64,000 bases of DNA from Styela clava (lineage: Eukaryota). Positions within the stretch are counted from its first letter, which is position 1. The number at the start of each line of letters is the position of its first letter. The stretch lies in assembly GCF_964204865.1 (NCBI RefSeq), contig NC_135251.1, positions 12,214,001 through 12,278,000 on the forward strand, read 5' to 3'. The position numbers and the translations under genes were made by a program. The notes beneath the pieces were generated by a model, which saw nothing but the letters and a program-made list of their open reading frames with translations, was not told the origin of the DNA and did no database searches. Positions 1 through 64,000 of this stretch are shown piece after piece.

Positions 1-968
1 GTCCACGCGGCGTCGCTACGTCGTCCCTGGAAACTGACTTCGGCCTCTCAATTGAATTTAACGGAAGAAAAGTCAGAATTGTCATCCCGTCATATTATAT
101 GTCAAAGGTATGTTGTTTTTGCAATCTTAAGCATAAAACACGTATTGTTATGGATATCAATATAAATACTTTTATGTATATACACTCTATATAAGGTGAT
201 TTGATTTGTGGATAGCTCTTGAAAAATTGGTTGTATCTTACTAATGTCGACTCTACCAAATAGAACTGCATTGGTGCGTTGGACATTTTCTTGCCGGTGT
301 GATTATATCATTGTTCAAGCATTGCTCGTGTCCGGGGCTGTGAACTGGTAATCGGACTTAAAAAAATTGACATAATCGTGAAATCGAGGTCTCATACTTA
401 AACTCCACCGGAATTTCGCAGTTGGAATATGAGACATTCTATGATGATAATCGAAGTCAGGATTCCCAACAGAAACTAAAAACTGTCAAGTTACTTGAAA
501 ATGTTCAAGAAACAAATTAAAACCCACTGCATATGCCGACGACTTTGTCAACAAAATTTGGTTTTCTCGAGTTAAAATTTAAAGCCGGAGTCAAACTTGA
601 GTTGAGACCTTGTTTCAGAGTTCAAATTGTTAACCAGGAATCGGAAGTTGTTTTATAAATCACTTAAAGTTTGGGAGTCGCGTCAGAAAAAAATATTTGC
701 AACCCACAGCCCCGCTCGTAACTAATAATGAGTGGTAATTCTAACAATATGATTCATGTAAGTAAAATGCCAAAATTGAGCATTTCTTCATTCAGATGAA
801 CGGTTTATGTGGAAACTTCAATGGAATTGGAACTGATGATTTTGTTACTTCTTCGGGTCTATCAACCACGGACATCAATGAATTCGGAGACAGTTACAGA
901 CTCGACACATGCACAGCTTCAACAACAACTACAGCGTTTACTTGCTCTCCCAAATTCGCCGCAAAATG
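1..968 (+). CDS. Exons <1-107 and 796-968: C-terminal part of a VWD (von Willebrand factor type D) domain
   Basis: Spliced translation PRGVATSSLETDFGLSIEFNGRKVRIVIPSYYMSK|MNGLCGNFNGIGTDDFVTSSGLSTTDINEFGDSYRL. Donor GTATGT at 108, acceptor TTCAG ending 795, donor GTAATT at 969. Confidence 0.9.
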
Positions 969-3900
969 GTAATTGTTTGAACAATACAAATTTTAACACC
1001 TATGTAACTTGGGGCTGAAAATATTATAATCTTTTAGATAAAAGTGTACATCTCTCAGACCATAAATATTGCAAGCTGATAATAGGGTAATGTAAGATTA
1101 TCCTCCATATGCTATTAATGGCTGTTTGATAGAGACTTGAGCACTCTCAAAACCGCATTATCTGAAAAAAAGCTATGTGTGAGCAAACATCACAAAACCA
1201 AACTAATTGGGAACAAGGGGGAACAACGTTTGTGGAAAAGGGGCGGAGTGGAATGTACCAGTAGTATTTAAAATATAAGAAGAGAAAGGTCACATGGCGT
1301 TGATAAAAAAAGTTTTGCCAATCAGGGCATAATTTAGTACAGGGGTTCTCAACCCTGATCATGTGGTAGGACAACACGAAACGGAGTCGAAAAGATGGCG
1401 AGCACCGTATCACCAATACCCAGAAGTGATCTATTCATGGACTCGTGCCATAGATCTGTAGTATCACCAATATTTCCGAAAAGATGTTCCAGGACCTTAG
1501 ACTTTCCAGGGGTTCGAAAACCCCCAGGAATTCACGAGAAGATTTACAGGGGTACTTGGATGGCAGTCGAGTTTTTGTGTGTGTGTGTTTTTTTAATATT
1601 CTTTAACAAAGGAAAACTAAGTAACTAGAAGATATAAATGCATGCCAATTGAAACTCAGCGTAGATTTTCCCTGATCTAGCCGTGATTTTGACACAACAA
1701 TGTGAATTGCACAGCTTTTCAGCCAAACTATGAAATCTCAAAAGACAAAGTGATGCGAGTATTGCAGAAAGTGAGAGAACTTGAGACAGATCCCTAGAAT
1801 TCATTAGTTAGGTGGAGGACAAGGACAATAACATCAACACGAATATTTAATTTAGTTAAAGCAGTTGGTCAATAAATTGTCGTTGCAACAAATTGTCAGT
1901 CAATATATCACAACTTTGTTTGGTGTCCGATTACTGGGAGTTAGCGTTGATTGTTTCGTGACTCGGGAAACATCAACACGAATATTTAATTTAGTTAAAG
2001 CAGTTGGTCAATAAATTGTCGTTGCAACAAATTGTCAGTCAATATATCACAACTTTGTTTGGTGTCCGATTACTGGGAGTTAGCGTTGATTGTTTCGTGA
2101 CTCGGGGGGTTCTTAACAGAAAAAAGTTGAAAACCCTTGATTTAGTACATATATCACATATATTACTTTTATTTCTAATTTGTTTTTACGAAGACGGGGA
2201 CTTTTATAGATACAGAATAATTCTAAAATAATGAAATAAATAAAACCGGAACAATAGCTTGTAAATATCATCTGTATTACCATTTTGTATTGCACTCTTT
2301 TTTTCTTTAACGTCTTTTATAGGTCGTCAACAAAATATTGCGGAAAGATTACAGATACAGCTGGGGCTTTCAAGAAATGTCACGTCGTCGTTTCACCGAC
2401 AGCCTTCTACGAAAACTGCGTCACAGACCTCTGCGAATCGGGCGGAGATATGGATATACTGGAGGCCGTAAGATTGAGTTTCTGTTTAGCAATGCCATGT
2501 AGTTCAAAAATACTACTTTGAGCCGCAATGCAAAAATGTGTAATACAAACTGTATAATATGCATTATTCTACAGCTAAAAATTATAAAGTTAGCTCGAAT
2601 TTAGACAAATTTGGAATTCGAATGACATTTGGAAGGAGATTCGTAATAACAGCATCCTTACCGAGGATTAGTTGAAAAAAATTTGTCGAAATATTCCTAA
2701 TCACGCTACGCTATGCTGAAGAAATGAAGATGGGAACAAGCTATAATATAGTGTAGGAAATGCGTTGTGCAAACGCGGGATAAGCGTAGTATAAACTTGG
2801 GACTAGCGTGGGACAAGCATAGGATTAGCATCGGAAAAACGTTGGTCTGCCATCGGGCTATCTTGAGACTAGTGCGGGACCAGTTTAGCTTGGGACGAGC
2901 GCGATACAAAATGATTCAAAACAATACAACAATAATTTTATACCAAATATATTCTAGATTGTGGCTGCTTATGCCAGAGAATGTAAATCAAAAGACGTTC
3001 GACTTTGTAAATGGAGAGAAGAAACAGGATTGAAAATGAAATGTACTGGAAGTAGTTATTATGATGGATGTGCGAGTCCCTGCATTAACACATGCAATGA
3101 TCTTGATGCAGTGGGAAAGTACGATATTTTAAGTAATTAAACTGTCTATAAATTAAAACAAATTATGGATATTTGAATGTTTTGGCCACGACTCTAGGCA
3201 AAATTTCTTAAAACATTGATTGCTTTGAAAAAGAGCTTCATAAAAACCTCATAAACAAAGCCAAAGCGCATTGAACTGGGCTCGGTGGCCTTGCAAATGA
3301 AGCGTTGGATGCAAACTATGTTGGTATCGCATGTAAATAAGGTTTGCAAACCGTGTGACCCATGGTGTAATAAAATATTAGATAATGCTGAACAGGGAAT
3401 ATTTCGGATCTTTAAATGAAATAGAATCTGCTTACGAGCTCATGGGTGCTTGTTAAAGGCGTTTTTTGTATGAAACTAATGTAAATATATCAGATTTCTT
3501 CATTTGAAATACTTTGTTTCAGTTGTGGAGTTCCAGGAACAGTTGGGAGATGTGTTTGCAGACTTGGATTCCTATTTGAGAACGGGAAATGTATCCCGAA
3601 AAGCCAGTGTGGTTGTCAAATCAATAACGCATATCAATCGAAAGGTATTTTGTCTTTCAAGCAATATTTGACCAGTTAGAATTTGATAACTGAGCTATTA
3701 TTCAACATTCAATATCCGACGTTCTAGCTTCATCAAGCATGATAGAATATGATTCACATATGTATCCGGGGGAGGGGGAGGAAAGCCGATAAGACGGTTT
3801 AATCCTATGGGAACCCATAGCCTCTCATGTTTGTTACCAGTCCATCTGGGTATGGACTTAGGTAATTAGCTCAACCCGCGTTCCAGATGCATGTACTTTA

Positions 3901-6900
3901 TGGTTGAGGGAGCCGCAACAGACCAACAGATATATGAATCATCCTACAACATCGCAGTTATGTCGCACGCATGTTATGTATTATCCTCATGTGGGATTTG
4001 AACTAAAGCCTCGCTGGATAAAGCAATGAAAGGCGAGAATATCGCACGGATTGAATTTGAAAATTCGATTGGAGTTTCTGCTAAATTTCTTAAGTTTCCC
4101 CTTTTTATTTGCAATAAAAAGTTAATTACAAAAACTTATTAGTTTTTAATTGAATTATTGTGTGAACAAAAATTGTTAAAATTTAGGTTATCAAATTGTA
4201 TCCAATGATTGCACAAAATCGACAACTTGCATGGGGATGAATCGTTTGAAAATAAAGTATACCAAAGGATGCAACAAAAACGAGATGTGCGTAGTTTTGA
4301 AAGAGTATGATTATAAACCGTTCTGTCAACGTGTGGCCACAACTACAACTGCTATGCCAACAACACCTATCAAAATTGATAATGGTAAGATTTGAAATTA
4401 TTCAATTTGACGTGGGGAACTAGTGATTCTTGAATTAAATAATCAGCCGTTTAAACGTAAAAATACTTGAGTGCAACGTTCCCTGTAAGAGCTTGCTTAG
4501 TTGCGCGGAATAGAAGGCCATGTGAGCTTTAAAAATACGGTCTGCGCGGAAAATTAGAAAAAATAGAAGTGAACACAACATTTTAATACTTAAGCAGTGC
4601 GCGGCAGAACGGAAGTACTGCGCGGAGATTCTCGGCCAGCTACGCGGCGCAGTTTAAAGGAAACGTTGCTGGAGTGTTCATGTAATTCATTTTGAGTTGG
4701 TTTTTAATAACATAACAACATAAAATCATAATCTCCAACATTTATCTTTTGAATTTTTCAGTTATTTGCAAGTTTTTCTGTTTTCTAGTTCCAGTGCAAA
4801 AATCGTTTGTAAGAACTGCCGTAATTTCTCTGACCAAAAGCATGGGAAGATCTCTGGAAAAACTGATGAACATCAAGTCAAAATCACAAAGTATGTTGTA
4901 CATATCACAATTAATTAAAAAATGATTTCAACTGATTATTTATATTCAATTTATTCAACAGAATTGGACAAAAATGAAATTGTGTTGAATGAGGCAGCAG
5001 AAGCTACATTAACAACAATTGTGAATCAATTAGAAAATGTCGATACAGATGCAGGTAATAATATTACATTGAATTTATCGTTTTCTGTTAATTTACTAAT
5101 TAAATATATACTCTAAAACAGTTAGTTAATTTTATTTGTATACAAGAATAAAAACATTTGGCTGTAATAATTTTAACAAACCATATTTTACTTTGCTTTT
5201 TTTTACAGCTATTTCCGAGGGTTTGAACAATTTGAAAAAAGTCAGCGTAATGATGAATGTACAGGAAAAAGTCAGCCAAATTGGAAACAGAGTTAAGGAA
5301 TATATTATGCAAGAAGAGACAAGTATGTTTATATATAGAAATTATGTGTCAATTTTGCATGCAAATTCCTTCTTAGTACTTTCATACTGTTTGTCTTTTC
5401 CCGAGTTGAGTATAACGGTTATTTTTTATTATGAAGGATATCATAATAAATTATGTAGATACTATATAATAGCTTGTAAAAAAAAGGCTTTTGAGTCCTT
5501 CCAGATAAATTGAGTTGCGGTTAAATTTCAAAACATGACCGAAATGGCGCCCCATTAATTTGTGTCTATTCGTAGTAAATCCCTATTGTTTCTTTGTTAT
5601 GATGAAAAAATTATTTACTTTCAAATAATTTTCCGTTTAGCACTAAATGTTAAGTTGGTCAAATTATAAATAGTTTTATGTATTTTCAGCTGAGACCGAA
5701 GTTACACCTGAACAAAAAGTTGGGTTGATTCTAAAAGTTACAAAGGAAGAAAAATTACCAGAAATTACAAGCGAAGTTCTCAAAGGTTGGGAACTTATTT
5801 TTAAATGTAATTTTTTGATACGAAAGGGCTGTGAAGGCACAATTAAGCTGCCAAAAAGAACTATTACCACTACCATTTATATAAAAAAAAAAAAAATAAA
5901 TTTATATAAAGAAATGCAGTCCAATATTATTAGAATTCTTACTATTTTACATAGTAAGACTATTTTAATCTGCCACTGTTCTTTCTATACTACCGGAAAT
6001 ATCTTTCCATTCTTTAGAACAAACAAAACCTAATTATCAAGTTATACTTACTTCATCAGACTCAAACTCAATCTGCATTCTTTTATCCAGAAGGTGTAAC
6101 AACAATAACAAAGTATGGAACTCCAGAACTAATATCAATCATGATGTCACGGGAAATTCAAAACAAAGTGAAGGGACAGTTAACTTCATACACTAGATCT
6201 GTGGAACGGAGTCTTGAGGAAAGTGCAATGGCGCTGGCAGGTTTGTTATTTTGCTTTGCTGTTAATAAATTCAAAAATACGTACCCAAATCTAACCAAGA
6301 TCTAATGTTCTTTAACTTTACTTTGTAGGAACCTGTGGTTTTGCCAAGTTGAGTTGCAGCCACGGTTGCGAAACAAAAAATGGAAAGTCGTTTTGCAATT
6401 GTCCACCTGGATACTCAATGCTTGATGAAAACGGAAAATGTTCCTTCATTGGAGGTAATTTGTGAAATCGTTGTACTACACAACTGTCATATATGATTTG
6501 TAATTGATCATAACCAATAGAATTATATTTTATTTTGAAATCATAAATTTGTGAATCAATGTTGTTGATAAATAAAAATGAAAAAAAAAAAAATTTATTA
6601 ACTTGATTTTATTATTATTATTATTATTAAGTTTCTGTCGAATTGACCGCGTCTATTTCATCTGTTCCCGAAAAATTAAAACCAAAGTTAACTATCTTGA
6701 AGAAGCTTGAAGATGAAAACAAAAGACTAGAAAGTCAACTTCCAGAAGAAAGTGAAGAAGAATTACAGTTGGCAGGTATATTCTCGCTCTATTATAGCAA
6801 ACATTTCCACCCAAAATACTCAAGGAAGCGTTAAGAAAATAAGTAATGCAGTGGTAATTATCCTATAAAAGTCCTCCGCAAATAAATTTTCTGGAACGGT

Positions 6901-9900
6901 AAACAGATACATGAAATACTATATGCGTATTACCTCTTGGGGGCCAAATGTGTTCCCACGTATAGAATAAACAAGGTTATCCAAAACAAAAAATGACTGT
7001 TATGGTTTTAATAAACTTTTGTAAAACAAAACAAAAAAGCATAGTGTTACTTTTTTTACTATGGTTAAGATGTTTGAACATATGATTTTAGTAGTGAATG
7101 TATTGTATTGGGACTTGTATAAAATATTTAAATTTTTCGATTCCCATTTACATTTTTGAACAGCTGCGATTGCCAATACAGTGGATGGCTCTGATACTAA
7201 CATAATTGAAGTACTTTCAACAACTCTACAGCAACAGCAACATGAAGCAAAGCAGCAAATAGTAGAAGCTTTGACAGGTATTTTTCGTTCAACGTTTTTA
7301 CAATGAAAATTTGTATTTATGATTGTGTACAGTTTGTTCTCATTGTATATTGTCTGCGAATCAAGCATTTTTTTTTAATTTTCAAAAAAGAGAAATTTCA
7401 AAATTTCAAAACAGTTTTTATTTGAAAAAAGGGGGTTCCTATTAAATTTGTCTTTAATCATAGTTTAAAGCAATATTCATCAAAATATTTTATTGAAAAA
7501 TTACGAATTAATCAAAAATATAAAAATAAGGTTTATCACACAAATTTTGTTCTATCGGGTTGAAGTCTACATATTGACTTTCATAGTGGCACTTGACGTT
7601 TTAGGGATTTGTTTTCGCAAGGTAAGTTTGGCAATCTCGAAGAGAACGCATATTGCAAAATCAAAACCTAGTTCTAGTTTGCGCTAATGATTTGGTTTCT
7701 GTGAGACTAACTACTTAATCCGTCGTCTATGGCTCTATGCTTTTGTGCCGGTGGATCCGTATGCATATAATGTAAGCAGGCTGTAGCAAGAGTGAAGATA
7801 ACTATTCTAAGTGATTCGCGAGTCTTGCTGCACACTAAAACGTTACAAAAATATATTTGTGCTAGTGTGCAGCAAGACTCTTGAAACACTTGGGGTAGTT
7901 CTTGTTATAGCCTTCAATAAATGAATTTTTGCACCTGCATATATATCAGCTTCTTCAGTATTATCATAACACGGAAAATTATACATTCAGCGAAAGATGA
8001 AGTGGACACAGCCAACAATGCGGCTAACATGGCACAATCAAATTACCTCATGTTTATGCTGAAATCAACTGAGCCCATGGATGAGTTATTGGAAGCTGAA
8101 GAGCAGATAGAGAAAGCAGGTATAAGTTTAATCCTTATAAAATATGGAAAGAAATTTAAAAATTAATTATTAAACGGACAAGGATAATTACAGATACACC
8201 GGAACAGAAAAAAATGCTTCAGGACAAACTTTCTTTCAAACAAATGAACACAATAACAAAACAAACTATGACAGAAACAGTGGATTCAATGTATAAAAAG
8301 ATCGCAGGTAAGGCAATCTCGGCAGAATCTTGCCGATGCATTATATTACTGATGCATTATACTATTATTTGAGGGGAGCTGATTTGGATGACCGTATATG
8401 GTCGTATCGGTCGATCCCGTCTTTACCAAAAAAACAATGTTCATTCATTGTTTGTATGCTTTTATTTATTTGTTCTTGGTTGACAAATCAATAAATCTCT
8501 CTCCCTCTTTCTCTATTTTATTATGTATTCACATCTCTCTGTGGTTCAGAATCTTCGTCTTCAATGAATTTGAAAGATATCGTAACTTTTATGGATGTTC
8601 ATGAAACTATTGAATCATCAGACAAAATCCTCAACGAAGTAACAGAACGTGCACCCGTAAAACTCGATGGTAATATTGAAAGTTATGTTTATTGAATTTG
8701 ATTTCACAAAATTATGCAGATTTTTATATTTTGTATGTTTTAAATTGACTGTTGTTTGTAACATTTCATGGTGGGTTTTTAAATATGTTTTCCTATTGTC
8801 AGATTTTGTTGATCAGATTGATGATAATGAAGATATTGTATCAGCTATTAGCCAGGTTCAATTTACTGAATTAAATGAAGTTTGGGAACAGCCACAAACA
8901 ATAGAGGAATTGGGAATGCCACAAGATGTAATAACAATGATTGAATCAGGTAAAAATTACTTTTAAATTGTATTTTGAATGAAGCGATTATCTTATCGCT
9001 CCAACCTGATTCATGCTTCGTTTTTTTTCATCTATACATTCGATATTTCTGAACATATATTCTTTTATTGAGTGATTCTATAACTACACATTGATTTGAT
9101 GCAATTTTACAAAATATAAAATTATATCACTTATATTACAGTAACTGGGAAGAAACTATCAACCATCCGACTAACTTCAATTACAAGTGAAGCCTCATTT
9201 CCCGACTTGCTGAATCCCGAATCTATTGTTCAAGCTGAGAGTATGTTGAAACTTACATATGTTTATTTTTTCCTATATGTCATATATTTTGATGAAAATT
9301 GCAAAATTTATGACACATATGAACTGCTGATAATTATATGTATTTTCAATAACCTTTTTTTAATATATAAACCATAATAATGTCAATATTTAATTGTATT
9401 GCCAATTGTTATAATCATAACAATGTGGATTTAAAATAATAATTTACTCATTATAGAGGCCAAAATAAGCGTTATTGAAGACGAATTGAAACAAGATCTG
9501 AAGTCTAAGATTGAAATGCAATTTGCTCTTATGCAAGAGAAAGAAAATTCTGGAGCTAAAGGTAAATGTACTTTCATTTGAACCTTTTCTTCAACTTTGG
9601 CAAATCCTTGCTGAGTTGCACGACATTACCCTCACTCAGTAAGAAGTTATTTTATTTGAGATTCTTCTAATTGACTATGTGAATTGGATGACTTTGCCTT
9701 CAAGGAATTGACATTTAATGATATCGGGAAGAGTTGAATTTTCAAGTTATTGAATTAAGAAAGATATTTTATTCATAAATATAGAGAGTGCACAAGATAG
9801 AATATTGGCGGCAATTCGGAAAGTAACAGTATATCGACTCATGTGTAATGAGCATTTAAATCATCTTATACAATAACATCAAATTTAAAATGTTGATTCA

Positions 9901-12900
9901 CACAAGTTCCATTCTTGCATTTGCAGGACCAGGGTACGATATGACAAAACAAATTAACATGCAACTGGGAAATACGCTTATGCAAGAATATGATGATCTG
10001 GTCAATGGACAAGTTCAAGGTAGGCTTATCTAATTTTGTTATTCATTATTTGTTGTTTTCGTGACTGATATATTTTTATAAATCCAAAATCAATTTATAA
10101 ATTAAACTATGAAGTTTGTTAGGGTAAATGATATTAAGAAAGTAGTGATGAATACCTTAGTTCTTACCTAAAACAGTTTCTTTGCATAATATGAAAAAAA
10201 AATCTGAATCGTAAATGTATTTTCCGATATATATTGTTTTTCAAATCAATATGCTAAGCTTCTTAAACTTGAATAAATTTGTTCCAAATTTTTTTGAAGA
10301 TGTGGAATCCACTCTCAAGAGACACATTCAAGTTTCGGCTTTGATGGAATTCAACAAAGAAGCAGATGACATCATTCAATCTCTGAAGAGTACAACAACA
10401 TCAAATGGTTTGTTCTGTAATAATAATGTTATAGATTTAAAAATTGAAGATGAAAAACATACTAATATTTGCTATTAAAGATAGTATAAATGATGCTGGG
10501 TTAAATATGGCTCCTTAATTGCCAATCATCATGTAATCAATAGTATGGTTGTTTATACCAATACTTTATCGGGTGATCTTCCTATAAACACATTGGATAA
10601 CATAATCGTGTTAACATAATCAAGTTTGTTCACCAAGTCCCGCTTAAGGCTTAACTTTGACCTCATTAGGGGTCAAAAGTTGAGACCACCGGTACTCGCT
10701 TTTCTATAAACTTCAAAGCATATCAGCTACTCAGCCAATAAATCACCTTATCTCTGATTTTATATTTTATAGTTCCTTCTGATGATGAAAACACAAAGTT
10801 GGTCATTCTGGAGAAAATGGAAAGAGACGAAAAGGATAAAGAACAGTTGATTCAAGCTTACGAAGAGATTAAACTCGGTGAGAATTAATTAATAAATAAC
10901 AATTGAAATTCGATGATGTTGGTACTTGATACCTTATCAATTATCAATTTTATGAAATTTCCTATTTTCTAGAATATCAACAATTTAAACTCTATCTTCA
11001 TTACAATTTTACTTTTCAAAAAATTTGATATGATATATGTTGATCATGATATTTTCATTGATATTTTACAGCTATGCTCATAATATAATGATTTTTTTTT
11101 AAACAGGAATAGGAAAAGATGTCTCTTCTGATTCTACAAGAATGGTTGTGAAACGAAGAGCAGTTAATTCAATGAAACTGCAGTTATCATTATTAGATGA
11201 AAAAATACAAAGCATGATCACTGAGGCTGCTGAAATTACGAGAGGTTTATAAATATATATATATCATATTGTGTTTTGAATTCAATAAAACTTCTGATGC
11301 ATGAAAGAGTCTCTATATGTATAAAGTATATATAGTTCAGTCACGTTCTCGCTGAGGACGCACAACCTTTTAGTTTTTTATGAGACATTTTTAACATTTT
11401 CAATTCGGAAAAAGCTGAGTGCAAGCAGCCACGGATATGTAAAGAACAACTATTTTTGCAAAGACTGAAATCCTTTCGGTACAGGATAGCTAACCCAATT
11501 TACCATTTCCATCTTTAGTTGAGGTGAACTTGGCGATAGGATCGAGATGTTGCGATAATTAGGCCTCCGAATCCAACATCCTTTTATCAACGTTCAACCA
11601 CTACTAGATTATCGCATTTAACTTTTGTATATGATTAATGACATTTAAATTACTCGTTACCTCATTATTTTAGGAAAATGTTCACTACAAGATAAATGCA
11701 TCTACGATTGCGATAAATTGACTGGGAAATGTACATGTCCTCTACATATGAAATTAGACTCTGATGGCAAATCTTGCTCTCCTGGTACGTTTTGCTAAAT
11801 TTGTATAGCACTCAGATATATTTTCAATCTATAAACTACATAAATCAATTTAAATAAAATTACTAGACGGGAAGTTTTGATCGAAGACTTTCCAAATCAT
11901 TTGTAAAAAAATTTGTTTTGTTTTTTCCAGTTCCTACAGAAGAACTTCAAGTTTCTGAAGCATCTCCAAGTTTAATGCAAATCATTTTAATCCATAAACA
12001 AGAAGCAGAAACAGTCAAACTTCTTGAAGACTCTATTTCTGAAGACATAACATCAGATGAGAAAGCTATTCTAGGTAAGTGCAATTGGATATGTCGATTA
12101 ATATGACCTTTGAATTTTGATCAACGTTATTGGCACATTCCTAAATATACCTAAAAACTAAAGATTGCATCGTCAATATAGCAAAAATGAAGTCATGAGA
12201 TACAAACAGAATGGAATATGCGAATGGAAATACACAACAAAGTTCCTTTCAATATGTAAACCATACTTTTAAATTTAGATTTCATAAAAGCAGAAGAATC
12301 CAAAGGCAAAAATCCGGATGACGTCACCCGAGTTCTTGTAAGTATGGAAGAGGTCAGGGCAGCAGATATGTACAAAAATGCTTTGAAATTAGGGGGCACA
12401 GAAGCTGGTGAAGATGTTGCATTGCAAAATAGTGGAGAAAAGTACGAAGAAGCCTTGATACTTCAAAATGTTCTGGATAAATCAAAGGCTTTGCAAGGAA
12501 TTGTTGAAGTGGTTACCAATGAAGGTAAAGCATTTTATTAAATATAGATGACTTGATATATTATATATGTAATGTTGGCATTTTAACAGCATATATGATG
12601 TAGAAAAGATAATATGATGCTCAACAGAAACACTTTTGAACGTCCAAATTTTTCACTTTTTATTTATCATGCTTCGTTAATAATATGACGCTTCACATAC
12701 CTTATTCTTTAGATGATGCTTTTGAAGATGGCTCAGCGATGACTCAAACCGTTGCCTATCTCACTGAAGCACGTATAGATAATGCAGTTCTCAAATTCAG
12801 TTATGAAAAGCAAATAGGTAATTTTGCTATTGCTATTGGTTCAAAATTCTGATGAAACAACTATTTTTATAATCTGTACAAGACAACTGCATTTATGTAC

Positions 12901-15900
12901 ATACATTTTGGCAACAGAAATAACAAAAAAATAGCAATTGTGCAAGATTATTTTTTTTTTAATGCAAAACGAGTTTACTTTATTATTTCAGACATAACAA
13001 AATATACCTCGTTTTTCTGTATTTTATTTACATAAATGTTTTTTCGGAAATAATTGATCATTTTGTTTGTTGTTTCGTATCTAGGATCACCAGATGAATC
13101 TTCTACCGGGCTTAATATGTTAGGGCATATAATGCAAATAAACGAGAAAATCAAGAAATCAAAGGTTGCTGCATCAAAAGCACTTAATTTGGATTCGGAA
13201 GAGATAAAAGGTTGTCTACTCACTTCAATATGATTTATAGAATATTTTGGTTTTCTGATAAAATGAAATTTAGTAGATATAATCTAAAGTGACAAAATGT
13301 TTATTTTGTGGCGTGATTAATTACGTAACAAGAGGATTTTTGTTTTTGGTAGGATATTTAGATTTTATCCATTAACAGTAAAATTGTAGCTATCTTCAAG
13401 TTGTATTTCTATTTTTTTTTTTTCTATAGCTTGTATAATAAACTGGTATTCCAAAATATTTTAAAATCTTGACAAAGACTAGAAAAACAATTAACTCCAG
13501 CTATTTTGAGTAAAAACATTTTACTCGAACATTTTATTCAAACTACTATATGTAAACTGTATTAATATTCTTAGATATTGCAAGTATTGTGTTTGAATCA
13601 AACAATATCAAAGAAACTCTGACAAATGATCTTGTCAGTGTGGTGTGGTTATCGGAGCAAATAGTGACTGATGGTAAGTTATTTACTTGTTTTAGGAATG
13701 TGATTTTGGTTTGATTTGATGTTCTATAACTAACATTGTTCATTATTTATTTTAAGAAATTGAAATCACATCAACAGCCAGTACTCCACTATCAACTACT
13801 CCCTCAGGTAACGCTATAATTTATCACTAGCGCATTCGGTCAGTAAACCGATTGAAAGGTATTGTGATTATGAAAGTGTCACGGCCTAACATTATACACC
13901 AAACTAGCAATATCTTATATCAGAAATAACATAATAGAACCGTTATAAAGTACCATCTTCGATGGTAAGACAGTTCAACATGTAGGAATATAACTAATAT
14001 TATACTTTGATTTATGAGCCCATGGCTATCGTCAAATCTAGAAGGTTCTGGTTATTTTTTTTTCGGGATTTTTATAGCTAAATTGCTTAGTCTTATACAA
14101 TATTAAGTAAGTTGGCATTGCAACATAGAATTACTATGATTTTTATCATGTATAATATTTGCAATTATTTTATCCCCGGTCTTTATAGCTGATTACATAT
14201 ACCGACAATGTTTTGTAATCATATTTCAAATTGCTATCAATGATAACATCCACATTACAATTATTATTCAATTAATATATGTTTCTTATTTTTAATGGTA
14301 TTTAACATAGCTCAATCAACTGTTATTAGAATTCTGACGATTAAATTTTTATATATTTACATGTTTAGATGAAGATGTAAAACGAGAAAAACTCAAAGAT
14401 GCCACGATTGATTTAGCCAGAATACTAACTGAATCAGTGATCAAACTTGCTGAACCAAGAGAAACATCATCAACTGAAGGTGTTCATTTAATTCTTTCAC
14501 ACTCAATTCCACAATATTTGAAAATCAACAATTCGTCTGTATTTTCAAACATCTGATAAAATATTTATATTCATACCTTCATAACATACACATAAAAAGA
14601 TTGAATACTTAGCCACATAAATATTGTCTTATCGTCATTATAGACATCCCGATTCAATTTAATATTGATTATTCAATAAATGACTGAACTAAAAGTTATT
14701 TTAAAATTAAATTCATGTCTCAAATTCTAGTTACGACAGTTTCTGTTGCTGATGAAGTTTTTTCAAACATTACGATGTTTGAAATCGGAGAAATCGTCAC
14801 TGAATTAAAAACATCTTCTGTTAGTTCAGGTATGTTAACCTTTATTTCATTTTCATTTTATGTTATTTTTCTTTTGTTCATTTGAAGAAAAATATGAAAA
14901 CATAAGGTTTTGTGCGAATTGATGATTTGATGTCACATAGCAACTGTCACAAGAATTGTCACAATTTCCCATTTTGTAAAAGTTTGAACAAGTTTTATAT
15001 TTTAATTTGTATATATTTTGAATAAATGGCATATACATATACATGCAAGCACACACGTCTATGTTTAAAAAAAACAAGCTCTAATATTTTTATTTGGGTA
15101 ATCTTCATTATTGAATATTTTAAAATCATTTTTCTTATTTACATAGATGCTCCAGTCACGGAAAGCATTGCAAACTTACAGAAAGTTACTGTTCTTATGA
15201 ATATCCACGCAAAAGTAGATGGTGTTGAAAAACAAGTCGAGGAATATTTGAAGAAAACAACAGGTCTGTCTTACAATTATTTTATTATTGTAATATAACC
15301 CTTTCGAAAACACGTTATTACGTATTGGTTATCTCTATGTGATGGAACATGTTACTCGAGATCCCATCTTTGAGCAGCTAATGAATCATGAAATGTAGCA
15401 ATATATTCTAATCTTATATTGACATTAGACATTATGTTCTGACATTGCTATGTTATAAATTTTCACTCTATTAAACTTTGTATTTAATAGACACTTCTGA
15501 GACAACAGAATTTCAACCCGAGCAAAAAGCCAATTTGCTTTTGAAAGTATCACGGGAAAGTGAGAATATACCAGATGCAAATGTGGTGACTAGAGGTACG
15601 TTTGTCATAGGTCACAAAATATTTCAGATGCTACTTTCATGTGAAATTTCTAAATGAAGTTATTTTTTTTTTATTTGAACTGAAAAGTTTCTAAACTAAA
15701 ATAGTATGCAATAGTTCTAAAAAATAGCAATTTCATTTGACCTAAATATGTTTTGATGATGAAAAAACAACATTTATGTGATTTCACTTCTTCCTAACTT
15801 ATACTTTTATTTTGACAGAGCTTTCGAAACTGCCTGAATTCCAGGACGATGATGTTGTGAATACAGTGGTTCGTAGAATGGTCGTTGAAACTAAGAACAA

Positions 15901-18900
15901 TCAAATCAAGGCTTACACAGACATTATTTCGAATAATATTGATGCTAATGCGAAAGTTGAACTCAGTAAGATTTGTGCACGATTAAGTTCTGGTATTCCC
16001 TTGCATTTTACGTTTTTTTGGTTACCCTAATTTGAAACGACAGTTCATTCATTTATCTGATGATGAATTTGCTTTGAAATACGAAATGTTTTAAGATTTA
16101 TATTTTCATTTACAACATCAATAGTTTTAACATAATGAAACCAAGCTATTACACGTGACTTAAATTTGGTTATATCACTACTCGCTAGTTTTTATCACAT
16201 GACCATTGCCATTGAATGGGAATAAATGGATTCTAACCTGCTTTATTCAGCAAGATTACTTTGAAACTATTATTACTTATCGATTTTAATCGGCAAGTTT
16301 GTTGATAGCTATTTGTCTGTCTGTTTGTCTGTTTGTCCGTTAGATGCACGCGATATCTCACGGAAGCGAGATTGAATCTGCTCCAGATTTTGCATGTGCA
16401 TTCATCTTATCTCGGACCAGAAGCCTATTGATTTTGGGCGAATTATGTCGTATATTTAGCGAGTTATTTATTAATTAGTGATGGGACTCAAGGTGTCATT
16501 ATGGAGTAAGAGCGCTGTTTTGGGGGATCCCCTAACTTTCGATCGATAAGTCTTCGATCTCTGACCGATATTCTTGTTTAATATTTAACTACTGAAATAG
16601 TGTCTATCGACTTTTTTATTCTAATTTGCAAAGGCAATATTTTGATTTGTAACGATTGAGGATTTGCTTTCAAGAGATATTATATTTTCGTTTAAAGGTT
16701 CTTGTCAAATAACTGGACTTAAATGTAGCCATGGATGTCAAGCTAATAGCCATGGTAAAACTGTCTGCAAATGTCCTCCAGGTTATAAGATGGTGGAAGG
16801 AAATACATACCAATGCACAAAATCAAAAGGTACAATTTGCGGTAGTTTTCACACAATAAATATTGTTACACACATACTTATTGGAGACTTAAAAAATTTT
16901 CAGAGACTTTTCAGATTTTAGTTTTAAGAATTATGCATTTCAAAGTTTACTTGTTAATTATGGCGAATCGATTTCACTTTAGATTTTGTTACAAATATCG
17001 AGACATCCATTGCCGAGACTCCATCACAAAAGATGAAAACAGATCTTGTAATTCTACAACAACTCAAAGCACAAACAGAAATTTTGGAGAAAGAATTACC
17101 AGTTGAAACTGAGAAAGAAGTCAAGTTCAAAGGTGAGACATCATGCATTAAGTTGAAAAACATATTGACGTTGTTGTCATTACAGGGAAACAATATTTAA
17201 ATATATAAGCACATGCCGTTGCCGTAAACTTTCCCCTTCAATTCTTTTTAGGCTTCTTACTAAAATATTTGCACGGAATGGACTTCTTATCATTGTTCTA
17301 TTGAATAGATTAGAAACTTAAGTTTCTGATTTGATGAACATGATTTGTTGAACATGATATCAGTGTCGGCTAAAAATTTAGTTTTGTTCAACAGTAAAAT
17401 TAGGAACATACCATCTTTTTTTTTAGCTGCCCTTGTCAAGACTGCGGGAGATACTGGCAAAAAATTAGAAGAAGTTCTTGATATGGCTGTTAAACAGAAA
17501 TCAAAGGAATCTGCCTATAAATTTGAGAAAAGTTTGACAGGTGAGAATTTGAATCAAATAAAATATATATAAATATACATATTTTTTGATATTGATAAAA
17601 TACCTATTGGTTCATATAAGACGCAAATCTCTATCTGTCCAGTCGACAGTTTCCACAGACAAACCAGTGGGTTATAAATCGCACGGTAACTTGGGAATGA
17701 CTCCTACAAACACACATTTGTAATAATAAAAGAACTGATATTAACAATTAAAAATGTAATCACAATAATTTCATCTGATGATTCCCTAACGTTTCTGTTT
17801 GTTTTTCAGATGGTGATGATAAAGAATCTGTGAGAAGAGCAAGGCAATATGCAGAAACTACGTTCATAACAGACATGTTGGAAAGTACTAAATCCATCGG
17901 AAAGCTAGTGAAAGGTAAATGAGATCACTCGTACTTGTCAAACTTCCCGCATATTTGCTTACTACCAATCACTGAATTACTACCCTATCACTGTAGGTAT
18001 TCAGTGCTGCTGACAATATCGAATTTACAGCATGATTCGGCTGAATATAATATTTGTAATATAATTTTTAGAACTTGAAAATACAGACGGAACTACAACT
18101 ACAGATTTGGATGATAAACGTTTGGAAATTCTAACTAAAAATAAAATGTCAGAAGTAATGCATAAAATGCATGAAAAAGTAACAAAACAAACACCAGATT
18201 CTGGAGGTAAGTTCCGCCACCAATTTTATTTGTTTTCATTATTTTTCGTATTTCAATATAAATTGGCATTGGTATGGATTTTTCAATTACAGATGTATTG
18301 AATCCAGCATTGTAACATATAATTCAAAGATATAATTCGGACTTATCGTTTTTTATATAGATTCTAGTGTCACTGAGGAACCAGTTTCTTTGCAAGATTT
18401 TGCTGCGTATATTGATACAAGAAAAACAATAAAATCATCCGATGAGCAACTACAGGAAGTGAAAGTAGAGCCTGAGAAGATAAAGAGTAAGCATATTGCA
18501 TACCTCATTGAATCATGGCTGGGCTAATTCAAGTTAACGTCAATTTTTCATAACAATTTATCAAATTGTTGTGAATAAAAGTCAATGTTATGTGATATGA
18601 TTAACATGTCCTACTATACATAAAAGCTTCCATGAATAAGCGTCTATCTTCATTTGGATTGATAGTGTGAAACTCCTAAATATGATCAATTACTAATTTC
18701 AGAAATATCTGAAAAATCTCGAATTCTTGAAGGTGTATGCATATGTTTGTGTATTATTTATCGATTGATTGTAAATTTTTTACGTATACTATATAGTATT
18801 CATGTATGTATATGCCATAACTATACTAATGCTATGATTACGTACAGAATGCAGAATAAAAAAAATAATATTCTCTATTAACATAGGGTTTTAAATCACC

Positions 18901-21900
18901 GGCTAATGTCCCTTTTATATATTATGTGGTGGCTTTCTAATCAGAGGTGGAAATTACTGTACCTATTGATATTATTTATTTCTAGAACTCAAAAAACATT
19001 ATTACTGCAATTTCATCTACTTCAATTTACTCATCTATTCTATAGTTTAGTGACTCTCTATTAAGTTTAGAATTTTAAGTAAATTTATTCATCAAATGGT
19101 AGATTCTATTTTCAAGATGAAGTATGACTCAAAATTAAATCTTTCGATTTATTCTAGGCATGGTATCAAAACTTGACATGAGTACTGATATGATGACTGT
19201 ATTAAGTGAACAAAATTTTGAGGAAGTGAAAAAGGTTTGGGATCACGGGATCAAAGAAACTAAAATGAGTGACAAAGAAATCAACAAAGTACTATCGTGT
19301 GAGTATTACTAGAATTTACAAGTGTAACAATATAGGAATAAATTATTTGTGGTGAACTGTGAAATCATATCTTGTTCCATTATATAACAAGTGACAATTT
19401 GCTAATTATATTTGCAATGATAATAAGATAATATTTTCTTTCTATGATAAGGTATAGATTATTGATTTACATTTTTATGATTTACAGTACCGGGTATGGA
19501 TACAGCTAAAGTTGAAAAAATGAGTGAAGCTATTGCAATGCCAGAGGTTGTTGAAGTTCCTGTTATTTTCGATACAAAAATTGCTGTCCAAAGTAAGTAT
19601 ATTTGTTAGCGATCTTTTTTAAATATGCGAGTCATTGTCAATTACTGTGACCAAGTCAAATTTTAAGTTGCTTTTTCCATGAATTATGCCTTCATAATTA
19701 AATTATTTAAACACTATTAATTGATTAATTTTATACCTCGCCGTTTTTTTCACGTGAATTTCAGGATTTTTTTAGCACTGAGGCAGAAAAGTACTTTCCG
19801 AGAGATAAATTTTACAAATATATATGTATTTATTTTTACTTATCATATACTTATACTGTCATTAAGAAGCTGTTTTTATGGTGTAGATTGTAGAATCTAG
19901 AATCTAGATGATTACAGTGATACATGTATTACAGAGAAAGCAATAAAAGCTGCTATGGAAATTAAGATTGAAGAATTAGCAGCAAAGCGAGAACTTTCGA
20001 TGCAGGAAGCAAAAGACAAAAAGGACAAGTGCAACAAAATTAAAAGCAACAACGGACAATCTGAGGCATCCAAAACAAATTATGGTTATCTCAAAGGATT
20101 TGAAAAAATTTGTGATCTTATTGATGGTGAGATAAAAAATGAAGCATCCCATACTAATACTTGATTTAAGCAATTCCAGTGCTATTCAACATTCTTAATG
20201 GAAAAAGTATGTGAATACCAATTGAATGAAACATTTGTTTACTGGTTAATAATACCTTTGCAATTTAAAAATAACTTGAAACACAACAACTTTAACTTCG
20301 CTGTATAAGTTTATTGTGACTCCCAATGATTTAGTGAACATTTTCATTTTTTTTTCTGAATGCCGGTGAATATTTTAAGTTTTTTCAAATTTTGTTGTAC
20401 ATCTTAAATTTCAATGTGGAGAATTTCACTATGCTAGCTTTTATGCCCCTCTTCACCTTACTGAAATCCGTCATTGTGAATATTCTACTTTGCATTTTCG
20501 ACACAGAATCAAGCTATGAAATGTCAACAGAAACAACCAAACAAGTCGAACATGAAATAAAAAATACAGTTATGAAGCTTGAAAATAGTCGTAATAGAGG
20601 AGGTAATGCTATAAACTACATAAAAAATTAATTATGTCTAGACTCATTCATGACAAAATGAACGTGAAAATTGTAAAATAAGCAGAGAAATATGGTACTT
20701 ATTAAAAGTAGATGATGGTACTATGTTTTCGACATGCAATGAACATACAATCGTGGCAAATTTGTGAAAGTAAATATGCGCAAATCTGCTACGATTCTTT
20801 TTAATTTTTTTTCAATTTTTTCTTTCATGAAAATGTATCATAGCGTCATAACGTCATTCCAGTGTAGTTTTAATAGAATTGATGTACTATAGAAAATCAT
20901 TTGATTGTAATTACATTTTCAAAACAACAGTCAGTGTAATAATGGAATTATAGTCCAGTGTTTTTGTTTGATAATATTCAAGCGTAAAATATTTTATTTC
21001 TATTCTCACATATTTTTTTACAGATTTAGAAGCAGCTGAAAAAGCTAACAGCAGACTTCGAGCTGTGACAGAATTCATGCAAACTGCAGAGCAAGCTGTA
21101 AACATAGCATATGAATCTCTTGAAGATGGACCAGCAGGTTTAAATATAATTTGTTTTCATTTTTATAAATCAAAGATTTTATTAAGACTTGATTTTGAAT
21201 TTGTGGAGTGTAAACAAATTCTTATATATTCAAAAGTTCAGCTAAGCAGTGAAATTTCATATTTTTACTCGAATATTAGTTTCAACTTCAATCAGTGAGT
21301 ATTTTATTTCATATACATAGAACTAACTCTACCTCGAGTGGAAATTTCGCCCCGTTGGTCTTGATTGAAATCTCTGTCTCCGACTTCAGCGAAGGTTAGA
21401 CATTGCATTGCATTAAATCATTAAATTTCCTAAAATGTTGTATACTAATAGGAGAAAAAGAACTCACAGAGATGGAGAAAAAACAAATAAAAGAAAACAT
21501 TGTGGAGCAAATAAAAGCAGAGAAAGAAAAATATGGTATTGAAGATGAAGCAGCAAAAGGTAATTGTAATAGAATGAAAAAGTATGAAACCGAATATTCC
21601 CATGAGTTTGCTTGTCATTTCGTAATGCAAATGTAATGCTCATATTTTTATTGAAAATGGCCCCGGATTTAAATTGAATAAAAGCCAGTGTTAGCTGCAA
21701 AATCAGATTATCAAAAGACATTTTACTCTCGGGGTGACTCAGTATTATATATAATTTACATTTAACAAAAAGCACTGATCAGCATTTAGGTAGCGTAGCT
21801 ATGGGTTTCCGCTCATATTGCGAAAAACGAAAGAATTTTCCTAACCTTTGTTCTCTGTTTATACATTCTCTTATTTCAGAGCTTGCAAAGAATATAGATG

Positions 21901-24900
21901 CTTCTATAAAAACTGTATCCGTTGTTCTTCAACGTCGAACAATTGCTTCTAAACAGGAAAATCTTGAAGAATTGAAAACTGCATTCAAAGATAAACTTCA
22001 GAAAAATTCCAAGAATTCGGAGAGTAAGTATTATGCGAATGTGGTGCAAATTTTTTTTTGGATAAAGAGGTATAATAATATAATATTACATTATAACAAA
22101 ATTCGGGTGCTCCAGAAGTACGCGCACCAAGATGTCGCACAACCTGAATCTTTAACGGTACACACATACTATGTTCAGGTTGTGCGCCATCTTGGTGCGC
22201 ATACTTCTGGAGGTTCAAAATTCGATTACAATTTCCAAATTGCCATACCTTCTTATTTTTCTAACCTTAACCCTTTTATTCAATTACCAAAGAAAGATAT
22301 TTAAAACACTCAATTTTTATTGAAGAAAAATGTGGATTGAAGGAATTGAAATGTTCTCATGATTGTGATAAATTTCTACAAGTTTGCATCTGTTTTGGTG
22401 GGATGGTTTTATCTAATGATAAGTCAACATGCATAGTACCAGAAGGTGAGCTATTATGTATCTTGTGACATTTCACAAATTTGAAACTTCAAGATTTCTT
22501 GGATTGTGTAGCAAATTTAGTATATTTGCTTATCCACACACGAATTCAGTATTCTTACACCTGCCTTTCATGTCAAATCAATCAATTTTATTTTGGTCGC
22601 TTTGGAATGAAACAAGATAGCATAACAATAACATAAAGACAAACAAAATTAATTTCAGAACCATCTGGTACTGATCTCTCTTCTCTTCCCACCGATGTTG
22701 TACACGCTGTACTTCTTTATCAGCAAGAAAAAATTGAACTTCAAAATCTGAAAAAAAATATTCCGGAAAAAATATCTGATCAAGAAAAGGCAGTCGAAGG
22801 TATGTAACTTTGTGAGCTTACCTCTTGAATATATGATTGCGTAAATATTCATCATCAACTGAATTAATAGAAAAAATTACGTAAAAATATTGCTAAAAAT
22901 ACTGAAAAATTGTAAAAATCATTATTTTAGATGTTTTGAAATCTGCTGAAAAACAGGGCATAAAGCCTGATAATATTGTTCGTGCTATTGTTAGTAAAGA
23001 ACTTGATAGAGCGAGCAGTGGAATTACAGACGACAAAGATGTTGTGACAACGGCACAAACTTTGCAAGAAGCAGTGGCGGTTAAGAAAATAATGGATAAA
23101 TCGAAGACTTTTGATGAACTTTTGACAATGATAAAAAGTACCGATGGTAAAGTTAATAAATCGTTTGGATTATTACTCTGTAAATATTGCTAGGTATATC
23201 AATCTAATATTATTGTTTCATCTAAAATTCTGCAGACGATGAGGAAAAAGATGATTCAGTCAATGTCGCAAAATTGTTTACATACATTGCGGAGTCGAAA
23301 GTAGACAGAACATTGCAAAAAATGAAGGAACAAATCACAGAAAGTATGGAACAATTTTTTATTTTAATTTTTTGTTTTATTTAGGTCAACTTCGTGTTCA
23401 GTTTTTATATTATTAGGTTGCTGAGCGGAAATATTTGTAAACCACTTATTTTAGATCTTCTTAGAGTCAGGAAGACTATATGCTAATTGATCTTCATTGC
23501 TAATGTATTCTTTTATATCCCTCCTAATAGCATAGAGTTTTTTATTTATTGGGCACATTTAACACTGTTATTGAATTTACATCGAACAGTGATAAAACTA
23601 GTTTATTTAATTTACTTTTTCGCTGGTATTTAATTTCTGAGGTACTGTATCGTATGGTTCAGTGTTTCTTGCCATTTTCTGTACACTATATGTAGATCGC
23701 ATTTCCAAAATAAAATCAAGGTTTCGCTTCAATTGCATTTACCATATCAAACGTTTAATAAATCACTCGAATTTTTTTTTTTATACTTATCATCATTTTA
23801 GTGCCAATTGAGGATACTTCATCTAGTTTTAAAATTATGAGGAATGTCATCAAGATAAGCAAAATGGCTGAAGAATCAAAGCATTCTGTGACAAAATCAC
23901 TGGATGAAATTCCAGAATCTGACGAAGGTGATTTATTCGATTTTCACATTGCTTTAGAGCCAGCCTCGCATCCTTTTTTATTGTCAATATTATTAGTTGT
24001 TTAGTCATTTTGTTTGACAAACTGTGTTCTATGTTTCTTTGTCTGATGGTGTATACTATAAATATTACATGTTTTACCGAGTTATGTAGCGTATGTAGAA
24101 TTCCCTTTTTTACTGTTAGAATTAGCAACGCCTCGTTAGCAAGGCCTCGTCCTAGTGTTGAGTATATATGTTAGTTTTATATTTATTTCACACTGAAAGA
24201 ATTGTTTAATCCTGGATTTCCTGATGTGCTTTTATATCAAAACTTCGTAATTCTTTGTGGCTGTGTAAATGGAAGTTATTCAATTACACAATCATGCTAT
24301 GCTTCGTTCGTGTCAAATGGTCTAATGACAAAGCATAAACCGTGGGCTTTTATTAGATGATTCAAGCTTGAAAAGGGAAAATGATAACGAAAAAGAAAAT
24401 AATATTGAACTTGAGATTGCTCCCAAAACAACTGAAACACCAGCGCCTGTCTTTAAGTTGGAGGTTGCAACTCCAGTAAACAAGAAAGGTATGATGGTGT
24501 CATTTGATAAAAATCGCTTAATGTGAATAATGATTCGAAATAAATAGTTCGTTAAATTTCTTATCATCAACAAATAACTGAGACTGCAAAATAATGACAG
24601 CTATAGTGAACTTTAACGTACTCATAGTTCATCATATTTCATTGTATTGCTAATGCGGTGAAATCGGAATATGTGCGGCACCAGATTTTAAATATATTGG
24701 AAATAATGTTATTTAAGACAACACAAAACGTTATATCCAGAAAATTTGTCTAAATACAAAATTATTGTATTTTTTGAAGAATTGGAAATTAAGGAAGAAC
24801 TTTTGGAAATCAAAAAAACGCCAAAAGAAAATTCAGGTATGTAATACATTATTATGTAATTTTATTCATTATTGTTCTATATGTTCAATAATGTTAAAGA

Positions 24901-27900
24901 CAACACAGAATGTTGTATTCAGAAAACTTGTCTTAAATACAAAAACATTGTTTCTTTTGTAGTATTGGAAATTGAAGAGGAAGATGTGGAAATCATAGAA
25001 ACGCCGAGAGAAAATTCAGGTATAAAATACATCATTAGGTAACTTATTCAATACTGATCTATCAATTATATATGCTAATAATTACTGTGCCAGATTAACT
25101 TTTATTAAAGTTTATGAAATATTTTGAGGAAAGATATTACGAAGTGTTAATATTTACTGACTATATTATGATAAGATAACTCGGGATTGTGGAGCATGGA
25201 GAAGAAAAAAGAAACGGAAACGAAAGTAGAAAATATTCTAGAAGAAATCAGTCATGATCAAATTGACAAGACAGACGAAAAAAACATCGAACAGAAGGAC
25301 GAACAAAATGAAAAGAAAAATGTTGAAGAAGAAATAGTGACGGAACAAGAAAAAGATGTAGAAAAGAAGGACGACACTTCCAAAAAGGAAGACAAAGTTA
25401 TAGAGAGTATGTTTTTTATCGTGCTTGCCAGCATAACCTGGTTTTATGGCATTTTTACAATTATATAAGAATATATTTATAAGCCATTGTAGAAAGTGCT
25501 TTTATACTGTAAATTATTCGTTTTTAGATCTTTGGAATATAGAGAAAAGTGATCAAAAGGAAGATTCTGTAGCTGTAGATTATTTAGAAGAAGTTGTGGA
25601 AGGGGGTAACGCTAAAGACAAAGAGGAAGATGAAGATGAGAAAGATAAATACGATGGCAAAGAGCAAGATAATGGTGATGAAAAAGATGATAAAGATAAA
25701 TACGATGGCAAAGAGAAAGGTGATGATGATGAGAAAGATGATAAAGATAAAAACGATGGCAAAGAGAAAGATGATGGTGATGAGAAAAATGATAAAGATA
25801 AATACGATGGCATAGAGAAAGATGATGGTGATGAGAAAGATGATAAAGATAAATACGATGGCAAAGAGAAAGATGATGGTGGTGAGAAGGATGATAAAGA
25901 TAATTACGATGGCAAAGAGAAAGATTATGGTGATAACGATGAATTTGGAGACAAGAAGAAAGATGATGGTGATGATAAAGGTACATACGATTTTTAGGAG
26001 AAAGATGTTTATAACATTAAATAAAGTGAAAAAATTAAATACGGTGACTAAAAAAATTATTTGAATCATAGCACACTTCTAGTTTATTTAAGTGTCCACA
26101 AAATAATGCTAATGTTTGGTCCATAGCAAGTTTAAACCAATTCAACAAATGTCCTCCAACAGAACAATGCGTTGTAATCATACAATATTATCTGAGCTTG
26201 GCATTTAAATTTTGATATTTTTAAATTTTCATACTGAAAGACACCTACAGATTGATTATATTCATACATTTGACATGTTTATGCATGTGTAATAGGTTTT
26301 GTAAATTCAGTTAATTTGGATGTTTTGTTTTCACTGATTTATTTAATTTTGTTTGTATAGAAAATATATATATCTATATAAAAAAACATAGAAAATTTAT
26401 AAAACTAACTGATGATTGCTGTTAATTTCAACAGAAAATCAAATTAAGGTTGAGCAGACGAAGGCACTCTTGCATACAGAGCTAATTGAAAGTATCAGAG
26501 ATCAAGAAATTGCGGCAAAGAAAAGAAAGACAAACAGCCATAAATGTTCAAATGTTCTTGGCAAAGAAAAAGAGCAAAACGACTTAGGAATTTGTGATAT
26601 AAAATCAAGTACGTTGAATAACATCATTCATTTATTACGGTATAAAATAAATAATTAACTTTATTTACCAGAAATATTTTATGTGATTTTTATATCGCTA
26701 TTGCTAGAGCAAATAAATCGATTATCACTTTCAAATCCAGCCTCTCCCTGTAATATGTCGAAAATTAACGAAAAGGTAGGTATGTTCGTTTTAAATACCT
26801 ACTTGCTTTCAAATTGCTGTTCAATTTAACCTAATAACGTATGTTCATGAATGATGCAAGACATTATCTTGTGTTTCTATCTTGTTAAATTCTGAAATTT
26901 CACATATATATATGTTTTTTGATAACGATTGTGGGCGCTTCAGAAGTATGTGCACCAAGGTGGCGCACATTCTGATAACCCTAACCTGGTACACATACTA
27001 TATTCAGGTTATGCGCCATATTGGTGCACATACTTCGAGAGTACCCAATTATGTAATATTACCATTTATATTCAAAGAAAAAGAATACGAAATCATAATA
27101 GAGACTGATAAACAAATTGAAGCTACTTTAAAAAATGCTCTCGACATGATGACATCAGACGACAAACCAGAAGGTAAGTTAATAAAATATGAAAATGTAA
27201 CGTGAACCATTCACTTACTTATTTCTAAGATAAATTATCTGGTTACAGATTTGGAAAAGATTCGAGAGTTACAAAAAAAACTATTCACAATTTCAAAGTA
27301 TTTTGGGGTAGCTGATGATATTATGGAGACAGTGACATCTTTAGATAATGCAGAAGGTGAATAGTTAATTGAATTTTACTTTGTTTTTTTTCTAATCAAT
27401 TATGTTATGAACTTATACCAAATATTCCAAGAAATATCTAGATTAAAAAATCATAGCATTCTAATTTAAAATGTAGCACTTTAGATAAACTACAACCATT
27501 TTAACTTATCATAATTTTAATATGTAGTCTTTAATTATTGGGCCTTAGAATACCGAATACATATTTATCTATTATGAAATGGGTATATTACTACTATGTT
27601 TCATCACTTGAAGATTAATTTTGTACACCTTACAACGATTCAACAGATGTGGTGTATACAGTCGCAGAAAAAAGTAAACTGAAAAAAGATTTGCTTGAAG
27701 AAATGCAGTACACTGATTCAAATATACCGATGGACAAAGAAGTGGAACAGTGTAAGTACAGTTTGCACGCGAATGCATGAGGCAGAAAATGTGTTTACTA
27801 TATCAATTTTTATCATTTTGGCAATATTAACAGTTATAGTATAGTTTTCCAAATTTTTAGCTTTTTTCAAATTAAAGTTTTAATTAACATCCCACAGCTT

Positions 27901-30900
27901 TGTTTAACTAATTGAAGATGAAGTTTTTCACGCCAACGCTGATGCTTATAATTGGAGTTCGATTACCATACAAAGAAATGCACTGATTGGCATGTTGGTT
28001 CTATTCTATTCACACACTAAATGCTTATCCGCATTTGTTTAGGATAGTTTGACTTTATTGTTTAGATCTGTTGATGAATAGACGGATAACTTGGTATACT
28101 TGGTCAATTGTAATACGTCGTCGAATCATATACATAATTCGTTACAAACTAAATCGATTTCGAATATTGATAAAAATGAGAATTTTGATGTATGCAAGAA
28201 GATTTGAAAGTAAGTGAACTTTACCACATAAATTGTTGTAAAAACTATTGCATATACTGCAGATACTATTGTCCACAATAACCGGGAAAAGACTGAATTC
28301 CTGAAAAACAGATTTGTTTTCAAAGATAGCGCAAAATGAATATGCGTAATATTAAAATTCATTCTGTTAGAGCTGCTGATCAATGGACCATGGTATTTAC
28401 ATTCATGTCTTCAACATTCTTTGGATATCTTAATCTAATGCCATTTCCAGTATTTTTATTATACCTTCTTTATAGTTTCTTTAATGACTTTCGTCAATTT
28501 TTTTGGTCAAAGTTATTCACACATACTTTTATTTCGTCGATTCAGAAAAATGTGGATTGCCCGCATTGGGTTGCAGTCATGATTGCGATCTTTCGTCAGA
28601 GAAATGCATATGCTCTGCTGGTATGACTTTAGGTGGAATAGGAGGCAAAACTTGTGTATGGAATGAAGGTAATAATCAGTTATTCGATGTAGAATAATGC
28701 ATAATTCTTTGGACACAAAGATTTCCAAATATTAATTAGTATAGCCTACTTATGCAGGTATATAATCTTTTTCAACTAAACCTTCATTTTCCTTAACCTG
28801 GTACAATTTGTACGATTGAACAGAACATATTTTTTTATTATGTACTCGGCAGATTCATTTTTGAAAAATTTTAGTCCTCAAAATATCAATTTTTCTAGTT
28901 GAGGCGTCAATGGTAGTGTTAACATATTTGCATTATTTCTATTATCACAAAGATTTTGATAATAAACTTGGCTTTATTCTAGATTTCATTGAAAATGGTG
29001 ATCTTCCGCTGACTCCAGAATTTGCATACATAGTTCGGTTATTGATTTTCTACAGACAAGAGTTGATGCTAGTTAGCACAATGGAAGAAATTGTTCCATT
29101 GGAAAAAACTGAAAGTGAGAAGGAGGCCGATGGTATGTATATATACTGCATTCAAATTACATGTTATGTAGTTAGCCGTGATAAAATGATATCATATCAT
29201 ATCAAGTGGGTCATTTTCTGTTTTATGTTTTCAAATTGTGTTTAAGTATTTGTTCAAAAATTTTTTTTTTGAAAATGATGAACACAAACCAACAAATTTT
29301 AGATTTAATAAGACAATGAATTAAAATGTTATGCTCAGAAACGCCTTGTTTTGGTTGAAACAAAGAATACTTTGTTCTACCTTAACCTTAAGCCTTATTG
29401 TGTTTAGATGCATTGAAGCAATTTGAAAACAAAGACAAAAATCTCGAACATGTTCTTCTGATGATTCTTGAGAATTACAGAAAGGATCAATTCATTGGAA
29501 AAGATTTAGACTCTCCGGATGCAATGCAAGATAAAATTACAGTTGCACAGGCTATATCATACCAAGAAATAATTTCGCTTGAGAAATTAATACAAAACAC
29601 TCAAGAAATAGACAAGATATTAGACGAGGTTGAAGGTAAAAGTGAAGGTATGACAATATACAGATTTTTATGATTGTCTATTATCTATATGAATCGACTA
29701 ATATGCACTATGCACTGAATTTATCAGTATGAGTGAATTCAATGCTATTGGTCAATAGTGAATGATACAAACGAATTTTTTTTTTAAATGTATTTATATT
29801 TTTCATATATATCATAATTGTCATGCTTCACATTATTAATCTTTGAAATACATGATTAAAATAAATGTTTATTATAATAGCTGACACACAAAAAGTTTCA
29901 ATCAATGAAAAGCTTTTGGAAGTCACAGCCAAATCAAGACTGATGATGGCCATGCAGAAAATCAAATCACAACTCGGGAAACGTGATGGTGAGAGATAAA
30001 AATATTTCTTTTAATAATTTTGAAATTAATTTTTTAAATATGAACCTTCGATAAATATATAGTATTAATGCACATGATTTTCAATTTGGCCCTTAATTCA
30101 AAAAGGATGCAATCATGAATAGAAACAATGTAAATACAGATGTTTTCTAAAGTGTACAGGGTGGTAGCTAAGAAAATAGAAAATTTGTCAAACAGCTATT
30201 CATTTTTACAAATGATGATTTGAAAACGAGCAAGTTAATCTTCAAAATGCCGCACGAGCTTAGACTTCTAGGTTAAGACACTGCTCGGAAGTCTACGGAC
30301 AACGTTTTGAGAATCTATGAGTATAATATAACATATGACTTTAAAATCGTGGAGAAGATTGTTCTTTGTAAGAAGTAAATACTGTTTGACAAATTTTCTG
30401 TTTTCTGGCGACCACCATGTATATATAGGAATGTAAACACATGTGCAATATATTCGAAGCAATAGGAAGTTTTGGGTTAGTTTACGACTAATTGGATTTA
30501 TTATTTGAATAGATGTACAAGAAGAAGATGATTCAAATTATCAAGTTTTGAATGCAATTGTTGAGGTTAATAGGAAACTGAAAGAACTAAAAGAAACAAC
30601 TGATTATGAAAGATCCAAATCGAAGGATGACGAAGATAGCCCCAAGACGGAGGGTGGCAAAGATAGCCCCAAGACGAAGGATGGCGAAGATAGCCCCAAG
30701 ACGGAGGATGGCGAAGATAGCCCCAAGACGAAGAATGGCGCAGATAGCCCCAAGACGGAGGGTGGCAAAGATAGCCCCAAGACAAAGGATGGCGAAGATA
30801 GCCCCAAGACGAAGGGTGGCAAAGATAGCCCCAAGACGAAGGATGGCGAAGATAGCCCCAAGACGAAGGATGGTGAAGATAGCCCTAAGAAGGAGGATGG

Positions 30901-33900
30901 CGAAGATAGTCCCAAGACGAAGGATGGCGAAGATAGCCCTAAGACGAAGGATGGCGAAGATAGCCCCAAGACGAAGGATGGCGAAGATAGCCCCAAGAAG
31001 AAGGATGGCGAAGATAGCCCTAAGACAAAGGATGGCGAAGATAGCCCCAAGACGAAGGATGGCAAAGATAGCCCCAAGACGAAGGATGGCAAAGATAGCC
31101 CCAAGACGAAGGGTGGCGAAGATAGCCCTAAGACGAAGGATGGCGAAGATAGCCCCAAGACGAAGGATGGCGAAGATAGCCCCAAGAAGAAGGATGGCGA
31201 AGATAGCCCCAAGACGAAGGATGGCGAAGATAGCCCCAGGACGAAGGATGGCGAAGATAGCCCCAAGACGAAGGATGGCGAAGATAGCCCTAAGACGAAG
31301 GATGGCGAAGATAGCCCCAAGACGAAGGATGGCGAAGATAGCCCCAAGACGAAGGATGGCGAAGATAGCCCCAAGACGAAGGATGGCGAAGATAGCCCCA
31401 AGACGAAGGATGGCGAAGATAGTCCCAAGACGAAGGATGGCGAAGATAGCCCCAGGACGAAGGATGGCGAAGATAGCCCCAAGACGAAGGATGGCGAAGA
31501 TAGCCCTAAGACGAAGGATGGCGAAGATAGCCCCAATACGAAGGATGGCGAAGATAGCCCCAAGACGAAGGATGGCGAAGATAGCCCCAAGACGAAGGAT
31601 GGCGAAGATAGCCCTAAGACGAAGGATGGCGAAGATAGCCCCAAGACGAAGGATGGCGAAGATAGCCCCAAGACGAAGGATGGCGAAGATAGCCCCAAGA
31701 CGAAGGATGGCGAAGATAGCCCTAAGACGAAGGATGGCGAAGATAGCCCCAAGACGAAGGATGGCGAAGATAGCCCCAAGACGAAGGATGGCGAAGATAG
31801 CCCTAAGACGAAGGATGGCGAAGATAGCCCCAAGACGAAGGATGGCGAAGATAGCCCCAAGACGAAGGATGGCGAAGATAGCCCTAAGACGAAGGATGGC
31901 GAAGATAGCCCTAAGACGAAGGATGGCGAAGATAGCCCCAAGACGAAGGGTGGCAAAGATAGCCCCAAGACGAAGGATGGCGAAGATAGCCCCAAGACGA
32001 AGGGTGGCGAAGATAGCCCCAAGACGAAGGATGGCGAAGATAGCCCCAAGACGAAGGATGTCGAAGATAGCCCCAAGACGAAGGATGGCGAAGATAGCCC
32101 CAAGACGAAGGATGGCGAAGATAGCCCCAAGACGGAGGATGGCGAAGATAGCCCCAAGACGAAGGATGGCGAAGATAGCCCCAAGACGAAGGATGGCGAA
32201 GATAGCCCCAAGACGAGGGATGGCGAAGATAGTCCTAAGACGAAGGATGGCGAAGATAGTCCTAAGACGAAAGATGGCGAAGATAGCCCCAAGACGACGG
32301 ATGGCGAAGATAGCCCCAAGACGAAGGATGGCGAAGATAGCCCCAAGACGAAGGATGGCGAAGATAGCCCCAAGACGAAGGATGGCGAAGATAGCCCCAA
32401 GACAAAGGATGGCGAAGATAGCCCCAAGACAAAGGATGGCGAAGATAGCCCCAAGACGACGGATGGCGAAGATAGCCCCAAGACGACGGATGGCGAAGAT
32501 AGCCCCAAGACGAAGGATGGCGAAGATAGCCCCAAGACGAAGGATGGCGAAGATAGCCCCAAGACGAAGGATGGCGAAGATAGCCCCAAGACGAAGGGTG
32601 GCGAAGATAGCCCCAAGACGAAGGATGGCGAAGATAGCCCCAAGACGAAGGATGGCGAAGATAGTCCCAAGACGAAGGGTGGCAAAGATAGCCCCAAGAC
32701 AAAGGATGGCGAAGATAGCCCCAAGACGATGGATGGCGAAGATAGCCCCAAGACGAAGGATGGCGAAGATAGCCCCAAGACGAAGGATGGCGAAGATAGC
32801 CCCAAGACGAAAGATGGCGAAGATAGCCCCAAGACGAAGGATGGCGAAGATAGCCCCAAGACGAAGGATGGCGAAGATAGCCCCAAGACGAAGGATGGCG
32901 AAGATAGTCCCAAGACGAAGGGTGGCAAAGATAGCCCCAAGACGAAGGATGGCGAAGATAGCCCCAAGACGAAGGGTGGCAAAGATAGCCCTAAGACGAA
33001 GGATGGCGAAGATAGCCCCAAGACGAAGGATGGCGAAGATAGCCCCAAAACGAAGGATGGCGAAGATAGTCCCAAGACGAAGGGTGGCAAAGATAGCCCC
33101 AAGACGAAGGGTGGCAAAAATAGCCCCAAGACGAAGGATGGCGAAGATAGCCCCAAGACGAAGGATGGCGAAGATAGCCCCAAGACGAAGGATGGCGAAG
33201 ATAGTCCCAAGACGAAGGGTGGCGAAGATAGCCCCAAGACGAAGGATGGCGAAGATAGTCCCAAGACGAAGGGTGGCAAAGATAGCCCCAAGACGAAGGA
33301 TGGCGAAGATAGCCCCAAGACGAAGGATGGCGAAGATAGCCTCAAGACGAAGGATGGCGAAGATAGCCCCAAGACGAAGGATGGCGAAGATAGTCCCAAG
33401 ACGAAGGGTGGCAAAGATAGCCCCAAGACGAAGGATGGCGAAGATAGCCCCAAGACGAAGGATGGCGAAGATAGCCCCAAGACGAAGGATGGCGAAGATA
33501 GCCCCAAGACGAAGGATGGCGAAGATAGCCCCAAGACGAAGGATGGCGAAGATAGCCCCAAGACGAAGGATGGCGAAGATAGCCCCAAGACGAAGGATGG
33601 CGAAGATAGCCCCAAGACGAAGGATGGCGAAGATAGTCCCAAGACGAAGGGTGGCAAAGATAGCCCCAAGACGAAGGATGGCGAAGATAGCCCCAAGACG
33701 AAGGGTGGCAAAGATAGCCCCATGACGAAGGATGGCGAAGATAGCCCCAAGACAAAAGATGGCGAAGATAGCCCCAAGACGAAGGATGGAGAAGATAGCC
33801 CCAAGACGAAGGATGGCGAAGATAGTCCCAAGACGAAGGGTGGCAAAGATAGCCCCAAGACAAAGGATGGCGAAGATAGCCCCAAGACGACGGATGGCGA

Positions 33901-36900
33901 AGATAGCCCCAAGACGAAGGATGGCGAAGATAGCCCCAAGACGAAGGATGGCGAAGATAGCCCCAAGACGAAGGATGGCGAAGATAGCCCTAAGACGAAG
34001 GATGGCGAAGATAGCCCCAAGACGAAGGATGGCGAAGATAGCCCCAAGACGAAGGATGGCGAAGATAGCCCCAAGACGAAGGATGGCGAAGATAGCCCCA
34101 AGACGAAGGATGGCGAAGATAGCCCCAAGACGAAGGATGGCAAAGATAGCCCCAAGACGAAGGATGGCGAAGATAGCCCCAAGACGAAGGATGGCGAAGA
34201 TAGCCCCAAGACGAAGGATGGCGAAGATAGCCCCAAGACGAAGGATGGCGAAGATAGCCCCAAGACGAAGGATGGCGAAGATAGCCCCAAGACGAAGGAT
34301 GGCGAAGATAGCCCCAAGACGAAGGATGGCGAAGATAGCCCCAAGACGAAGGGTGGCAAAGATAGCCCCAAGACGAAGGATGGCGAAGATAGCCCCAAGA
34401 CGAAGGATGGCGAAGATAGCCCCAAGACGAAGGGTGGCAAAGATAGCCCCAAGACGAAGGATGGCGAAGATAGCCCCAAGACGAAGGATGGCGAAGATAG
34501 CCCCAAGACGAAGGATGGCGAAGATAGCCCCAAGACGAAGGATGGCGAAGATAGCCCCAAGACAAAGGATGGCGAAGATAGTCCCAAGACGAAGGATGGC
34601 GAAGATAGCCCCAAGACGAAGGATGGCGAAGATAGTCCCAAGACGAAGGATGGCGAAGATAGCCCCAAGACGAAGGATGGCGAAGATAGCCCCAAGACGA
34701 AGGATGGCGAAGATAGTCCCAAGACGAAGGGTGACAAAGATAGCCCCAAGACGAAGGATGGCGAAGATAGCCCCAAGACGAGGGATGGCGAAGATAGCCC
34801 CAAGACGAAGGATGGCGAAGATAGCCTCAAAACGAAGGGTGGCAAAGATAGCCCCAAGACGAAGGATGGCGAAGATAGCCCCAAGACGGAGGGTGGCAAA
34901 GATAGCCCCAACACGAAGGATGGCGAAGAAAGCCCCAAGACGAAGGATGGCGAAGATAGCCCCAAGACAAAGTATGACAAAGATAGCCCCAAGACGAAGG
35001 ATGGCGAAGATAGCCCCAAGACGAAGAATGGCGAAGATAGCCCCAAGACGGAGGGTGACAAAGATAGCCCTAAGACGAAGGGTGGCAAAGATAGTCCCAA
35101 GACGAAGGATGGCGAAGATAGTCCCAAGACAAAGAATGGCGAAGATAGCCCCAAGACGAAGGATGGCGAAGATAGCCCCAAGACGAAGAGTGGCAAAGAT
35201 AGCCCCAAAACGGAGGATGGCGAAGATAGCCCCAAGACGAAGGATGGCGAAGATAGCCCCAAGACGAAGAGTGGCAAAGATAGCCCCAAGACGGAGGATG
35301 GCGAAGATAGCCCCAAGACGAAGGATGGAAAAGATAGCCCCAAGACGAAGGATGGCGAAGATAGTCCCAAGACGAAGGGTGGCAAAGATAGCCCCAAGAC
35401 GATGGGTGGCAAAGATATCCCCAAACCAAAGGATGGCGAAGATAGCCCCAAGACGAAGGATGGCGAAGATAGCCCCAAGACGAAGGATGGCGAAAATAGT
35501 CCCAAATCAAGAAGAGTTGAATATAATGAAGATGAAAAACATCTCAAAGAAAATGAACGTGGTGACGGAAGTGGAGATAGCCGATGTAAGCCCAATTCAT
35601 CTTAAAATATGTTTATTTGGTATACAATCCATTCTATGTATTTGTTTTTAAATGATATCTTCTTAGCAATTGAGAGATCACAAAACACGATCCTTCCAAT
35701 TAAAACACTGTTTTTTTGGCGGGGATGATTGTTATCGTTTGCATTAAAGTAACGTAATACTAATATCTAATAGATAATTACTGAGATTAAAATTAATATT
35801 AAATGTTCAGTTTGCTCCATACATGTATTTGTTTAGTTATAATTAGTTCTGATATATTTGAGAAATTTTATTTTGAATGTTTAGATGAGAACGCAAAGTA
35901 TGAAAAATCACCCGATCAACTTTTATATGAGATTGAAAAATCATTAGAAGATGATAAAGGTAAATTATATGCTATCAGTAGAATTAATTTTCCTTTTGCA
36001 ATTTGTACCTTTAACATATAAGAAACTGCCTTCTTACTAACATATCTTACTTGTTTTGATGATAGAGTGTGAAATAGTTCCTAATACATACATACTTTGT
36101 ACGAACTTTGTTAAGGTAATAAATAACACATATTCGGGGTAATATTTATTACTTTTGTCGATAATAGATTCTACTTTCTCTAAGAGTAACTCGGTGCATT
36201 TAAAAATAACAACAAGGTTTTTTCACGCATAGAAAATGATTTGAAACTTGAGCAGTTAAAGGAGTTGCTGCTAGAAGAAATGAAGGATCAATTCAAAAAG
36301 CAAAATGTCGCGTTAGCTGAGAGAGCAGAGCATGCAATGAGATGTGGACACACAAAACAGGATAATCATGAAAATGCAAATGTGGTTCATCCAGAAGGAT
36401 CTTGTAAAATCAAAGGTATTTTAGTGTGATCGATCATGTGTGATATTAGGGAAACTGTTCTATTTTTTGTGAATACATTTAAAAAGTGTAGGATCGACTG
36501 ACTATGGAAAAAAGCAAAACTTGTGACTTCTTTATTTATAATCACTTTCTAACGGGCACTGCTCTTGTTTTAAGTATAAATCTAGAATAGAAACAGCCTG
36601 CTTATATATTTTAGAAATCAGTTTAGTGTAAATAGAAATTAAAAGATTTAAATGGATTTGTATATGATTGTAAAGTCTAAATAAATTTCCATATCAAAAG
36701 CCAAAATTTTTTAATTACCCAACAGAAAAAGACTTTGCTATACTAGAAGAAGCAGACAAACAAGTTGAAACAGTGATGAAAGAAGCATATAAAGCATTGG
36801 AGTTCGGCAATAACAAGAAAGAAGGTTTGAGATTTATTCACAAATATCACAATATAAGAAAAAAATATTATAAGTATTTATATTTCCTGTATACTAGACC

Positions 36901-39900
36901 TCAAGAAGATGTTACTTTTGAAAAAGAAGTTAGAATCAGTGTCTGAGATTTTCAATGCTGCTGATGACATTGAGACAATGGCATTTGGGTCAAACAAAAC
37001 TATCTCTGGTAAATAATTTTTTCTGTTCAGTATTTTTTCATTGTTTCTTGAGTTTTTTTTTTCAGGTTGTCAAACACTGATTTATGAATATTTGAGCATT
37101 TTTCATTATTTATGATTGCATATTACTCGAGGTAATGTCATATAAATTCATAACAATGCGATTGTTACTATTGTTTTGTTAATATTCCGTTATTGGACAT
37201 ATAGCATTCTCTAATTTCCGACAATTTAATATGCTGTGTATTTCATTAGCAGATGTAATGGACCAAATAAAAACTAGTATACTAGAAGAGATACCTGACC
37301 ATCACTTGGAGGCTTCAAATATAGATGTATTGAGAGGTAAGTGAGATATGAAAAAAGTATAGACTACATATCGAATGAAATGGCTGCTTATACTTACATG
37401 AAGTAAAATACATATATTCGTACATCATCCATAAAATACCTGCCTACCTTTCGATCTTTTCCATAAAACATTTATTTGGCATTTTTGTTATGAATCGAAT
37501 ATTTACTATGGATCTATTATAGCTCTATTGTTGAGGACAAAAATAACTTGGTATACATGGACAATTGTTATACGTCGACGATTCATTTATATCTTTCGGT
37601 ATAAACTTCAAGAATTTAGAATGATAATAAAAATGAAGATTTTGATTTATGCAAACACATTTAAAGGTAAGTTTACTTACGTACATAAAATATTTTATTT
37701 GAAAGCATCACTGATAGTAAATTTGTTTAAAGGAAATTGTAAAATATCCGAATTTGGATGCAGTCATGACTGCGATATTTTGTCAAAAAAATGCATCTGT
37801 CCGCATGGAATGAAACTTGACTCGGAGACAAAAACGTGCCAATGGAACGAAGGTATTTTATTTTATCTATATATTAATTTGTTTTAATTGCTGTTAACCG
37901 TTTCTTCATTACTATAATATACATCTATAAAAATGGTGCAGCAAATCATTCTCTATTAGCATGCGTGTGTATTTTGATTTTTTTTCAGACTTTATAGCTG
38001 AAGGGGAACTTACAGATCTTCATCAAGATATTGTTCGTTTGATACTATTATACAGACAAGAGTATATGTTAATGAAGACTGTAGCCGAAATGATTCCTGA
38101 AGATAAATCTCCAGAAGAAGAAACTGCAGAAGGTGCAAATTGTTAAAATGTTGAAATTTAAAACAATTTGCAATTTCGCAATTTTATTCATTGTTATACA
38201 TCAATATGAATGGCTTTTTAAAAAAGCTTTTCAAAATAGATAAATTTTCTGATGGTCATGAAATAAGTTTTTTGTATTACGGTAGACATGATGCAATTGG
38301 TTGTTTTTATTATAACCTGTATTACTTTATTGGATAAGCTTGAATATGAATATATTAGTTTTCTACTTCATTTAAGAATTATTTGATGCATTGGTTTTGT
38401 TTATAGTAACCTTCCATGGCTTATTCTAATTTTTTTTTTACTTCACTCTAGATAATGTTACGCGCAGTCCAATGGAGTTTCTTTCAATCGTCCATAAAAA
38501 CAAATTATGACAATATAAAATACCAAAACAACATTAGTAGGACTACACCAAATACTAATAACTATTTCTGTACTTTTTCCCCGAATTATCCCAGGAGTTT
38601 TAAAAGATGCTGAAAATGAATGGAATGGTAAAGAAGATATACTTGAAGTCATTGTTAAAAATAAGCAAAATGAATTGAAAAAAGAACTGAAGGAAGTTAA
38701 ATCTCCGTCTGACGAGGAACTTTTCAAGAAAAGCAAAGCCTTACAAGAAACAATTAATCTTCTCAAACGAATTAAAAAATCTGATGAGTTGAATAAAATA
38801 ATCAAAATGGCTAAAGATACAGGTGAGCGTAAAATGATAATTATTCAGACAGAATCGTCTGAATTATTAGCTGGTGACCTTCTAATTAAATGTCAGTGTT
38901 AATCTTTGCACTGCATTTTGACATATCTTTATCATTTGATTAACTAAGGAAAACGGATTGTATATTTGAAAAAAATAATGAGCATGTCAATGAAAAATAT
39001 TTCTAATTATCAATGCAGCAGCTTCACTGTTTGTCAATCGATCGAAAGAAAAATTAATATATTTTAATTAAATAGGCAAAGATAATGACAGTTCCATGTC
39101 TGCAGAGATACTGACTTTGACAGCAAAGGCAAGAATGGATACTGTGATGCAAAGACTTGAAAAAGAGTTGACAGGTAAGCAATTATTTATTGAAAACAAC
39201 CTGAAATTTTACTTATTTTAATATACCGATATCTGTTTATTTCAGACTCAAATTTAGAGGAATCACCGGAATCTCAATACAATATTTTGTACTCATTAAC
39301 AAAAGCGACCAAGGAATTTAAAGAATTGAATGAAATTCCAAGCAAAGATATGAATGTTGGAGATGGTATGTGTGTATATGTTCCATACATAAATCAGCAA
39401 ACAACAAACAACTATTTTTTTTTTAATTCCAATTTTTAGATGAAAAAGTGAAAGAAGATATATCAAATATTTCAGCAAATATTGAGTATGAAAAAAGCAA
39501 AGAGCTTTTGGATGAAATTGACAAAATTTCTTTCGGAGATGTTGAAGGTTTGCTCAATGGCATCTTCCTAAAAATTAATGCAGTCCTTCAAAACAATCAT
39601 GTTCGATTCAACCAATCGACATTCTTCAAACACCCATTTTTTAATGAAGCTGCTTTAATAATTTCAGACAAAGAGCAAATTTTAGGAAAAATAAAAGAAA
39701 AATTAGAACGTGACATCGAAGAAAAGATGCAGAAACATGAGCTTGAGGTTGCAGAAAAAAAAGAAAAAAGAGAAAAATGTAAAAAGGAGAATCCGGCCGG
39801 AAAAGAAAATGAAAAATCACCTCACGAAAACTGTGGGGAAGAAAGTGGTAAAAATAATAGTTCAAAGGATAAACTTGTTTTTACTGAAAAACCCAATTTG

Positions 39901-42900
39901 ATAAATAATAAAAAATTGAAAGCAAGTTGTACTATATGGGCTTACCTGAATTAGTTACAAAAAGACAATAATTTGATGACAACATTTGCAAGAAAGTTAT
40001 TTATCATTTCACTGCGCTCATGACAATTTTTATACAACTATTAATAATTTCAATTTTTCAGATACAAACAAGCAGGTGGAAGAAGCAATGAAAAATGTTT
40101 ATGAGAAGTTGAAAAAAGCAAAGACTGAAGGAGGTATGAATTTTATATAATTTAATTACAAAAGAATAGAAAAAACCCTAATTGCATAATATTTCAATTT
40201 AGATTTAAAGACTGCTGCTCTTAAACATGCCGAACTAACAGCTGTGGCTAAGTTTGTAGGAAAAGTTGATAAAATTTTGGAATCTGAACAAGACACAGAA
40301 AAAGGTCAGTTTCTGTTTAATATGTTAAAAATTTCGTAGTTTTTAATACTTTTCATTAAACAATTATACAAAATTGTATATTGTTTCCTTAGACAAAATT
40401 ATAATGAGCCCATCCGACAAAGAAGAAATGAGAAACAAACTAGTTGAAGAAATGAAAAATATCGGCATCGTACCAGTCGTTGAAAACAAAGCTGTAATGG
40501 GTAAGTTGGTCAGTGATTAAGTTTTCAAATTATATGTTTTTTCATACTAAAAGTTACATTTTCGACTGAAATAGATGCTGTGAAGCATATTGAGGTGCCG
40601 ACCGAAACGTTGAAGAACATTTTACAACGCAAAGTCGTTAAAGATATTACACAAAGACTTGTTGAACTTGACGAAATTATCGGAAAGAAAGTTTTAAAAC
40701 ATGCGAAATCAAGTGGGAGTAAGTACAAGTTTAATGGAATATATTTATACAAAATAGTGAGAATTAGAAAAATAACATTTGTTTCCGCACCAACAGAAAA
40801 ATGCTCAATATCGGAATTAAAGTGCAGTCACGATTGCAACAAACTGACCAAGAAATGTATTTGCTACGAGGGAATGACTCTTGTTAACGGAATACAATGT
40901 GTATTGAAGAAAAGTAATATATAATTTTCCTTTTTGAAATCTTATTACTTTGCTTTAACTTTTGTTAGTGGTTGATTCAATATTACTATTCCTATTTATT
41001 GATACATGCATAATTCTAGATATCCACTATGTATTTATTTTTTAATAGGATTTTTAAATTCGGTAAAATTTAATACCTTTTTTTTTCTCTCAGACATTAC
41101 AGATGGAACGGATGTCTCTAAATTCCCTCAAGAGATATCTCTTTCTTTAATGCTACGGAAGGAAAATAAAGAATATCTTTCAGTAATAAAAAATAATACT
41201 CAAGCACTAAAATCTGATGATGAAAAGAATGTGGAAGGTAATTTATTGTCATATCAGATATCTAATTAAGGTAATATTAATTATAATAACTTTGATTAAC
41301 TCATTCAGAAACATTAGCAAGTTTAGAAAAGAAGGGATTACCCTTGGATGATCTAATTACTGCCCTCGCACATAAAAAGAAACTTGAAGTGACGAAGGTT
41401 TATGAAGCTGATTCTGACGATGGTGAAACCGAAGATCAAACATACAACAAAGAATATGAAGTATTGAAAAGAGCAAAGGAATATCAAGAAGCTGATTCTT
41501 TACAGAAATTATCAATGAAACGCAAATCATTTGAAAAACTTCTTGATGCAATGAAAGAAACGGATAAAGGTAATATTAAAATGCCAATTTTGCATATCTG
41601 TCTTGAATTAGTAAATAGATATACATGGTACAATTTATTAAACTTTTTTTGTTTCTTGCAGATGAAACAACACTTGACGATAATGAGGATAAAAACACTC
41701 TGTTGGTGCTAAAATATATTGCGGAAACAAAAGTTGATAAGAAGGTTGAAGAATTGACTCAAGCACTGAAAAATAGTGAGTAATTTTTTATCTTTTCTTC
41801 AAAAAAATTCGTTTTTGAAAACAATTGTGACAATAATATTTTTTTTTATTAGATTCTGACGTCTCGTCGAGTCTAAAACTTCTGGATAATCTGGGAAAAA
41901 TTAAAAAGTTGAAAAAAGATTCTGAAGAAGAAATTGATTTGATAATTAAATTTGAGGAAAAAGTGAAGAATAAGGGTGAGGGTAGAATTTTATTCATCAT
42001 GTGCGGCATTTTGTTAATATAGTTGACTCTACACATATAAGCAACAAATGACTATTTAATGAACTATAATTATAATAAGGTATTTTTATTTTTTATTGTT
42101 CATTGAATATTTTTCACGGGGATTTTATTTTTATGTTGAATCATCTTTATTTGTAAGATTGTAATGCTAATTTCAACTCGAAAGTATAGTCTGTAAATAT
42201 TGTTTTTTACCACAATTACTCAATTCTGTTATTTGTTTTCCAGAAGATCTTCCCATTGAAGAAGTTGATAATCTGGATGAAAAATCTGAAACCAAAAATC
42301 TTGAAAAATATTCTAAAGACATAATTGCTGAAATTGCGGAAGTGGAAGGTCAAAATCCAAAAGGTGAAATAATATTCGAGAACAATAACTTCAATTTGAT
42401 ATTTGATTTTGTTTGATAATATTTTTATTTTCTGTTTAAAACATGAAAAATACAATATGACCAATCGTTTTGTGATAAAAAAAAACTTATTAAGACTGAT
42501 TAGTTTTATAACGACTTCTGCCTCACAATAATCTGCGGAGGTTCTACAATCCTTTTTGCTCGATTGTATTCTTGTATTATGATATTTGTTGTTACAGTGT
42601 GAAAACACATTTCAGCACGTCAGATTACTTCAACCAGTTCCTTGAATTCAATATTTGTTTTTCAGAGAAAGAACAAAAACTCAAAGAAATAAAAGAAAAA
42701 TTGGAACGTGACATCGAGGAAAAGATGGAAGAACAAGAGGCTGCAGTTGCAGAAAAGAAGGAAAAGCTTGAAAAATGTAAAAAAGAAAACCCTGCTGGAA
42801 AAGGAAATGGAAAATCTCCTCACGAAAGATGTGGAGATGAAAGTGGTAAACACATACAATGGATTATGTCGTCGGAATACAATTTTTTTCTTGCAAAAAA

Positions 42901-45900
42901 AGTTTACTTCTTTTAGCATTAGAATACTCTTAATTTCTATTATTTTTATCTATTAATGATATAAGTAAGTTTTATGACTATATGGGCTGATCTGATTTAT
43001 ATAGAAAAGTCAGTAACTTTTGAAAAATATCTTTGAAGTCTGCATTTTATTGCTCATCTCACTGCGCTCATGACAATTTTTGTGATGCTATGTATAATTT
43101 TGTTTTTCATTCATCTAAATTCAGATACAAACAAGCAGGTGGAGGAAGCAATGAAAAATGTTTATGAGAAGTTGAAAAAAGCAAAGACTGAAGGAGGTTT
43201 GAATTTTATATAATTCAATTACAATAAAAACGGAAAAATTCTTAATGGCATAATATTTCAATTTAGATTTAAAGACTGCTGCTCTTAAACATGCCGAACT
43301 AACAGCTGTGGCTAAGTTTGTAGGAAAAGTTGATAAAATTTTGGAATCTGAACAAGACACAGAAAAAGGTCAGTTTCTGTTTAATATGTTAAAAATTTCG
43401 TAGTTTTCAATACTTTTCATTAAACAATTATACAAAATTATATATTGTTTCTTTAGACAAAATTATAATGAGCCCATCCGACAAAGAAGAAATGAGGAAC
43501 AAACTAGTTGAAGAAATGAAAAATAGCGGCATCGTACCAGTTGTTGAAAACAAAGCTGCAATGGGTCAGTTGGTCAGTGATTAAGTTTTTAAATTATATG
43601 TTTTTTCATACTAAAAGTTACATTTTCGACTGAAATAGATGCTGTGAAGCATATTGAGGTGCCGACCGAAACGTTGAAGAACATTTTACAACGCAAAGTC
43701 GTTAAAGATATTACACAAAGACTTGTTGAACTTGACGAAATTATCGGAAAGAAAGTTTTAAAACATGCGAAATCAAGTGAGAGTAAGTACAAGTTTAATG
43801 GAATATATTTATACAAAATAGTGAGAATCAGAAAAATAACATTTGTTTCTGCACCAACAGAAAAATGCTCAATATCGGAATTAAAGTGCAGTCACGATTG
43901 CAACAAACTGACCAAGAAATGTATTTGCTACGAGGGAATGACTCTTGTTAACGGAAAACAATGTGTATTGAAGAAAAGTAATATATAATTGTCCTTTTTA
44001 AAATCTTATTACTTTGCTTTAACTTTTGTTAGTGGTTGATTCAATATTACTATTCCTATTTATTGATACATGCATAATTCTAGATATCCACTATGTATTT
44101 ATTTTTTAATAGGATTTTTAAATTCGGTAAAATTTAATACTTTTTTTTCTCTCAGACATTACAGATGGAACGGATGTCTCAAAATTCCCTCAAGAGATAT
44201 CTCTTTCTTTAATGCTACGGAAAGAAAATAAAGAATATCTTTCAGTAATAAAAAATAATACTCAAGCACTTAAATCTGATGATGAAAAGAATGTGGAAGG
44301 TAAGATATTGTCATATCAGATATCTAATTAAGGTAATATTAATTATATTAACTTTGATTAACTCATTCAGAAACATTGGCAAGTTTAGAAAAGAAAGGAT
44401 TACCCTTGGATGATCTAATTACTGCCCTCGCACATAAAAAGAAACTTGAAGTGACGAAGGTTTATGAAGCTGATTCTGACGATGGTGAAACCGAAGATCA
44501 AACATACAACGAAGAATATGAGGTATTGAAAAGAGCAAAGGAATATCAAGCAGCTGATTCTTTACAGAAATTATCAATGAAACGTAAATCATTTGAAAAA
44601 CTTCTTGATGCAATGAAAGAAACGGATAAAGGTAATATTAAAATGCCAATTTTGCATATCTGTCTTGAATTAGTAAATAGATATACATGGTACAATTTAT
44701 TAAACTTTTTTTGTTTCTTGCAGATGAAACAACACTTGACGATAATGAGGATAAAAACACTCTGTTGGTGCTAAAATATATTGCGGAAACAAAAGTTGAT
44801 AAGAAGGTTGAAGAATTGACTCAAGCATTGAAAAATAGTGAGTAATTTTTTATCTTTTCTTTAAAAAAATTCGTTTTTGAAAACAATTGTGACAATAATA
44901 TTTTTTTTATTAGATTCTGACGTCTCGTCGAGTCTGAAATTTCTGGATAATCTGGGAAAAATTAAAAAGTTGAAAAAAGATTCTGAAGAAGAAATTGATT
45001 TGATAATTAAATTTGAGGAAAAAGTGAAAGATGATAAGGGTGAGGGTAGAATTTTATTTGTCATGTGCGGCATTTTGTTAATATAGTTGACTCTACACAT
45101 ATAAGCAACAAATGACTATTTAATGAACTATAATTAGAATAAGGTATTTTTGTTTTTTATTGTTCGTTGAATATTAATCACGGGCACTCTATTTTTATGT
45201 TGAGTCATCTTTATTTGTAAGATTGTAATGCAAAATTCAACTCGAAAGTATGTTATGTAAATATTGTTTATTGCCACAATTACTCAATTCTGTTATTTTT
45301 TTTCCAGAAGATCATCCCATTGAAGAAGTTGATAATCTGGATGAAAAATCTGAAACCAAAAATCTTGAAAAATATTCTAAAGACATAATTGCTGAAATTG
45401 CGGAAGTGGAAGGTCAAAATCCAAAAGGTGAAATAATATTCGAGAACAATAACTTCAATTTGATATTTGATTTTGTTTGATAATTATTTGATTTGATTAT
45501 TTTCTGTTTAAAACATGAAAAATACAATATGACCAATCGTTTTGTGATAAAAAAAACTTATTAAGACTGATTAGTTTTATAATGACTTCTGCGTCACAAT
45601 AATCTGCGGAGGTTCTACAATCCTTTTTGCTCGATTGTATTCTTGTATTATGATATTTGTTGTTACAGTGTGAAAACACATTTCAGCACGTCAGACTACT
45701 TCAACCAGTTCCTTGAATTCAATATTTGTTTTTCAGAGAAAGAACAAAAACTTAAAGAAATAAAAGAAAAATTGGAACGTGACATCGAGGTAAAGATGGA
45801 AGAACAAGAGGCTGCAGTTGCAGAAAAGAAGGAAAAGCTTGAAAAATGTAAAAAAGAAAACCCTGCTGGAAAAGGAAATGGAAAATCTCCTCACGAAAGA

Positions 45901-48900
45901 TGTGGAGATGAAAGTGGTAAACACATACAATGGATTATGTCGTCGGAATACAATTTTTTTCTTGCAAAAAAAGTTTACTTCTTTTAGCATTAGAATACTC
46001 TTAATTACTATTATTTTCATCTATTAATGATATAAGTAAGTTTTATGACTATATGGGCTGATCTGATTTATATAGAAAAGTCAGTAACTTTTGAAAAATA
46101 TCTTTGAAGTCTGCATTTTATTGCTCATCTCACTGCGCTCATGACAATTTTTGTGATGCTGTGTATAATTTTCTTTTTCATTCATCTAAATTCAGATACA
46201 AACAAGCAGGTGGAGGAAGCAATGAAAAATGTTTATGAGAAGTTGAAAAAAGCAAAGACTGAAGGAGGTTTGAATTTTATATAATTTAATTACAATAAAA
46301 ACGGAAAAATTCTTAATGGCATAATATTTCAATTTAGATTTAAAGACTGCTGCTCTCAAACATGCCGAACTAACAGCTGTGGCTAAGTTTGTCGGAAAAG
46401 TTGATAAAATTTTGGAATCTGAACAAGACACAGAAAAAGGTCAGTTTCTGTTTAATATGTTAAAAATTTCGTAGTTTTTAATACTTTTCATTAAACAATT
46501 ATACAAAATTATATATTGTTTCTTTAGACAAAATGATAATGAGCCCATCCGACAAAGAAGAAATGAGAAACAAACTAGTTGAAGAAATGAAAAATAGCGG
46601 CATCGTACCAATCGTTGAAAACAAAGCTGCAATGGGTAAGTTGGTCAGTGATTAAGTTTTCAAATTATATGTTTTTTCATACTAAAAGTTACATTTTCGA
46701 CTGAAATAGATGCTGTGAAGCATATTGAGGTGCCGACCGAAACGTTGAAGAACATTTTACAACGCAAAGTCGTTAAAGATATTACACAAAGACTTGTTGA
46801 ACTTGACGAAATTATCGGAAAGAAAGTTTTAAAACATGCGAAATCAAGTGAGAGTAAGTACAAGTTTAATGGAATATATTCATACAAAATAGTGAGAATT
46901 AGAAAAATAACATTTGTTTCTGCACCAACAGAAAAATGCTCAATATCGGAATTAAAGTGCAGTCACGATTGCAACAAACTGACCAAGAAATGTATTTGCT
47001 ACGAGGGAATGACTCTTGTTAACGGAAGACAATGTGTATTGAAGAAAAGTAATATATAATTGTCCTTTTTAAAATCTTATTACTTTGCTTTTATTTTTGT
47101 TAATGGCTGATTCAATATTACTATTCCTATTTATTGATACATGCATAATTCTAGATATCCACTATGTATTTATTTTTTAATAGGCTTTTTAAATTCGGTA
47201 AAATTTAATACCTTTTTTTTCTCTCAGACATTACAGATGGAACGGATTTCTCTAAATTCCCTCAAGAGATATCTCTTTCTTTAATGCTACGGAAGGAAAA
47301 TAAAGAATATCTTTCAGTAATAAAAATTGATACCCAAGCACTAAAATCTGATGATGAAAAGAATCTGGAAGGTAAGTTATTGTCATATCAGATATCTAAT
47401 TAAGGTAATAATAATTATATTAACTTTGTTTAACTCATTCAGAAACATTAGCAAGTTTAGAAAAGAAGGGATTACCCTTGGATGATCTAATTACTGCCCT
47501 CGCACATAAAAAGAAACTTGAAGTGACGAAGGTTTATGAAGCTGATTCTGACGATGGTGAAACCGAAGATCAAACATACAACAAAGAATATGAGGTATTG
47601 AAAAGAGCAAAGGAATATCAAGAAGCTGATTCTTTACAGAAATTATCAATGAAACGTAAATCATTTGAAAAACTTCTTGATGCAATGAAAGTAACGGATA
47701 AAGGTAATATTAAAATGCCAATTTTGCATATCTGTCTTGAATTAGTAAATAGATATACATGGTACAATTTATTAAACTTTTTTGTTTCTTGCAGATGAAA
47801 CAACACTTGACGATAATGAGGATAAAAACACTCTGTTGGTGCTAAAATATATTGCGGAAACAAAAGTTGATAAGAAGGTTGAAGAATTGACTCAAGCATT
47901 GAAAAATAGTGAGTAATTTTTTATCTTTTCTTTAAAAAAATTCGTTTTTGAAAACAATTGTGACAATAATATTTTTTTTATTAGATTCTGACGTCTCGTC
48001 GAGTCTGAAACTTCTGGATAATCTGGGAAAAATTAAAAAGTTGAAAAAAGATTCTGAAGAAGAAATTGATTTGATAATTAAATTTGAGGAAAAAGTGAAA
48101 GATGATAAGGGTGAGGGTAGAATTTTATTTGTCATGTGCGGCATTTTGTTAATATAGTTGACTCTACACATATAAGCAACAAATGACTATTTAATGAACT
48201 ATAATTAGAATAAGGTATTTTTGTTTTTTATTGTTCGTTGAATATTAATCACGGGCACTCTATTTTTATGTTGAGTCATCTTTATTTGTAAGATTGTAAT
48301 GCAAAATTCAACTCGAAAGTATGTTATGTAAATATTGTTTATTGCCACAATTACTCAATTCTGTTATTTTTTTTTCAGAAGATCATCCCATTGAAGAAGT
48401 TGATAATCTGGATGAAAAATCTGAAACCAAAAATCTTGAAAAATATTCTAAAGACATAATTGCTGAAATTGCGGAAGTGGAAGGTCAAAATCCAAAAGGT
48501 GAAATAATATTCGAGAACAATAACTTCAATTTGATATTTGATTTTGTTTGATAATATTTTTATTTTCTGTTTAAAACATGAAAAATACAATATGACCAAT
48601 CGTTTTGTGATAAATAAAAAACTTATTAAGACTGATTAGTTTGATAATGACTTCTGCCTCACAATAATCTGCGGAGGTTCTACAATTCTTTTTGCTCGAT
48701 TGTATTCTTGTATTATGATATTTGTTGTTACAGTGTGAAAACACATTTCAGCACGTCAGATTACTTCAACCAGTTCCTTGAATTCAATATTTGTTTTTCA
48801 GAGAAAGAACAAAAACTCAAAGAAATAAAAGAAAAATTGGAACGTGACATCGAGGAAAAGATGGAAGAACAAGAGGCTGCAGTTGCAGAAAAGAAGGAAA

Positions 48901-51900
48901 AGCTTGAAAAATGTAAAAAAGAAAACCCTGCTGGAAAAGGAAATGGAAAATCTCCTCACGAAAGATGTGGAGATGAAAGTGGTAAACACATACAATGGAT
49001 TATGTCGTTGGAATACAATTTTTTTCTTGCAAAAAATGTTTACTTCTTTTAGCATTAGAATACTCTTAATTACTATTATTTTCATCTATTAATGATATAA
49101 GTAAGCTTTATGACTATATGGGCTGATCTGATTTATACAGAAATGTCAGTAACTTTTGAAAAATATCTTTGAAGTCTGCATTTTATTGCTCATCTCACTG
49201 CGCTCATGACAATTTTTGTGATGCTATGTATAATTTTGTTTTTCATTCATCTAAATTCAGATACAAACAAGCAGGTGGAAGAAGCAATGAAAAATGTTTA
49301 TGAGAAGTTGAAAAAAGCAAAGACTGAAGGAGGTTTGAATTTTATATAATTTAATTACAATAAAAACGGAAAAATTCTTAATGGCATAATATTTCAATTT
49401 AGATTTAAAGACTGCTGCTCTTAAACATGCCGAACTAACAGCTGTGGCTAAGTTTGTAGGAAAAGTTGATAAAATTTTGGAATCTGAACAAGACACAGAA
49501 AAAGGTCAGTTTCTGTTTAATATGTTAAAAATTTCGTAGTTTTTAATAATTTTCATTAAACAATTATACAAAATTATATATTGTTTCTTTAGACAAAATT
49601 ATAATGAGCCCATCCGACAAAGAAGAAATGAGAAACAAACTAGTTGAAGAAATGAAAAATAGCGGCATCGTACCAGTTGTTGAAAACAAAGCTGCAATGG
49701 GTAAGTTGGTCAGTGATTAAGTTATTAAATTATATGTTTTTTCATACTAAAAGTTACATTTTCGACTGAAATAGATGCTGTGAAGCATATTGAGGTGCCG
49801 ACCGAAACGTTGAAGAACATTTTACAACGCAAAGTCGTTAAAGATATTACACAAAGACTTGTTGAACTTGACGAAATTATCGGAAAGAAAGTTTTAAAAC
49901 ATGCGAAATCAAGTGAGAGTAAGTACAAGTTTAATGGAATATATTTATACAAAATAGTGAGAATCAGAAAAATAACATTTGTTTCTGCACCAACAGAAAA
50001 ATGCTCAATATCGGAATTAAAGTGCAGTCACGATTGCAACAAACTGACCAAGAAATGTATTTGCTACGAGGGAATGACTCTTGTTAACGGAAAACAATGT
50101 GTATTGAAGAAAAGTAATATATAATTGTCCTTTTTGAAATTTTATTACTTTGCTTTAACTTTTGTTAGTGGTTGATTCAATATTACTATTCCTATTTATT
50201 GATACATGCATAATCCTAGATATCCACTATGTATTTATTTTTTTATAGGATTTTTAAATTCGGTAAAATTTAATACCTTTTTTTTCTCAGACATTACAGA
50301 TGGAACGGATGTCTCTAAATTCCCTCAAGAGATATCTCTTTCTTTAATGCTACAGAAGGAAAATAAAGATTATCTTTCAGTAATAAAAAATAATACTCAA
50401 GCACTGAAATCTGATGATGAAAAGAATGTGGAAGGTAATTCATTGTCATATCAGATATCTAATTAAGGTAATATTAATTATATTAACTTTGATTAACTCA
50501 TTCAGAAACATTAGCAAGTTTAGAAAAGAAGGGATTACCCTTGGATGATCTAATTACTGCCCTCGCACATAAAAAGAAACTTGAAGTGACGAAGGTTTAT
50601 GAAGCTGATTCTGACGATAGTGAAACCGAAGATCAAACATACAACAAAGAATATGAAGTATTGAAAAGAGCAAAGGAATATCAAGAAGCTGATTCTTTAC
50701 AGAAATTATCAATGAAACGTAAATCATTTGAAAAACTTCTTGATGCAATGAAAGAAACGGATAAAGGTAATATTAAAATGCCAATTTTGCATATCTGTCT
50801 TGAATTAGTAAATAGATATACATGGTACAATTTATTAAACTTTTTTTGTTTTTTGCAGATGAAACAACACTTGACGATAATGAAGATAAAAACACTCTGT
50901 TGGTGCTAAAATATATTGCGGAAACAAAAGTTGATAAGAAGGTTGAAGAATTGACTCAAGCACTGAAAAATAGTGAGTAATTTTTTATCTTTTCTTCAAA
51001 AAAATTCGTTTTTGAAAACAATTGTGACAATAATATTTTTTTTTATTAGATTCTGACGTCTCGTCGAGTCTGAAACTTCTGGATAATCTGGGAAAAATTA
51101 AAAAGTTGAAAAAAGATTCTGAAGAAGAAATTGATTTGATAATTAAATTTGAGGAAAAAGTGAAAGATGATAAGGGTGAGGGTAGAATTTTATTCGTCAT
51201 GTGCGGCATTTTGTTAATACAGTTGACTCTACACATATAAGCAAAAATGACTATTTAATGAACTATAATTAGAATAAGGTTTTTTTGTTTTTTATTGTTC
51301 ATTGAATATTAATCACGGGGATTTAATTTTTATGTTGAATCATCTTTATTTGTAAGATTGTAATGCTAATTTCAACTCGAAAATATATTCTGTAAATATT
51401 GTTTATTACCACAATTACTCAATTCTGTTATTTGTTTTCCAGAAGATCATCCCATTGACGAAGTTGATAATCTGAATGAAAAATCTGAAACCAAAAATCT
51501 TGAAAAATATTCTAAAGACATAATTGCTGAAATTGCGGAAGTGGAAGGTCAAAATCCAAAAGGTGAAATAATATTCGAGAACAATAACTTCAATTTATAT
51601 TTGATTTTGTTTGATAATATTTTTATTTTCTGTTTAAAACATGAAAAATACAATATGACCAATCGTTTTGTGATAAAAAAAAACTTATTAAGACTGATTA
51701 GTTTTATAATGACTTCTGCCTCACAATAATCTGCGGAGGTTCTACAATTCTTTTTGCTCGATTGTATTCTTGTATTATGATATTTGTTGTTACAGTGTGA
51801 AAACACATTTCAGCACGTCAGATTACTTCAACCAGTTCCTTGAATTCAATATTTGTTTTTCAGAGAAAGAACAAAAACTCAAAGAAATAAAAGAAAAATT

Positions 51901-54900
51901 GGAACGTGACATCGAGGAAAAGATGGAAGAACAAGAGGCTGCAGTTGCAGAAAAGAAGGAAAAGCTTGAAAAATGTAAAAAAGAAAACCCTGCTGGAAAA
52001 GGAAATGGAAAATCTCCTCACGAAAGATGTGGAGATGAAAGTGGTAAACACATACAATGGATTATGTCGTTGGAATACAATTTTTTTCTTGCAAAAAATG
52101 TTTACTTCTTTTAGCATTAGAATACTCTTAATTACTATTATTTTCATCTATTAATGATATAAGTAAGTTTTATGACTATATGGGCTGATCTGATTTATAT
52201 AGAGAAGTCAGTAACTTTTGAAAAATATCTTTGAAGTCTGCATTTTATTGCCCATCTCACTGCGCTCATGACAATTTTTGTGATGCTATGTATAATTTTG
52301 TTTTTCATTCATCTAAATTCAGATACAAACAAGCAGGTGGAAGAAGCAATGAAAAATGTTTATGAGAAGTTGAAAAAAGCAAAGACTGAAGGAGGTTTGA
52401 ATTTTATATAATTTAATTACAATAAAAACGGAAAAATTCTTAATGGCATAATATTTCAATTTAGATTTAAAGACTGCTGCTCTTAAACATGCAGAACTAA
52501 CAGCTGTGGCTAAGTTTGTAGGAAAAGTTGATAAAATTTTGGAATCTGCACAAGACACAGAAAAAGGTCAGTCTCTGTTTAATATGTTAAAAATTTCGTA
52601 GTTTTTAATACTTTTCATTAAACAATTATACAAAATTATATATTGTTTCTTTAGACAAAATTATAATGAGCCCATCCGACAAAGAAGAAATGAGAAACAA
52701 ACTAGTTGAAGAAATGAAAAATAGCGGCATCGTACCAGTTGTTGAAAACAAAGCTGCAATGGGTAAGTTGGTCAGTGATTAAGTTTTCAAATTATAGGTT
52801 TTTTCATACTAAAAGTTACATTTTCGACTGAAATAGATGCTGTGAAGCATATTGAGGTGCCGACCGAAACGTTGAAGAACATTTTACAACGCAAAGTCGT
52901 TAAAGATATTACACAAAGACTTGTTGAACTTGACGAAATTATCGGAAAGAAAGTTTTAAAACATGCGAAATCAAGTGAGAGTAAGTACAAGTTTAATGGA
53001 ATATATTTATACAAAATAGTGAGAATCAGAAAAATAACATTTGTTTCTGCTCCAACAGAAAAATGCTCAATATCGGAATTAAAGTGCAGTCACGATTGCA
53101 ACAAACTGACCAAGAAATGTATTTGCTACGAGGGAATGACTCTTGTTAACGGAAAACAATGTGTATTGAAGAAAAGTAATATATAATTGTCCTTTTTAAA
53201 ATCTTATTACTTTGCTTTAACTTTTGTTAGTGGTTGATTCAATATTACTATTCCTATTTATTGATACATGCATAATTCTAGATATCCACTATGTATTTAT
53301 TTTTTAATAGGATTTTTAAATTCGGTGAAATTTAATACCTTTTTTTTTCTCAGACATTACAGATGGAACGGATGTCTCTAAATTCCCTCAAGAGATATCT
53401 CTTTCTTTAATGCTACGGAAGGAAAATAAAGAATATCTTTCAGTAATAAAAAATGATACTCAATCACTTAAATCTGATGATGAAAAGAATGTGGAAGGTA
53501 AGGTATTGTCATATCAGATATCTAATTAAGGTAATATTAATTATATTAACTTTTATTAACTCTTTCAGAAACATTAGCAAGTTTTGAAAAGAAGGGATTA
53601 CCCTTGGATGATCTAATTACTGCCCTCGCACATAAAAAGAAACTTGAAGTGACGAAAGTTTATGAAGCTGATTCTGACAATGGTGAAACCGAAGATCAAA
53701 CATACAACGAAGAATACGAGGTATTGAAAAGAGCAAAGGAATATCAAGAAGCTGATTCTTTACAGAAATTATCAATGAAACGTAAATCATTTGAAAAACT
53801 TCTTGATGCAATGAAAGAAACGGATGAAGGTAATATTAAAATGCCAATTTTGGATATCTGTCTTGGATTAGTAAATAGATATACATGGTACAATTTATCA
53901 AACTTTTTTTGTTTCTTGCAGATGAAACAACACTTGATGATAATGAAGATAAAAACACTCTGTTGGTGCTAAAATATATTGCGGAAACAAAAGTTGATAA
54001 GAAAGTTGAAGAATTGACTCAAGCACTGAAAAATAGTGAGTAATTTTTTATCTTTTCTTTAAGAAATTTCATTTTTGAAAACAATTGTGACAATAATATT
54101 TTTTTCATTAGATTCTGACGTCTCGTCGAGTCTAGAACTTCTGGATTATCTGGGAAAAATTAAAAAGTTGAAAAAAGATTCTGAAGAAGAAATTGATTTG
54201 ATAATTAAATTAGAGGAAAAAGTGAAAGATGATAAGGGTGAGGGTAGAATTTTATTCGTTATGTGCGGCATTTTGTTAATATAGTTGACTCTACACATAT
54301 AAGCAACAAATGGCTATTTGATGAACTATAATTAGAGTAAGGTATTTTTGTTTTCTTATTGTCCATTGAATATTAATCACGTGCAACTCATTTTTATGTT
54401 GAGTCATCTTTATTTGTAAGATTGTAATGCTAATTTCAACTCGAAAGTATATTCTGTAAATATTGTTTATTGCCACAATTACTCAATTCTGTTATTTGTT
54501 TTCCAGAAGATCATCCCATTGAAGAAGTTAATAATCTGGATGAAAAATCTGAAACCAAAAATCTTGAAAAATATTCTAAAGACATAATTGCTGAAATTGC
54601 GGAAGTGGAAGGTCAAAATCCAAAAGGTGAAATAATATTCGAGAACAATAACTTCAATTTTATATTTGATTTTGTTTGATAATATTTTTATTTTCTGTTT
54701 AAAACATGAAAAATACAATATGACTAATCGTTTTGTGATAAAAAAAACGTATTAGGACTGAGTAATTTTATAATGACTTCTGCCTCACAATAATCTGCGG
54801 AAGTTCTACAATCCTTTTTGCTCGATTGTATTCTTGTATTATGATATTTGTTGTTACATTGTGAAAACATATTTCAGCACGTCAGATTACTTCAACCAGT

Positions 54901-57900
54901 TCCTTGAATTCAATATTTGTTTTTCAGAGAAAGAACAAAAACTCAAAGAAATAAAAGAAAATTTGGAACGTGACATCGAGGAAAAGATGAAAGAACAAGA
55001 GGCTGCAGTTGCAGAAAAGAAGGAAAAGCTTGAAAAATGTAAAAAAGAAAACCCTGCTGGAAAAGGAAATGGAAAATCTCCTCACGAAAGATGTGGAGAT
55101 GAAAGTGGTAAACACACACAATGGATTATGTCGGAATACAATTTTTTTCTTGCAAAAAAAGTTTACTTCTTTTAGCATTAAAATACTCTTAATTACTATT
55201 ATTTTCCTCTATTAATGATATAAGTAAGTTTTATGACTATATGGGCTGATCTGATTTATATAGAAAAGTAAGTAACTTTTGAAAAATATCTTTGAAGTCT
55301 GCATTTTATTGCTCATCTCACTGCGCTCATGACAATTTTTGTGATGCTATGTATAATTTTGTTTTTCATCCATCTAAATTCAGATACAAACAAGCAGGTG
55401 GAAGAAGCAATGAAAAATGTTTATGAGAAGTTGAAAAAAGCAAAGACTGAAGGAGGTTTGAATTTTATATAATTTAATTACAAAAGAATAGAAAAATTCT
55501 TAATGGCATAATATTTCAATTTAGATTTAAAGACTGCTGCTTTTAAACATGCCGAACTAACAGCTGTGGCTAAGTTTGTAGGAAAAGTTGATAAATTTCT
55601 GGAATCTGAAAAAGACACAGAAAAAGGTCAGTTTCTGTTTAATATGTTAAAAATTTCCTAGTTTTTAATACTTTTCATTAAACAATTATACAAAATTATA
55701 TATTGCTTCTTTAGACAAAATTATAATGAGCCCATCCGACAAAGAAGAAATGAGAAACAAACTAGTTGAAGAAATGAAAAATAGCGGCATCGTACCAGTC
55801 GTTGAAAACAAAGCTGCAATGGGTAAGTTGGTCAAGGATTAAGTTTTCAAATTATAGGTTTTTTCATACTAAAAGTTACATTTTCGACTGAAATAGATGC
55901 TGTGAAGCATATTGAGGTGCCGACCGAAACGTTGAGGAACATTTTACAACGTAAAGTCGTTAAAGATATTACACAAAGACTTGTTGAACTTGACGAAATT
56001 ATCGGAAAGAAAGTTTTGAAACATGCGAAATCAAGTGAGAGTAAGTACAAGTTTAATGGAATATATTTATACAAAATAGAGAGAATCAGAAAAATAACAT
56101 TTGTTTCTGCGCCAACAGAAAAATGCTCAATATCGGAATTAAAGTGCAGTCACGATTGCAACAAACTGACCAAGAAATGTATTTGCTACGAGGGAATGAC
56201 TCTTGTTAACGGAAGACAATGTGTATTGAAGAAAAGTAATATATAATTGTCCTTTTTAAAATCTTATTACTTTGCTTCAATTTTTGTTAGTGGTTGATTC
56301 AATATTACTATTCCTATTTATTGATACATGCATAATTCTAGATATCCACTATGTATTTATATTTTAATAGGATTTTTAAATTCGGTAAAATTTAATACTT
56401 TTTTTTTCTCTCAGACATTACAGATGGAACGGATGTCTCAAAATTCCCTCAAGAGATATCTCTTTCTTTAATGCTACGGAAGGAAAATAAAGAATATCTT
56501 TCAGTAATAAAAAATGATACTCAAGCACTTAAATCTGATGATGAAAAGAATATGGAAGGTAAGTTATTGTCATATCAGATATCTAATTAAGGTAATATTA
56601 ATTATATTAACTTTTATTAACTCATTCAGAAACATTAGCAAGTTTAGAAAAGAAGGGATTACTCTTGGATGATCTAATTACTGCCCTCGCACATAAAAAG
56701 AAACTTGAAGTGACGAAGGTTTATGAAGCTGATTCTGACAATGGTGAAACCGAAGATCAAACATACAACGAAGAATACGAGGTATTGAAAAGAGCAAAGG
56801 AATATCAAGAAGCTGATTCTTTACAGACATTATCAATGAAACGTAAATCATTTGAAAAACTTCTTGATGCAATGAAAGAAACGGATAAAGGTAATATTAA
56901 AATGCCAATTTTGGATATCTGTCTTGGATTAGTAAATAGATATACATGGTACAATTTATCAAACTTTTTTTGTTTCCTGCAGATGAAACAACACTTGATG
57001 ATAATGATGATAAAAACACTCTGTTGGTGCTAAAATATATTGCGGAAACAAAAGTTGATAAGAAAGTTGAAGAATTGACTCAAGCACTGAAAAATAGTGA
57101 GTAATTTTTTATCTTTTCTTTAAGAAATTTCGTTTTTGAAAACAATTGTGACAATAATATTTTTTTTATTAGATTCTGACGTCTCGTCGAGGCTAAAACT
57201 TCTGGATAATCTGGGAAAAATTAAAAAGTTGAAAAAAGATTCTGAAGAAGAAATTGATTTGATAATTAAATTAGAGGAAAAAGTGAAAGATGATAAGGGT
57301 GAGGGTAGAATTTTATTCGTCATGTGCGGCATTTTGTTAATATAGTTGACTCTACACATATAAGCAACAAATGGCTATTTGATGAACTATAATTAGAATA
57401 AGGTATTTTTGTTTTTTTATTGTTCATTGAATATTAATCACGAGCAACTCATTTTTATGTTGAGTCATCTTTATTTTTAAGATTGTAATGCAAAATTCAA
57501 CTCGAAAGTATATTCTGTAAATATTGTTTATTGCCACAATTACTCAATTCTGTTATTTGTTTTCCAGAAGATCATCCCATTGAAGAAGTTGATAATCTGG
57601 ATGAAAAATCTGAAACCAAAAATCTTGAAAAATATTCTAAAGACATAATTGCTGAAATTGCGGAAGTGGAAGGTCAAAATCCAAAAGGTGAAATAATATT
57701 CGAGAACAATAACTTCAATTTGATATTTGATTTTGTTTGATAATATTTTTATTTTCTGTTTAAAACATGAAAAATACAATATGACTAATCGTTTTGTGAT
57801 AAAAAAAAAACGTATTAGGACTGAGTAATTTTATAATGACTTCTGCCTCACAATAATCTGCGGAAGTTCTACAATCCTTTTTACTCGATTGTATTCTTGT

Positions 57901-60900
57901 ATTATGATATTTGTTGTTACAGTGTGAAAACATATTTCAGCACGTCAGATTACTTCAACCAGTTCCTTGAATTCAATATTTGTTTTTCAGAGAAAGAACA
58001 AAAACTCAAAGAAATAAAAGAAAAATTGGAACGTGACATCGAGGAAAAGATGAAAGAACAAGAGGCTGCAGTTGCAGAAAAGAAGGAAAAGCTTGAAAAA
58101 TGTAAAAAAGAAAACCCTGCTGGAAAAGGAAATGGAAAATCTCCTCACGAAAGATGTGGAGATGAAAGTGGTAAACACATACAATGGATTATGTCGGAAT
58201 ACAATTTTTTTCTTGCAAAAAAAGTTTACTTCTTTTAGCATTAGAATACTCTTAATTACTATTATTTTCATCTATTAATGATATAAGTAAGTTTCATGAC
58301 TATATGGGCTGATCTGATTTATATAGAAAAGTCAGTAACTTTTGAAAAATATCTTTGAAGTCTGCATTTTATTGCTCATCTCACTGCGCTCATGACAATT
58401 TTTGTAATGCTATGTATAATTTTGTTTTTCATCCATCTAAATTCAGATACAAACAAGCAGGTGGAAGAAGCAATGAAAAATGTTTATGAGAAGTTGAAAA
58501 AAGCAAAGACTGAAGGAGGTTTGAATTTTATATAATTTAATTACAAAAAAAACGGAAAAATTCTTAATGGCATAATATTTCAATTTAGATTTAAAGACTG
58601 CTGCTCTTAAACATGCCGAACTAACAGCTGTGGCTAAGTTTGTAGAAAAAGTTGATAAAATTTTGGAATCTGAAAAAGACACAGAAATAGGTCAGTTTCT
58701 GTTTAATATGTTAAAAATTTCGTAGTTTTTTATTACTTTTCATTAAACAATTATACAAAATTATATATTGTTTCTTTAGACAAAATTATAATGAGCCCAT
58801 CCGACAAAGAAGAAATTAGAAACAAACTAGTTGAAGAAATGAAAAATATCGACATCGTACCAGTCGTTGAAAACAAAGCTGCAATGGGTAAGTTGGTCAG
58901 TGATTAAGTTTTCAAATTATATGTTTTTTCATACTAAAAGTTACATTTTCGACTGAAATAGATGCTGTGAAGCATATTGAGGTGCCGACCGAAACATTGA
59001 AGAACATTTTACAACGCAAAGTCGTTAAAGATATTACACAAAGACTTGTTGAACTTGACGAAATTATCGGAAAGAAAGTTTTGAAACATGCGAAATCAAG
59101 TGAGAGTAAGTACAAGTTTAATGGAATATATTTATACAAAATAGTGAGAATTAGAAAAATAACATTTGTTTCTGCACCAACAGAAAAATGCTCAATATCG
59201 GACTTAAAGTGCAGTCACGATTGCAACAAACTGACCAAGAAATGTATTTGCTACGAGGGAATGACTCTTGTTTACGGAAGACAATGTGTATTGAAGAAAA
59301 GTAATATATAATTGTCCTTTTTAAAATCTTATGACTTTGCTATAATGTTTCTTAATGAGTGACTCAATAATACTATGCCTACGTATGAATGTGTATGTGC
59401 ATATTTATATATCTTTATTCTGTATAATATAACATACAGTTATTGGAATTTTCAGTCAAAGAATACATTGAAGTTGTATTTTTGATTGAAGGATTTTACA
59501 TTCGGTGAAATTTAATTTGTCTTTTTCTCATAGACATTACTGATGGAACGGATGTCTCAAAGTTTCCTCAAGAAATTTCTCTTTCTTTGATGTTACGAAA
59601 GGAAAATAAAGAATATCTTTCAGTAATGAAGGAAAATATTCCAACAAATGAATCTGAGGATGAGAAGAATGTAGAAGGTAAATGATTCGTTATATCAGAT
59701 ATCTGATTCAGGTATCATTCAATCATAATATTTGTGTTCACCTTATTCAGAATCAATAGCAAGTTTAGAAAGGAAGGGATTACCCTTGGATGATCTAATT
59801 ACTGCCCTCGTACAAAAAAAGAAACTTGAAGTGACGAAGGTTTATGAAGCTGATTCTAACGATGGTGAAACCGAAGATCAAACCTACAACAAAGAATATG
59901 AAGTATTGAAAAGAGCAAAAGAATATCAAGAAGCTGATTCTCTACAGAAATTATCAATAAAACGTAAAACATTTGAAAATCTCATTGATACAATGAAAAA
60001 AACCGACGAAGGTATATTAGAAAATTTAATTTCTATTTCGAAATTGCTTTCAAACATGTCACAAATTAGCTTTTAAATTGTTTTTCTGTTTTCCTGAATC
60101 AGATGCTGATGATAAAATTAGTGAAAATGTCGGAGACATATTGAAACATATTGCTGATACAAAAATTGATACAAAATTGATAGAACTTTCTGAATCACTC
60201 GATAAAAGTATAATGACTGATTCTGACATCTCTACTAGTCTTAAGCTTTTGTCCAAGATGGGAAAGATGAGGGATTTGGTTGAAGATTCCTCTAAAGAAG
60301 TTGAGGCATTGTTTGATATTGAAAAAGTTATCAAAGTTGAGAGTGAGTTGACTATAGTTTTATTTTCATAAAAGTGAAATGGCGTCTTAGTACATAATAT
60401 ATATTTTAAAATTAATATTGTTTCATAGAAAAAAATACAGAACTAAAAGAAATACTGGAGAAAGATCTAAAGGACTTATTCGATATGGAGAATCTTAATA
60501 ATGAAGATGAACTTACTAATTTGGATTCTTGTGTTTTGATGGAAGATAGTGAAAAAGACTTACATAGAAAAGATGATGATAAAGTTGTCTGTGATCCAAA
60601 GAAGGGTATATGATTAGATTGGTATCTTGGAGTTTTCAAGCAATAAAGATTTCATATACTATTTAATTTATTGTTTCTTCCAGAAACCAGTAAAGACAAG
60701 ACCTTGAAGAAAGCTGAAGAACAACTAAGGAATGAATTCAAAAATCAATTTGAAAAATTAACAAATGGCAATAAAACTGATGGTACGAGTTCATTATTCA
60801 TTTTTATGCTCTAAGACCATTTATATTAACTTTATGTAATGAAATTAACTGAAAATGATTAGAGGTTTATTTATCCAATTTAACAACTTTAGTTGTATGT

Positions 60901-63698
60901 TCTCTTGCAGGAATAAAATCACTGTTGAAAAGTCAATTGCGTCTCAAAGCCGTGTCTGATATTTTGAAGCGTACAGATTTAATTTTGGATATGACAAAAA
61001 AAGCTACAAAACCTAGCACTGAAGTACCCAGTATTCCAGGTAATATAGTATTCTGCCATATTTTCCATTGGGAAATATCTGATTTGCAACTATTCATTTA
61101 TTTTTAACTCATTGGTCATAAACAATATATTTTGCAGAACATGTAGAAAAAGGTATTGTGAAAAGATATATATTGAATGAAATGAAAGACAATGATGAAG
61201 AAGTGGATTCGGAAGAGCAAGAAGGTATGATGGAGTATGTTTATTGTTTTTGTAGAATAGGATAGGATTTACATATTTATCCTAGGGAAGAGAAAAACCA
61301 ATAATACGGTTTAATCATATGACGAAGCACGGCCTCTCGTCCGGTTATCAGTCCATGTAAGGTATGGGATTAGTTAGCCAGTTATTTGTTTTCAGATGCA
61401 TGGACTTCGTGGATTGCATGGACTGTATCATATTTTGGTTAATCGGTGGGAAATACTACTATATATGAATTGCAACAATGTAATTATGTGATCGTAATTT
61501 TTCATATAGAAGATGAAAATTTTAAATTTGACATTTACTCTAACAGAAATAGCAAAGGAATTACCAATATCAATGGATACATTGTCCAACATGATTCGCC
61601 GAAGATCTGTCAACTCACAGGAGAAAACCCTTGCTGCTCTAAGAGAAAAAATGAAAGATAAAATCAAGAAAAATGCAGAAGCACATAAAGGTATTGTATT
61701 AATATTGCTTTGAACAACATGCGCCTAAGTTCCAGTAACAATATTAATGTACATTTGTATATTCATATAATACAATTTATATATTGAAAACAGAATCAGT
61801 TTTTTTAACATCATATGGGTCATGCGATTTCCCTGGCATTGAAACTGAATCAAATCATGTCGTAGAAGTTTTTGTCATGTATTGAGTTCTTTCCAATGTG
61901 TTCTAATTATTAATATTCTGAATATAACTTGAAAAAGCAACTTAGTCTAACTACGTGAATCACCTTCGATGACCTAAATGCTAATCTCAATCTATCTTAA
62001 GCATTTAAGAAATTTGTTTTAATTTCCGAAGGTAATTGTAAGATTACCGAATTAAAATGCTCCTCTGATTGTGATAAACTGAGAAGAATATGCATTTGCA
62101 ATGGTGGAATGATTCTTGATGCAGACAATCGCACATGTATACCAGCAACCGAGCAGGGTATGCTTTGTTTGCATTATTAATTTTGATTTGATTTATGCTC
62201 GTATGTACCATGGACCATGGTATGAACCAGGGGTGTGCAAACCGAGGCCCGCGGGTCAAATGCGGCCCGCAAAGAAGAATTGTGCGGCCCGAGGAAAAGT
62301 GCTAATTTTGAAGTATGTGCCCTCGAAACTAGTTTTTAGTTTTAATAATCTGGAACGTGTGTGCAAATCAACCTCTTTGCGTCCCGAAGCCTATACCAGT
62401 AACCGAGTGCCACTGCCATATCAGTGAAACAAGCTAGCAAGATCCTGATGGAAAATACACAATGTTATAAAAGAGTGTTCATTTTTAACTGAATCCGTTC
62501 AGAATCGGTGTGACAACAAATTCAAATAGCAGTTTTCTTTAGAAATTTTTACGTTTCAATTCAACATTTTTTCCAGAACTCCGAACAATGCCGTAAGATC
62601 GATAACCAAAAAGAAACTATTTTTTGTGCTTGCAACTACAGTAGACTCTATTTAGGAAAGGCTTCAAATACGAAAAATCCAACTTACGAAAATTATTTTC
62701 GTAATAATATATATTTCATCTACTAACGTAAGATTTTCTACATACGTAAGGCCGAAAACAAAAAACGCGTGTAGTGATATTCGTTTATTTTAGATTAATT
62801 TAATGAAGTGGTTATAGCAGGGATGTCCAATTAGAATTTATTATTCGAATATAATTTTATGTGTCTGTAAGAATACCGAATTCCTAGAGCCATCGTCAAC
62901 ATTTTGATTTAAAACATTTCACAATTATTTCATATTTTCATGTGCGTTTGCTCGTTTTCGTACATTACGTTCTCTCTCAGATTTCAACATTTAACATCTT
63001 TTCCGACCGCCGTCCTACACTCTCCATGGTCTTAGCCTCTCTAGTAAATATTATGTCCGAGTTTTGTGAGAGCTTGGAATGGATTAATGCATTTTCATTC
63101 ATGCGTCCGTACTTACGGAATTTTCTACTTACAATAGGGGTAGGAACAAATTAATTTCGTTCCGATTACGGAAACTCCTTCACAAGTAGAAAATGATTTT
63201 TTAAGGTACACATGGTAAAAAGAAATAACAAGGAAATACTGAATAGATAATGCAAATTTTTCGTATCCAGCGGCTTTCGTAGGTAGAGTTTCTAGGTGCG
63301 GATCGCGGCTTCACCGAGTTACTTACTGTAATTGGCCCGCCAGTAAAAAAGGTTGCACACCCTCGGTATAAACGACACATTTTTAATGTAATGTATTAAA
63401 CATGGCCATTATGTACCTTTCGATATCTATATACAGTATACTCAAACTAATATTTTTTTATCAGCAAATTTGCGTGACTTTGGAATAATGTTCCACATAT
63501 ATTATGAAAACTTGATTGATCTGCTTTAATCATATAAAAAAAACTTATTTTCATTTGCAGAAATTTTATCCGCCAAAACTAAAGCTCCACAAGATGTACT
63601 TTATGCAGCTCTCTTACTCACTGAAGAAAGTAACAAATTAACGACACTGAAACAATCAATTCCCAAAGCTTTGAGCAAAATAGAAAAAAAAGCAGAAG
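1..63698 (+). CDS. Giant multi-exon gene, incomplete at both ends: VWD-C8-TIL-TILa region followed by 14 EGF + acidic helical modules; likely secreted/extracellular; ~165 exons and ~9,000 aa within the window
   Basis: Successive GT-AG bounded exons join in one continuous frame. Recognisable VWD motif (TDFGLSIEFNG...GLCGNFNG..DDF), C8, TIL and 14 six-Cys EGF exons. Exon order and size recur from module to module. No start or stop codon falls in the window. Confidence 0.88.
333..714. mobile_element. Degenerate non-autonomous hAT-like MITE
   Basis: TIR cggggctgtg ... cacagccccg. Flanking 8-mers ctcgtgtc / ctcgtaac match 6/8. Internal ggagtc-type motifs. Confidence 0.55.
1340..2139. mobile_element. 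Non-autonomous hAT (Charlie-like) element, 800 bp
   Basis: TIRs caggggttctcaac ... gttgaaaacccttg. Perfect 8-bp TSD atttagta (1332-1339 and 2140-2147). Confidence 0.88.
1830..2106 (+). repeat. 139-bp direct tandem duplication inside the hAT element
   Basis: acatcaacacgaatattt...gtttcgtgactcggg occurs at ~1831 and ~1970, essentially identical. Confidence 0.92.
2323..3118 (+). CDS. Exons 2323-2467 and 2958-3118: C8 domain and start of TIL domain
   Basis: YCGKITDTAGAFKKCHVVVSPTAFYENCVTDLCESGGDMDILEA|IVAAYARECKSKDVRLCKWREETGLKMKCTGSSYYDGCASPCINTC matches the C8 pattern F..CH..V.P..FY..CV.DLC and YA..C...WR. Intron phases are consistent. Confidence 0.9.
3523..4384 (+). CDS. Exons 3523-3644 and 4187-4384: end of TIL, TILa-like domain, Thr-rich linker
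   Basis: CGVPGTVGRCVCRLGFLFENGKCIPKSQCGCQINNAYQSK|GYQIVSNDCTKSTTCMG...GCNKNEMC...FCQRVATTTTAMPTTP. The C.C..GF....G.C.P..QCGC signature is typical of TIL/TILa in zonadhesin and FCGBP. Confidence 0.85.
3752..4015 (-). mobile_element. Probable tRNA-derived SINE-like repeat (copy 1)
   Basis: Shares acatat.tatcc...acggtttaatc.tatg...gcctctc...cagtccat...ggtatgg...cagatgcatg.actt with 61268-61450. gggatttgaac at ~3993 is a reverse-strand pol III B-box (gttcaaatccc). Confidence 0.55.
4474..4668. mobile_element. hAT-type MITE, 195 bp
   Basis: TIRs caacgttccctgtaa ... tttaaaggaaacgttg. 8-bp TSD cttgagtg / ctggagtg matches 7/8. Internal tgcgcgg repeats. Confidence 0.8.
4789..13807 (+). CDS. First A-B super-unit of helical modules, including EGF1 (6329-6454) and EGF2 (11674-11784)
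   Basis: Phase-1 exons: 4789-4890, 4962-5054, 5209-5322, 5690-5785, 6091-6240, 6329-6454, 6632-6775, 7164-7277, 7991-8119, 8194-8307, 8550-8669, 8803-8949, 9142-9240, 9457-9561, 9927-10019, 10300-10407, 10773-10877, 11107-11244, 11674-11784, 11931-12074, 12279-12524, 12713-12817, 13085-13210, 13575-13673, 13757-13807. All lengths are multiples of 3 and stop-free. Confidence 0.8.
6329..6454 (+). CDS. EGF-like domain exon 1 (type A)
   Basis: GTCGFAKLSCSHGCETKNGKSFCNCPPGYSMLDENGKCSFIG: six Cys, CxCPPGY. Confidence 0.9.
7809..7891. repeat. Intronic inverted repeat (hairpin)
   Basis: Perfect 18-bp stem gagtcttgctgcacacta (7820-7837) / tagtgtgcagcaagactc (7863-7880), extendable with mismatches; 25-nt loop. 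Confidence 0.85.
11674..11784 (+). CDS. EGF-like domain exon 2 (type B)
   Basis: GKCSLQDKCIYDCDKLTGKCTCPLHMKLDSDGKSCSP. Confidence 0.88.
14369..23927 (+). CDS. Second A-B super-unit, paralogous to 4789-13210, including EGF3 and EGF4
   Basis: Exons 14369-14479, 14731-14829, 15147-15263, 15491-15595, 15819-15992, 16698-16829, 16983-17132, 17427-17540, 17810-17914, 18072-18206, 18361-18486, 18703-18732, 19158-19298, 19488-19592, 19935-20126, (20171-20206 tentative), 20507-20602, 21024-21137, 21452-21559, 21880-22023, 22326-22445, 22659-22799, 22931-23146, 23236-23343, 23802-23927. Example match: NLQKVTVLMNIHAKV...VEEYL versus NLKKVSVMMNVQEKV...VKEYI. Confidence 0.8.
16270..16579 (+). mobile_element. 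Helentron-associated / DINE-1-like non-autonomous rolling-circle element
   Basis: Subterminal inverted repeats acttatcgat (16275) / atcgataagt (16542), a (ctgt/gtcy)n microsatellite near the 5' end, a short 3' hairpin (tcgatctctgaccga) and T-rich termini. Confidence 0.65.
16698..16829 (+). CDS. EGF-like domain exon 3 (type A)
   Basis: GSCQITGLKCSHGCQANSHGKTVCKCPPGYKMVEGNTYQCTKSK. Confidence 0.9.
22105..22216. mobile_element. Hairpin MITE, copy 1
   Basis: ~40-bp inverted arms ctccagaagtacgcgcaccaagatgtcgcacaacctgaa / ttcaggttgtgcgccatcttggtgcgcatacttctggag; homologous to 26933-27046. Confidence 0.8.
22326..22445 (+). CDS. EGF-like domain exon 4 (type B)
   Basis: EKCGLKELKCSHDCDKFLQVCICFGGMVLSNDKSTCIVPE. 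Confidence 0.88.
24357..25980 (+). CDS. Acidic low-complexity linker exons (24357-24488, 24780-24836, 24963-25019, 25176-25406, 25528-25980)
   Basis: E/D/K-rich phase-1 exons with canonical splice sites; the last one carries the 17-aa repeat. Confidence 0.75.
24718..25055 (+). repeat. Tandem duplication (~183 bp period) of a 57-nt micro-exon with its intronic flanks
   Basis: acaacacaaaacg...ttggaaattaaggaagaac...gaaaattcaggtat recurs as acaacacagaatg...ttggaaattgaagaggaag...gaaaattcaggtat. Confidence 0.85.
25630..25935 (+). repeat. 51-bp coding tandem repeat, ~6 copies, encoding EKDDKDKYDGKEKDDGD
   Basis: Recurrent gataaagataaatacgatggcaaagagaaagatgatggtgatgagaaa inside exon 25528-25980. 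Confidence 0.9.
26435..29988 (+). CDS. Module containing cationic exon 28066-28209 and EGF5 (28546-28668)
   Basis: Exons 26435-26608, (26741-26779 tentative), 27078-27173, 27249-27356, 27647-27751, 28066-28209, 28546-28668, 28983-29132, 29408-29647, 29881-29988. EGF5 = EKCGLPALGCSHDCDLSSEKCICSAGMTLGGIGGKTCVWNE. Confidence 0.8.
26933..27046. mobile_element. Hairpin MITE, copy 2 (GGG...CCC termini)
   Basis: gggcgcttcagaagtatgtgcaccaaggtggcgca ... tgcgccatattggtgcacatacttcgagagtaccc; shares the core gtacacatactat.ttcaggtt with copy 1. Confidence 0.8.
30157..30419. mobile_element. Tc1/mariner-type MITE
   Basis: TA|cagggtggtagctaagaaaatagaaaatttgtcaaacag ... ctgtttgacaaattttctgttttctggcgaccaccatg|TA: ~40-bp imperfect TIR and a TA TSD. 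Confidence 0.8.
30513..35585 (+). CDS. Giant 5,073-nt exon encoding ~181 x KTKDGEDSP
   Basis: Acceptor AG at 30511-30512 and donor GTAAG at 35586, phase 1-1. The unique N-terminal part (DVQEEDDSNYQVLNAIVEVNRKLKELKE) is homologous to the same exon slot in the next module (39246-39365). Confidence 0.85.
30623..35508 (+). repeat. 27-bp coding minisatellite (aagacgaaggatggcgaagatagcccc)n, ~181 copies
   Basis: Visible directly. Substitution variants only, with no frameshifting indels across ~4.9 kb. Confidence 0.98.
35885..39847 (+). CDS. Module containing second cationic exon 37523-37666 and EGF6 (37733-37852)
   Basis: Exons 35885-35959, 36233-36415, 36726-36824, 36898-37008, 37253-37336, 37523-37666, 37733-37852, 37989-38132, 38595-38822, 39076-39174, 39246-39365, 39440-39547, 39668-39847. 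EGF6 = GNCKISEFGCSHDCDILSKKCICPHGMKLDSETKTCQWNE. Confidence 0.82.
40062..42845 (+). CDS. Exons of the first 3.06-kb unit (template for the other copies)
   Basis: 40062-40133, 40203-40304, 40393-40500, 40575-40718, EGF7 40797-40913, 41094-41237, 41309-41569, 41662-41775, 41853-41975, 42244-42363, 42666-42845; all phase 1-1. Confidence 0.85.
40797..59300 (+). CDS. EGF exons 7-13 (40797-40913, 43861-43977, 46932-47048, 49997-50113, 53059-53175, 56119-56235, 59184-59300)
   Basis: Each encodes EKCSIS(E/D)LKCSHDCNKLTKKCICYEGMTLV(N/Y)GxQCVLKK between CAG and GTAAT. Confidence 0.9.
59534..63698 (+). CDS. Diverged module after the array, EGF14 (62032-62157) and the next exon (63561-63698)
   Basis: Exons 59534-59677, 59751-60011, 60103-60342, 60429-60605, 60684-60782, 60911-61039, 61138-61224, 61547-61690, 62032-62157 (GNCKITELKCSSDCDKLRRICICNGGMILDADNRTCIPATEQ), 63561-63698. 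The last exon ends in a GT donor, so the gene continues. Confidence 0.82.
61268..61450 (-). mobile_element. SINE-like repeat (copy 2, truncated)
   Basis: Colinear similarity to 3752-3905. Confidence 0.5.
62228..63365. mobile_element. Non-autonomous hAT (Charlie/Chaplin-like) element, ~1.14 kb
   Basis: TIRs caggggtgtgcaaacc ... ggttgcacaccctcg, subterminal gcggcccgc motifs at both ends, and an 8-bp TSD gtatgaac / gtataaac matching 7/8. No transposase ORF. Confidence 0.85.
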
Positions 63699-64000
63699 GT
63701 AAAATAATATGACTATTAAAAAGTTCAATTTTTCAAGTCAAGTCCTAAATTTTAAAAATGAATTTTTGGCGTGGGAATTACTTTTCCTGTCTATTTTCAT
63801 ACCAGTTTTCCTTTCGAAAAACTTTGCGATTTTCATAAGAGTGATTCTACTTCTTAGAAAGCTTGTTTGTTATATTTGCTTTTGACTGTTCAAAGCTGAT
63901 ATTCATTCATTCATGAAATATGAAGTTTCAGCCAAACAGGTTTTCAAAGTGATAAATATTCCAATTTCACCTATACAGTTCATTTGCTAATTACTAGCAG

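Follow-up and report, generated by a model that had tools for sequence, protein, structure and literature searches.

A Styela clava locus likely to encode a giant mucin-like protein with an orphan helical-EGF centre

What kind of protein joins a mucin-type D assembly to a long chain of Cys-poor helical segments, each of which holds a single EGF? The question is raised by a stretch of 64,000 nt from the Styela clava genome (hereafter, the window), the host assembly being eukaryotic and 377 Mb in size. According to the analysis described below, the window is likely to be the central part of one S. clava gene of at least 111 kb, and its product may be described as a secreted, mucin-like protein, polymerised through D assemblies and having an orphan helical-EGF centre.

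Extent of the gene and its D assemblies

The exon chain of the plus strand was rebuilt by dynamic programming limited to phase-1/1 exons. The procedure was trained on the tandem cassette found in the second half of the chain and recovered the exon boundaries supported by RNA; intron phase 1 itself was read at the nucleotide level from RNA splice joints. The predicted exons at 7587, 9785, 11385, 13757, 16479, 20180, 30278, 38240, 62231 and 62425 were discarded owing to low scores (the last two are false, being absent from the NCBI model P0001), and two missed exons were added. The edited chain, from 4187 to 63698, contains 160 exons and 8,784 codons. Stop codons were found neither within the exons nor in any of the 159 codons split by junctions. 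All introns of the chain are in phase 1, with a median length of 178 nt; the longest is 1,403 nt, and a gap of intergenic size does not occur. Since every intron of the module chain is in phase 1, whole modules can be duplicated in frame.

The gene overruns the window at both ends. According to the NCBI models P0001 and P0006, the stop codon is located at ~+76.1 kb, ~12 kb past the window end, and the protein ends in a tail of ~190 aa that contains Trp and Cys and has no cystine knot. The whole protein probably comprises ~10,000–12,000 aa, with ~9,900 aa between the last D assembly and the stop codon; when the upstream D assemblies are counted, a size of ~12,000 aa is probable. Together with the ~8,800 codons open in the window, this bears out the initial annotation, made from the letters of the window, which had proposed a giant protein of at least 9,000 aa; its end coordinate, 63698, is the exact end of the last in-window exon. 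A correction concerns the extent of the gene, with D assemblies being found upstream and module 15 and the stop codon downstream.

In the last D assembly before the modules, Pfam analysis performed exon by exon revealed VWD, C8 and TIL, in that order (Table 1). The VWD tail exon (766–969) scored 25.5 bits against a cut-off of 22.9, and the C8 exon (2258–2518) 39 bits against a cut-off of 23.7. The end of C8 and the start of TIL share exon 2958–3137, and TIL ends in exon 3485–3676. TIL was detected as two exon pieces, each of which scores under the Pfam cut-off because introns split the domain. Of the VWD-C8-TIL-TILa order proposed initially, VWD and C8 stand above the cut-off and TIL stands in sub-cut-off pieces; the TILa label was not confirmed, as the exon at this place (4187–4384), Cys-rich and suitably positioned, showed no Pfam match at E ≤ 1. 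Its phase is that of the module exons, the first helical one of which begins 577 nt further on. As separate observations, a 139-bp unit in a D-assembly intron is duplicated in tandem at 100% identity (1,830–2,106), and bases 1,352–1,500 match contig C17 at 97%.

Five VWD N-termini were identified on the same strand upstream, at −34.8, −28.4, −23.5, −7.9 and −0.9 kb from the window, and three of the upstream VWD domains start with a GDPH motif; the N-terminal part of the protein would thus hold at least five D assemblies. In addition, a Mucin2_WxxW (CysD) domain was detected by Pfam ~17 kb upstream in two exons (L006 2,765–3,269; 29.6 and 32.9 bits, cut-off 22.4), and an EGF scoring slightly below the Pfam cut-off is present at −18.5 kb (L006 1,501–1,692). 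Two further domains on the same strand are candidate members of the gene, namely, a Sushi exon at −35.3 kb (L012 4,678–4,866) and a hemicentin-type VWA_4 domain at −49 kb (L011 905–1,850). In the ~50 kb of upstream DNA examined, the 5′ end of the gene and its signal peptide were not found. A composition-blind phase-1 chain over these 50 kb was mostly noise because the D-assembly exons use mixed phases.

Table 1. Features of the locus, in window coordinates
Feature	Position	Strand	Remarks
Last D assembly before the modules	1–3676	+	Pfam, exon by exon
VWD, C-terminal half	~3–107 and 797–968	+	domain start 947 bp before the window (12213053)
C8	~2324–2467 and 2960–3030	+	Pfam
TIL	~3030–3132 and 3525–3644	+	Pfam
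Cys-rich exon after TIL	4187–4384	+	phase 1/1; ends in a short Thr-rich linker
Predicted exons	4598–4681 and 4789–4890	+	retained in the 160-exon set as candidates
M1 (beta flavour)	4962–9561	+	~13 exons, 517 aa; EGF exon 6329–6454
M2 (alpha)	9927–14479	+	~462 aa; EGF exon 11674–11784
M3 (beta)	14740–20126	+	~563 aa; EGF exon 16698–16829; four helical exons pair with those of M1
M4 (alpha)	20507–26779	+	~772 aa; EGF exon 22326–22445
Acidic low-complexity exons, M4 tail	25176–25406 and 25528–25980	+	low-complexity linker
M5 (alpha)	27078–36415	+	EGF exon 28546–28668; hosts the nonapeptide exon
Nonapeptide exon	30513–35585	+	single 5,073-nt phase-1/1 exon in M5; ~181 copies of KTKDGEDSP
M6 (alpha)	36726–39928	+	~529 aa; EGF exon 37733–37852
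Tandem 3.06-kb cassette	39662–60022	+	6.6 copies, 91–96% DNA identity; self-comparison
M7–M12	unit starts 40062, 43125, 46196, 49261, 52323, 55384	+	cassette copies
M13	58447–60605	+	cassette start; exon 60103–60342 at its end
M14	60684 to past the window end	+	unique sequence; EGF 62032–62157, e6-like exon 63561–63698
Exons in RNA contigs	60103–60342 and 61547–61690	+	spliced
EGF exon starts	6329, 11674, 16698, 22326, 28546, 37733, 40797	+	tblastn and exon chain
EGF exon starts, continued	43861, 46932, 49997, 53059, 56119, 59184, 62032	+	tblastn and exon chain

Modules, cassette and nonapeptide exon

Fourteen modules are present in the window, the last of them (M14) running past its end, and a 15th lies downstream, with its EGF at +69.2 kb. 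In general layout, Cys-poor, K/E/L-rich, amphipathic and predicted-helical exons surround one six-Cys EGF, and the module length is generally ~450–560 aa. In the M4 tail, exon 25528–25980 (453 nt) encodes a 17-aa Asp/Lys-rich repeat present six times, and a 57-nt exon is duplicated (24780 and 24963). The e4 position of M5 and M6 is occupied by 144-nt exons of the plus strand (28066–28209 and 37523–37666), open in phase 1. In contrast to the usual acidic helix, they encode cationic sequences rich in Trp, Tyr and Ile, with the e4-like hydrophobic-basic motif kept in the middle of the exon.

Clustering of the exon peptides distinguished two flavours of modules, beta (M1 and M3) and alpha (the others). 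The alpha modules share e1, e4, e6, e7, e8 and e11-type exons to varying degrees, and their last, e11-type exon closes with a two-Cys loop. Identity between paralogous helical exons is as low as 18–32%, and comparison of the alpha and beta e6 helical exons in hhalign gave no significant similarity. The initial description of 14 repeats of one ~450–500 aa module was therefore correct as to the number of EGF modules in the window and incorrect as to their likeness: seven are near-identical, whereas M1 and M3 have nothing in common with the others beyond the EGF exon and the layout, which are common to all 14.

The near-identical modules, M7–M13, are made by the copies of the tandem cassette. One unit was translated into eleven coding segments, and tblastn with these segments located the same ones in every unit. 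The cassette module measures 498 aa (496 aa had been given initially) and is encoded by 11 exons of 72, 102, 108, 144, 117 (EGF), 144, 261, 114, 132, 120 and 180 nt. Among the six full copies, exons diverge at 1.7% of sites vs 3.75% for introns, and pN/pS is 0.34. The coding part of the cassette is under purifying selection, and the seven-copy array as a whole is a recent example of in-frame module duplication.

As for the EGF exons, the EGF-like segment of the cassette was found by tblastn at 13 sites of the window, and the 14th site is the EGF exon of M1. The exons match the six-Cys spacing C-x(4-7)-C-x(3-5)-C-x(6-10)-C-x-C-x(8-13)-C, and all six Cys are retained in 14 of the 14 in-window exons. 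When 11 EGF exons were aligned, four Cys proved invariant and each of the other two occurred in at least 90% of rows, the sole exception being the EGF of module 15, in which the first and third Cys are absent. The profile built from these 11 exons matched PDB sequences of the EGFs of thrombomodulin, LRP6, LDLR and factors IX/X with E values of 1e-5 to 1e-3. Pfam assigned the 11 members to FXa_inhibition (8), cEGF (5) and EGF (2), with all scores under the gathering thresholds. Both the six-Cys pattern and the profile matches to solved EGF domains agree with the initial claim of one EGF exon per module.

The non-EGF exons are composed of 15% K, 14% E, 9% L, 8% D, 2.2% P, 2.8% G and 0.4% C. Their hydrophobic periodicity peaks at 90–110 degrees per residue, at 1.4–1.8 times the level of shuffled controls, with a deficit in the beta range. 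AF2 modelling of exon e7 with six paralogues predicted a helix, an acidic loop and a second helix, the pLDDT of the latter being 75–86. For P0002, which contains the EGF and three helical exons, the single-sequence AF2 model is all helix after the EGF, with a pLDDT of 38, too low for a confident tertiary model. Composition, periodicity and the AF2 model of e7 moderately support a helical secondary structure of these exons, in line with the Cys-poor, E/K-rich helical exons first noted on both sides of the EGF. A bundle of these helices around the EGF, as named in the initial annotation, would be one possible arrangement. A complex prediction for the N-half (e1 to EGF) and C-half (e6–e10) of the cassette module, taken from P0006, scored 0.16 against a mark of 0.34 and speaks neither for nor against contact between the halves.

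The base composition of the window is ~30% GC, except for ~5 kb at 30.5–35.6 kb, where the nonapeptide exon of M5 is located (GC 47–55% vs 30% around it). Its 27-nt unit is repeated with 94% matches and encodes ~1,690 aa in total. Every nonapeptide has one Ser, one Thr and one Pro (33% Ser/Thr/Pro), and K, D and E dominate. An ORF of 1,663 aa on the minus strand (30,604–35,595) was rejected as a gene, being a by-product of the 27-nt repeat on the opposite strand.

Transcripts, database models and search for relatives

Four public runs labelled as probable RNA were used, and three of them yielded spliced contigs for positions 56,950–62,949. GT..AG joints were observed for e11-e1-e2-e3-e4, for e5-e6 and from e7 to exon 60103–60342. 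One contig of 1,230 nt extends from e8 through e11 and then over e1–e7, thus crossing a module boundary. The depth is low (3–25), and the support covers 57–62 kb. Within these 5 kb, the exon junctions of the cassette and the connection of one module to the next are borne out by spliced contigs. This speaks against the possibility, raised by the initial annotation itself, that the region is several separate genes or is untranscribed.

The NCBI annotation divides the region into pieces. LOC120335987 (“uncharacterized”, formerly “myosin-11-like”) is represented by isoforms X3, X1 and X2 (P0001, P0006 and P0007, respectively), and LOC120335994 by P0002, a protein of 221 aa that covers M5 from the EGF to e8 and starts inside exon 28066–28209. 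P0001, P0006 and P0002 reproduce the rebuilt exon junctions. P0001 comprises four modules, namely, the last two cassette units, M14 and M15, and joins the exons ending at 62157 and starting at 63561 directly. The NCBI models are considered truncated, since they lack a signal peptide and their start is either an internal Met (exon e3) or falls within an intron. The difference between the isoforms of LOC120335987 (2,009 vs 2,505 aa) corresponds very nearly to one cassette unit and looks like a mapping artefact on 95%-identical repeats rather than alternative splicing.

Two repeats of other kinds were found in this part of the window. A dispersed repeat with at least 88 genome matches at 70–83% identity (62,400–64,000) occurs in the longest intron (62157–63561); at 62,400–63,400 it is outside the protein. 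A short dispersed intronic element at 61,290–61,410 is also present at ~3,753–3,866, L007 7,740–8,018 and ~+72.9 kb, and each of the four runs contains RNA contigs that match it, hundreds in number and very deep. The element has no counterpart in Rfam and is not a recognisable tRNA; it looks like an abundant SINE/MITE-like repeat.

A search for relatives of the helical module was carried out in several databases. Pfam analysis of P0001 and P0002, used in place of the hand-spliced 496-aa module, gave only weak cEGF matches and left the helical module unmatched; in P0001, which reaches the stop codon, no CTCK, VWC, VWD or myosin family was found. The module had no match among PDB sequences and no usable match in the ESM Atlas, and the catalogued helical repeat families (spectrin-type and others) did not match it by sequence in Pfam, PDB or the Atlas. 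Among 1.84 billion representative proteins, the e7 profile found only P0001 and P0002, both from this locus, beyond two spurious matches (P0003 and P0004), which were rejected as unrelated repeat proteins. Searches of a set of 5.8 billion proteins, bounded by length windows, retrieved only the queries themselves. When P0001 was compared with all six reading frames of the complete S. clava genome, it matched this locus only, and a literature search for the locus and its accessions returned no mention. At the level of sequence comparison, the helical module is thus without a detectable relative. The initial view that it lies outside known families was upheld, and the confident match to a known family that was to count against this view was found neither in Pfam, PDB sequences and the ESM Atlas nor in the two protein libraries.

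Alternative readings and possible role

Could the region consist of several adjacent genes, a D-assembly gene ending at ~4.4 kb being followed by one or more helical-EGF genes? The separate listing of LOC120335987, which starts inside the cassette, and LOC120335994 by NCBI is in favour of this, as is the location of the RNA support, which is away from the junction at 4.4–5 kb and from M1–M6. However, the database models begin internally and lack a signal peptide despite their disulfide-rich EGFs, the RNA contigs cross module boundaries, the frame remains in phase 1/1 from 4187 on without a stop at the 159 junctions, and no gap that might hold a terminator and a promoter exceeds 1.4 kb. The truncated starts, the unbroken phase-1 frame and the lack of an intergenic-size gap weaken this explanation, and it is considered unlikely. 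A decaying expansion, in which an amplified cassette is transcribed at a low level and no functional giant protein is made, would agree with the low RNA depth, with the very recent amplification (91–96% identity) and with the failure to find an orthologue. Against it, all 160 of the 160 exons are open, the exons are half as diverged as the introns with the pN/pS value given above, and even the diverged modules M1–M6, M14 and M15 keep open frames and splice sites, with all Cys retained in the in-window EGFs; this makes decay very improbable.

The E/K-rich helical composition and the earlier automatic NCBI name might point instead to an intracellular coiled coil of the myosin-tail or trichohyalin type. 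This seems hardly credible: neither myosin nor any other cytoskeletal Pfam domain was found in P0001, the six-Cys EGF of every module matches extracellular EGFs, all module introns are in phase 1, the phase typically seen when extracellular modules are shuffled, and the chain follows a D assembly without a break in the reading frame. A single gene for a secreted protein is therefore the reading preferred here.

Among secreted proteins, long helical segments are combined with EGF-type domains in multimerin/EMILIN, tenascin, thrombospondin/COMP and laminin, where each chain contains a single coiled-coil stretch and the EGFs stand side by side in arrays. None of them is known to have a module of ~500 aa of helix with a single EGF repeated 15 times, and no sequence similarity between them and the module was found in Pfam or PDB sequences. 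The bacterial giant rods of the Ebh/FIVAR-GA type are very long extracellular chains of helical bundles and contain neither EGF nor D assemblies. A functional analogy with them as a rod or spacer is possible; they show no sequence match, and a bundle fold of the S. clava module would be hypothetical.

With FCGBP, zonadhesin and alpha-tectorin, the S. clava gene shares tandem VWD-C8-TIL assemblies (five on this strand within 35 kb), the GDPH motif in three of them and the lack of a C-terminal cystine knot. In those proteins, the chain goes on with further D assemblies, ZP, MAM or TM segments, whereas here it consists of ~7,500 aa of orphan helical-EGF modules and charged nonapeptides. A study of Ciona noted that VWF and gel-forming mucins differ mainly in centrally acquired modules (PMC6109156), a pattern into which the S. 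clava gene fits. N-terminal D assemblies, CysD/WxxW and one very large central tandem-repeat exon are features common to the S. clava gene and the gel-forming mucins/VWF, including Ciona Ci-GFM1 (PMC6109156). Unlike in these proteins, Pfam found no D4-VWC-CK tail in P0001, and the gene is not filed as a gel-forming mucin for this reason. In addition, the repeat is a K/D/E-rich polyampholyte with 33% Ser/Thr/Pro, and the centre is mostly helical rather than PTS. The contrast with mucins drawn by the initial annotation cannot be kept in its original form, as the gene has a 5-kb exon of 181 repeats, CysD/WxxW upstream and multiple D assemblies, of which three carry GDPH. An aberrant mucin/FCGBP-like protein is a better description than something unrelated.

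The analogy with VWF, mucins and FCGBP suggests that, within the secretory pathway, D assemblies would join the chains into multimers through disulfide bonds. The helical-EGF modules may serve as long, semi-rigid spacers of high charge; the nonapeptide tract, disordered and mucin-like, may contribute hydration and flexibility. The combined product would be a polymeric extracellular fibre or gel. The tail-to-tail dimerisation of VWF and mucins cannot simply be assumed, because the C-terminal cystine knot is absent. Judged by the same analogy, a component of mucus, of a coat or of a matrix appears to be the likeliest role; the filament, matrix or adhesive protein suggested initially is likewise a hypothesis. 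A further idea, tentative and rather doubtful, is that the helical-EGF module represents a new extracellular building block, a Cys-poor helical rod or bundle of ~500 aa pinned by one EGF and repeated 15 times behind polymerising D assemblies, and that the protein is the fibre which gives structure to some secretion specific to ascidians, for example the mucus net of the endostyle, the coat of an egg or larva, or an adhesive. If true, a mucin could be built without PTS.

Among D-assembly proteins (VWF, gel-forming mucins, FCGBP), the S. clava gene would be an extreme case of exchange of the central region, its centre being a charged nonapeptide tract together with ~7,500 aa of an orphan helical module. 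Its all-phase-1 exons and the seven-copy, 95%-identical cassette illustrate clearly how duplication of modules in frame enlarges a giant extracellular protein. S. clava is an invasive ascidian and a widely used model; its public annotation lacks the gene as a unit, and annotation-based proteomics and single-cell studies will miss or mis-assign it. If the protein is a component of the filter-feeding mucus net or of another tunicate-specific secretion, it would provide a molecular handle on that secretion that is currently lacking.

What the first reader, a model, noticed from the sequence alone, without database searches (positions are those of the whole stretch)
28066..28209. Cryptic cationic, Trp/Tyr/Ile-rich 48-aa exon hidden in an acidic protein (copy 1)
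Seen: this 144-nt phase 1-1 exon, absent from the ORF track, reads YLLMNRRITWYTWSIVIRRRIIYIIRYKLNRFRILIKMRILMYARRFE (11 R, 2 K, 1 E, net about +12, roughly half hydrophobic/aromatic). It fills the pre-EGF slot, which is a 144-nt exon in most modules and normally an ordinary polar helix (e.g. AVKHIEVPTETLKNILQRKVVKDITQRLVELDEIIGKKVLKHAK), and it keeps that slot's central RR. Known: cationic amphipathic Arg/Trp-rich peptides are typical membrane-active antimicrobials; some ascidian AMPs (styelin D) and marine adhesives use modified Trp/Tyr/Arg. Inference: the exon has been repurposed as a releasable AMP-like peptide (dibasic RR near both ends), a membrane or polyanion anchor, or a coacervation sticker pairing with the acidic tracts.
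Basis: partly seen in the sequence, partly recalled or inferred. Interest (0 to 1): 0.82.

Follow-up and report, generated by a model that had tools for sequence, protein, structure and literature searches.

The report
Conserved arginine-rich helix exon, Styela matrix gene
The 144-base stretch is a real, selectively maintained coding exon of a giant secreted sea-squirt (Styela clava) protein, an unusually greasy and arginine-rich version of the helix that precedes each EGF domain, and nothing found here supports the idea that it is a released antimicrobial peptide.

Summary
Positions 28066-28209 form a 144-nt phase 1-1 exon with AG and GTAAGT splice sites. It is open only in the stated frame and has net charge +12 and 57% hydrophobic or aromatic residues.

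The window is Styela clava. The sister exon 37523-37666 is spliced exactly as proposed in two RefSeq models of LOC120335993.

The two copies are the only ones in the genome. They differ mostly at third codon positions (dN/dS about 0.3). They are the best conserved exon between two adjacent sister modules: 66% amino-acid identity, against 56% for the EGF exon and about 30% for most others.

The exon is an in-register paralogue of the ordinary pre-EGF helix exon. It keeps that exon's hydrophobic and basic positions. Its polar and acidic positions have become Ile, Tyr, Trp, Phe or Arg. Skipping copy 1 would create a TAA at the junction.

The releasable-AMP reading is not supported. The terminal dibasic pairs are absent from copy 2, the helix is not facially amphipathic, and no related peptide exists in 1.84 billion proteins.

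My best reading is a non-released association helix, possibly paired with acidic segments. That function is inferred, not shown. RNA evidence could not be obtained. No annotated protein containing copy 1 was found.

The scan's notes already list copy 2 on this same window.

The parts
28066..28209 (+). Slot-4 (pre-EGF) exon of module A, copy 1: 144 nt, phase 1-1, net charge +12, predicted long alpha-helix
   Evidence: Sequence and frames. In-register alignment to the other slot-4 exons. AF2 helix over residues 9-46, pLDDT about 88.
37523..37666 (+). Slot-4 exon of module B, copy 2: 144 nt, phase 1-1, net charge +10
   Evidence: 74% nucleotide and 66% amino-acid identity to copy 1. Used with exactly these borders in RefSeq models P0001 (residues 239-285) and P0002.
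28210..28240 (+). First 31 nt of the downstream intron, still homologous to 37667-37697
   Evidence: Positions +7 to +31 are 64% identical against a background of 29 +/- 9% (P about 1.5e-4). Homology ends after +31.
27647..27751 (+). Exon 3 of module A. It ends with one extra base, t, so joining it directly to the EGF exon would give TAA
28546..28668 (+). EGF-like exon (slot 5) of module A
   Evidence: Six-Cys pattern. 56% identity to the module B EGF exon 37733-37852.
28983..29132 (+). Exon 6 of module A: acidic and hydrophobic helix exon (net -8), a candidate partner of exon 4
   Evidence: 45% identity to the module B exon 37989-38132 (net -9). Third best conserved exon.
30509..35602 (+). 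Open reading frame (stop to stop) containing the giant repeat exon, an expanded exon 9 of module A that separates the two copies
   Evidence: Its first residues align to exon 9 of module B. 1698-codon open frame.

Best explanation
Positions 28066-28209 are a translated structural exon of a giant secreted modular protein of Styela clava. That protein has a VWD head, repeated helical modules each with one EGF-like domain, and a 5-kb acidic repeat. The locus includes LOC120335993.

The exon is the module's fourth exon, which in every module encodes a helix of about 38 residues just before the EGF domain. In two adjacent sister modules this helix kept the family's hydrophobic and basic positions. 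Its polar and acidic positions changed to Ile, Tyr, Trp, Phe, Met and Arg. The result is a helix that is hydrophobic on most faces and studded with arginines.

Shown:
- exon structure and reading frame
- paralogy in register with the ordinary slot-4 exons
- purifying selection on the protein sequence
- use of copy 2 in RefSeq gene models

Inferred:
- The helix stays in the protein rather than being cut out.
- It works as an association surface, packing against or salt-bridging to acidic partners.
- Candidate partners are the neighbouring acidic-hydrophobic exon 6 (net -8/-9) and the acidic tracts of the same or neighbouring molecules.

The confidence given covers the whole statement. On its own, the claim that this is a real, translated, selected exon and not a released peptide rates about 0.85. 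The association mechanism on its own rates about 0.4.
For: Exon reality:
- AG/GTAAGT sites, and a single open frame in both copies.
- Copy 2 is spliced at exactly these borders in XP_039259537.1 and XP_077975306.1. The latter maps at 100% identity to the window.
- There is no other phase-compatible exon between exon 3 and the EGF exon.
- Skipping copy 1 gives TAA at the junction.

Selection:
- The 35 differences within codons fall 10/7/18 by codon position (37 nucleotide differences in all).
- NG86 dN 0.22, dS 0.73, ratio 0.30; Fisher P = 0.0036.
- It is the best conserved exon between the sister modules.

Paralogy in frame:
- Ungapped alignment with T11, R18 and the hydrophobic positions shared.
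- Against three ordinary modules there are 36 hydrophobic-to-hydrophobic and 17 basic-to-basic matches. A further 32 polar or acidic positions became hydrophobic and 19 became basic.

Helix: AF2 with the eight slot-4 exons as the alignment gives one helix, residues 9-46, pLDDT 88.

Partner hint:
- Exon 6 of the same two modules carries net -8/-9, is 37-41% hydrophobic, and is the third best conserved exon.
- Arg is specifically enriched. There are 11 and 6 Arg in the two 47-residue exons, against 46 Arg codons in the other roughly 2630 residues of P0002.
Against: - No RNA evidence could be obtained for copy 1.
- No annotated protein containing copy 1 was found. The profile search of 1.84 billion representatives returned only the copy 2 model, and two word searches added nothing.
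- Synonymous divergence in this exon (pS 0.47) is lower than in every neighbouring exon (0.66-0.81), and homology runs 31 nt into the intron. Part of the exon's high conservation may therefore come from a short gene conversion or from splicing-level constraint, not from protein function.
- The proposed pairing with exon 6 got no verdict from complex prediction.
- A single-sequence fold of the 377-aa model was uninformative, with pLDDT 44.
- No orthologue was seen, so conservation is shown only between paralogues within one species.
Confidence: 0.55

Rival explanations
1. Releasable antimicrobial-like peptide. The exon is cut out of the giant protein at the dibasic sites near its ends and acts on membranes.
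For: Net charge +10 to +12, 57% hydrophobic or aromatic residues, predicted helix. From general knowledge, Styela clava does make cationic peptides (styelins, clavanins).
Against: - The terminal RR pairs of copy 1 are not conserved in copy 2.
- There is no R-x-K/R-R site.
- The conserved central RRR is shared with ordinary modules.
- The whole-helix hydrophobic moment is low, and basic residues lie all round the wheel.
- It is an internal exon of a very large matrix-type protein, homologous in register to a structural helix.
- There are no sequence relatives among short peptides.
Confidence: 0.04
2. Conservation is largely historical. A short non-allelic gene conversion of about 180 nt copied one exon 4 onto the other after the modules had diverged. 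The odd composition is tolerated rather than specifically useful.
For: pS is 0.47 in exon 4 against 0.66-0.81 in all neighbours. Homology extends 31 nt into the downstream intron and then stops abruptly. The blastn match spans 28063-28240.
Against: Even since any such conversion, changes are concentrated at third positions. dN/dS is 0.30 and both frames stay open (P about 3e-4 under random change). Conversion does not explain how the composition arose or why it persisted. The 37 nucleotide differences show the event, if any, is old.
Confidence: 0.2
3. Regulated cassette exon. The low synonymous divergence and the conserved intron flank reflect splicing control. For copy 1, skipping would act as a switch that truncates the protein before the acidic repeat.
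For: The exon is symmetric (144 nt, phase 1-1). The downstream intron flank is conserved and synonymous change is reduced. Skipping copy 1 gives an immediate TAA, while skipping copy 2 keeps the frame.
Against: There are no transcript data. Every exon of this gene is phase 1-1, so symmetry is not special. Both RefSeq models include copy 2.
Confidence: 0.12
4. Copy 1 is an unused or decaying pseudo-exon, or module A is not part of a translated product.
For: No annotated protein with copy 1 was found. The RefSeq model P0002 starts downstream, inside the giant repeat exon.
Against: - The frame is open, the splice sites are strong, and the substitution pattern is coding-like.
- Exons 3 to 6 of module A join without a stop.
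- It is the only phase-compatible exon in the slot.
- The searches could not see proteins longer than about 4700 aa, and the representative library may hide the upstream model.
Confidence: 0.08

Closest known systems
The ordinary slot-4 (pre-EGF) helix exons of the same gene, for example 21880-22023, 52837-52980 and 61547-61690
   Same: - Same exon length and phase, and the same position before the EGF exon.
- Ungapped alignment with shared Thr11, Arg18 and hydrophobic positions.
- A similar number of basic residues (10-13).
- Predicted as one long helix.
   Different: - 1 acidic residue instead of 6-8.
- 27 hydrophobic or aromatic residues instead of 12-17.
- Arg replaces Lys.
- Trp appears: none in the five other slot-4 exons translated.
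- Much more strongly conserved between its two copies than the other exons of the same modules.
Cationic alpha-helical antimicrobial peptides of Styela clava haemocytes (styelins, clavanins). This comparison is from general knowledge and was not retrieved here
   Same: Same species. Cationic, aromatic-rich, helical.
   Different: - Those are made from small dedicated precursors with a signal peptide and a pro-piece. This is an internal exon of a multi-thousand-residue matrix protein.
- No sequence similarity was detected.
- No conserved flanking cleavage sites.
- No clean amphipathic face.
Basic 'sticker' segments that pair with polyanionic segments in secreted adhesive or coacervating proteins, and basic polyanion-binding helices of matrix proteins. 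These are functional analogies from general knowledge
   Same: An Arg- and aromatic-rich patch sits in a protein otherwise dominated by acidic and polyampholyte tracts. Arg is preferred over Lys. An acidic partner exon lies nearby.
   Different: No homology and no experimental or structural evidence here. The complex prediction gave no verdict. The segment is also far more hydrophobic than typical polyanion-binding motifs.

Membership tests
Slot-4 pre-EGF helix exon of this gene's modules | 144-nt (or 147-nt) phase 1-1 exon lying between exon 3 and the EGF exon | tested here: met
Slot-4 pre-EGF helix exon of this gene's modules | In-register sequence similarity: Thr11, central (Q/R/K)R(R/K), shared hydrophobic positions | tested here: met
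   Alignment A2: R18 invariant in 8 exons, 23-26% identity to two ordinary modules without gaps. 36 hydrophobic and 17 basic class matches.
Slot-4 pre-EGF helix exon of this gene's modules | Long alpha-helix | tested here: met
   AF2 helix over residues 9-46, mean pLDDT 87.8, using the paralogue alignment. In the single-sequence 377-aa model the helix was at low confidence only.
Cationic amphipathic alpha-helical antimicrobial peptide | Encoded in a small dedicated secreted precursor | tested here: not met
   It is an internal exon of a giant modular gene. The RefSeq model with copy 2 has 2681 aa and is itself partial.
Cationic amphipathic alpha-helical antimicrobial peptide | Conserved processing sites flanking the mature peptide | tested here: not met
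   The RR pairs near both ends of copy 1 are TK and NT in copy 2.
Cationic amphipathic alpha-helical antimicrobial peptide | Facial amphipathicity along the helix | tested here: not met
   Whole-segment hydrophobic moment 0.12 and 0.24. The best 18-residue window is no higher than in ordinary modules. Basic residues lie in all six wheel sectors.
Cationic amphipathic alpha-helical antimicrobial peptide | Membrane or antimicrobial activity | not testable with these tools
   Needs a synthetic peptide and assays.
Alternatively spliced cassette exon | Transcripts both with and without the exon | not testable with these tools
Alternatively spliced cassette exon | Raised conservation of synonymous sites and of the flanking intron | tested here: inconclusive
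   pS 0.47 against 0.66-0.81 in neighbours. 31 nt of intron are conserved on the 3' side only. Both are equally explained by gene conversion.

The most novel reading that the evidence does not exclude
The two Arg- and aromatic-rich hydrophobic helices act as cationic 'stickers'. Together with the acidic exon 6 helices and the roughly 180-unit polyampholyte repeat between them, they would drive intramolecular clamping or intermolecular cross-linking (gelation or coacervation) of a secreted ascidian matrix protein. Copy 1 may be under splicing control, which would decide whether the acidic repeat is made at all.
Probability: 0.12. Interest if true: 0.6.

Novelty: new variant of a known kind. Interest (0 to 1): 0.3.

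Why it matters
If the helix really is an association element, it would mark the functional core of two modules in an uncharacterised giant extracellular protein of a widely invasive ascidian. It would also give a concrete, testable handle on how such acidic, repeat-rich matrix proteins assemble: peptide against acidic repeat, or peptide against exon 6.

As it stands, the value is mainly in annotation. The exon is real and should be in the gene model. The public models split and truncate what looks like one phase-1 gene. The attractive 'hidden antimicrobial peptide' reading should not be carried forward without peptide-level evidence.

Tried and rejected
- **Annotated model containing copy 1.** The profile search of 1.84 billion representatives found only the copy 2 model. 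Word searches with P0002 residues 239-334 (candidates 1475-4692 aa) and P0001 residues 239-285 (207-660 aa) found nothing new. The third word search was left unused as unlikely to add anything.
- **Spliced model of module A.** I sent no joined model to any search or fold tool. Exons were searched by reference one at a time. Joining was done only locally, to count stops.
- **Family and look-alike scans.** Pfam gave no family for either exon, and only sub-threshold EGF-type matches in P0001. Rfam found nothing in the window. The ESM Atlas gave no usable hit.
- **Folding.** Folding P0001 alone gave mean pLDDT 44, which is uninformative.
- **Complex prediction.** Complex prediction of exon 4 against exon 6 gave no verdict (score 0.01). 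It is evidence neither for nor against binding.
- **Transposon origin.** The weak own-genome hits L003 and L004 (E 0.15-0.22) are an interspersed palindromic repeat whose translation happens to contain T-W-Y-T. There is no DNA similarity to the exon. Rejected.
- **Frameshifted or inverted copy of a polar exon.** The alignment to ordinary slot-4 exons is in the same frame and ungapped, and the other five frames have stops. Rejected.
- **Literature.** There were no hits for the locus or accession numbers. The Styela clava thyroglobulin-like protein (PMC12992692) is described there as a Tg1-domain protein. I saw no Tg1 domain in this locus and did not follow it further.

Full report
**What is there**

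The exon is preceded by a T-rich tract and AG, and followed by GTAAGT. The other five frames all contain stops.

The 47 full codons hold 13 Lys/Arg, 1 acidic residue and 27 Ile/Val/Leu/Phe/Met/Trp/Tyr. The stop-to-stop frame is only 54 codons, which is why an ORF list with a 60-codon floor does not show it.

**Organism and annotation**

A profile of the two copies was searched against 1.84 billion representative proteins. It returned a single hit, P0001. That is XP_039259537.1, an uncharacterised protein of LOC120335993 in Styela clava. Its cluster also holds P0002 = XP_077975306.1, 2681 aa.

P0002 maps to the window at 100% identity over 2668 of its 2681 residues. The window is therefore Styela clava.

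P0002 begins at an internal Met inside the 5-kb repeat exon, so it does not cover copy 1.

**Gene context**

Every mapped exon is phase 1-1. Each module has about eleven exons, with an EGF-like exon in slot 5.

Copy 1 lies in slot 4 of a module I call A (about 26.4-30.6 kb). Copy 2 lies in slot 4 of the next module, B (about 35.9-39.4 kb).

The start of the 5-kb repeat exon aligns to exon 9 of module B. The giant repeat is therefore an expansion inside module A. 'Two copies bracketing the repeat' simply means that two adjacent sister modules both carry this exon.

The whole genome holds only these two copies. The two weak extra hits are an unrelated interspersed palindromic repeat.

**It is the ordinary slot-4 exon, changed in composition**

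The slot is a 144-nt phase 1-1 exon in other modules (147 nt in one). Aligned without gaps, five of these exons share Thr11, the central (Q/R)R(R/K) and the hydrophobic positions. Arg18 is invariant in all eight slot-4 exons.

| Copy 1 compared with three ordinary modules | Count |
|---|---|
| hydrophobic positions kept hydrophobic | 36 |
| basic positions kept basic | 17 |
| polar or acidic positions now hydrophobic | 32 |
| polar or acidic positions now basic | 19 |

The number of basic residues is not unusual for the slot, which has 10-13 in most modules. What changed is the loss of acidic residues (6-8 down to 1) and the doubling of hydrophobic and aromatic residues.

Arg is specifically favoured. 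The two exons hold 11 and 6 Arg, against 46 Arg codons in the remaining roughly 2630 residues of P0002.

With the eight slot-4 exons as the alignment, AlphaFold2 gives one helix over residues 9-46 at pLDDT about 88.

**Selection**

The copies are 74% identical in DNA and 66% in protein.

- The 35 differences within codons fall 10, 7 and 18 on codon positions 1, 2 and 3.
- NG86 gives dN 0.22, dS 0.73 and a ratio of 0.30.
- Synonymous against non-synonymous change differs with Fisher P = 0.0036.
- Random substitution at the same divergence keeps the frame open in about 10% of trials. It keeps the frame open with 16 or fewer amino-acid changes in 0.03%.

| Exon, module A vs B | Amino-acid identity |
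|---|---|
| slot 4 (this exon) | 66% |
| EGF exon (slot 5) | 56% |
| exon 6 | 45% |
| most others | about 30% |

One caution applies. Synonymous divergence in this exon (pS 0.47) is lower than in every neighbouring exon (0.66-0.81, saturated). Homology also continues for 31 nt into the downstream intron, at 64% against a background of 29 +/- 9%, and then stops.

A short gene conversion, or constraint on splicing signals, has therefore added to the conservation. The third-position excess shows that protein-level purifying selection has acted as well.

**Is copy 1 used?**

Direct RNA evidence could not be obtained.

Indirect evidence favours use:
- The splice sites are strong.
- It is the only phase-compatible open exon between exon 3 and the EGF exon.
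- Exons 3 to 6 join without a stop.
- Joining exon 3 directly to the EGF exon creates TAA at the junction, whereas skipping copy 2 would keep the frame.

Against this, no annotated protein containing copy 1 was found. The word searches could only see proteins of 207-660 and 1475-4692 aa. The representative library may also hide the upstream model.

I sent no joined model of module A to any tool. Exons were searched by reference, and joining was done only locally to count stops.

**The antimicrobial-peptide reading**

- The RR pairs near the ends of copy 1, proposed as cleavage sites, are T-K and N-T in copy 2.
- The only conserved basic cluster is the central RRR, which the ordinary polar modules also have.
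- The helix is not facially amphipathic. The whole-segment moment is 0.12 and 0.24. The best 18-residue window (0.53-0.56) is within the range of the ordinary modules. Basic residues occupy every 60-degree sector of the wheel.
- No related short peptide exists in the libraries searched, and Pfam has nothing.

I rate release as an antimicrobial peptide at about 4%.

**Most likely working**

This is inference. A helix that is hydrophobic on most faces and carries Arg all round is better suited to being packed against partners than to lying on a membrane surface.

In the same two modules, exon 6, just after the EGF domain, is acidic (net -8 and -9), more hydrophobic than average for this protein (37-41% against 27% for the whole of P0002), and the third best conserved exon. 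The rest of the protein is strongly acidic (P0002 has net charge -83).

I therefore read exon 4 as a non-released association helix. It would pair by hydrophobic contact and Arg-carboxylate (and perhaps Arg-aromatic) contacts with exon 6 or with acidic tracts, in the same or another molecule.

The one test I could run, complex prediction of exon 4 against exon 6, gave no verdict and counts neither way.

**Verdict**

- The exon is real and under selection.
- The AMP interpretation is not supported.
- The sticker or anchor interpretation remains possible but untested.
- It is a lineage-specific compositional variant of a known exon type in an uncharacterised protein.

Interest is modest.

Noticed in passing
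window 28210-28240 and 37667-37697: The first 31 nt of the intron after each copy are still homologous (64% beyond the donor hexamer, against 29% background). Synonymous divergence inside the exon is lower than in all neighbouring exons. This points to a short gene-conversion tract or a conserved splicing element.
   Followed up: partly
window 28983-29132 and 37989-38132: Exon 6 of the same two modules is an acidic yet hydrophobic helix exon (net -8 and -9). It is the third best conserved exon between the modules and a possible charge-complementary partner of exon 4.
   Followed up: partly
window 28090-28101 and 37547-37558: An invariant W-Y-T-W (W-x-x-W) lies in both copies. From general knowledge this matches the consensus for tryptophan C-mannosylation in secreted proteins. 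It was not tested.
   Followed up: no
window 35402 and 52452-52598: The RefSeq model XP_077975306.1 starts at an internal Met inside the 5-kb repeat exon. It ends by reading into an intron of the fifth tandem cassette. The public annotation appears to split and truncate one very large phase-1 gene.
   Followed up: partly
window about 26930-27075 and 22080-22215; L003:1336-1555; L004:1532-1767: A palindromic interspersed repeat (MITE-like) sits in two introns of this gene and on other contigs. It explains the weak own-genome protein hits to the exon.
   Followed up: partly
P0001 compared with P0002 (window 35402-38134): The two RefSeq versions differ at about six residues plus one repeat unit over 377 aa. 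One difference is a conservative Ile/Met change inside copy 2, at a position where copy 1 has Met. This is consistent with allelic variation between the sequenced individuals.
   Followed up: no
window 37667-37732: The intron between copy 2 and its EGF exon is only 66 nt, against 336 nt at the same place in module A. The whole stretch 37435-37884 is one 150-codon open frame, so retaining this intron would not break the frame.
   Followed up: no

What the first reader, a model, noticed from the sequence alone, without database searches (positions are those of the whole stretch)
37523..37666. Second conserved cationic-aromatic exon; the pair brackets the giant repeat module
Seen: ALLLRTKITWYTWTIVIRRRFIYIFRYKLQEFRMIIKMKILIYANTFK (net about +10). 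It shares ITWYTW.IVIRRR.IYI.RYKL..FR..IKM.IL.YA..F with copy 1, while the neighbouring introns show no evident similarity and most neighbouring helical exons are much more diverged. This points to purifying selection on the odd sequence. The two copies lie on either side of the 1,630-aa KTKDGEDSP tract. Inference: a sticker-spacer design, with two cationic/aromatic stickers around a long charged disordered spacer, as in phase-separating or adhesive proteins.
Basis: partly seen in the sequence, partly recalled or inferred. Interest (0 to 1): 0.75.

Follow-up and report, generated by a model that had tools for sequence, protein, structure and literature searches.

The report
Conserved greasy, basic helix exon pair
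This stretch is a real, spliced coding exon of a giant, uncharacterised sea-squirt matrix protein: an unusually greasy and positively charged version of a helix found in every repeat unit, kept by selection in two neighbouring units, with its role still untested.

Summary
Observation confirmed. Window 37523-37666 is a 144-nt, phase-1/phase-1 exon. A spliced contig joins it at GT..AG borders to both neighbours, and it sits in two Styela clava RefSeq models of uncharacterised LOC120335993.

It is the counterpart of the helix exon before the EGF exon in each of 14 repeat modules. In sister modules A and B, core hydrophobic positions and about 11 basic residues are kept. Acidic and polar positions became Ile/Tyr/Trp/Phe, giving net +12 and +10.

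It is the most conserved of nine A/B exon pairs: 66% identity against 28-56%. Synonymous divergence is as high as elsewhere, so selection fits better than recent gene conversion. There are two copies in the genome and no relative in 1.84 billion proteins.

The bracketing is true by coordinates, but it follows from module order. The KTKDGEDSP array is a young expansion inside module A's ninth exon. The copies lie roughly 210-245 residues from it.

Sticker-spacer phase separation is untested; a non-covalent binding patch is my inference. The scan noted the sister copy on this window before (s1-815934).

The parts
37523..37666 (+). E4 of module B: the 144-nt, phase 1/1 cationic-aromatic exon (the finding)
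   Evidence: GT..AG joints 37336|37523 and 37666|37733 in an X1 contig. Exact in RefSeq model P0002 at residues 248-294. Only open frame of six.
28066..28209 (+). E4 of module A: the sister copy, same length and phase
   Evidence: Acceptor ttag|ATCTGT and donor TTGAAA|gtaagt. 31 of 47 residues identical to copy B. Profile hit E 3.8e-26 in the own genome. No RNA check of this copy was made here.
37250..37336 (+). E3 of module B, the exon spliced onto the 5' side of E4
   Evidence: Donor at 37336 joined to 37523. Peptide exact in P0002.
37733..37852 (+). E5 of module B: EGF-like exon with six Cys
   Evidence: Joints 37666|37733 and 37852|37989. Cys pattern found. Pfam FXa_inhibition 23.4 bits, below the 33.4 cut-off.
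37989..38132 (+). E6 of module B: acidic helix exon after the EGF (net -8)
   Evidence: 45% identical to module A's E6.
28546..28668 (+). E5 of module A: EGF-like exon
   Evidence: 56% identical to B's E5.
30513..35585 (+). E9 of module A: 5073-nt exon holding the 27-nt x 180.9 array (30621-35505)
   Evidence: Phase-1 acceptor and donor. TRF: 94% matches, 0 indels. Its head aligns to B's E9 with score 51 against a shuffle maximum of 45, 0 of 2000 reaching it. Net charge -118. Its tail is spliced to E10 in P0001 and P0002.
35885..35959 (+). E10 of module A, linking the repeat exon to module B
   Evidence: Peptide exact in P0002 at residue 63.
36233..36415 (+). E0 of module B (followed by E1 36726-36824 and E2 36898-37008)
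   Evidence: All exact and in order in P0002.
37667..37696 (+). First 30 intron bases after the E4 donor, partly conserved with copy A (28210-28239)
   Evidence: 21 of 30 match, 6 of them GTAAGT. Random intron 30-mers give mean 9.0, maximum 18 in 5000 draws.
40575..40718 (+). Canonical E4 of the first 3.06-kb cassette (six more at 43639, 46710, 49775, 52837, 55897 and 58962)
   Evidence: Same 144 nt and phase. Net +4, no aromatic residue.
21880..22023 (+). Canonical E4 of the module at 22 kb
   Evidence: 144 nt, phase 1/1.
61547..61690 (+). Canonical E4 of the module at 62 kb
   Evidence: 144 nt, phase 1/1.

Best explanation
SHOWN. Window 37523-37666 is an expressed, spliced coding exon (E4 of module B) of a very large modular protein of Styela clava. 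RefSeq holds pieces of it as uncharacterised LOC120335993. The protein has a VWD-C8-TIL part at the window's start and at least 14 modules of about 11 short exons, helix-type by composition, each with one EGF-like exon. E4 is the exon just before the EGF exon. It has the same length (144 nt) and phase in modules m22, A, B, the seven cassettes and m62. In the adjacent sister modules A and B, 13 of the 16 positions that are hydrophobic in ordinary E4 exons stayed hydrophobic. The basic residues were kept (11-13 against 10-12 in m22, cas1 and m62). The acidic residues (5-6 down to 1) and polar residues (12-14 down to 4-5) at the other 31 positions were replaced by Ile, Tyr, Trp, Phe and Met. Since the old A/B duplication this has been the slowest-changing exon of the module. 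INFERRED (about 0.4 on its own). The helix keeps its place in the module scaffold, but its formerly polar face is now a greasy, arginine/lysine-lined patch that no partner exon visibly compensates. It most likely acts as a non-covalent binding patch: self-association, or binding of polyanions such as the protein's own net -118 repeat tract or sulfated or cellulosic matrix. Functionally this recalls the CysD domains that cross-link mucin gels between glycosylated tracts. The 'bracket' around the KTKDGEDSP array is a by-product of module order and a later in-exon expansion.
For: Splicing: three GT..AG joints at the exact borders in one contig. 12 of 12 module-B exon peptides are exact and in order in P0002. 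Module homology rests on 14 EGF exons and equal exon length and phase. A profile of six ordinary E4 exons scores B 10.5 bits (0 of 2000 shuffles reach it) and A 6.3 bits (6 of 2000). Re-surfacing: core 13 of 16 hydrophobic; surface hydrophobic 14 against 0-3, basic 11-12 against 10-11, acidic 1 against 5-6. Selection: identity 66% against 28-56%; dN 0.22 is the lowest of nine exon pairs. The random-change simulation gives P 0.001-0.003. A-B identity is 18 of 31 even at surface positions. Sister modules: A and B are mutual best matches for E4 (66 against <=28), E5 (55 against <=51) and E6 (43 against <=32). Outlier status: among the 40 printed of 60 exon blocks of P0002, E4(B) has hydrophobic fraction 0.55 against <=0.39, net +10 against -9 to +5, and 10 aromatics against 0-5. 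VWD scores 25.5 bits and C8 39 bits, both above cut-off. The CysD role is taken from the abstract of PMC3195396.
Against: No fold is known. AlphaFold2 on P0001 without an alignment gave mean pLDDT 44 and pTM 0.29; E4 came out as helix 247-282 at pLDDT about 43-49. So 'exposed face' is argued from composition only. The gained residues (Ile, Tyr, Trp, Thr, Phe) also favour strands (general knowledge). There is no binding, expression-site or orthologue evidence. Only one spliced contig was seen, at depth 3.9, so exon skipping, which would keep the frame, is not excluded. The junction from module A into the repeat exon rests on splice phase and homology, not RNA. A secretion signal was not looked for; it lies outside the window.
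Confidence: 0.55

Rival explanations
1. Purely structural helix. In modules A and B the E4 helix is buried in a module-specific core, or between the two modules. It is conserved for folding only, with no outward binding role.
For: Core pattern kept at 13 of 16 positions. Same length, phase and place as ordinary E4. Buried segments evolve slowly, which fits the lowest dN. E6 of A and B is somewhat greasy: hydrophobic fraction 0.37 in B.
Against: No other A/B exon shows a matching gain. All printed P0002 exon blocks other than E4(B) have hydrophobic fraction <=0.39 and 0-5 aromatics. 11-13 Arg/Lys in 47 residues with a single acidic partner are hard to bury.
Confidence: 0.25
2. Two cationic-aromatic stickers were selected to flank a disordered charged spacer, so that the protein phase-separates or adheres.
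For: Both copies are conserved and lie on either side of the array. The array is a Pro-containing polyampholyte with net -118 over 1690 residues, opposite in sign to E4 at +10 and +12.
Against: Only two such segments exist in the genome. They sit roughly 210-245 residues from the array, inside ordered-looking modules. Bracketing follows from A/B adjacency plus an in-exon expansion of E9. Array units are 94% alike while A/B synonymous sites are near saturation, so the odd exon long predates the present array.
Confidence: 0.12
3. The A/B similarity is due to gene conversion of a ~175-bp tract rather than selection on the peptide.
For: The DNA match runs 31 bases into the 3' intron. NG86 pS of E4 (0.47) is lower than in most other exons (0.53-0.86). 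The one E4 polymorphism between P0001 and P0002 (I/M) matches copy A's residue.
Against: At identical residues, codons differ as often in E4 (11 of 28) as elsewhere (58 of 119), p 0.41. Differences are skewed to third positions, 10/7/18. There are fewer amino-acid changes than random placement gives. The 5' end of the match coincides with the acceptor, as expected for exon constraint.
Confidence: 0.07
4. Not coding: a chance open frame, a transposon piece or a non-coding RNA inside an intron.
For: AT-rich sequence. No Pfam family for the peptide.
Against: Spliced in frame to both neighbours. Present in two RefSeq models. Only two genomic copies. No Rfam match in the exon: the two matches at E 0.74 and 0.91 lie elsewhere. 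The codon-position pattern also argues against it.
Confidence: 0.01

Closest known systems
The ordinary pre-EGF helix exon (E4) of the same gene's modules (for example window 40575-40718, 21880-22023, 61547-61690)
   Same: Same position before the EGF exon, same 144 nt and phase 1/1. Shared core pattern, including Thr at exon residue 11, a basic RR/RK motif at residues 17-19 and Leu at residue 28. Profile match.
   Different: Net +10/+12 against -2 to +6. 8-10 aromatic residues against 0-2. One acidic residue against 5-8. Only 14-28% identical to ordinary E4 exons, but 66% between the two copies.
RefSeq XP_039259537.1 and XP_077975306.1, 'uncharacterized protein LOC120335993' of Styela clava (P0001, P0002)
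   Same: They contain this exon. P0002 is letter for letter as in the window; P0001 has one I/M difference.
   Different: Both are partial models. They start at an internal Met in the repeat exon's tail and run into introns at their ends. They carry no function, and no paper holds the locus name.
CysD domains of gel-forming mucins such as MUC2 (abstract of PMC3195396 read)
   Same: A small non-repeat element beside a huge repeat tract in a VWD-bearing secreted protein. It contains a WxxW motif. The proposed role is non-covalent cross-linking.
   Different: CysD has five disulfide bonds, while E4 has no Cys. E4 is one helix-type exon of a larger module, about 210-245 residues from the tract. 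No sequence relation was found.
Cationic-aromatic adhesive and coacervate proteins (mussel foot proteins, sandcastle-worm cement) and sticker-spacer condensate proteins (recalled, no call)
   Same: A combination of Arg/Lys with Tyr/Trp/Phe next to highly charged low-complexity sequence.
   Different: Those carry many stickers spread along disordered chains. Here there are two segments inside ordered-looking modules. No homology was tested or claimed.

Membership tests
E4 (pre-EGF helix) exon family of this gene | Lies between the E3-type exon and the EGF-like exon of a module | tested here: met
   Joints; exon order in P0002.
E4 (pre-EGF helix) exon family of this gene | 144 nt, phase 1 at both ends | tested here: met
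   Same in m22, A, B, seven cassettes and m62; 150, 138 and 147 nt in m6, m11 and m16.
E4 (pre-EGF helix) exon family of this gene | Sequence match to a profile of ordinary E4 exons, and a kept hydrophobic core | tested here: met
   B 10.5 bits (0 of 2000 shuffles) and A 6.3 bits (6 of 2000). 13 of 16 core positions hydrophobic. The match is modest.
Gel-forming mucin / VWF-type proteins | VWD-C8-TIL assembly | tested here: met
   VWD 25.5 bits (cut-off 22.9) and C8 39 bits (23.7). TIL 18.3 and 14.6 bits, below 24.5, on split exon pieces at window 766-3676.
Gel-forming mucin / VWF-type proteins | Central giant exon of Pro/Thr/Ser-rich tandem repeats | tested here: inconclusive
   One 5073-nt exon with 180.9 x 27 nt. 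S+T+P are 550 of 1690 residues; K, D, E and G make up 1092. Glycosylation is unknown.
Gel-forming mucin / VWF-type proteins | C-terminal cystine-knot domain | tested here: inconclusive
   No long Cys-rich + strand open frame was seen by eye among frames of >=40-45 aa in the 30 kb after the window. No Pfam scan was made of them.
Mucin CysD domain | Ten cysteines forming five internal disulfide bonds (PMC3195396 abstract) | tested here: not met
   No Cys in either copy.
Mucin CysD domain | WxxW motif | tested here: met
   W-Y-T-W is invariant in both copies.
EGF-like domain (FXa_inhibition / cEGF), neighbouring exon | Six-cysteine pattern and a Pfam score above cut-off | tested here: inconclusive
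   Pattern present. FXa_inhibition 23.4 bits (<33.4) and cEGF 20.4 bits (<26.6) for the single exon. cEGF reaches 38.9 bits (>26.6) over the whole of P0002.
Sticker-spacer condensate protein | Many stickers spread along a disordered chain | tested here: not met
   Two copies only in the genome. Both lie in modules predicted helical, at low confidence.
Sticker-spacer condensate protein | Phase separation that depends on the stickers | not testable with these tools
   Needs recombinant protein.
C-mannosylation acceptor site | W-x-x-W/C motif (abstract of PMC8433626, seen in the listing) | tested here: met
   WYTW in both copies. Whether the Trp is modified cannot be tested here. In MUC2 CysD the predicted site was not modified.
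Excised cationic antimicrobial peptides of ascidian blood cells (styelins, clavanins; recalled) | Small precursor from which the peptide is cut out | tested here: not met
   This is an internal exon spliced in frame to both neighbours of a protein of >2681 residues. No processing evidence was sought beyond that.

The most novel reading that the evidence does not exclude
The two conserved cationic-aromatic E4 segments are a cysteine-free cross-linking device of a tunicate mucin-like gel protein. A scaffold helix was re-surfaced with Trp/Tyr/Ile and Arg/Lys. It then binds the protein's own acidic KTKDGEDSP tract in trans, or sulfated or cellulosic tunic matrix. It may also be modified at its WxxW or Tyr residues.
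Probability: 0.2. Interest if true: 0.6.

Novelty: new variant of a known kind. Interest (0 to 1): 0.3.

Why it matters
If the patch is a binding surface, this gene shows how a repeat module of an extracellular giant protein can gain a new interaction site. It would do so by re-surfacing one helix while keeping the scaffold. It would also be a cysteine-free counterpart of mucin CysD cross-links, of interest for tunicate matrix biology and for bio-inspired gels and adhesives. As it stands, this is a well-supported case of selection on an odd exon in an orphan, uncharacterised gene. It is useful for annotation: the RefSeq models are fragments of one larger gene. It is not yet a mechanism.

Tried and rejected
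1. Non-coding or chance frame: rejected by the spliced contig, the frame scan and Rfam.

2. Transposon: rejected. There are two genomic places by DNA and two by profile, the next hit being E 0.19.

3. Frameshifted or inverted derivative of the ordinary exon: rejected. It aligns in the same frame without gaps to the 47-residue ordinary exons.

4. Recent gene conversion: not supported, though not excluded.

5. Relatives in other species: blank. The profile of both copies against 1,835,955,588 representatives gave 1 hit, the species' own P0001. P0001 against proteins of 207-660 aa gave itself only, among 4126 candidates. P0002 residues 1-500 against proteins of 1475-4692 aa gave none of 8000 scored. 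Copy A's own protein was not returned either, so these libraries are incomplete even for this genome, and the blanks are weak.

6. Pfam on both E4 copies and a cassette E4: no family.

7. ESM Atlas on P0001 and on the exon: best scores 0.79 and 0.80, at the level shuffled proteins reach.

8. AlphaFold2 on P0001 without an alignment: pLDDT 44, too poor for packing or a fold search, so no fold search was run.

9. An alignment of P0001 with 28 single-exon translations, meant as input for a second fold: MAFFT piled the helical fragments onto one region. It was unusable and no second fold was run.

10. Literature. No paper holds 'LOC120335993'. A four-term search (Styela clava, von Willebrand, EGF, repeat) listed 5 papers, none on this gene by title or abstract. 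I read passages of PMC9953650 (endostyle transcriptome), which name other genes only.

11. I built and searched no joined spliced model of my own. Exons were analysed one by one, and whole-protein steps used RefSeq's own models as the tools returned them.
Full report
WHAT IS THERE. The window is AT-rich animal DNA, about 30% G+C outside the repeat exon. At 37523-37666 the + strand has tag|CTCTATTG...TTTAAAG|gtaagt. Of six frames only one is open, and the same is true of the sister copy at 28066-28209. Its first Ala is a split codon: G from the previous exon plus CT.

I laid Logan contigs of four coded runs on 35650-39450. One 324-nt contig of run X1 (depth 3.9) lies on 37295-37336, 37523-37666, 37733-37852 and 37989-38006. 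It has three GT..AG joints, and a second contig joins 39174|39246. The other three runs laid nothing. The run is only guessed to be RNA, but intron-less joints at canonical sites are what a transcript gives. The genome holds no processed copy: two places by DNA and two by profile.

GENE AND SPECIES. A profile of the two copies (A2) was searched against 1,835,955,588 representative proteins. It found one protein, P0001, with E 6.5e-24. P0001 is XP_039259537.1, 'uncharacterized protein LOC120335993' of Styela clava. Its cluster mate P0002 is XP_077975306.1, 2681 aa, of the same locus. All 12 module-B exon peptides that I had delimited from splice sites and phase occur exactly and in order in P0002.

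P0002 maps colinearly to window 35402-52598 in 60 blocks. Both models are fragments. They start at an internal Met in the tail of the repeat exon and end by reading into an intron. The window's start encodes VWD (25.5 bits) and C8 (39 bits), both above Pfam cut-offs, and TIL pieces below cut-off. The gene continues at least 9 kb past the window with another module. No paper holds the locus name.

MODULE ANATOMY. There are 14 EGF-like exons in the window. The exon before each EGF exon, here called E4, is 144 nt with phase 1 at both ends in m22, A, B, all seven 3.06-kb cassettes and m62. It is 150, 138 and 147 nt in m6, m11 and m16.

The 47-residue versions align without gaps. They share Thr at residue 11, a basic RR/RK motif at residues 17-19, Leu at residue 28 and a regular hydrophobic pattern. 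A profile of six ordinary E4 exons scores copy B 10.5 bits (0 of 2000 shuffles reach it) and copy A 6.3 bits (6 of 2000). So the finding is a diverged member of a helix-type exon present in every module.

WHAT CHANGED. Ordinary E4 exons have net charge -2 to +6, 0-2 aromatic residues and 5-8 acidic residues. Copies A and B have net +12 and +10, 8 and 10 aromatic residues, and one acidic residue each.

I split the 47 positions into 16 'core' positions (hydrophobic in at least 2 of the 3 ordinary 47-residue exons) and 31 others:
- Core: A and B keep 13 of 16 hydrophobic.
- Others, hydrophobic residues: 14, against 0-3 in ordinary exons.
- Others, basic residues: 11-12, against 10-11.
- Others, acidic residues: 1, against 5-6.
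- Others, polar residues: 4-5, against 12-14.

The positive charge therefore comes from losing acids, not from gaining bases. The novelty is a greasy, aromatic surface on an old helix. Among the 40 printed of P0002's 60 exon blocks, E4(B) stands alone. Its hydrophobic fraction is 0.55 against <=0.39, its net charge +10 against -9 to +5, and it has 10 aromatics against 0-5.

CONSERVATION. Identity over aligned residues:
- E0: 30%
- E1: 35%
- E2: 44%
- E3: 28%
- E4: 66% (31 of 47)
- E5 (EGF): 56%
- E6: 45%
- E7: 28%
- E8: 28%

dN is lowest in E4: 0.22, against 0.31 for the EGF exon and 0.51-0.86 for the rest. In E4, pN is 0.19, pS 0.47, and differences by codon position are 10/7/18. Alignments of the most diverged exons (E3, E7, E8) are uncertain, so their values are rough.

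At residues identical in both copies, the codon differs in 11 of 28 cases in E4 and in 58 of 119 in the other eight exons (Fisher p 0.41). So E4 is as old as its neighbours at silent sites, and recent gene conversion is not needed. Placing the 35 observed base differences at random gives 22.6-22.9+-2.2 amino-acid changes against 16 observed (P 0.001-0.003). It leaves no stop only 11% of the time. Surface positions are 18 of 31 identical between A and B, and core positions 13 of 16.

Introns do not align, except the first 30 bases after the donor: 21 of 30 match, 6 of them GTAAGT, against 9.0+-2.5 for random 30-mers. One conservative I/M difference in E4 separates P0001 from P0002. There are 6 differences in 374 aligned residues overall.

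THE BRACKET. A and B are each other's best match for E4, E5 and E6, so they are sister modules from a tandem duplication. The repeat exon (30513-35585, phase 1/1) begins with about 36 non-repeat residues. These align to module B's E9 exon with score 51, against shuffles of 23.8+-4.8 and a maximum of 45, with 0 of 2000 reaching it. The array is therefore an expansion inside module A's E9.

The array is 180.9 units of 27 nt, 94% alike, with no indels. Its product has K 379, D 336, G 206, S 188, T 182, P 180 and E 171, and net charge -118. Its 3' end is spliced to E10 and on into module B in both RefSeq models. Its 5' junction to module A rests on phase and homology only.

By my count from the exon tables, E4(A) ends about 245 residues before the array and E4(B) starts about 210 residues after it. 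The two odd exons flank the array because they belong to the two adjacent modules. The present homogeneous array is much younger, or is constantly homogenised, compared with the A/B split.

MECHANISM. Shown: a coding exon, homologous to the module's pre-EGF helix exon, re-surfaced and under purifying selection. Inferred: it forms a binding patch. The partner exons show no matching gain of hydrophobicity, and 11-13 basic side chains with one acid are hard to bury. I therefore favour an exposed greasy-basic face that self-associates or binds polyanions. Candidates are the protein's own acidic tract, or sulfated or cellulosic tunic matrix (the last from general knowledge of tunicates).

The closest functional analogue I could document is the CysD domain of MUC2. 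It sits between glycosylated repeat tracts, forms non-covalent dimers and carries a WxxW motif (abstract of PMC3195396). E4 has an invariant WYTW, which fits the W-x-x-W/C C-mannosylation consensus (abstract of PMC8433626 in the listing). But it has no cysteine, so it is not a CysD domain.

The structure could not be settled. AlphaFold2 without an alignment gave pLDDT 44, with E4 as helix 247-282. The gained residues also favour strands. Nothing here speaks to phase separation.

LIMITS. No related species could be examined (blank; the genome collection holds no tunicates). One spliced contig cannot show expression level or exclude exon skipping. Copy A was not checked by RNA here. I left out any joined spliced model of my own. 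Exons were handled one at a time, and whole-protein steps used RefSeq's models as returned.

Noticed in passing
window 37667-37696 and 28210-28239: The first 30 intron bases after the E4 donor match at 21 of 30 between the copies (6 are GTAAGT). Random intron 30-mers give 9.0+-2.5, with a maximum of 18 in 5000 draws. The upstream intron shows nothing. This could be a splicing signal or the edge of an old conversion tract.
   Followed up: partly
E4 exons: 11107-11244, 15819-15965, 21880-22023, 28066-28209, 37523-37666, 40575-40718, 61547-61690: A dibasic RR/RK motif sits at the same exon position (residues 17-19 in the 47-residue exons) in 7 of 8 module types; m6 lacks it. So the 'RRR' of the odd exon is ancestral. 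Its role (salt bridge or processing site) is unknown.
   Followed up: no
window 35402-52598: RefSeq model XP_077975306.1 (P0002) starts at an internal Met in the repeat exon's tail and ends by reading into an intron at 52598. XP_039259537.1 (P0001) ends reading into the intron after E6. The annotation cuts one larger gene into pieces.
   Followed up: partly
P0001 against P0002 (window 35402-38134): Six substitutions in 374 aligned residues, plus one 9-residue repeat-unit indel between the two RefSeq models. The only E4 difference (I/M at exon residue 41) gives P0001 the residue that copy A has.
   Followed up: partly
window about 22100-22260 and 26926-27105: Similar open-frame pieces (…LQKY.HQ…) lie in the introns before the EGF exon of module m22 and before E1 of module A. 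This is probably an interspersed repeat.
   Followed up: no
L009:4048-4314 and L009:5163-5351 (4-5.4 kb past the window's end): The gene goes on beyond the window with at least one more module: an ordinary E4-type frame and an EGF-like frame. The region 20-30 kb downstream (L010) looks non-genic or repeat-like. No long cysteine-rich frame was seen by eye in L009-L011.
   Followed up: partly
window 62113-62424: Right after the EGF exon of module m62 there are G+C-richer open frames on both strands, and no E6-type exon within 900 nt. This may be an insertion.
   Followed up: no
window 41569-41709 (and the same place in the other cassettes): The intron after cassette exon E7 reads through as …LELVNRYTWYNLLNFF…, which faintly recalls the LLMNRRITWYTW start of the odd exon. 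The own-genome profile search did not list it at E <= 10, so it is probably chance.
   Followed up: no
alignment A3: In the failed fragment alignment, MAFFT stacked ordinary E4 and E6 peptides (both about 47 residues) on one another. They may be distant internal duplicates, or just similar helices.
   Followed up: no
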